Source: a virus (taxonomy: Duplodnaviria > Caudoviricetes). Taken from it: a DNA stretch of 32,804 bases. The stretch's first letter is position 1. Each line of letters starts with the position of its first letter. The DNA is taken from positions 1 through 32,804 of the IMG/VR virus record IMGVR_UViG_3300023092_000150, one strand, 5' to 3'. The notes beneath the pieces were generated by a model. It was not told the DNA's origin and did not search any database. It saw only the letters and a list, made by a program, of their open reading frames with translations. Made by a program: the position numbers and the translations under genes. Below are positions 1-32,804 of this stretch, one piece after another.

Positions 1-1149
1 ATGAAAAGACTAACTATACTATGCGTACTAATTTCAGCAGTATCTTTTGCGCAAAAAATAAAAACGGGAGCAGAAAATTATACCGCTTATCTGCCTTTAT
101 TAAAAGGAAAAACAATTGGTGTTGTCACCAATCAAACAGGTATTATCGATTCGAAAACTCATTTGGTTGATTTTCTGGTTCAGAAAAACATCAAAATCAA
201 AACAATTTTTGCGCCTGAACATGGTTTTCGTGGTACAGCCGACGCTGGCGAACACGTATCTGATGAAATCGATTCGAAAACGGGTTTGTCTATAACTTCC
301 CTTTACGGTAAAAGCAATAAACCAACTCCAGAGCAACTGAAAGGAATTGATATCATGGTTTTTGATTTGCAGGATGTAGGAACGCGTTTGTATACCTACG
401 TTTCTACGATGCACAGAATTATGGAATCTTGTGCTGAAAATAATATTCCGCTAATTGTATTAGACCGACCAAATCCGAATATTGCGATTGTTGATGGTCC
501 GGTTTTGGATATTGCTTTTAAAAGCGGAATAGGAATGCATCCAACGCCTTTGCTTCACGGAATGACTTTGGGGGAAGAAGCCAAAATGATCAATGGTCAA
601 AAATGGCTGAAAGACGGCATTCAATGTAATTTGACCGTGATTCCGTGCTTGAATTATAACAGAAGCATGACGTATAGTTTGCCGGTTCGCCCTTCGCCAA
701 ATTTACCAAACGATCAGTCGATTAATTTATATGTGAGTTTGTGTCTTTTTGAAGGAACAAACGTAAGTATGGGACGCGGAACCGAAAAGCAATTCCAGAT
801 TTACGGTTCGCCTTATTTACCAAAAAGCGATTTTGCATTTACGCCAAAACCCAATTTTGGAGACAAAGATCCTTTGTACAATGGTGTAGAATGTAATGGA
901 GAGGATTTATCGGCAGTACCGAGAATTAATAAACTCGAAATTAAATGGCTGATCAAAGCCTATCAAACAACAACAGATAAATCGAAATTTTTCGATAAAA
1001 GAAAATTTTCTATTAGAGCAGGAAATGAAAAACTGCAACAGCAAATCGAAGCAGGAATTTCGGAACAGGAAATAAGAAACAGCTGGAAAGAAGGTTTGCA
1101 GGAATTTAAAAAAATGAGAAAGCAGTATTTGATTTATAGAGAGAAATAG
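1..1149 (+). CDS. Exo-beta-N-acetylmuramidase NamZ / DUF1343 (YbbC) family protein; host gene flanking the locus
   Basis: Signal peptide; family motifs TNQTG, FAPEHG, FDLQDVGTRxYTY, LDRPNP, PSPNLP, GRGT. Confidence 0.9.
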   Translation: MKRLTILCVLISAVSFAQKIKTGAENYTAYLPLLKGKTIGVVTNQTGIIDSKTHLVDFLVQKNIKIKTIFAPEHGFRGTADAGEHVSDEIDSKTGLSITSLYGKSNKPTPEQLKGIDIMVFDLQDVGTRLYTYVSTMHRIMESCAENNIPLIVLDRPNPNIAIVDGPVLDIAFKSGIGMHPTPLLHGMTLGEEAKMINGQKWLKDGIQCNLTVIPCLNYNRSMTYSLPVRPSPNLPNDQSINLYVSLCLFEGTNVSMGRGTEKQFQIYGSPYLPKSDFAFTPKPNFGDKDPLYNGVECNGEDLSAVPRINKLEIKWLIKAYQTTTDKSKFFDKRKFSIRAGNEKLQQQIEAGISEQEIRNSWKEGLQEFKKMRKQYLIYREK

Positions 1150-1170
1150 GGTTTAGAAAATTGTATTAAA

Positions 1171-1201
1171 AAAAGGGAATAGTATTGTACTATTCCCTTT
1201 T
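1171..1201. terminator. Bidirectional intrinsic terminator between convergent genes
   Basis: Perfect stem aaaagggaatagta-ttg-tactattcccttt(t) with A/T tracts on both sides. Confidence 0.8.
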
Positions 1202-1311
1202 GGGTTAGTATGTTGAAATCAAATGATTCAAATCTTCTATTGTTGTAGAGACAAATGCGGTTCTGTTTGTAGCTTTTTTGTGGATTCATAAAAACGAATG
1301 GGAGGTTTGTT

Positions 1312-1779
1312 CTATTTTTCCATATTATATTTTGGATCAATTGTAATGAGTAACTTTTTTAAAAGTTGTATTAATCGATTTCTTATAGACTTTAAAATCA
1401 ACGTCATTGCATCGAAATTTTCTACTTCTTTTTTTGTCTTTATGGCAATAATATTACTGATGATCGAAATACCATCGCTTACAATAAGTAAATCCATAAC
1501 TATCGTTACACACCAGTTAAAGTCATAATCAAGTCCCTTACTCATTAAGGCCAAAGCTGTTGGTATTACCAATACGGCTAACTTGGAAACAAATCCTACA
1601 GCTAGTTTTTTAAAACTAAATTTGTTATTTAAAACTATGGTTTTTATAATGCCCAGAAAAGTATCCATTACCATTAAATAAAATAGCACTTTTACAATTC
1701 CGGTATCTATTTCTAAATAAATAAAAATAGCATACAGCAATAGTTTTAATTCATTTAAATATTCTGAAAATTTATACAT
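1312..1779 (-). CDS. Phage holin family protein (holin_4-like)
   Basis: 155 aa, several hydrophobic segments, MDTFLG motif, SIISN motif, charged C-terminus; last gene of the tail region. Confidence 0.7.
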   Translation of the reverse strand: MYKFSEYLNELKLLLYAIFIYLEIDTGIVKVLFYLMVMDTFLGIIKTIVLNNKFSFKKLAVGFVSKLAVLVIPTALALMSKGLDYDFNWCVTIVMDLLIVSDGISIISNIIAIKTKKEVENFDAMTLILKSIRNRLIQLLKKLLITIDPKYNMEK

Positions 1780-1812
1780 GATCGGTTTTTTTATAGGTTT
1801 GAGGTTTTTATA

Positions 1813-1850
1813 AGTAATCTTTTGGGGGTTTTACGCCCCAAAAGATTACT
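1813..1850. other. Intergenic stem-loop between fibre and holin genes
   Basis: 15-bp perfect inverted repeat agtaatcttttgggg / ccccaaaagattact; no U-tract on the coding strand. Confidence 0.65.
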
Positions 1851-1868
1851 GGTAATTTCAAATTACTC

Positions 1869-3578
1869 TTATAGAGAACTTATTGTTACTGAAGCTTCCT
1901 TATAGGCAGATGCATTTCCGCTAGGATCTATTGCTCGAACTCTGTAAGTATATGTTCCATTCGATGAAACTTGTTCACTATAATATGTGTTAGGGTTTTT
2001 TTTCAAAACCGTAAAAAGAGAGCCAAAAGCACTACGCGAAAGTTCGTAATCTATTGGACTATCGTCGTCTTGTGATTGAGCCCATTCAAGTAGTATATAA
2101 CCTTGACCATTATGAACGCAATGAAAAAAAGAAGGTAATGTTGGTGGAGTCGAGTCTGCTGTAAGTGTTGCTGTAGTTACTGTAGCGGGCACAGATAAAT
2201 TTCCTGCAGCATCTTTTGCTCTGACCTGGAAGCTGTAGGGAGTATTGACAGATAGCCCCGTAACATTATAAGTCAGAACATCTTTTCCTAATTCGGCTAA
2301 AGGAGTATTACTATTGTCTTTATAAACCAGATAATTAGTAACACCAACATTATCCGTAGATACAGTCCAAGTTAAAGTTAAACTTTTAGTTCCAATCTTT
2401 GAAGTTTCTAAATTTGTTGGACTTGTTGGTGCGATTGTATCAGCATGTTCAATAGTATTTCCTGTATATTCTATGAAATGAACAACTCTATATGGTTGCA
2501 AGTTTTTATTAGTTCCAGATTCTCCTACAGTTGTTGTTTTTGAAATTAGACCCCATTTATATGATCCGTCTTCAAGAGCATTTATACCAGTATTAGGTTC
2601 GTCAAATCCATTGCAGTCATGGCTATGTTCTACAACAACAGCATCTTTACTCCCTCCAGAATTACCCACCTTATTTAGAATAGTATCTAAGAGATCTAAC
2701 CCAACAGGTACTCTTCCTCGCAATGGCACATATTCTTCCCAGCCTTCAGGAAATGGAGCTGGTTTCCCCCAAATAGCAATCATTCCTTTTGGTACTGCTG
2801 TTGCCGGTTGTTTTTCTAACTTAGTAATTCGGCTAAGTAATGAATTGAGGAGGTTATTGCTTTTAATGACTTGATTAACATTGTCTAACAATAACAAAGA
2901 ATTCTCAGAACTCTCAGAACTCTCAAAATCTTCAGGACTGGTATTTAGTTCAGAACCTTTGATTAGTAAATAATTTTTCTTAATATCAACAATATTGGCT
3001 TCGATTGTATTAATATTTCCTTCAACAACATCAATATTACTTTCTACTGCATTAATATTTCCTTCAATTGTAGTGATGTTTGATTTTATTGTAGCAATAT
3101 TTGCTTCAATTGTCTTAATAATTCCTTCAATTGTCTGAATATCTTTAATAACTATAAAAGCTGGATCTTTCAAATCATAATAATGTACAGCTAATGCATC
3201 AGTGATGGGAGGAGATACTGGATGATTTGTGTAATCTATCTCACTGATATACTGTGCTTCATAATCAAAATAAGCAGTTTGAGATTCTCCGTTTCCGTAT
3301 GTTAGATTTGTGCCTGTTCTGGTAGTTTTTAGGTAGCCAGTGTTATCCTCTTTTTTAATAGGATATAATATTCCTTCTATTTCTCCGTCCTGATGGATGA
3401 TCGCCCAACCGGTTGTTGTTTTTGTTGCATGAGCTATGATGTAGTTTTTGCCGGGCTCGATGCCTAAATGACTTTTTAAAGCTCCAAATAACTCATGTCT
3501 GTAAGCGGTTTGAAGTTTTTCCAGAGTTTCTTGTTCGAGAGGAAAACCTCCTGGATGAGTAAAATTTACTTGTTTCAT
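1869..3578 (-). CDS. Tail fibre protein with coiled coil, collar-like domain and two fibronectin type III domains
   Basis: Follows baseplate wedge genes; heptad repeats (IEANI/IEGNI); VPKGMIAIWG..P.GW..LRGRVPVG collar-like motif; FN3 signatures DTIAPTSPTNL..WTVSTDNVGV..Y.FQVRAKDAAGNLS and YTYRVRAIDPSGNAS. Confidence 0.8.
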   Translation of the reverse strand: MKQVNFTHPGGFPLEQETLEKLQTAYRHELFGALKSHLGIEPGKNYIIAHATKTTTGWAIIHQDGEIEGILYPIKKEDNTGYLKTTRTGTNLTYGNGESQTAYFDYEAQYISEIDYTNHPVSPPITDALAVHYYDLKDPAFIVIKDIQTIEGIIKTIEANIATIKSNITTIEGNINAVESNIDVVEGNINTIEANIVDIKKNYLLIKGSELNTSPEDFESSESSENSLLLLDNVNQVIKSNNLLNSLLSRITKLEKQPATAVPKGMIAIWGKPAPFPEGWEEYVPLRGRVPVGLDLLDTILNKVGNSGGSKDAVVVEHSHDCNGFDEPNTGINALEDGSYKWGLISKTTTVGESGTNKNLQPYRVVHFIEYTGNTIEHADTIAPTSPTNLETSKIGTKSLTLTWTVSTDNVGVTNYLVYKDNSNTPLAELGKDVLTYNVTGLSVNTPYSFQVRAKDAAGNLSVPATVTTATLTADSTPPTLPSFFHCVHNGQGYILLEWAQSQDDDSPIDYELSRSAFGSLFTVLKKNPNTYYSEQVSSNGTYTYRVRAIDPSGNASAYKEASVTISSL

Positions 3579-3658
3579 TTTGATGTATTTAAATGTCTGT
3601 TGTTTTTATTTTTTTTCTTGGGTTTAGAATAATCCTATTTTTTATTTCAGGTTTTATT

Positions 3659-4321
3659 TTAATCTTTTTCTGAATAAGAATAGGTTTCATAACTCTTTCC
3701 TGCGAGTTTATAAAAGTTAAGAAGATCGTTGTATTTCTTGTCTGTTACATTAATAGCTTCTGTGTTTGATACAGTTCCTTCTTTCTTTGGTTGACTAAGT
3801 ATTGTTCTATTTGTTAATAGATTTTCAGGGACAAATACTCTGAAATTGGCATAATTTATTTGGGTATAATCTGTACGATGGGCCAGGTAAACAGGTTTAT
3901 TGTTTTTATTTTTTTTATATTCCTCATGAGTATATACTTCTAATTGAGGAATCATCAAAGGCCCATCCACGATAGTGCCATCTGATAAAGTAATCTTTGG
4001 TTCGTAATACTCTTTGTGCAGATACACATATTGGATGGTAGGTTTAACCGATTCGTCTATATAAATTAATCCGTCTGATCGTTTTTGTCTTGTGCTTGCA
4101 TTGGGATTGTAATTTTTATCGGGATTAAAAGTTTCGTTCAATACTTTTTCCAGATAAATGACCTGACCTGTATGCTGCATTTTATAAAGAATCTCTTCGT
4201 AAATTGTATGAAGCGGAGTCAGTAAAACATCGAGCCAGTCAATATGAGTTTTTTTTCTAAGAATAGGAGGGACGAGCCATAACAATAGCTTTTCCCATTT
4301 TAAAACAGTGTATTTGTTCAT
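3659..4321 (-). CDS. Probable baseplate wedge subunit (gpI-like position)
   Basis: Lies between the baseplate J-like and fibre genes; LVPPILRK..WL..LL.PL and GQVIYLEKVLN motifs typical of Bacteroidota prophage baseplates. Confidence 0.6.
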   Translation of the reverse strand: MNKYTVLKWEKLLLWLVPPILRKKTHIDWLDVLLTPLHTIYEEILYKMQHTGQVIYLEKVLNETFNPDKNYNPNASTRQKRSDGLIYIDESVKPTIQYVYLHKEYYEPKITLSDGTIVDGPLMIPQLEVYTHEEYKKNKNNKPVYLAHRTDYTQINYANFRVFVPENLLTNRTILSQPKKEGTVSNTEAINVTDKKYNDLLNFYKLAGKSYETYSYSEKD

Positions 4322-4336
4322 TGTATCTATATTAGG

Positions 4337-5443
4337 CTATTGTTTATCTCTGTAAAATGTGTAAGGAATATAGTTTACCTCAAACTCAAGGGTATCCATA
4401 TCAAAATAACCGGCTTTTGGAATAAAATATTCGATGTTGGTTGCATCAGTAATTGTAGGATTCTGAGCATCATTTGGATTTTTTGCCACAGAAGTCTGAA
4501 CCTTGGTCAGAATTGGAATTTTAACTCCTTCTGCTTTTTGAATATCATCAACAAGATATGTTTTGACAAAAGCACCATTGAATTCAATGTTTTTCAAATG
4601 TTCCCTAACAGCATTTATTACTGGAAACTCTTCTTCGTCGACTATTAAGGAGCCATTTTTTTCATTTAAAGGATCTGTTAATAATGCCAATTCGTACTCT
4701 GCCAGTTTTATTTTTTCCTTGTCTAATAAAAGCCTATTTAAACTTTTTAGCTGATAGTATTCAATGTCCTTTGGGTCGATATAAATAGTCAAAGGATCGA
4801 TGTACACATTCAAATGCAATTTTAGAACATCACCCTGATCTGATGTGATAAATACATGATTTCCTGCGTCTTTTATTTTGGCAATATATTCCTTAAAAGC
4901 AAAGAGTTCATTAGGCACATCGATTCTCGAAATTTTATCACCTTTTACAGTAGCTACTTTTATAAAAACAACTCCAACTTTATTATGAAAATAGTCTGAG
5001 AATATTTCTTCCGGTTTTTTGTTGGGATCAAGCACTGTTTCTAAATCTATTTCGCTTACCGCACAATGTTTGATTATTTTAGCTTCTTCAATTTGTGTTT
5101 CTGAAAGTTTTGAGGTATCAAACTGATACGAACCTTCTTTCCAGATCAGCGACATTCGATTGCTTGAATCCGGATCTATCGACATTCCGTTGCTTGAATC
5201 CGTATCTATCGGCATTCCGTAATGAAAATTCAAAGCCTGTTCGCGATACCAGTTTAGTGTATGCGGCCTTGAAATCAGGGCATTTTTTTCGACTATTTTT
5301 TCGTGAATCCAAATCGCAGTAGCGACTATATTGATCCAAAGTTTCCAAATCGCAGCTTTTGATTCTGTTAAGCCGTTTAGAGAGGTTTGTTTCCCCTTTT
5401 CAATCAGAATTTCGTTCTGTATTTCAGCAATTGTACGTGCCAT
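4337..5443 (-). CDS. Baseplate J-like wedge protein
   Basis: MARTIAEIQ, SKAAIWKLW, PHTLNWY, IKDAG, IEFNG motifs of Bacteroidota baseplate-J-like proteins; synteny. Confidence 0.7.
   Translation of the reverse strand: MARTIAEIQNEILIEKGKQTSLNGLTESKAAIWKLWINIVATAIWIHEKIVEKNALISRPHTLNWYREQALNFHYGMPIDTDSSNGMSIDPDSSNRMSLIWKEGSYQFDTSKLSETQIEEAKIIKHCAVSEIDLETVLDPNKKPEEIFSDYFHNKVGVVFIKVATVKGDKISRIDVPNELFAFKEYIAKIKDAGNHVFITSDQGDVLKLHLNVYIDPLTIYIDPKDIEYYQLKSLNRLLLDKEKIKLAEYELALLTDPLNEKNGSLIVDEEEFPVINAVREHLKNIEFNGAFVKTYLVDDIQKAEGVKIPILTKVQTSVAKNPNDAQNPTITDATNIEYFIPKAGYFDMDTLEFEVNYIPYTFYRDKQ
5151..5220. repeat. 30-bp tandem repeat (2.3 copies) inside the baseplate J-like gene
   Basis: gacattcgattgcttgaatccggatctatc / gacattccgttgcttgaatccgtatctatc / ggcattccgt; encodes GMPIDTDSSN-GMSIDPDSSN-RMS. 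Confidence 0.9.
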
Positions 5444-5610
5444 ATTTTAAATTTTACTATAGATTAGCCTGTAAGACATGTATAAAATGCTTATAGATAA
5501 TTGTTTATGTTTTTTGTAAATACTACAGGAGCGTAGTTTTCTTTCTAAAGATTTCTAAAAAAAAACAGGTGTCAGTTATAACCCGTATTTTTGGTAATTG
5601 TAGCGAAATA

Positions 5611-5913
5611 CTAATAAATGATAAAATCATCTTCAATTATCATGTAATCAATTCCGGAAAAGTTATCCAGTAAATATTGTTCTTCGTCTGTAATCGCAGT
5701 TGCAGGTTTTAAATTTCGGGCATTGTAATATTCTACAATATCTTTTTTAAAGGCTTCGCGGCCAATTTTTAAATCTTCGTAAACAGAAATGTCATCTGTA
5801 AGGTCAAATTGATCATTGTCTTCTAAAATATCGAATACTTTTTCGATACTTCCGTATTCCTGTAAAGAGATGTCAAAAATGTTTTGGTTTTCTTGTGGTT
5901 TAATAGTTCCCAT
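5611..5913 (-). CDS. LysM-like / tail X-like baseplate protein (start refined to MGTIKP)
   Basis: QNIFDISLQEYGSIE..F.IL.DN motif; C-terminal GIDYMIIEDDFII; the refined start overlaps the end of the upstream gene. Confidence 0.6.
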   Translation of the reverse strand: MGTIKPQENQNIFDISLQEYGSIEKVFDILEDNDQFDLTDDISVYEDLKIGREAFKKDIVEYYNARNLKPATAITDEEQYLLDNFSGIDYMIIEDDFIIY

Positions 5914-6187
5914 CGATTTTAATGTTTTGTAAATCGTTGACATCTAATGTTTTTACATAAAAATTGTCATACGATAATTGTTTGTCTATTTCGTTTTCTA
6001 GTCTTAGCCTGGAAGTTGCATCCGGGCTGTTGATGTATTTTTTTATTCCTACTCCAAGAATAGGAAACTCTTTATAACTTCCTTTCTGGCTTAACAATAG
6101 ATGTTCTATGTTTTGCTGATCTGCCTCTTTTATGGCAAAATCTCCATTTGTAATTAACAAGTCTTCATCTATGATAAAATCTTTCAT
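5900..6187 (-). CDS. gp25/gpW-like baseplate (sheath initiator) protein
   Basis: 95 aa, GDF..QQNIEHLL..KGSYKEFP.LGVGI motif; synteny with LysM-like and J-like genes. Confidence 0.65.
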   Translation of the reverse strand: MKDFIIDEDLLITNGDFAIKEADQQNIEHLLLSQKGSYKEFPILGVGIKKYINSPDATSRLRLENEIDKQLSYDNFYVKTLDVNDLQNIKIDGNY

Positions 6188-6273
6188 ATGTCGTTATTAT
6201 TTATTGTTTATTAATTAAAATCTCTTTTGAATCTGCGCGCCATATCCAAAAGAAGATGTTTTATTTGATACTG

Positions 6274-6336
6274 TAAAAATAAGCTTTGCTTACGCCTTAA
6301 TCAAGATTTTAAAGCTTAGTAATCAGTAGTTTCAGT
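6274..6336 (-). promoter_or_regulatory. Promoter of the baseplate operon: -7-like element plus conserved upstream motif
   Basis: Minus strand TATTTTTA (6274-6281) and ACTGAAACTACTG (6324-6336), 42 bp apart. Confidence 0.7.
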
Positions 6337-6396
6337 AAGTTGTAAAAGTCATTTTTACAGTTTGTTTTTTGATGCTTTTTTGGTTGAAAAAGTATT

Positions 6397-6729
6397 TTAA
6401 AACGTAGGAATAATCAGGCTGGTAATAATTTGAATAATCATTTTTATAATATTATTTTTAATGGTATTCAGTTTTATTTTTGATATTCCAGCAGTTTGTA
6501 ATGCTTGTAGTACGGTTAAGTCTAACTGACTTTTTAAAAGCCATTCAAATTCTTCTTCGGTTAAGTCACCGGATGAATAAAGAAGAATCCAGCGTTCCAG
6601 TTTTTCTGTAGAAGTTTGAAAAAAAGCAGACAGGTCTTTTTCTAGCTGAGGTTTAATATCCTTATAACTATTTGCTATAATTGCTTTTAGTTCCTTTTTT
6701 AAGTTTTCTATCACTTTATCTTTGTCCAT
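6397..6729 (-). CDS. Hypothetical helical protein in the endolysin operon
   Basis: 110-aa ORF, 4 bp downstream of the lipoprotein gene, hydrophobic C-terminus. Confidence 0.7.
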   Translation of the reverse strand: MDKDKVIENLKKELKAIIANSYKDIKPQLEKDLSAFFQTSTEKLERWILLYSSGDLTEEEFEWLLKSQLDLTVLQALQTAGISKIKLNTIKNNIIKMIIQIITSLIIPTF

Positions 6730-6733
6730 AATT

Positions 6734-7204
6734 TTAGCTGTTAAGGTTTATTAAATCTAAAAGCTCATCCTTTGACTGTTGGTCTTTTTTAATTTCATAT
6801 TGTATAAGTAAATCAAAAGCTGATAGGATTTGTTTTTTTGATTCTTCTAAAAATGATTTTGAGACAACTCCTTTTGTTTCCCAATGTTTAAAGAAACCTG
6901 CTAAAAGATTTTTGTCTTTATCATTCAGCATCTTCAACATTTCAAAAGTGATTTCATTGTTTGGTTTGTTTTTTTCATATTCGACCAATTTTTCAACGTT
7001 TAGAAATAATTTTTCAATTTCTTTCTGGTTAGCAGAATAGGGAGTCGTGGCCTTGCTGATTAATTTATCAGCTTCTACTTTTAGCTCGATCGTTTTTTCG
7101 TATGAATATTGATCGAATAGAGCAGTTCTTGTAGAGTTGCAGGAAGAAAAAACAAAAGAGATTGCAATAAAAAATAGAAGGTGTTTTAGTTTTAAGTGTT
7201 TCAT
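6734..7204 (-). CDS. Lipoprotein of unknown function
   Basis: Basic N-terminus, hydrophobic stretch, lipobox FSSC; 4 bp downstream of the endolysin gene. Confidence 0.75.
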   Translation of the reverse strand: MKHLKLKHLLFFIAISFVFSSCNSTRTALFDQYSYEKTIELKVEADKLISKATTPYSANQKEIEKLFLNVEKLVEYEKNKPNNEITFEMLKMLNDKDKNLLAGFFKHWETKGVVSKSFLEESKKQILSAFDLLIQYEIKKDQQSKDELLDLINLNS

Positions 7205-7208
7205 CTGA

Positions 7209-7691
7209 TTATTTGTATAAGATTACATAGTTTTTTCTATCTCGTTTTAGTTTACTGAGTACTTTCCAGTCGCTGTATCCTTTTTTGTCAAAGTGCGGAA
7301 GATCTTTAAAAGTTTTCCAGTCTCCGCCCCAGTTCCAGTTGTGTTTCTTGAAAATTTCGACACATTCCTGCCAGTCCGAAATTTGATCACCATCCCAGTC
7401 TTTTGCGGTATCCCAGGAAGCTATTTTGCCATCTATAATCAGACAAATGTCTACCGCAAAACCATAATTGTGAATAGATTGTCCGCCTTTGGCATTCGTC
7501 ACTTTTTTTCCTGGTTTTGTTCTGCCAAAAGCATAAAGATCTTCTTGTTCCTGAAAAGTTCTGAGACTTTGCGTAATGCGAACTTTAGCCCGTCCGGTTA
7601 AGGCAAGATCGCATTCCTCGATGATTTTAGTAACTTCTTCCCTAACCGAAGGATGAAGCAAATCAATGTGTTTTTTTGTTGTTTGATCCAT
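7209..7691 (-). CDS. M15 family metallopeptidase (L-Ala-D-Glu peptidase type), probable endolysin
   Basis: RTFQEQ..LY..GRT, SIHNYGFAVD, WGGDW..FKDLPHF zinc-peptidase motifs; no signal peptide. Confidence 0.9.
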   Translation of the reverse strand: MDQTTKKHIDLLHPSVREEVTKIIEECDLALTGRAKVRITQSLRTFQEQEDLYAFGRTKPGKKVTNAKGGQSIHNYGFAVDICLIIDGKIASWDTAKDWDGDQISDWQECVEIFKKHNWNWGGDWKTFKDLPHFDKKGYSDWKVLSKLKRDRKNYVILYK

Positions 7692-7892
7692 ATTTGTATT
7701 TATTAAGATTTCAGGTTTAGAGAATAAAAAGCCTTTTTGATTGTTTGAAAGAAATCAGGTTTTTTTATTATTCGATAAGATTATTTGTGTTTTACGATTT
7801 ATTTACGGTTAAGAAAAAAGGGTAAATAAATCCTTAAAAACTTTTTTTTTTATGATCACATTTAAGAAGTGATATATGTTTTAAGAACACTG

Positions 7893-7955
7893 TAAAAATA
7901 CGCCGAAATAGCGTGTTTGAAAAATAATATGGAGCTGTAATTCAGTAGTCTCAGT
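7893..7955 (-). promoter_or_regulatory. Promoter of the endolysin operon with conserved upstream motif
   Basis: Minus strand TATTTTTA (7893-7900) and ACTGAGACTACTG (7943-7955), 42 bp apart. Confidence 0.7.
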
Positions 7956-8012
7956 AGAAGATATTTTACTTTTTGTAGCTTTGTTTTGTAGCTTGAAAAG
8001 AAGATAAATGAC

Positions 8013-8051
8013 AAAAAAAAACCGTTTTCCATAGTTGAAAAACGGGTTTTT
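8013..8051 (-). terminator. Intrinsic terminator ending the toxin/immunity cluster
   Basis: Imperfect stem ccgttttc..gaaaaacgg followed by a long T tract on the minus strand. Confidence 0.65.
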
Positions 8052-8077
8052 AATGAATTATGTCTTTGTAAAAGATT

Positions 8078-8536
8078 TTAATCAATACTTAAATACATAG
8101 GTTTGTTTTCGTCCAGGCATTCTTTTGCAATTAAATATATATCATTAAAAGCTACTAAGCGACCATCTGTTGGAGCTTGGTTCCTTGTATCAACTTTAAT
8201 TTCTTTATCGAAAACTATTATAGTATATCCATCTTTTGCAAGTTTTCGGGTAGATAATAAATGATTTATTTCACGTTCAAAGACTGTCTTTATCCCTGAA
8301 ATTTCTTCTATTGATAATTCAATATCTATTATTCCTTTTTTATTAGCTTTTTCTGGAACAACTTCTTTTAATAGATCTAAGACGATAGGATATTTTAAAT
8401 CTAAATTTTTATTACTTCCCCATTTTCTATTTTTAGATTCTAAATCAACAGGATAGAAATCTCTATTAGTTTTTTCTTTAATGGTTGAATTACTTATAAA
8501 TATCCAATCTCCGTTTTCGTATAAATGATTTCCCAT
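8078..8536 (-). CDS. Hypothetical protein, candidate orphan immunity protein
   Basis: 152-aa AT-rich ORF in a tight array downstream of the putative toxin; function inferred from context only. Confidence 0.55.
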   Translation of the reverse strand: MGNHLYENGDWIFISNSTIKEKTNRDFYPVDLESKNRKWGSNKNLDLKYPIVLDLLKEVVPEKANKKGIIDIELSIEEISGIKTVFEREINHLLSTRKLAKDGYTIIVFDKEIKVDTRNQAPTDGRLVAFNDIYLIAKECLDENKPMYLSID

Positions 8537-8553
8537 TTCTTATTCTTTTAAAA

Positions 8554-8862
8554 TTAATAAGAACCATCAACTTCTATGTATCCTGCTTTTTTCATTATAT
8601 AAAGTAATTCTAATGATTCTGCATCAAAATAGGCAAAACAAAACATTCCTTCAAATAATGAAATAATTTCACCATTTTTATCATATTCTATTTTGTCTTC
8701 AGTTTGAAAAGAGACTACGTAAACCTCTTTTGTTTTTCCGTCTCTTAGTTTTGTCAATTCTTTATCTCTACATCGTAAACCAATATCTTTATCATATGAA
8801 ATTATGTTTGTTTTTTCTATCCAACTTTTTAGATTTTCAACTACTTGTCCTTTTGTATTCAT
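8554..8862 (-). CDS. Hypothetical protein, candidate orphan immunity protein
   Basis: 102-aa ORF in the same array. Confidence 0.55.
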   Translation of the reverse strand: MNTKGQVVENLKSWIEKTNIISYDKDIGLRCRDKELTKLRDGKTKEVYVVSFQTEDKIEYDKNGEIISLFEGMFCFAYFDAESLELLYIMKKAGYIEVDGSY

Positions 8863-8883
8863 AAATAAAAAACTTTAAATGAA

Positions 8884-9498
8884 TTACCAAATCATAACAT
8901 ATAATATTACTTTCTCTTCATTGATATTTAATTTTATACTGTTTTTAGTAACTTCTAGTGAAGCAATAGGACTATCTTTTACTTCATAAAGTAGTACGCC
9001 ATCTTTTTCAGTTTTGGTATATTCTTTTCCTTCTAAAGCTTTATCGATGATATGAATTGGAACTTCTTTATTGAATTCTAAAAAAAGATTTTGCATATAA
9101 GATTCACCTCGCCAATATTTCTCGATAATTTCATCTTCTGTATATTCTTCGCTATGAAATTGAGAAATCATGCCAGTAACATCTTTTCTCAAGAAATTAT
9201 TAAAGATATATTTATTTTCACTTATACCTCTTCCCTTTTTATTGGTATGGGATAATAAATTTTGTTTTTCATAATCTAAAGAAATAGCAGAATCAAATAT
9301 ACTCCTAGGGTATTTATCTTTATAGATATAAATCATTAAAAAAATCAATTCTTCAAAAGAGCATACCTTAACATAATCTTCAAAATGTCTTTCATCCCAA
9401 TCAATTTTATTGTAGTATAAATTTCTTTTATTGAGATAATTTTCTTCTGTATGTTCTAGATTAAAATACAAGAAATTTATTTTTGATAAATTGTTCAT
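8884..9498 (-). CDS. Hypothetical protein, candidate orphan immunity protein
   Basis: 204-aa AT-rich, aromatic/acidic ORF in the same array. Confidence 0.55.
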   Translation of the reverse strand: MNNLSKINFLYFNLEHTEENYLNKRNLYYNKIDWDERHFEDYVKVCSFEELIFLMIYIYKDKYPRSIFDSAISLDYEKQNLLSHTNKKGRGISENKYIFNNFLRKDVTGMISQFHSEEYTEDEIIEKYWRGESYMQNLFLEFNKEVPIHIIDKALEGKEYTKTEKDGVLLYEVKDSPIASLEVTKNSIKLNINEEKVILYVMIW

Positions 9499-9598
9499 AT
9501 TTTTTTATTTGGTGAATTTATTAAATCCACATAGAGATTATAAATGTATCTTGTAATTACTTAGAATAGTTGAAATCCAAATTTTGTATTTAAAATTA

Positions 9599-10124
9599 TT
9601 AGATAACTCCCAATTCCATTTCTCCAATAGAACTATACCAAAAATCTGTATTAACGTCATCTTTATCTACAGCCATTAATCTGCTTTTTAATTCCAGAGC
9701 ATATTTTTCATGATGTAAATGGTATTGTCCCAATGTTTGAGGAATTTTCACTTCATTTCTAAAGCGTATGTATGTGTATAAATATTCCAGATACGTTTTT
9801 AGATTCTTGTTTATAGTATATATTCTTATTCCTTCAGTACGATAATGGGTTCTCCCAATTATTGCCTGAGTTTCAATGTCAACACATAACCCGACTGGCT
9901 CATTAATAAAAGTATTTTTAGTGCCAAGTTTTAAAAACTTTTTATCTAATAATTCGACATTTCCAAAAAAAACTCATAATCTCCACCAAAGTAGTGTGAT
10001 TCGGTAATCCAATATTGTATAGAATATCTGATGTTTCTTTTGAAACATACTCATTAATTATATCATTGTTTGCGAATACTACTAAACTATTTGAAAAATA
10101 TTCTTGAATTTCTGTTAAGTTCAT
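9599..10124 (-). pseudogene. Frameshifted SUKH-4-like immunity protein (~174 aa if repaired)
   Basis: N-part ..LYNIGLP; removing one base at the A8 run 9965-9972 continues GNVELLDKKFLKLG..LCVDIET..INKNLKTYLE..LMAVDKDDVNTDFWYSSIGEMELGVI to a stop at 9599. Confidence 0.7.
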
Positions 10125-10178
10125 TAGTATTTAAATTAATCTATTTAAAACTTTTACATTTAATTTCTTTTAGATTCA

Positions 10179-10919
10179 TTATCTTTTTAGATAAATATAA
10201 TTTTGATTTGACACTAACATTTCTCCATCATTATATCTTACAGAATAAATAATTTTATTTATCTTTTGGTTGTTGTAAAAATACTTTACAGTTAATACAC
10301 CATCATTAAATACAATAGTTTCTTTGATCAAATATCCATTTTTATCTAGTACATATTCGAAATTACTTATAATAGAATTAATGGGAATAAATAGTGTCAT
10401 TTTAGATGGATTAAATCTTATATTGAGATTTAGTTTTTTAGATTTGAAAGTAGTTTGATCATTTCTGCTTATTTTTTGAAAACTTTCAATATTTGCCATT
10501 AACTTTTCAATATCACTTACTTCACTAGAAAGCATAAAAGGATTATCAATTTTTATATTTTTTGTAGTTAAAAAATCATTATATGATTTAATATTTGAAT
10601 AGTAATTGGAAGACCAGTCATCTTTCTCATTTTTATCAGATCCGAAAAATGCGTAGTCAAATTTACCATTTTTATATTCTAGATTAATTTCTTGATATAA
10701 TTTTCCATTGCTACTGCGCTCCTGAAATTTAACTAGTTTTTTAGATTCATCAAAATAATAATCACATATCTTTTCATTGTCTATAGTCAAAGTAATTATA
10801 GAATGTTTTTTAACTGTAGATTTTTTGTCTAGAGATTTAGATTCATCTTTTTTTACCGTCTTATTACAACTTATGATTGTTGCTAAAATTAGGAGAAAGA
10901 GAAGTTTTTGAATTTTCAT
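10179..10919 (-). CDS. Lipoprotein, probable cognate immunity protein of the upstream toxin
   Basis: Lipobox IISC; starts 3 bp after the toxin stop. Confidence 0.6.
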   Translation of the reverse strand: MKIQKLLFLLILATIISCNKTVKKDESKSLDKKSTVKKHSIITLTIDNEKICDYYFDESKKLVKFQERSSNGKLYQEINLEYKNGKFDYAFFGSDKNEKDDWSSNYYSNIKSYNDFLTTKNIKIDNPFMLSSEVSDIEKLMANIESFQKISRNDQTTFKSKKLNLNIRFNPSKMTLFIPINSIISNFEYVLDKNGYLIKETIVFNDGVLTVKYFYNNQKINKIIYSVRYNDGEMLVSNQNYIYLKR

Positions 10920-10922
10920 AAA

Positions 10923-11897
10923 TTATTTTTTAAAATTATCTAAAAATCCAGGCTCGGCTGGGCGATTTGGAATATTCCAAGGGTAAGCTTTTATTATATC
11001 TTTACCTTTTAAAGTCTTCCAAAAAATAGTTTTGTTATATACAGCTGTAGATTTAAGATTAATTCTGCCTTCTTTATGATTTTTATGATTTTTAATAAAT
11101 CTCTTATCAAATTCCGTGGCAGATGTCTTGTCAAAATATGCCGTAAAACTAATTTGAGGAGCATCAAAATTCTTGCCAATATTTTTCGACCATATTTTAT
11201 AATGTTCCTCTGAAATTTTCCATCCAAGTGTATTTTTATGTAACTCAAATTTTCCTGTTGAAAAACGATAATCTTCAGAATTAAACAAAGCTTGTTCTTG
11301 ACCATCCCATGCATCAGCACCATAACTGTAATCAAATCCATTAATTAAAACATTTATTTCTGCAGCTATCCCACATTGCATTTTAGTTCCATTTCTTTTT
11401 TCTTTTGAAGTAGATCTGAATTTTTTGGCTAATTCGCTATTCTCTCCATATGCAACAGTATTTCGCTCTAAAACATAAGCAATTGCAAACATTTCCTTCT
11501 TTAAATCTTCTGTCATGTCTGATTTATAAGCAGAACTTTCTCCATATACAGTTGATGCCTTTTGTATGAATTTAGTATGATTGTCTGTAATTTTTCGAAG
11601 ATTTTTAAATCCGCCTTTACCATCTTTTTCTCCTAGAAAAGCAGAATCATTATTTTTCGGAGTGTTTAGATTTTTTCCTAAATACTCACCGTCAAGCCCA
11701 TATATGGAGCTTCCTTCTTTTGAATTATTAATGAGTAAATTAGGAGATTCATATCGCTCTATCAGAAACTTCTCCATCTCTACAGCATTCCTATCATCCT
11801 CAATCTGCTGTCGCCAAATGTTGAGCATAATTTGTCTAAACCTTGTCATTTCTGAAGGGCTTGTGTCATTTAGTTCTATGTTATGGGTTTTAATCAT
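10923..11897 (-). CDS. Putative effector/toxin with cell-wall-hydrolase-like domain
   Basis: ASTVYGESS..EMFAIAYVL.RN..DYSYGA resembles the SleB/Hydrolase_2 pattern; IYGLDGEYLG linker resembles Rhs-toxin C-terminal starts; no signal peptide; followed by lipoprotein. Confidence 0.5.
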   Translation of the reverse strand: MIKTHNIELNDTSPSEMTRFRQIMLNIWRQQIEDDRNAVEMEKFLIERYESPNLLINNSKEGSSIYGLDGEYLGKNLNTPKNNDSAFLGEKDGKGGFKNLRKITDNHTKFIQKASTVYGESSAYKSDMTEDLKKEMFAIAYVLERNTVAYGENSELAKKFRSTSKEKRNGTKMQCGIAAEINVLINGFDYSYGADAWDGQEQALFNSEDYRFSTGKFELHKNTLGWKISEEHYKIWSKNIGKNFDAPQISFTAYFDKTSATEFDKRFIKNHKNHKEGRINLKSTAVYNKTIFWKTLKGKDIIKAYPWNIPNRPAEPGFLDNFKK

Positions 11898-11936
11898 GAT
11901 TTTGGTTTTACAGAAAAAGGATAAAAAAATAGGTTT

Positions 11937-12281
11937 TTATAGTATTTCTACTTTAACAGGTTTGGGCTGAATATGATCTGAGAATGCTGTGGTAATATTG
12001 AGACGTAAATCGTCTTCTTGTTCTATTTTTCCGTCGCCACCCAAATAGCAGTTTTTGAATAATACTTCGAGAGCTTTAAATTCGTCCATTTTTGAAGCTT
12101 GTAATACGGCAGAACGAATACTCATATCTGGTTTTTTAAAATATGCAAACAGGGTAGTTTCGTCATCGTCTGCAATGGTGAGTTTGACTACTTTTTTGTG
12201 TTTGTATTTCCATTGGTTTAATTGCGCCTGAGTAATATTTCCGTCAAGGACATCTGCGGTTTTTGAGATTGTTTTTTCCAT
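11937..12281 (-). CDS. Tail assembly chaperone-like protein
   Basis: Directly after tube gene; QLNQWKYKH..AYFKKPD..NCYLGGD motif typical of Bacteroidota tail chaperones. Confidence 0.7.
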   Translation of the reverse strand: MEKTISKTADVLDGNITQAQLNQWKYKHKKVVKLTIADDDETTLFAYFKKPDMSIRSAVLQASKMDEFKALEVLFKNCYLGGDGKIEQEDDLRLNITTAFSDHIQPKPVKVEIL

Positions 12282-12380
12282 TTTAAAACGTTTTTATTTT
12301 TTATGATTGATGAGTTGAATTCTGATGTAATGATTTTTTATAAGTCATTGAAATGATAATTATTTCGTTGACCGAATGAT

Positions 12381-12439
12381 AAAAAAAGAGGCTGCCTGAG
12401 GTATTGTTTTGGAGTTGAATATTCTCGAAGCAGCCTCTT
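12381..12439 (-). terminator. Long-stem intrinsic terminator after the tube gene
   Basis: aagaggctgc (12386-12395) pairs with gcagcctctt (12430-12439); T7 tract on the minus strand. Confidence 0.65.
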
Positions 12440-12621
12440 GAAGAAGATTCCCTGTCTAAAAACGGACTAATAAAGAGCTTGTAGAATAAGTTTGCAGACA
12501 AAAATCATGTTCCTTGAACTCCTTTTTTGCATAACGCAATTGATAATGGTTTTCTCTTTTTAGCCGGATTTAAAGACAGGGAATGGGGTATTATGGTTTT
12601 AGTAGTAGTAATTTATGGAGA

Positions 12622-13047
12622 TTAGTTCCACTCAACGTGAGAACAGATCAAGTCAAAAGAAACTGCGATTTTAGTGTCTCCCTGGCTAATTCCTCTGCTG
12701 TTTGAGTTGAATTCGCAGTTTCTTACTGTGTGTGTAATTACTTCGTTGCTATCGTCTAAGTAACTAACAATGATGCTGAAAGGACTAATATCCTGCAATC
12801 TTTGTCCTTTTGGCAAAGCAGCCAAAATAGCTTCTACTTCGTAATTGTATAAAGTGATAGAAGCTTTTGCTTCGTATTTTCCTCTACCTCTGTGTACCGG
12901 CATGTCTCCCGCACCGTAATGGTTTTCTTTAGATACTGAATCGCTGTAGTTTACAGCTGTAATTCCGGTAACGATATTACCTGCAATACTTACTTCGATA
13001 GATGACCAGCTGTGTTGTTGTCCGTTTATTAATGGTAATTTATTCAT
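12622..13047 (-). CDS. Tail tube protein
   Basis: 141 aa directly after sheath; INGQQHSWSSI, GITAVNYSD, YGAGDMPVHRGRG motifs. Confidence 0.8.
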   Translation of the reverse strand: MNKLPLINGQQHSWSSIEVSIAGNIVTGITAVNYSDSVSKENHYGAGDMPVHRGRGKYEAKASITLYNYEVEAILAALPKGQRLQDISPFSIIVSYLDDSNEVITHTVRNCEFNSNSRGISQGDTKIAVSFDLICSHVEWN

Positions 13048-13097
13048 ATGTTGCTTTATTTGTTTTTAATGATCTTTTTAACGATCTGTAACTATCA

Positions 13098-13132
13098 CCT
13101 GATTCATTTGCATTTGCAGCAAATGAATCAGG
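13098..13132. other. Stem-loop between sheath and tube genes
   Basis: 14-bp perfect inverted repeat cctgattcatttgc / gcaaatgaatcagg. Confidence 0.65.
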
Positions 13133-13186
13133 AAGATATAATTGGTGAATTTTTTATGGTTTTTGAATTGTATTAAATTCAATAAA

Positions 13187-14503
13187 TTATGCTTTGTCGA
13201 TTCCGAAAGGATTTTTGAACCCTAAATCGACCATAATTTTACGTGCAGTTCCAATTGGAGTAATTTCTGCTTTTACTTTTAATTCTGAAGTTGCCAAAAT
13301 GTTTTGTTTTGGATCTACATACACATCAAAAGCCGAAACTTCCTGATTAGCAACCATTCCCTCTAAAGCAGATCTGCATAAACCTTCAAAGCTTTTTGAA
13401 ACAGATTGAGGTAATTTACCATCAATATCAACTAAAACCGGAGAAGACAATTTTGGTAACAAAGCGGTACGTAACAAACGAGTTGCTTTATTAATCGTAC
13501 GGTTGTTTTCTACATAAGCAAAGTCTGATGTGCCGGTTGTACAAGTAGCACTATCATTAAAATAAACACCAGGTAAACCAGTATGCGTTCTTGCGAAAAT
13601 GAATCTTTTTTCGTTTAAGTCGCCTAGAGTTACAAGAGTTTTAATTTCTTCTCCGCCAACAAAACCTGCTTTGGCAAAACCTTCACCGGTTAGGTTAAAT
13701 TTTTCGATCCAGGCAATGTTTTCAGATACTTTTGCTTTAGAAATTGCTCCTAATGCCAAGCCAACTGCTGCAGTGTTTTTGTATGAATTTTTGAAAACGA
13801 ATTCAAGAACAGCTCCATTTTCTTTTTTCAAGCCATCAGCATCTCTTACATTATACACATCCAGAGAACCTTCAACAGGAAGTACTTCCTCGTTAGGAGC
13901 TAAAATGTAAAGTTTTAAGTTGTCTTTTTGAAATAACTTTTTTTCAAACGCTTTTTCAACATCCATTGCGACAACTACAGATACGTTTTCAGCATTTGAT
14001 CCGTCTAATGATGGTGCATCAACAGTAAAACCTTTTCCTTCTAAAATAATTTCAAAAGGCATGTAATCTTTATAAGCAAGATCAGCCTCGGTTTGTGCTT
14101 TTAAAACTGCGGCCTGTGTTTGTGCAAATGTTGTTGCTCCAGAATAGATAATGGCCATTTGGCGAATGTTTCCGTTTGCTTTCTCCTGCATGTCCATTGC
14201 TTTTCCTGCAATTTCTTCGTAAGAAGTGGCTGTAGTTGCCATAATGTACAAATCTCCGGAAGGATTCATTCTGAAAAATTGTTGAATTTGATAGAAAGCA
14301 GATTGTCCGTTTACATCATAATCAGCTATAATTCCTAACGCTTCAGCATCTTCTAACGAAGCCAGGCGCTCAATTTTATTTAATGCTAATTTTGTAGTGG
14401 CAGCTCCATCAAAAAGTAACCCTGAAACCATGTCCTGTTCCGGATTTCTTCTTCCTAATCCGCCTGATAGTTTTGTAATTACTACATCGTTTAATGTACT
14501 CAT
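13187..14503 (-). CDS. Contractile tail sheath protein (DUF2586-like)
   Basis: GGLGR N-terminus, FFRMNP, GVYFND, DFAYVENNRTINKA, C-terminal VDPKQNIL..ITPIGTARKI.V.LGF typical of sheath proteins. Confidence 0.85.
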   Translation of the reverse strand: MSTLNDVVITKLSGGLGRRNPEQDMVSGLLFDGAATTKLALNKIERLASLEDAEALGIIADYDVNGQSAFYQIQQFFRMNPSGDLYIMATTATSYEEIAGKAMDMQEKANGNIRQMAIIYSGATTFAQTQAAVLKAQTEADLAYKDYMPFEIILEGKGFTVDAPSLDGSNAENVSVVVAMDVEKAFEKKLFQKDNLKLYILAPNEEVLPVEGSLDVYNVRDADGLKKENGAVLEFVFKNSYKNTAAVGLALGAISKAKVSENIAWIEKFNLTGEGFAKAGFVGGEEIKTLVTLGDLNEKRFIFARTHTGLPGVYFNDSATCTTGTSDFAYVENNRTINKATRLLRTALLPKLSSPVLVDIDGKLPQSVSKSFEGLCRSALEGMVANQEVSAFDVYVDPKQNILATSELKVKAEITPIGTARKIMVDLGFKNPFGIDKA

Positions 14504-14743
14504 AATATAAATAGTTTTAATTGTTTAAAGATTTTGTTTTGTTTTTTGCTTGAAAAAGGGGCAAAAGAAGGGCTGTAACAAGTTGGCAAACTTGCTATGA
14601 TCAGGATATTTATTATTTTAATATGTATTGGTAATCAGGAATCCAAAAAGTAGAATTGGTATTTTTGGACGGGTTATAAAGACGGGTTTTTCAATTGAAT
14701 TTTATCCTTAGCCAAGGGATAAATTTGCTTTTGCTATCGAGTA

Positions 14744-14806
14744 CAAATTTAAGGCTCAAGGTTGCTTTTTCCAATTATTTTGATATTCAAAACCAGTAGT
14801 TTCAGC
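14744..14806 (-). promoter_or_regulatory. Promoter of the sheath/tube operon with conserved upstream motif
   Basis: Minus strand TAAATTTG (14744-14751, matches TAnnTTTG) and GCTGAAACTACTG (14794-14806), 42 bp apart. Confidence 0.75.
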
Positions 14807-14809
14807 GGT

Positions 14810-14989
14810 TTAAGCTCTGGCCTCTGTAGCGAGTCCTTCATTTATAATAGTATAAATAGTGCGCTCTGTAAGGAACAAAGTATCCGAAAGTTCAGATACG
14901 ACAACTTTCATTTGTTTAGCTTGATTTCTATTAAGGTAGTTAATCACATACTCTCTCCTTTTGTCTAATAGTGTTCTGCTTCTTTTCAT
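14810..14989 (-). CDS. Small HTH DNA-binding protein (59 aa; Mor/C-like HTH), absent from the ORF track
   Basis: Manual translation MKRSRTLLDKRREYVINYLNRNQAKQMKVVVSELSDTLFLTERTIYTIINEGLATEARA; ELSxxLFLTERTIYxII is an HTH signature. Confidence 0.75.
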   Translation of the reverse strand: MKRSRTLLDKRREYVINYLNRNQAKQMKVVVSELSDTLFLTERTIYTIINEGLATEARA

Positions 14990-15123
14990 GTTTTAAGGTT
15001 TAAATAGGGTAATGTTTTATTTTATTTAGATTGGCGTTGATGGTGTTTATAGTTTTATATCATGGATTAGTTTTTGATTGTTTTTTATTTAATGAGAATA
15101 TTTTTGACTGACTTATAATCAAA

Positions 15124-15699
15124 TTAAGGAGCAGTATTTAAATCGACATTTCCCTGAACCTGATTGGGGTTTATTCCGATGATTCCGGAATTTAAGTCAT
15201 ATCCTAAATCTTCCAGTTCTTCATTACTTAAACCATTATTAAAAAGAATGTATTTCTTTTTTAAGATATTTTCTATTAAGGTGGTTTTATAAGTGATCTC
15301 CCAAATAAAATAATCATTTTTATTCCAGTACGTGTGTTCGTTGGTACATTGTTTTTCTCTTATTTTAAATGTTGAATTAGTATCTATAGCAGCGTTACTG
15401 TTGCTATTAGACAATACAGCTTTGTCTATTCGTTGCGCAATATCAAATGCATTTGCATAACTTGTTGAAGAAATCGTTTCTACAGGTAATACAATGTATA
15501 GGCAAAATGATACATCGGCTTTGTAGTTTTTTTCAGAAGATGTTTCCCAGTCTACAGTATCGTATTTAAACATTACTACCGGTGTTTCGATAGAATCTTT
15601 AAAAATAGCATCACTATAAAGTTGCACTGTTGGTACATTCGAAGTAAACTCCGTTTCTATTGCGTTCTTTTTTTCAGTATAAAAGTCTTTTAGAATCAT
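15124..15699 (-). CDS. Probable tail terminator/completion-like protein (start refined to MILKDF)
   Basis: Upstream of sheath; VQLY..PVVMF...DWE..A.V pattern resembles Mu gp37-like terminators; the TTG start at 15720 overlaps the -7 element. Confidence 0.5.
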   Translation of the reverse strand: MILKDFYTEKKNAIETEFTSNVPTVQLYSDAIFKDSIETPVVMFKYDTVDWETSSEKNYKADVSFCLYIVLPVETISSTSYANAFDIAQRIDKAVLSNSNSNAAIDTNSTFKIREKQCTNEHTYWNKNDYFIWEITYKTTLIENILKKKYILFNNGLSNEELEDLGYDLNSGIIGINPNQVQGNVDLNTAP

Positions 15700-15717
15700 A
15701 TGGTGGATTATTTTTGA

Positions 15718-15781
15718 CAAATATACAACATATGTTTTAATTATTGCAACATATTACGATGAAAAATGCAGTAATTTCAGT
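15718..15781 (-). promoter_or_regulatory. Leftward promoter with conserved motif and candidate repressor operators
   Basis: Minus strand TATATTTG (15718-15725); ACTGAAATTACTG (15769-15781) 43 bp away; palindrome AACATATGTT at 15727-15736. Confidence 0.7.
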
Positions 15782-15907
15782 AATATGATTTAGTTTTTTA
15801 TGTTGACTATTAGAGTAATACAGTAGGAAAAAGCCTTTAAAATGCTTTAAATTCAGGTGTTACGTAAAAAAAATAGAAAAGAATGCTATTATTTATTATA
15901 TATTTTT

Positions 15908-15957
15908 TAGTTTTGCAACATATAGTGGAATGTGTAATGCTGTTTAAAACATATTAC
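15908..15957 (+). promoter_or_regulatory. Repressor promoter (-7 element) with AACATAT boxes
   Basis: TAGTTTTG at 15908-15915; AACATAT at 15917-15923 and 15948-15954. Confidence 0.55.
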
Positions 15958-15980
15958 ATAATAAAAACAAAAGCAACACA

Positions 15981-16781
15981 ATGGAAATACATACTAAGAT
16001 AAAACGTATTATAGATGAGATGAAGTTAAACAATAACTCATTTGCTAAGTTAATAGGAGTAACCAGTACTACAATAGATAGTATCACTGTTGGAAGATTG
16101 CAATCTGACGGAGAAAGAAAAAGGACAAAACCTGGATTTGATTTGCTTCAAAGTATCATCACGCATTGTAATGTAAATCCTGATTACTTTTTTGGAAATA
16201 GCGATGAAATTTTTGCCAATAAAACTAATAGCGAAGTGGGTTTGAACCTGCCAAAGATTATAACGGTAAATGAAGACGGGGAGGAGAATATCAATTTTGT
16301 TGGGGTTAAAGCAAGAGCAGGTTATTTAGACGGTTACTCTGATCCGGAATATATGGAGAGTCTTCCGTCATTCAGTATGCCAATGTTAAAAAACGGAACC
16401 TACAGATGTTTTGAAATTAAAGGAAATTCGATGTCGACAACAATACACGACGGCGATTACCTTTTTGGAAAATACGTTGATAATTTTGATGATATTCTCG
16501 ACGGGAGAATTTATGTTATTATCAGTAAAAATGATGGAGTAGTGGTAAAAAGGGTTTTAAACAGAATCAGGGAAAGCGGAAAATTAATCCTGAGATCCGA
16601 CAACAGAGACGGAAATTACCCAATGTATTCTATTTATGCCGAGGATATTCTGGAAGTTTGGTACGCAAGTATGTATGCCTCAAAACAGATGCCGGATCCT
16701 ATTAATATTTATGAAAAGATTCATGATCTCGAAAGTAAATTCTATGAGATGGAAGAGACTTTGAGGAAGAAGCTGAACTAG
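15981..16781 (+). CDS. XRE-HTH / S24 peptidase repressor (LexA/CI-like)
   Basis: N-terminal HTH (FAKLIGVTSTTI), Ala-Gly cleavage site (ARAGY), catalytic Ser (GNSM) and Lys (VVKR). Confidence 0.9.
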   Translation: MEIHTKIKRIIDEMKLNNNSFAKLIGVTSTTIDSITVGRLQSDGERKRTKPGFDLLQSIITHCNVNPDYFFGNSDEIFANKTNSEVGLNLPKIITVNEDGEENINFVGVKARAGYLDGYSDPEYMESLPSFSMPMLKNGTYRCFEIKGNSMSTTIHDGDYLFGKYVDNFDDILDGRIYVIISKNDGVVVKRVLNRIRESGKLILRSDNRDGNYPMYSIYAEDILEVWYASMYASKQMPDPINIYEKIHDLESKFYEMEETLRKKLN

Positions 16782-16803
16782 ATATTTTAAGCCGAGGTTT
16801 TAA

Positions 16804-16852
16804 AATATAAAAATACCTCTTACGGTTTTACTGTAAGAGGTATTTTTATATT
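16804..16852. terminator. Bidirectional terminator between repressor and spike operon
   Basis: 20-bp perfect inverted repeat aatataaaaatacctcttac / gtaagaggtatttttatatt. Confidence 0.85.
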
Positions 16853-16864
16853 AGTTTAAAGTTA

Positions 16865-17113
16865 TTAAGAGATACTTCCTACTCCGGTTCCGGTTTGCGC
16901 TGAGGCACTACCAGTTGTAGTTACAGTGGTGTTTACAGTTCCGGATTTTACAAATATATTAATTGCTTTTGCTAATTCTTTTGCGGTTTCTTCTCTTGCA
17001 CTGTTTGATTTATCTAAATTATCTGTAGAACTATCAATGTTTACTTTTATATTTGAGCTATCATTTAATGCTTTAAAGATTGCTTCTTCTAATGTTTTTA
17101 TATCTAATGCCAT
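16865..17113 (-). CDS. Small protein after spike, possible spike-tip protein
   Basis: 82 aa, LAKAI..FVKSGTV and Thr/Gly-rich C-terminus; position next to the spike gene. Confidence 0.45.
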   Translation of the reverse strand: MALDIKTLEEAIFKALNDSSNIKVNIDSSTDNLDKSNSAREETAKELAKAINIFVKSGTVNTTVTTTGSASAQTGTGVGSIS

Positions 17114-17116
17114 TTT

Positions 17117-18118
17117 TTAAATTTTTAGTAAGTTTTTTAAATTTGATTTTATCTTAATTAGATTTCCTACGTTAGGGCCAACTCCTTGTACTACGACAAT
17201 GCTCGAAACTTCTGTGATGATATTCTCTAATTCAGTTAGTAAATTTTTTTCTCCTGCATTAATTTTAAATTTATCATCCATTTCAAAAGTTAGTTTATCT
17301 TTTACAAACGAAGTTTTGGCATCTGAAATGGTAGCTTCGAAACCGTCTTTAATGATGATTTTGGCTTCTTTATCTTTTAAATTGAAAATTGTATTTCCTT
17401 TATTAAGATTAATTTCGGTATGTAATTCATCAAAAGTTAATTTTTGTTTCTCAGCACCATCTTTATCTAAAAATTGCATTTCAGCACTGGGATTTTCTCC
17501 TGAAGAAAGCGTAAATTTTACTCGTTCTTTAATATCCTCGCCATTAATAGTATGTAAAATAGTCTGTTGTTGATTTCCGCTGAAGTTATTTTTAGAGATT
17601 TCTTTGCCATTTTCATCATAAAAAGAGGTAGTAATCCTGGAATCTTTTTTGCCGCTAAATTCTATTTGCGCGATGTTTTTGTAAGTAGGTTTTGCAGTTG
17701 ATGTAGCACCGTTTTCATTGGTTTTTTTTTCTTTGAATAACATTTGGAATTTATCTGCGTCAGTATTTATTTCCAGATAATGATTCTCATCATTTTTGAA
17801 GCGAACAAAAGTACGTTCGACCTCTGAAAACTGCGAAACAAAAGCTCTCGTTTCGACTCCGTCAATAATCGTAGCCAAAACCCAACTGTCTTTTTTAGGA
17901 ATCGTGATAATCCCTTGTTCGACATCGAGGATTGAAGCTTTCAATCGTACGTTTTTGATAATTGCGCCATCGGCGCGCATGATATTTACAGTATAAGCAT
18001 CGTCAGGATTATGGAGCGATTCTATTTCGTTATTTATTTCGATGACCTTTGCCGCAAAAGTTTCAATAATTTGATTTTTACTGGCCACATCTTTTATTAG
18101 ATCTGTTATATTTCCCAT
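17117..18118 (-). CDS. Baseplate central spike (gpV/gp45-like)
   Basis: N-terminal OB-fold-like region (AKV..VRL..PKKDSWV), followed by repetitive beta-strand region; follows hub gene. Confidence 0.65.
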   Translation of the reverse strand: MGNITDLIKDVASKNQIIETFAAKVIEINNEIESLHNPDDAYTVNIMRADGAIIKNVRLKASILDVEQGIITIPKKDSWVLATIIDGVETRAFVSQFSEVERTFVRFKNDENHYLEINTDADKFQMLFKEKKTNENGATSTAKPTYKNIAQIEFSGKKDSRITTSFYDENGKEISKNNFSGNQQQTILHTINGEDIKERVKFTLSSGENPSAEMQFLDKDGAEKQKLTFDELHTEINLNKGNTIFNLKDKEAKIIIKDGFEATISDAKTSFVKDKLTFEMDDKFKINAGEKNLLTELENIITEVSSIVVVQGVGPNVGNLIKIKSNLKNLLKI

Positions 18119-18127
18119 TTTGTAATT

Positions 18128-19429
18128 TTATACTGTTTCTACTCTTCGTCCTACGTAAATTTTTTGTCTGTAGCCGTTTTCGCCATAGCTTCGTTCTACT
18201 TTTTCGACCTGAAAAGTGCCGTTTTTTTCTTTATCCTTAGCATTTTCCAGAATTACCTTGTCTGTAGGTCGTACAAATGGCTCACCAAAAGTCAGGAAAT
18301 AGCCTTCGAGTCCGCTTGGTTTAGATTCCATGGCTCTCACAGCAGCATATTGATACAATTCTGCAGCAACTTTTGTTGCAGCATTTTTAAAAGCTTCAGG
18401 GTCTTTGGGCAAAACATCTTTATCATCATGCAATACATGCGTTTTTACCAATTGTCCGTTTGGATCACCTAACTCGATATAAATTGGAGTGTTCGAATTT
18501 TTAAAATATTTTTCGACTCGTGTACGCGTATTTTTAGTAGATTCAGTAACGACTTTTAATCGATCTTCAATAATATTATAACGAAATCTAAAACGTACTT
18601 TTCCCATAAATCCTCCAGAAACAGATTGTAAAACCTTATTCAACTGCGAACTTAAAAGGCTAAGCCCCTGATTGATTAATTTTTTGACCAATGCTCCAGC
18701 TAACGGGCTTTTAATGAAATTTCGATCAATAAAACCGGCTAATTCTGCCGAGGTATGCTGTTGTGGATTATTAGTAATAGTAAGTACAGGAGCTAAATCT
18801 TCGGTTTTGAAATACGTATAAATTCCTTTGTCTTTTAGCATCTCAAAAACCTGGGCTAAACTTTGATTTCTGTTAATCAATACATTGCCTAGTTCTTCGT
18901 CGAGAGCGTTTACTTTAAAAGGTAATTTAAGTTCTTTGATTCTTTTTTCGAAGAAAGTTTTAGGATTAAAGCTTTCAACATTTGTTGTAGGGTTGGTTGA
19001 TACAACATTCAGAACATCACTTTTATCCTGAACATCATCATCTTTTACGGCTTTTACTTTTTTAAAAGCATACATCGCATCTTCGCAGGTAATTGTGGCA
19101 TTTGTATCTGATTGTACTCCTGTAATATAACCTCTAAAAGCGGGTTTGTAATCATCGTCATATCCTAAAAATATTTCTATGAAACTTTCTAGTTTAAAAA
19201 AATCATGAACTGTTTTTTCTTCACCATTTGCGTTTTTAAATAAGTTTTGATCAAATCCCTTAGTGTCGGTAAACACTTTTTGAGGCATCACAATTGTTGC
19301 TGTATCGGTAAGGGATTTGTATGAACTGCTGATGTCTACATTTTTTACATAGGTAAATTCATAAAATTTAGGCATAGGGATAAGCTTTACTGTTTCGTAA
19401 ACCCTAATTTTAGCATTTAGTTTAAGCAT
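18128..19429 (-). CDS. Baseplate hub protein (gpD / Mu gpP-like)
   Basis: LTDTATI.MP, IFLGYD..FRGYI, CEDAMY, G...TFGEP, G.FQVEKV..G..GYRQ motifs. Confidence 0.75.
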   Translation of the reverse strand: MLKLNAKIRVYETVKLIPMPKFYEFTYVKNVDISSSYKSLTDTATIVMPQKVFTDTKGFDQNLFKNANGEEKTVHDFFKLESFIEIFLGYDDDYKPAFRGYITGVQSDTNATITCEDAMYAFKKVKAVKDDDVQDKSDVLNVVSTNPTTNVESFNPKTFFEKRIKELKLPFKVNALDEELGNVLINRNQSLAQVFEMLKDKGIYTYFKTEDLAPVLTITNNPQQHTSAELAGFIDRNFIKSPLAGALVKKLINQGLSLLSSQLNKVLQSVSGGFMGKVRFRFRYNIIEDRLKVVTESTKNTRTRVEKYFKNSNTPIYIELGDPNGQLVKTHVLHDDKDVLPKDPEAFKNAATKVAAELYQYAAVRAMESKPSGLEGYFLTFGEPFVRPTDKVILENAKDKEKNGTFQVEKVERSYGENGYRQKIYVGRRVETV

Positions 19430-19979
19430 TGTCTCTGATTATTAGTTCTACAGTTTCGTCTGATGTGGCGCTGACCGTAAATTTTTGAATATTTTTTGTT
19501 CCCGAAATAGATGGAATCGAGTAGGAGTCGATCACTAATTCGTAAATACCAAATCGGTTTAAAATAGCGTGCGTTACTCGTAGAGCGTAAGGCGCATTTA
19601 AGAATTGTTTCAATAAAAAAAGTTTTTCCTTTGGATATTCATCTCCGGTTTCATTGGCGATTAAACCTTCGATAGAAATACTAAAATCTCCATTTGTAAT
19701 ATGCTCTTTGATAGTTGAATCTCTGCCTTCGATGCTTTCTTTTTTGATGGTTTTTGAGCGATTAAGATTCACAGTAACAGCATCTACACGTAAACTGGGT
19801 AAATTGAGATCTTTTTTTGTTAAAGGTTCAAAAACCAAAGGAGCGAAGACCCTTAGATTAAATTCTCCTCCGGTTTTATCTATAATAAAATCTTTCGATT
19901 CGGACTCGTTATAGTTAATACCAGTATATTCAGAGTCTTTGGTGTCTAAAATTTCGTTTACATTAAAATTGAATTTCAT
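19422..19979 (-). CDS. DUF6046-like tail tube initiator/baseplate protein
   Basis: KTIKKESIEGRDSTIKEHI..GDFSISIEG, LNRFGIYELVI, A.SD motifs; overlaps the hub start. Confidence 0.65.
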   Translation of the reverse strand: MKFNFNVNEILDTKDSEYTGINYNESESKDFIIDKTGGEFNLRVFAPLVFEPLTKKDLNLPSLRVDAVTVNLNRSKTIKKESIEGRDSTIKEHITNGDFSISIEGLIANETGDEYPKEKLFLLKQFLNAPYALRVTHAILNRFGIYELVIDSYSIPSISGTKNIQKFTVSATSDETVELIIRDNA

Positions 19980-19998
19980 AATGATTTATTTTTTATTT

Positions 19999-20469
19999 TT
20001 AATTTGAAAATGCTTGTGCAAAAGCGGTCATGAATGTGTTTTCGAGTCTTTTGTCGTTGTGTTTTTGTAACCAAAGAGCCTCTTCGAGTAACTTATAAAA
20101 CTCATCCATTGCTAATTGATATGGATCCACCTGAAAAGCGTATCGAATAAGAGCTGCCGATTTTTTGAATTCATCTTTTTGTGGAGTTGCATCTATCGTA
20201 AATTCGCTGTCGTTTTTGATCATCGCTACAAGAGAATTTCCTGCCGAAAGCATGAATTCATCATCATAAATTTCCTTATCCAGAACACATTCTTTAAATA
20301 AAAATAGGATCGCTTCATGTGGATTATCCTTGTATTTATTTTGATAATTTAGGAATGTGGTGAATGATGTTTTTTTGCAGTAAACAGTTGTCAGTTGATC
20401 TTCTGATGTAAATTTTATTACTGTGCCGTATTTTTCTTTTAGTTTTTGTATCGTTATTTCGTCTGGCAT
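19999..20469 (-). CDS. Second tail assembly chaperone-like protein with C-terminal extension
   Basis: LKEKYG..YCKK..ECVL resembles 11937-12281; C-terminal ALIRYAFQVDP..L..DEF...ALWL resembles the pre-tape-measure small protein. Confidence 0.5.
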   Translation of the reverse strand: MPDEITIQKLKEKYGTVIKFTSEDQLTTVYCKKTSFTTFLNYQNKYKDNPHEAILFLFKECVLDKEIYDDEFMLSAGNSLVAMIKNDSEFTIDATPQKDEFKKSAALIRYAFQVDPYQLAMDEFYKLLEEALWLQKHNDKRLENTFMTAFAQAFSN

Positions 20470-20532
20470 TTTTATAGTTTTAGAGATGTTGTCTTTGAAT
20501 GTTGAAATAGATTTTAGAAAGTTTTATGCTTT

Positions 20533-20727
20533 TTAAATACTACTGTCCCGACTTTCTTTTTTAATAATTTCTGACAGATTTTCGTTTTTTTCGGAAGTAA
20601 TGAAAGGTGTTATTGTAAAGCTCTCTATAAAAATGTTTCCGTCTGTAGTTTGTCCCAAAGGATTTTTGAATTTGCTCATATCGGGTGTTTTAGGTATTTC
20701 ACCTAGATCTTTTGGTGTATAATCCAT
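20533..20727 (-). CDS. 64-aa hypothetical protein, possible tape-measure C-terminal remnant
   Basis: First ORF after a motif-bearing promoter; NIFIESFTIT..LSEIIKKE. Confidence 0.4.
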   Translation of the reverse strand: MDYTPKDLGEIPKTPDMSKFKNPLGQTTDGNIFIESFTITPFITSEKNENLSEIIKKESRDSSI

Positions 20728-20865
20728 GATTGGTTGAATGTTTAATTGTTACTATGATTGTTGAAAGTAGTGTGTACAGATGAGGTATTTATTCTCAAAA
20801 AAAATCTGAAAATAAATGGTATTTGTATATCTGTTTGGGATGCTAATAGTTGTTATTAGAGTATG

Positions 20866-20928
20866 TAAAAGTAGGGTAGAAGGGTGTGAAAAACGAATAA
20901 TTTGCGGTCGGTATTCTGTAGTTTCAGT
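20866..20928 (-). promoter_or_regulatory. Promoter of the hub/spike operon with conserved upstream motif
   Basis: Minus strand TACTTTTA (20866-20873) and ACTGAAACTACAG (20916-20928), 42 bp apart. Confidence 0.7.
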
Positions 20929-20999
20929 GGAATGTAAATTGGTTTAAAGTTTTGTAGTTTATTTGTTTGAGGTTTTTCTAGTGTTAACTTTTTTATTAT

Positions 21000-21060
21000 A
21001 AAAAACATCCAGGATTATTGAGGAATTTATTTTTTCCTAATAATCCTGGATGTTTTTTTT
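21000..21060. terminator. Terminator after the fibre/adhesin operon
   Basis: aaaaaacatccaggattatt..aataatcctggatgtttttt inverted repeat. Confidence 0.8.
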
Positions 21061-21141
21061 ACAGCCTATATGAATGTTTATTTTTGAATGAAAAAGTTTT
21101 TTTATCCCTACTTTCGGGGATTTATTTTAACGTTTATTATT

Positions 21142-23216
21142 CTAGCTTCCTCCATCTGTTATTGTCCAATTATTGGGAGAGTTTTCTAAAATGGCTTTTC
21201 CTGCCATTCCTCCTGATGTGTATTTTGCTGTCCCGAAATTTATGTTTAAATTTGGTTTAACTGGTCTTGAACTCCAACCATTATAAATTGCATCTAAATT
21301 TGAGTTTGAAAATGTGTTGGATCTTTTGCCGGGCATAAAAGATGTTAAATTATCAACATTTGAGACATTCCAATTTCCAATGTTTTGATCGAATGCTTCG
21401 GCTGCTTGAAACATTTGTGACATGGCAGTTACTTTTGAAGTATCCCAATTTCCAATGTTTTGATTGAATAAACTCGCTTCGTAAAACATTTGATTCATAT
21501 TTGTAACATTCGAGACACTCCAGTTATTTATTGGTTGGTTAAATGATCTTGCAGTAGCAAACATTGCCGCCATAGTTGTAGCAGAAGATGTATTCCAATT
21601 GTTAATATCAGAAGATCCGCCATTATTGAATCTTGAGTTATAAAATGTAGATTGAAAATTTGTCACTTTTGAAACATCCCAAGACCCAATGTTTTGGTTA
21701 AATTTTGTACTTGCAAGCATAGCAGTCATATAAACAACATTTGAAACATTCCAATTTCCAATTGGTTGATTAAAATTTGTTGCCCCATAAAATGTCCCCG
21801 ACATATTGGTAGCGGCACTAGTTTTCCAATTATTTATATCGGAAGACTCACCATTATTAAACGTAGGTGCATCACCAAACATAGAAGCCATATTTATAAC
21901 TTTAGATACATCCCAATTTCCAATATTTTGGTTGAAATTTGTTGCCTTATAAAACATTGCAGCCATGTTTGTAACATTTGATACGTTCCAATTTCCGATG
22001 TCTTGATTGAATAGATTTATTCCATTTCCTGATCTTGAAAACATATATGACATATTTGTAACTTTTGAAGTATTCCAATTCCCAATCGGTTGATTGAATC
22101 TTTGAATAGTATCTCCACCGCCACCAGCAAACATATAGCTCATATCTATATCAGATGCAGAATTTAAAACCCAATTATTGATATCGGAAGATCCGCCATT
22201 ATCGAAATTGACTTCACCTGAAAACATATTTGAAAAATTTGTAACCTTTGAAATGTTCCAATTTCCAATGTTTTGATTGAATTGTTTGGCGTCTGCAAAC
22301 ATATAACTCATATTAACACATGAGGACGTATTCCAATTATTGATATCAGGAGAACCACCATTATTGAAATTACTTGCTTGATGAAATAAGCTTCGAACTT
22401 CTGTAACTTTTGAAATATTCCAAGAACCAATATTTTGATTAAAAGATGTTGCAACAGAAAACATTTGCGACATATTTATATCTGAAACAGTATTGAATGT
22501 CCAATTATTAATGTCAGGTGATTCGCCATTATTGAATGCTATTGCAGCATAAAACATCTGAACAAAATTTGAAACGTTCGAAACATTCCAAGCACCAATA
22601 TTTTGGTTAAATGAGGATGCAAATCCAAACATAGAATTCATTTTTGTTACTTTTGAAACGTTCCAATCTTCTATGTTTGGTTAAAATATGTTGCTCCGTA
22701 GAATATATAAGCCATATTTGAAACGTTTGAAACATCCCACTCATTGATTCTGTTTATAGTGGTCAGGTTGGTACATTGATAAAAAGTTGCTCCCATGTTG
22801 GTTAGTCCGGTTGTATCCAAAACATCGTTAACTTTTGATAAATCTAATTTAGCGCAATCTTTAAAATGATTACCATCATTTCCTAGTCTAAGATTCCCCC
22901 AACTCAATATATTTAAAATTTTGAGTTTGTCTCCACTTCCGTAAAATGTCCAATTATAACAAATCCCTACGATAGTTATCTTATAAGTTCCTACTGAACT
23001 ATAAGTATGTGTAACTTGTGCCTGATTCCAGGATGTTATAGTATCTTGTGTTCCGTCACCCCAGTCTACAATGAAATTATATACCCCTCCATTTTGAAGG
23101 GGTAATTTTATCTGATTTTCTGCACTTGATCCAGTTGAAATATTATCCGTTTTCCAAGTTGAAACAAATTCTTTTTCTGCTTCTCGTTTCCCAAATACAT
23201 ATTTTTTTATACCCAT
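21142..23216 (-). pseudogene. BspA/DUF285-type repeat adhesin with PKD-like domain, split by a 1-nt frameshift (~691 aa if repaired)
   Basis: VDWGDGT..THTY..GTY PKD-like motif; many FNQNIGNWNVSNVTNM..MF repeats; adding one base at 22676-22678 restores FNQNIEDWNVSKVTKM and joins ORFs 22671-23216 and 21142-22641. Confidence 0.8.
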
Positions 23217-25660
23217 TATACACTTAGTATTATTTGGTTGGTATTTTCCAATTTTGTCAGATTGAAATATTTTTTCTCTGGAGTAATTTCAGGTTCTCCA
23301 AATACCCATTCAATCTGATTAGCCCATTGCCAGGTTAGATTTACACCTTCTAGTGTGATCGCATTAAATGAAAATTCTTCTGTGGTGATCATAGGCATTC
23401 TTACAATACCACTACTTTTAAAAATGATAGTTTGGCCATTCCAATTTTCCTGGACATCTATATCTCCATTTATAATGATTTGTTTATCCTTTATTTGTCT
23501 TGTTTCAACTGCTGCCGTAACCGCCTTTGATGTTGGAATGCTTGTATCAAAATTTGAGATAGTATCTTTATCAATTGATCTTCCTCTCATATCTGTACCT
23601 AAGGCATCTACACAAAGTACCGTATCAGAAGAATTTGAAGGCATTTTAAACATCTTTTCCGCACCGGTCGTGTCTATGCCATAAAATCTAAGTCCACCGC
23701 TTAAATGACTTTTTTCTACATAATCTCCACTACTACCAGGTACAGTAATGTTTCCATTTTCATCCGCCAAAATTCCATTTACAGAGATGGGTAATGTAAC
23801 ATTTCCTTTCGTTCCTGTTGGAAGTGAAATTGTAGTTGATGTTGCAACATTTGTTGCGTCAAATCCAGTGAAAAATTCTTTATTTACAAATTTAATGCCT
23901 TTTACAAAATACGCTGTATCTGTAGTATAAGAGTTACCAATTATTTGAATCGCTTCTTTCTCTTCCCCGGATTCTGTAAAATCTCTATAATTCATTCTAA
24001 GACTTCCATAAGGATTACCACTAAAAGGTTTGTTAAACACAAATCCCGAAGATTGGTTTATGTAAAAAGACGAATCCAAAGATGTTGGACTTTCAATCTT
24101 TAAGTAACCTCCTTGGATATTTGTACCCGTACCTCCATATAACGTAATACCTTTATTCCTGCCAAAAATAGTTACCCCTTTTGGATTACTTCTAGCATCA
24201 AGTGCAACACCTTCACTTTGATTCATTATTAGAGAACCCAATCCCGAGGCGGCTAAATTAACTCCTCTTGATCCTGATGTGTTAATATCAATTACGTCAT
24301 TTCCACCATATATGGTTACTCCTCTGCCCAAACCTATATCAATGCTACCATTTCCCTGAGTTGTCAAAGCAATACCACGAGATGTCGACATTAAGAAAGC
24401 TGTAGTATTCTCATCCGGAGAAAACATTTCAAATCTTGATGGATTATCAACTGAGTCTTTTAGTTTAATTTGCATTTCACTAACCTGAACTTTCGTGCTA
24501 CCTGTATCAAGTACAGTTTGCCAATTTCCAGCACCTGTTACAGCTACATTTCCTGTAGAATCGGCAATAACACCATTTACAGAAGTTACAATTCTCTTAT
24601 CATTTAACGTGGTGTTATTTGAAACAAACCTTAAGTTTCCTCCTTGAGAATCAATTGTAATTCCTCCAGTCCCTCCACCAATTTCTATTCCTGAGCCTTC
24701 GGAGTTCATTCGTAATGGCTGATTTGTAGCAGCATCTCCGGAAGTTAAAAATCCGCCTCCATTAGATGAATTTAATAAAAAACTTTTAGCTCCTAAGTTA
24801 AAAACTCCATCAGTAAAAGCATCAATTCCTTGCCCTCCCGCTTTCATATTAATATAGCCGTAAGTGTCACCACTAACAGACTGATTACCAATTTTCACGC
24901 TATCTGACACTAAACCAATACTCCCAGTTTCTAATGTTTGCTGTAAATCTTGGTTTCCTCTATCTATAGAGATATCTCCGGTACCTATCAATGATTGATT
25001 ATTAATAGTCTTAAAGTCGCTTTTTGTCGCTAATGTATAAATTCCGCTATTTTTAGTTGGATCTAATTTATAAGATAAATTTTTCCCTACTGGTGGGGTA
25101 TCTCCTGAAAATTGAATTGACCCATAATTAGAAGTGCCTTTCTCTTTTATAGTAGAATGAATACTAATTCCAAGACGACTTGCAGAAATAGTACTTCCCT
25201 GATCTGGTCCTTCTGATCCTATTATTATACCTCCAGGGCCAGAATAATCACTTCCAACTCCAAATAAAGATCCGTTTCCTTGATATTTAAATTGACTGGA
25301 ATCTCCTACTTGTTGTAATGTGGGTACTTTTGATTCTATACTTATATTTCCATTTCCAACAATTTCTTCCCCATTAATTGTTTTAAATTCAGGTTTATTA
25401 ATCAATTGGCTAAAACCAGATTCACTATTCCAATCTGTATTTATTTGCGGTGCATGTGCAATTTTATCAGCTAAGTGATTATCTAGAATGGTTTTATCTG
25501 CTTTGGTTAAAAGCAATTCGTCAATTCCATCGATATCTTTTACGGGAACTTTTTCAAATTTATGTCGGAAGGAATCCCAGGTATCCCAGAATTGCGCCTG
25601 CGATGGTTTAAGACTAGTTTTAAACCAATTTTTTATGGTATTTAATGTTTGTATAGCCAT
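23216..25660 (-). CDS. Tail fibre-like protein A (814 aa)
   Basis: Shared N-terminus MAIQTLNTIKNWFKT.LKPSQ; fibre motifs FKTING, PTLQQV, LQQTLETG, SVNG..AD..GN; Gly-rich beta region. Confidence 0.7.
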   Translation of the reverse strand: MAIQTLNTIKNWFKTSLKPSQAQFWDTWDSFRHKFEKVPVKDIDGIDELLLTKADKTILDNHLADKIAHAPQINTDWNSESGFSQLINKPEFKTINGEEIVGNGNISIESKVPTLQQVGDSSQFKYQGNGSLFGVGSDYSGPGGIIIGSEGPDQGSTISASRLGISIHSTIKEKGTSNYGSIQFSGDTPPVGKNLSYKLDPTKNSGIYTLATKSDFKTINNQSLIGTGDISIDRGNQDLQQTLETGSIGLVSDSVKIGNQSVSGDTYGYINMKAGGQGIDAFTDGVFNLGAKSFLLNSSNGGGFLTSGDAATNQPLRMNSEGSGIEIGGGTGGITIDSQGGNLRFVSNNTTLNDKRIVTSVNGVIADSTGNVAVTGAGNWQTVLDTGSTKVQVSEMQIKLKDSVDNPSRFEMFSPDENTTAFLMSTSRGIALTTQGNGSIDIGLGRGVTIYGGNDVIDINTSGSRGVNLAASGLGSLIMNQSEGVALDARSNPKGVTIFGRNKGITLYGGTGTNIQGGYLKIESPTSLDSSFYINQSSGFVFNKPFSGNPYGSLRMNYRDFTESGEEKEAIQIIGNSYTTDTAYFVKGIKFVNKEFFTGFDATNVATSTTISLPTGTKGNVTLPISVNGILADENGNITVPGSSGDYVEKSHLSGGLRFYGIDTTGAEKMFKMPSNSSDTVLCVDALGTDMRGRSIDKDTISNFDTSIPTSKAVTAAVETRQIKDKQIIINGDIDVQENWNGQTIIFKSSGIVRMPMITTEEFSFNAITLEGVNLTWQWANQIEWVFGEPEITPEKKYFNLTKLENTNQIILSV

Positions 25661-25768
25661 GTTTTTTATTTAGTTATAGATTTTAAAAAAATCAACTGTT
25701 TTAATTGTTGGTAAAGATTTATTTCTGATTTTGAGACTTTTTTTATTTCCTTTATTTGGAATTTATTT

Positions 25769-25960
25769 TTACTTTTTTTCAGTAGAAAATAACGGAGAAA
25801 TACTGGATAATAATGCCGACAGAACCAAACCGATTAATTTGATTCTGTTAATGTTTACCAAGGAAAAACCCACTTCTTGTAAAAGTTCAAATTTAGTATC
25901 GATCATTCCTGTTAGAACGATTAAAATACTAACGATAACTGCAATTTTTGATTTATTCAT
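25769..25960 (-). CDS. Small two-TM membrane protein (start refined to MNKSK)
   Basis: 63 aa with two hydrophobic helices, between two fibre genes. Confidence 0.55.
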   Translation of the reverse strand: MNKSKIAVIVSILIVLTGMIDTKFELLQEVGFSLVNINRIKLIGLVLSALLSSISPLFSTEKK

Positions 25961-25982
25961 ATTTGTATTTATTAGTTTAATG

Positions 25983-28900
25983 TTATGGTAATTTCCCAAC
26001 TTGATACATCACCCAACCGGATAGTAATTTTTTACAGATCAGTGAGTATGGAGTAGAATCTAAAAAAGTAACTTCATCACCTTCTTTAGCATTTGGGTAT
26101 AATGAATTTAGTTCTGCGTTTGTTGTAGGAGCCGTAGTTGATGCGTTAGTGTATATTTTAATTAGATACTCTTTAGTCACTAAAGATTTAGCTCCCCCTG
26201 AATCAATTAAAGCATTTGTTAATGTCGGAGCTAATAATCTGTTATCAGCTTCTTTTCTAATTGCAATGTTCCCACTACCATCTGATAACAAGGCTAAATT
26301 TGAAGCATCTGTAGGTAATCCTGTAACATTACCAATAACTGTATTATTATTCCCAGTAGTGACACCCGTAGATGTTGAACCTTGTTTTAATATTACATTA
26401 TTACTTCCTGTTGTAATTGTAGCACTAAATATATCTTGATTTTCAATTAAAACATTGTTTGATCCTGATGTAAGTTGCCCTCCTGCTTGAAATCCCATAA
26501 CAATATTACGTGTCCCTGTAGAAACAACACTTGGTAGACCCATTGCTAAATACCCTATAGCAATATTATCATCACTTGTTATTCCTCCTCCTGCGGCTGC
26601 TCCAATTGCTGTATTCCTACTACCTGTTAAATTATTAGTTAATGCACTTGCACCTATACCAAGATTAAATCCCCCTGTTGTTGTATATCTTAAAGTAGAT
26701 GCTCCTAAACCTACATTTTGTGTTCCTGTTGTTAAATTAGCAAGTGTAACAGCTCCAACTGCTGTATTAAAGCCTCCAGTTGTAGCAAGAGCTAATGTAG
26801 ATCTACCTATAGCAGTATTAGCAGTAGATGTAGTGGCTGATGTTAAAGCATTTGATCCTAATGCTGTATTACCATTATTAGTGCTATTATTACCTCTACC
26901 TATTCTTATTCCATTTATAATCTTATCAACTCCTCCCAATTCTTGTAAAGAGGTATTATCGACTATACCTGATTGAGTTGCTGAGGCTGGTAAAATTGTA
27001 GGTATATCGTCTGTCGTTGCTATAGTATAACTTCCTTGAGGTTTTGTGTTGGAAAACGAAAAAGTCCTATTTTCTGTAGCATTAGCAGGAAATGTTAATT
27101 GTGTAAATTTACCTCCTGAACCAGTAACATTAATAAAAGTAGGCGCATAAGATGTACTTGCTCCTGATGTTGTATTTAGAAATCTAACTCTATCATTATC
27201 TAGTAAAACATCCTTATCTGAGTAGCTAATCGCAAGTGCTCTATCCCCAAAATTACCTGCTGTTAGAACCTGTGCTAAAGTTGGTTTAGGTGCTGATGCA
27301 ATATCCGCTGTTGTTGCTAATGTATAATTACCTGCTATAGAGGGGGCAGGAAATACTATACCTGTATTGGCTACAGGTTCTGCAACTGCTATATTTGTTT
27401 CATAAGTCTCCCCCTTTTTATATAAATTAATACCTGCACTTTCACTTATACCTATAAATTCGTTAGCATTTCCTGATCCTTTATATAAAGCTAATCTAAC
27501 ATAGTCAGGTGTCTGTTTAAATTGAGTTTCTACATAGCTCGATCCTGATAAACCATTTGACATATACATAAAATTATTTGCAAGACCACCACTCCCTGCC
27601 ATAAGATTAATTCCACTGTTTTCTTTTGTAGCGGAAGCTGTATTGTCTACAATTTTTTGCAAAGAAACATCATCTGTAGTCGCTAATTTATAAGTAGTAT
27701 CTACTGATGGGTTTTTATTAGGTATTTGAAAGGTACTTCTTGATCCTGTCTGATCTTCAAACTCTAGTAAAGCATCATGTGTATTGTTTTGTTCTTGTAA
27801 TCTAATTTTACCAGAAGAAACATCTAAATAAGCATCTCTACTAATTCCAGCATTTAGGTATGTATGTCTAAGTTGTATATTATTTTTATTAATAATTCCA
27901 TCTGATGTTTTTGATTCGCCAGATTCTACATCTTCTCCTGATGTGTAAAACTCTATTGCACCATTACCATCAAACATACTCAATTCTTGGATTCCACCAT
28001 TATAGCTAAATTCAGCTGAACCACCATTTTCTAAAGTTTGTTGTAAGTTTTGCGACGAACCTCCTGAGTGTGCATCTAAATACTCTTTAGTCACTAAAGA
28101 TTTAGCTCCCCCTGAATCAATTAAAGCATTTGTTAAACCAGGTGCTAATAATCTATTATCTGTTTCTTTTCTTAAAGCAACATTCCCTATTCCATCTGAT
28201 AGAGATATTGTATTTTCAGAATCAGAGGGAAGTCCAGTAATCTTACCTAAAACCACATTACCATTACCTGTTGTTATTCCACTAGTTAAACCTTGATTAG
28301 GTCCTATAACTAGATTATTTGAACCAGTGGTTAATGAGCCAGGTGTTAAACTAGAATTTGAAGTAGCTCCAATAATTATGTTATTATTACCAGTGCTAAT
28401 TGTACTACCAGCCATATTTCCAATAGCAATATTTGAAATTCCATTACTACTATATAATGAATATGCTCCAAGAGAAGTATTATATCCACCAGTCGTATTT
28501 GTTTGTAGTGAAGAAGCTCCTGCACTTACGTTGTTATTTCCTGTAGTATTATTATATAAAGCATTTGACCCAAATGCCATGTTTAATGTTCCTGTAGTAT
28601 TAAACATTAAAGATTGAGTTCCAAAAGCAGAATTAAAACTTGCCGTAGTATTTGACATTAAAGCATTTCTACCAACTGCTGTATTACTGGGTCCTGTTGT
28701 ATTTGCAGTTAAGGCATTACATCCAACGGCTGTATTATTATTTCCTGTGGTATTTGAATTTAAGGTACCAAAACCTAATGCACTACTTCTAAGTCCTGTA
28801 GATACTTCATTTGTATAACCAGAAGAAAAAACAACATTAGAAATATCTTGGTTATTACCTCTTCCAATCCTTACCCCATTTATAAGCTTATCAACTCCTC

Positions 28901-29567
28901 CCAATTCTTGCAAAGAAGTGTTATCGACTATACCTGATTGAGTTGCTGAAACTACCTGATCTGTAGCTAATTTATAAGGAGTACTGCTATCTGGCATTTC
29001 TGGAAAACTAAAAGTATTTTGTCCTGCTGATTCTCCATCAAAAAGTAATTTTAAATTTTTATCTCCTTTGCTCCAGTTTATATTATCACCATTGTATTGA
29101 ATTCCTTCTCCTAGTGGACCATCAATTGATAAGTTTTTAGAATCTATTGTAGCACTATATTCTTCGTCTAAAAATACAATTGGCTGAGTAAGGGATTTAT
29201 TGTCGGAATTTAATACCTGATCTAATGTAGGAATTGCCGAACTAATAGTAATATCTCCATCTCCAACTATTGCTTCTCCATTAATAGTTTTAAATTCAGG
29301 TTTATTAATCAATTGGCTCAAACCAGATTCGCTATTCCAATCTGTATTTACTTGTGGGGCGTGGGCAATTTTATCAGCTAAATGATTATCTAAAATTGTT
29401 TTATCTGCTTTGGTTAAAAGCAATTCGTCAATTCCATCGATATCTTTTACGGGAACTTTTTCAAATTTATGTCGAAAGGAATCCCAGGTATCCCAGAATT
29501 GTGCCTGCGATGGTTTAAGACCAGTTTTAAACCAATTTTTTATGGTATTTAATGTTTGTATTGCCAT
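25983..29567 (-). CDS. Tail fibre-like protein B (1194 aa) with duplicated beta-solenoid module
   Basis: Same N-terminus; 14-aa NTAVG..AL..NTTG repeats (YadA-head-like) in two blocks. Confidence 0.75.
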   Translation of the reverse strand: MAIQTLNTIKNWFKTGLKPSQAQFWDTWDSFRHKFEKVPVKDIDGIDELLLTKADKTILDNHLADKIAHAPQVNTDWNSESGLSQLINKPEFKTINGEAIVGDGDITISSAIPTLDQVLNSDNKSLTQPIVFLDEEYSATIDSKNLSIDGPLGEGIQYNGDNINWSKGDKNLKLLFDGESAGQNTFSFPEMPDSSTPYKLATDQVVSATQSGIVDNTSLQELGGVDKLINGVRIGRGNNQDISNVVFSSGYTNEVSTGLRSSALGFGTLNSNTTGNNNTAVGCNALTANTTGPSNTAVGRNALMSNTTASFNSAFGTQSLMFNTTGTLNMAFGSNALYNNTTGNNNVSAGASSLQTNTTGGYNTSLGAYSLYSSNGISNIAIGNMAGSTISTGNNNIIIGATSNSSLTPGSLTTGSNNLVIGPNQGLTSGITTGNGNVVLGKITGLPSDSENTISLSDGIGNVALRKETDNRLLAPGLTNALIDSGGAKSLVTKEYLDAHSGGSSQNLQQTLENGGSAEFSYNGGIQELSMFDGNGAIEFYTSGEDVESGESKTSDGIINKNNIQLRHTYLNAGISRDAYLDVSSGKIRLQEQNNTHDALLEFEDQTGSRSTFQIPNKNPSVDTTYKLATTDDVSLQKIVDNTASATKENSGINLMAGSGGLANNFMYMSNGLSGSSYVETQFKQTPDYVRLALYKGSGNANEFIGISESAGINLYKKGETYETNIAVAEPVANTGIVFPAPSIAGNYTLATTADIASAPKPTLAQVLTAGNFGDRALAISYSDKDVLLDNDRVRFLNTTSGASTSYAPTFINVTGSGGKFTQLTFPANATENRTFSFSNTKPQGSYTIATTDDIPTILPASATQSGIVDNTSLQELGGVDKIINGIRIGRGNNSTNNGNTALGSNALTSATTSTANTAIGRSTLALATTGGFNTAVGAVTLANLTTGTQNVGLGASTLRYTTTGGFNLGIGASALTNNLTGSRNTAIGAAAGGGITSDDNIAIGYLAMGLPSVVSTGTRNIVMGFQAGGQLTSGSNNVLIENQDIFSATITTGSNNVILKQGSTSTGVTTGNNNTVIGNVTGLPTDASNLALLSDGSGNIAIRKEADNRLLAPTLTNALIDSGGAKSLVTKEYLIKIYTNASTTAPTTNAELNSLYPNAKEGDEVTFLDSTPYSLICKKLLSGWVMYQVGKLP

Positions 29568-29890
29568 GTTTTTTCTTTTAAATTTATTTGATTATCGAAC
29601 TTTTAAGATGTTAGGACAAAAGAAAAGCGTCCTGTATATTTTTTATGATTGTCAATTTATGGGAAAATTATATTCTCAGATTGAAATCTTTTTTTAAGTA
29701 TTCGATTAAGAAAAAGCGAAAATTATTTTTGTTGGGAATTTTAGGCATTTTTCTTCTGCCCTCTGATAATAAAGAATTCATGGTGGTATTTGTTTAATTG
29801 ATTTATATTAATGAGATAATTGTTTTTTGAAGAATAGCAGGAGTAATTCTGATTGTTATAAATAGTGTTACTATTTAAATTTTGTGGGTG

Positions 29891-29954
29891 TAAAAGTAGT
29901 TTAGAAGAATACAAAAAATGAAAAATTTAAACTCAGTTTTTCGGTAGTTTCAGT
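29891..29954 (-). promoter_or_regulatory. Promoter of the fibre B/A/adhesin operon with conserved upstream motif
   Basis: Minus strand TACTTTTA (29891-29898) and ACTGAAACTACCG (29942-29954), 43 bp apart. Confidence 0.7.
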
Positions 29955-30070
29955 GGAATGTAAGTAGAGGTAAAGTTTAGTTATATAATTATTTTATGTT
30001 TTTGTCTCGATTTATAGATGTTGATTTGTGTAAGAATAAAACTAATTTTTGTCATCTGATATTTGCTAAC

Positions 30071-30125
30071 AAAAAACACCCAAGATCATTAGGAACAAGT
30101 GTTCTTCATGATTTTGGGTGTATTT
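30071..30125 (-). terminator. Terminator after the fibre C operon
   Basis: aaaaaacacccaagatcat..atgattttgggtgt inverted repeat, similar to the 21000 hairpin. Confidence 0.65.
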
Positions 30126-30229
30126 GAAAATAAAAAGAGTTTATTTTAGAACAATAGGTGGCTTTAAATTTTTGTCTTAAGAGTTAAGTTTCTTTTATTA
30201 CTCATTCAGTAGCCGACGGCTGATTGTTT

Positions 30230-30650
30230 TTAAAAATTAAATCTTCCATCCTCGTCTTCAGAAATGATGTAACCTTTTAAGATGTCTTCTAATTTGACAG
30301 GTGTTTTTAAAATGAGTTTTATCAAATAGTTAAATGCTGGCATTGTAAAATATCGCTCGCTTTCGTTTAAAATTGTACCGTCACCATCTTTTTCTTCAAT
30401 GAAATTTCGGTTTAAGATTGGTTTAAAATTTTCATCCCGAACGATCATCATAATGGAATTATCAACGTGTCAATCTGGTACTTGCTGATTGAACATTGAA
30501 AGTTACATCTTGGCCATCTTTTTCATAGATTATTCTATAATTTAGGTCAAAAGTTGAAATATCTAAGTTCATTTGAATACCCGCAATTTCAATTGTTCTT
30601 TGGACATCTGGAAAAATTTTGCTGTTTGAAATTTTTTGTGTGATTGACAT
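30230..30650 (-). pseudogene. Disrupted fibre-associated small protein
   Basis: Removing one base at 30499-30501 and reading through TGA at 30470-30472 joins the two ORFs: ..DVTSMFNQQVPD*HVDNSIMMIVRDENF.. Confidence 0.6.
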
Positions 30651-30659
30651 TAATTTGTT

Positions 30660-32804
30660 TTATTTAATGGTTTCTATATATAGAGCATAGTTATTATTTC
30701 TGATCACTTTTCTTTTATTTTCACCCAATGCATTTGTAGCATCAGCATAAGTAATTGTATTTTTAAACGCAAACGAAAAAGACGCTTCAGAAGCTGAAAA
30801 TGTTCGTGAATTTGCATCATCTCTTAAGTAGTATAATGCATCAGAATTACTTACAACACCGTCAACTATACTTTGAACGACAAATCGAATTGTTGACCAT
30901 TGAGCTGTTAATGGGTTACTTGTATGCATATCGGTTAAAATTGTATTTTGATAATTTTTTAAACCATTATTTTTTAGCCCAGAAAATTCCATGATTTTAA
31001 CTTGGTTTATTGCACCTCTACCAGTGTAATCTGTTGCAAAAAGGCCATTATTTATTTTTAAGAATACTTCCGTTTTTGCAATCGTTGGCTCTATTGAACC
31101 AACTAGTGGAGAGGTATTTAGAAAATATGTTTCATTAGTAGCGTTTAGTCTTAACACTGACACATACCTTATGCTTCCTATAACTGACAAACTTGAAGTC
31201 TTTTCATATATAGCAGAAATTGCTCCAGTTATATCTGTCTGTATCGTACTTAATGACTTGTATGCTAGTAAAATCAAACCATCAGCTGATGTAATCAATT
31301 TTGATCTAATTCCATTGTGCGTTTCCCATAGTAGACCATTGGAATCACGTTCAATCGCGCCGTTTTGAGGAACTGTTGTTAATACCCCATTTGGAATAAG
31401 GATACCTTGAGAAAAATTCCAAACTGCTTTAATTGTTTGAGCTTGCGATTTCATACTTTCCCACCAATTGAACAATTTAGATCGACTAACGACTTTGTTA
31501 TCTTCTGCAACAGATACAGTAGTTTGCGTTTCGGCATCCGTTGCAAGTGTTGCTGTCAATTTAATTTGATCCAACTGCTTACCCATTTCGGCTGTCAATG
31601 CTTTAGCAACTCCTCCTGTTTTAAGGTCGTTGACCAAGATAGTTGACAAGTAAGATTCAACGTTTTCAATTGCATCAACTATCTCCTGAATGGTATCCAA
31701 ATCAATATTATCAGACGACAATAATGTATTGATTCCGTTTATTTGATTTTGTAACAGCTTACCCTGTTCGGCGCTTAAAATAGATGTTGCGCCTCCAGTA
31801 ATCAAATCGTTTACTATGTATAAATATTGACTCGCTAATTTGGTTAACGAATCAAGAGGAGCATAACCATTAGCCAAACCTTTTTGCGATTTATCTTCTT
31901 TATTCAGGTCTAAAGTTTTCCCCATTTCAGCTGTTAACGCCTTCGTAACCCCGCCAGTAGTCAAATCATTAACTAAAATGCTGCTTAATGAAACCTGAAC
32001 AGTTTCTATTGCATCAACAATTTCCTGAATAGTATCCAGATTGATATTGTCTGAACTTAAAACTGTTAATATATCATCAATCTGACTTTGCAGAACAACT
32101 CCTTGCTCAGCAGATAATGAAGCTGTTGCACCTCCGGCTGTTAGATTGTTAACGATTGACAAATATTGATGTGCAATTTTTGAAAACTCATCTAAAGGAG
32201 CATAACCATTAGCCAAACCTTTTTGCGATTTATCCTCTTTATTCAGCTCTAAAATTTTCCCCATCTCTGCTGTCAAAGCTTTTGTGATACCTCCGGTAGT
32301 AAGGTCATTTACCAAAATAGTATCTATTGACGTTTGAATTTGTGTAACAGCATCTACAATTTTCTGAACTGTATCGAGATCAACATTATCACATTTTAAT
32401 AATCTATTAATATTGTCTATTTGGTTTTGCAAAACAACACCTTGTTCAGCTGATAGTATTGAGTTTTCACCTCCAGCTGTTAAGTTGTTGATTAAATTAA
32501 GATACTGATGAGTAATTTTTGAAAACTCGTCTAAAGGAACATAACCGCCGGCCACACCTTTTTGATATTTATCTTCTTTACCTGAAAATAAACCAGCATG
32601 GGCAATTTGATCGTTTTTATGATCGTCTAACTGCGATTTTTCAGCTTTTGTATCCAGCGTAGTTTCAAGTTCTTCAATATCTTTTATTGGTACTTTTTCA
32701 TATTTGTGTCGAAAAGAATCCCAAGTATCCCAAAATTGATCCTGAGAAGGTTTTAAACCTGTTTTAAACCATTTTTTTATGGTGTTTAATGTTTGAATTG
32801 CCAT
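30660..32804 (-). CDS. Tail fibre-like protein C (714 aa)
   Basis: Same N-terminal motif; fibre repeats KG.A.GYAPLD, NDLTTGG..KALTAEMGK, LDTIQEIVDAI. Confidence 0.75.
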   Translation of the reverse strand: MAIQTLNTIKKWFKTGLKPSQDQFWDTWDSFRHKYEKVPIKDIEELETTLDTKAEKSQLDDHKNDQIAHAGLFSGKEDKYQKGVAGGYVPLDEFSKITHQYLNLINNLTAGGENSILSAEQGVVLQNQIDNINRLLKCDNVDLDTVQKIVDAVTQIQTSIDTILVNDLTTGGITKALTAEMGKILELNKEDKSQKGLANGYAPLDEFSKIAHQYLSIVNNLTAGGATASLSAEQGVVLQSQIDDILTVLSSDNINLDTIQEIVDAIETVQVSLSSILVNDLTTGGVTKALTAEMGKTLDLNKEDKSQKGLANGYAPLDSLTKLASQYLYIVNDLITGGATSILSAEQGKLLQNQINGINTLLSSDNIDLDTIQEIVDAIENVESYLSTILVNDLKTGGVAKALTAEMGKQLDQIKLTATLATDAETQTTVSVAEDNKVVSRSKLFNWWESMKSQAQTIKAVWNFSQGILIPNGVLTTVPQNGAIERDSNGLLWETHNGIRSKLITSADGLILLAYKSLSTIQTDITGAISAIYEKTSSLSVIGSIRYVSVLRLNATNETYFLNTSPLVGSIEPTIAKTEVFLKINNGLFATDYTGRGAINQVKIMEFSGLKNNGLKNYQNTILTDMHTSNPLTAQWSTIRFVVQSIVDGVVSNSDALYYLRDDANSRTFSASEASFSFAFKNTITYADATNALGENKRKVIRNNNYALYIETIK
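31563..32579 (-). repeat. Three tandem 339-bp (113-aa) repeats in fibre C
   Basis: KEDK codons begin at 32579, 32240 and 31901, exactly 339 bp apart. Confidence 0.9.

Follow-up and report, generated by a model that had tools for sequence, protein, structure and literature searches.

The 32,804-nucleotide stretch analysed here (the window) carries most of a conserved cluster of contractile tail genes related to those of Winoviridae phages, with no match to head genes or to a tape measure protein (TMP). This cluster likely builds a syringe that is released by lysis and predicted to deliver interchangeable antibacterial toxins into competitors. That a bacteria-killing syringe is likely follows from the replacement of the TMP by swappable toxin and antidote genes in a conserved headless tail set; particle formation, release by lysis and delivery are steps that we infer. 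If this reading is true, the element represents a family of contractile injection machines that was domesticated independently, occurs in a common genus of soil and fresh water and lies outside the set of Afp core genes that underlies eCIS surveys; it also illustrates how a phage tail may become a cargo syringe through loss of the head and then replacement of the TMP by leader-tagged toxins.

Gene content of a headless tail cluster

The window is a record of the IMG/VR virus catalogue, in which 28 records of such loci are filed as 'virus'. Its right end is the ATG of fib714, and in relatives the element runs on rightward beyond 32804. We scanned 35 window ORFs with Pfam, NCBIfam and PHROG profiles, which matched the sheath, the tube, two PHROG 'baseplate hub' genes, the holin, the M15 endolysin and the HTH-S24 repressor (Table 1). 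Genes left unnamed by these libraries (gp25-like, LysM-position, J, I, spike-position and tail completion genes, both chaperones and the 59-aa ORF) were tied by family HMMs to Flavobacterium phage vB_FspM_lotta8-1 and Winogradskyella phage Peternella_1. Together, these matches and ties bear out the tail, lysis and repressor gene set proposed in an earlier sequence-only reading, and confirm at the sequence level that the window holds the greater part of a contractile tail domesticated from Winoviridae (Mu-like) phages.

Table 1. Features of the window. Lotta is phage vB_FspM_lotta8-1; Peternella is phage Peternella_1.
Feature	Position	Strand	Basis
Holin (Phage_holin_4_1)	1312..1779	-	PF05105 E 5e-8; PHROG holin E 5e-22
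fib569, tail-fibre-position protein, C-terminal FN3	1869..3578	-	fn3 and PHROG tail-fibre matches; after J, I in relatives
Baseplate I-position wedge	3659..4321	-	family HMM vs lotta gp48, E 2e-12; dN/dS 0.12
Baseplate J-position wedge	4337..5443	-	family HMM vs lotta gp47, E 1e-37; dN/dS 0.11
LysM/gpX-position baseplate protein	5611..5943	-	family HMM vs Peternella gp52, lotta gp45, E <= 5e-11
gp25-like wedge	5900..6187	-	PHROG baseplate E 1e-3; lotta gp44 E 3e-18
Regulon box ahead of gp25-J-I-fibre-holin operon	6326..6335	-	
156-aa lipoprotein-like and 110-aa genes, endolysin operon	6397..7204	-	conserved; dN/dS 0.13, 0.17
M15 endolysin	7209..7691	-	PF13539 E 2e-18; PHROG endolysin E 5e-33
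Regulon box ahead of endolysin operon	7945..7954	-	
Orphan immunity array, 152/102/204 aa, and frameshifted gene (~9600-10124)	8078..10124	-	homologues after other cargo types
Lipoprotein, predicted cognate immunity	10179..10919	-	lipobox-like; pair adjacent in G188, 77%/82%
Cargo 1: conserved ~45-aa leader and predicted SleB-like lytic transglycosylase toxin, invariant Glu120	10923..11897	-	
Tail assembly chaperone (gpG-like)	11937..12281	-	Peternella gp46 E 9e-10; dN/dS 0.05
Tail tube	12622..13047	-	PHROG tail protein E 1e-21; 96-99% identity across Flavobacterium loci; dN/dS 0.007
Contractile sheath (DUF2586)	13187..14503	-	DUF2586 E 7e-70; PHROG tail sheath
Regulon box ahead of sheath-tube-chaperone-cargo operon	14796..14805	-	also pre-sheath in 7 non-Flavobacterium loci
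59-aa putative late activator	14810..14989	-	lotta gp33 E 8e-8; dN/dS 0.055
Tail completion/terminator	15124..15720	-	lotta gp31 E 2e-5
Divergent control region	15721..15980	.	regulon box 15771-15780 and four AT[AG]TGTT candidate operators
CI/LexA-type repressor, HTH and S24	15981..16781	+	AG, Ser, Lys motifs intact
Spike-position (333 aa) and 82-aa tip-position protein	16865..18118	-	lotta gp43 E 8e-9
Baseplate hub (433 aa) and DUF6046 tube-initiator-position protein (185 aa)	18128..19979	-	PHROG baseplate hub E 6e-38, 3e-13; dN/dS 0.076, 0.035
Fused second chaperone (gpGT-like)	19999..20469	-	C-part vs lotta gp39, E 2e-5
o64, 64-aa conserved protein, candidate TMP C-terminus remnant	20533..20727	-	dN/dS 0.16; hhalign 17.5 vs control maximum 16.6
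Regulon box ahead of o64-hub-spike operon	20918..20927	-	
PKD-PARCEL (DUF285) accessory gene, frameshift-split	21142..23216	-	single ORF in F. piscis, other relatives
Three paralogous fibre-like genes (814, 1194, 714 aa), small accessory ORFs and box 29944-29953	23216..32804	-	

The spike assignment is based on orthology and position rather than fold, and the LysM/gpX label is one that we presume from gene order. The 59-aa gene falls under the 60-aa ORF cut-off; its Aquimarina orthologue gives a weak match to the PHROG late activator family (E 0.006). Aquimarina orthologues of the second chaperone align to the first at 29-37%. An N-terminal module common to the three fibre-like paralogues matches lotta gp46 (E 2e-12); fib714 carries PF22337 fibre repeats, fib1194 matches PHROG virion/tail-spike families, and fib814 gave no match in the profile scans. 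Sheath, J and the fibre N-module had no sequence match among solved structures. The 156-aa and 110-aa genes of the endolysin operon, which match no family above cut-off, may be lysis accessories. Three accessory genes are broken in the window.

The likeness to Winoviridae includes the sheath orthologue (28-34% identity) and orthologues of the tube, chaperones, DUF6046 protein, hub, spike-position, gp25, LysM-position, J, I and tail completion proteins, the 59-aa ORF and the fibre N-module. Winoviridae are portrayed, in the relevant part of PMC8776804, as myoviridal with Mu-like structural genes and with a protease, capsid, portal and neck as core head genes, all of which are absent from the locus. 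In contrast to these phages, the element has no head, portal, terminase, neck, adaptor, transposase or TMP; its genes are split into box-controlled operons, and toxin and immunity cassettes have been added.

As the sequence-only reading had claimed, no capsid, portal, terminase, integrase or replication gene was found among the 35 ORFs by profile scans, nor was any AAA+ gene; a lone weak PHROG 'head morphogenesis' match fell on the 110-aa ORF (E 0.004). The head and transposase proteins of lotta8-1 and Peternella_1 had no counterpart in the window; across 96 loci, the same queries matched only in the intact-prophage loci L053, L096 and L054. Searches of the element with proteins of these two phages likewise gave no packaging, adaptor or neck gene. 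That reading had also named adjoining head or packaging genes, and a sporadic, decaying distribution with no purifying selection on the tail genes, as findings that would speak against it. No head genes adjoin the locus in the relatives' flanks that were read, and the cognate Mu-type portal was not found in 42/45 carrier genomes; the portal is present on other contigs in the other three (3/45) and in both intact-prophage controls (2/2). The headless tail gene set is retained in dozens of species of the Flavobacterium family. Core gene order is common to about 40 Flavobacterium genomes (in a listing without rows L021-L027, loci that are covered in the cargo and dN/dS analyses), dN/dS lies between 0.007 and 0.28 over 20 genes at dS ~1, and the core genes vary little in length between species. 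Cross-genome conservation, portal absence and purifying selection thus support an independently domesticated headless Bacteroidota tail.

These results also bear on a possible origin as a cryptic prophage in decay, or as a satellite using a head supplied by a helper. Such an origin would suit a virus-catalogue record with variable flanks, three broken accessory genes and a patchy distribution, a near-identical tube occurring in 19/401 genomes of the genus (a chaperone-based family-level search gave 5/401). Set against the strong constraint at largely constant core lengths and the lack of cognate portal, packaging, adaptor and neck genes, this origin is already largely refuted and retains hardly any probability. 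A sheath, tube and chaperone tree places the headless elements in a single clade (support 98) that excludes intact phages. TMP-less forms make up one clade on the DUF6046 and hub tree, but not on the sheath, tube and chaperone tree; given this conflict, their history may be one of single loss or of module exchange.

Toxins in the tape measure slot

No TMP-like ORF was found in the window, and a cognate TMP match was absent from 38/40 TMP-less genomes; where such matches occurred (2/40), they include contigs bearing the Mu portal. The TMP slot is occupied by a polymorphic toxin with a conserved leader of ~45 aa, accompanied by immunity arrays. Two cargos carry such leaders, and each leader was detected in 39/40 TMP-less and 0/5 TMP-bearing genomes, a result that is partly by construction because these same loci were used to build the leader profiles. 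Both cargos lie within the TMP slot of one operon in marine relatives, and o64 is positioned at the TMP end in single-operon relatives. The conserved leaders sit on variable toxins, an orphan toxin included. For the gene after the chaperone (cargo 1), 44 proteins fall into 28 C-terminal clusters; Pfam toxin or nuclease domains were recognised in 13/43 cargos and none at cut-off in 30/43, such that the leader and promoter box could provide a route to new antibacterial toxin domains.

Cargo 1 of the window has no Pfam match. Its toxin domain, which is modelled at pLDDT 91 and has an invariant Glu, is best matched by SleB (Z 7.6, rmsd 2.7, 105 aligned), although a Z below 8 can reflect a common arrangement and the Foldseek comparison with SleB is not significant (E 0.56). 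The Atlas lead for this cargo stood at 0.86, with the family on 30% of the cluster. From the model, we predict a SleB-like peptidoglycan lyase or lytic transglycosylase. The orphan immunity genes are 63-91% identical to genes that, in other species, immediately follow cargos of other types, and GC is 0.25 over 8078-10919. Judged by this organisation, with a conserved trafficking N-terminus, a variable toxin C-terminus and both adjacent and orphan immunity genes, the locus fits a polymorphic toxin system. The leader-tagged variable toxins and immunity genes give comparative support to the toxin cargo that the sequence-only reading had suggested. Its view of a toxin-carrying headless tail is supported; it had overlooked the absent TMP, the putative activator and box, cargo 2 past 32804 and the DUF4280-tipped variant of relatives.

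Cargo 2 is a leader-bearing protein of ~1,000-1,400 aa encoded directly to the right of the window in relatives, and is often a peptidoglycan hydrolase. Its size, its nearly invariable single-copy state and its place in the TMP slot of four Aquimarina loci raise the possibility that it is a rearranged TMP with a cell-wall-hydrolase end, in which case the element would be closer to an ordinary tailocin, supplemented by one toxin. TMPs often carry M23 or lysozyme-type C-termini, domains that occur among those of cargo 2, and a model of its N-terminal 340 aa (mean pLDDT 58; no BFVD match at E <= 0.001 and no Atlas match) shows a long helix and a disordered segment at its start. However, cargo 2 matches no TMP profile and bears its TMP-C-like motif at the N-terminus, its C-termini form 9 clusters among 17, and many copies precede lipoprotein-like genes. 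We consider a disguised ruler unlikely, while giving it more weight than any other alternative discussed here, and favour cargo 2 as a second toxin of the syringe.

Pairwise comparison shows a weak likeness between the leaders and the TMP C-terminus (E about 1e-3 to 4e-3). When 7,891 frames were searched blind by HMM with 8 TMP C-termini (L053, whose ORF ends early, being excluded), the leaders were not significant, with only one of them near the top at E 3.7. We tentatively propose, with somewhat less than even confidence, a separately evolved class of contractile injection machines that arose in a series from Winoviridae phage through a TMP-bearing headless tail (Aquimarina, Tenacibaculum) to a TMP-less tail. 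The baseplate-docking C-terminus of the TMP would have been split off and copied into the o64 plug and two toxin leaders, the toxins taking the place of the TMP in the tube and the ~45-aa leader acting as a portable loading tag. Such a tail would raise directly the question of what fixes its length in place of a ruler.

Regulation and proposed release

The sequence CTGARAYTAC occurs 8 times in the window against 0.24 expected, six of the copies being placed at operon starts with TAnnTTT[AG] 44-45 nt downstream, in agreement with an earlier suggestion of about six separately promoted operons. Across five carriers, the box with its -7 pattern gave 37 matches, of which 34 fall within the element, 1 belongs to an orphan cargo and 2 are elsewhere, against 0 matches in five non-carriers. 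By motif placement, the CI-like repressor, the 59-aa putative activator and this box form a regulon that also marks an orphan toxin outside the element. The repressor is predicted to be self-cleaving, its motifs being intact in 39/40 HTH-S24 copies with the single miss cut by a contig end. Six Aquimarina repressors have no S24 domain, and no holin or endolysin orthologue was found in the marine flanks read, so release by lysis may not be general.

We propose that DNA damage would lead to cleavage of the S24 repressor and free the terminator-activator operon, after which the 59-aa protein would bind the box and switch on all operons, orphan cargo genes included. Baseplate, tube and sheath would then assemble, with o64 and the two cargo leaders substituting for the TMP C-terminus, and cargo 1 and cargo 2 would be carried in the tube with the help of the retained chaperones, possibly setting its length. 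Holin and endolysin would lyse the producer, the variable fibres would bind a target, and the sheath would contract. Kin would be protected by the lipoprotein and by an array of antidotes against the cargos of other strains.

Related machines and genomic setting

R-type tailocins, such as the R-pyocins of P. aeruginosa, likewise have headless myophage tail genes, a holin, an endolysin and a CI-like repressor. R-pyocins are controlled through PrtR, PrtN and the P-box, which the repressor, activator and upstream box of the element would parallel by analogy, and they retain a tape measure. The element has the sheath, tube and baseplate genes, lysis cassette and S24-motif repressor expected of an R-type tailocin, with no head, packaging or replication genes, but has no TMP; furthermore, R-pyocins differ in phage ancestry, and the element carries polymorphic toxins with immunity arrays. 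The shared regulatory and lysis layout would suit a cargo-free tailocin that kills by puncture (R-pyocins are termed mechanical killers in part of PMC12961389), its toxins being passengers under the same regulation that leave the cell on lysis or through another export system. The toxin domain of the window is also used on RHS-named proteins and on DUF4280 and TssD fusions, and TssN is present in 19/45 carrier genomes. This reading is at odds with the leaders, which track TMP loss and sit in the TMP slot, with nuclease cargos that require entry into target cells, and with the DUF4280-type tips that precede variable genes in 16/36 loci. TssN was unmatched in 26/45 carriers, among them 21/40 TMP-less genomes including the closest. 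Gene content argues against cargo-free puncture killing, and we regard it as improbable.

The eCIS (Afp, PVC, MAC, BIS and AlgoCIS) are free contractile particles with toxin cargo, as is predicted for the element. Sections of published accounts describe PVC cargo loading via N-terminal signals (PMC12961389), toxin-immunity pairs in some eCIS (PMC8213781) and a core list that includes an Afp15-like AAA+ ATPase (PMC6899500). In the window, no ORF carries a Walker A motif and none matched an Afp15-like family; Pfam and NCBIfam scans of the 35 ORFs also gave no Afp1/5 tube, Afp2/3/4 sheath, Afp8 fused VgrG, Afp16 terminator or DUF4157, as the sequence-only reading had anticipated for ATPase, sheath and tube. 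Unlike eCIS, the element encodes the hub and spike separately and carries phage chaperones together with lysis and regulatory genes of its own.

Like the T6SS-iii of Bacteroidota, the element has no TMP; the two share toxin domains, and in relatives the element has DUF4280 tips and lipoprotein-like immunity genes; in 16/36 relatives, a spike ending in a beta-helix and then a DUF4280-type gene stand in place of the window's arrangement. A cell-retained machine of T6SS-like kind, contact-dependent or intracellular and with a length set by the cell, could account for the missing TMP, the PAAR-like DUF4280 tips and the T6SS-type toxin domains of relatives, and Lineage II eCIS are also without Afp14/TMP according to part of PMC6899500. 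No Tss gene was found in the locus (TssB/C/D, ClpV and the membrane complex were searched for), and neither a membrane-complex nor an ATPase gene was seen. The conserved holin, same-box endolysin, terminator and several fibre-like genes favour single-use release, which leaves retention in the cell very improbable. Its genes place the element outside both the Afp/PVC eCIS and the T6SS.

MuF polymorphic toxins are likewise tied to a phage structural module (in the portion of PMC3482391 concerned), but are predicted to be packaged in heads, while the element is headless and its toxin slot is the TMP position of a tail. A Flavobacterium CIS with Pvc13/Alg19-like fibres is mentioned in a passage of PMC12210884. 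No description of such a system was found in the mainly open-access literature, supplements aside, although tables of dbeCIS, eCIStem or PhageTAILor could list these loci, and a search for 'DUF2586' with 'sheath' returned 0 papers.

A conserved NamZ insertion site, which had been suggested for the element, was rejected: NamZ adjoins it in only 3 genomes with the holin side read (G001, G003 and G086). On the far side, fumC and an M23 gene are direct neighbours of the element in G210 and G139 and lie within ~25 kb of it in G001 and G002; elsewhere this flank differs. G003 has a separate prophage-like region ~23 kb away, with host genes between, and G002 a recombinase island set apart by host genes; both regions were excluded from counts. 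Parts of the stretch are contained in 13 RNA or RNA-guessed runs, four of which were aligned to it, all as contigs. In run X5 a tube contig has a depth of 2211 against 75 for a NamZ-holin contig, a contrast that carries no weight because depths of contigs neither rank genes nor show that a run is free of DNA.

Gene content and relation to Winoviridae

The genes of the window describe a contractile tail. Profile libraries named the sheath, the tube, two hub-class genes, a holin, an M15 endolysin, an HTH-S24 repressor and three of the four fibre-like genes. The nearest named phages are Winoviridae (sheath identity 28-34%), and HMMs of the element's families tie the tail completion, spike-position, gp25, LysM-position and both chaperone genes, together with J, I and a 59-aa ORF, to genes of the Winoviridae phages lotta8-1 or Peternella_1. 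The gene labels follow P2/Mu and, for the chaperones, lambda gpG/gpGT. The head, packaging and transposase proteins of these two phages matched nothing in the window, and among 96 loci they matched only intact prophages (L053, L096, L054). In 14 Flavobacterium genomes the flanks are host genes or islands, with head genes absent; both results uphold the sequence-only reading of a headless system. The Mu portal family occurs in 3 of 45 carrier genomes, always on other contigs, and in 2/2 intact-prophage controls. The conserved NamZ site envisaged earlier did not hold, NamZ adjoining the element in only three of the genomes with flanks read. Among L001-L039 the sheath is 385 to 449 aa long, about residues 187-238 being absent from the shorter copies; the tube hardly varies. 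Fibre N-module genes reach five or six copies per 20 kb in L105 and L117.

The tape measure slot and the leader-bearing genes

The Winoviridae phages and five headless Aquimarina/Tenacibaculum loci encode a tape measure protein (TMP) of 408-757 aa between the chaperones and DUF6046. The window has none, and a profile of the five headless-locus TMPs left 38 of 40 other genomes without a cognate match; the remaining two include contigs bearing Mu portal. In marine TMP-less relatives the slot holds a chaperone, a leader-bearing toxin gene (cargo 1), an immunity gene, a large protein, another immunity gene, a relative of o64 (a conserved 64-aa protein, candidate remnant of the TMP C-terminus), a fused chaperone and DUF6046; in Flavobacterium the same pieces are scattered over separate operons. 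A tree of sheath, tube and chaperone (33 taxa) unites the headless elements in one clade (support 98), apart from four intact phages/prophages. A DUF6046 and hub tree places the TMP-less forms in a clade of their own, with the TMP-bearing headless forms as its sister, and the two trees disagree on TMP loss as a single event. The sister headless elements that retain TMP (L041, L042, L044, L045, L050, L052; Aquimarina, Tenacibaculum) include four with a DUF4280-type tip gene (L042, L044, L045, L050); the flank read of such elements showed no recognisable lysis gene. Another Flavobacteriaceae genome (L125-L126, G734:C10) carries a TMP-less version in a single operon, in which no repressor, activator or regulon box was seen.

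Cargo 1 joins a conserved leader of ~45 aa to a body that is variable and some 280-850 aa long. Its C-termini form 28 clusters (n=44 proteins), and 13 of 43 proteins scored above cut-off for the Pfam families Tox-MPTase2, Tox-MPTase4, EndoU, AHH or Endonuclea_NS_2. The window's own domain has 88 relatives, several named as RHS proteins, one a DUF4280 fusion and one a TssD fusion; Glu120 is invariant. Its model (pLDDT 90.9) gave no significant Foldseek match, the top three rows all being SleB, and in a wider structure comparison SleB scored Z 7.6 (rmsd 2.7, 105 aligned) against 3.6 for the next other protein. A catalytic role like that of SleB is predicted for this cargo. A lipoprotein-like gene follows directly, and the same pair occurs together in genome G188. 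Three further window genes fit a predicted role as orphan immunity genes: they share 63-91% identity with genes that, in other species, stand right behind cargos of other types.

Just past the window's right edge, relatives carry a divergent gene of ~1,000-1,400 aa (cargo 2; 14/14 flanks and L040), with a conserved N-part of ~350 aa and C-termini in 9 clusters (n=17), including M23 and lysozyme domains and weaker M15 and CHAP matches. Each cargo leader is found in 39/40 TMP-less genomes against 0/5 TMP-bearing ones, by profiles built from these same loci. With o64, the cargo-1 leader and the cargo-2 leader the TMP C-terminal profile gives in-register alignments that score 17.5, 19.3 and 20.2; none of the 102 control windows scored as high (mean 9.1, maximum 16.6). 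When TMP C-termini were searched blind against 7,891 frames, no leader reached significance (top leader E 3.7). Judged from such alignments, derivation of the leaders from TMP is plausible. That cargo 2 is a rearranged ruler is a possibility we hold at rather low odds, and it overlaps partly with release of a toxin-bearing tail by lysis. At 16/36 loci the spike has a different end, with a DUF4280-type gene and variable genes coming after it; Pfam confirmed DUF4280 in 4/4 tip genes tested, three from such loci.

Taken together, we consider it likely that the element is an inducible, lysis-released tail that would deliver leader-tagged antibacterial toxins. A plain tailocin with the toxins as passengers is unlikely, and a machine retained in the cell still more so. 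T6SS is an unlikely general delivery route, since TssN was not found in 21/40 TMP-less genomes, the closest relative among them. One MAG titled Limnohabitans (L047) has both the element and a TssN match, and is probably a mis-binned Flavobacteriaceae contig.

A predicted shared regulon

The box CTGARAYTAC occurs 8 times in the window (0.24 expected), six copies lying 44-45 nt upstream of TAnnTTT[AG], which resembles the Bacteroidota -7 element. The combined pattern gave 37 matches in five carriers, 34 within the element (including sites before cargo 2 and fib714), one at an orphan cargo pair and two elsewhere, and zero in five non-carriers. At the orphan pair the box lies 44 nt before a -7-like element. 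The 59-aa gene is likely, if weakly, the activator. Of the HTH-S24 repressors, 39/40 keep the AG, Ser and Lys motifs; six Aquimarina copies are HTH-only. The divergent gap beside the repressor contains four candidate operators. The S24 domain would have the catalytic role, and repressor and putative activator parallel PrtR/PrtN.

Known systems, distribution and selection

By analogy, the element would be eCIS-like in its working, with tailocin-type control. Without an ATPase or Afp-type families it falls outside Afp/PVC eCIS, without a TMP outside strict R-tailocins, and it belongs neither to T6SS-iii nor to intact Winoviridae. TMP absence by itself is already known from lineage II eCIS (PMC6899500). 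Our search, with comparison to that paper and to PMC8213781, PMC8651086, PMC12961389, PMC8776804, PMC12210884, PMC3482391 and bioRxiv 10.64898/2026.08.24.746745, did not find the system described; survey tables may list it.

The sheath recovered 54 GTDB loci, 40 at 67-98% identity, with the window's gene order among the matches listed. Across the genus the element is patchy: of 401 sampled genomes, 32 have a tube match, which in 19 reaches 98-100%. By the Nei-Gojobori method on L001-L039 (saturated pairs, 0-35 per gene, left out), average pairwise dN/dS is lowest in the tube (0.007) and highest in the spike (0.28), with dS around 1. The tail genes are thus under purifying selection, the check proposed earlier, and a decaying prophage or satellite is highly improbable. 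This is a real, selected and apparently undescribed family of predicted contractile injection systems.

Coordinates of features in the window and in related loci
Feature	Position	Observation
Window edges	NamZ at start; ATG of 714-aa fibre-like gene (fib714) at end	32,804 bases, virus-catalogue record
Accessory gene, window	about 9600-10124	Split by frameshifts or stops
Accessory gene, window	21142-23216	Split by frameshifts or stops
Accessory gene, window	30230-30650	Split by frameshifts or stops; split shared with F. piscis
Orphan cargo pair	L124:6161-8240 (G231:C8)	421-aa leader-bearing gene and lipoprotein-like gene; another contig, amid host genes
Cargo-2 leader off tail locus	G408:C4:919910	609-aa frame
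Cargo-2 leader off tail locus	G424:C21:61407	1,082-aa frame
Recombinase-led island	L058:5095-17348 (G002)	Separates fumC from element; includes nuclease- and helicase-like genes
Separate prophage-like region	L062:11195-20000 (G003)	About 23 kb off element
320-aa ORF	L062:14692-15651 (G003)	Start appears, on impression, to resemble reverse transcriptase
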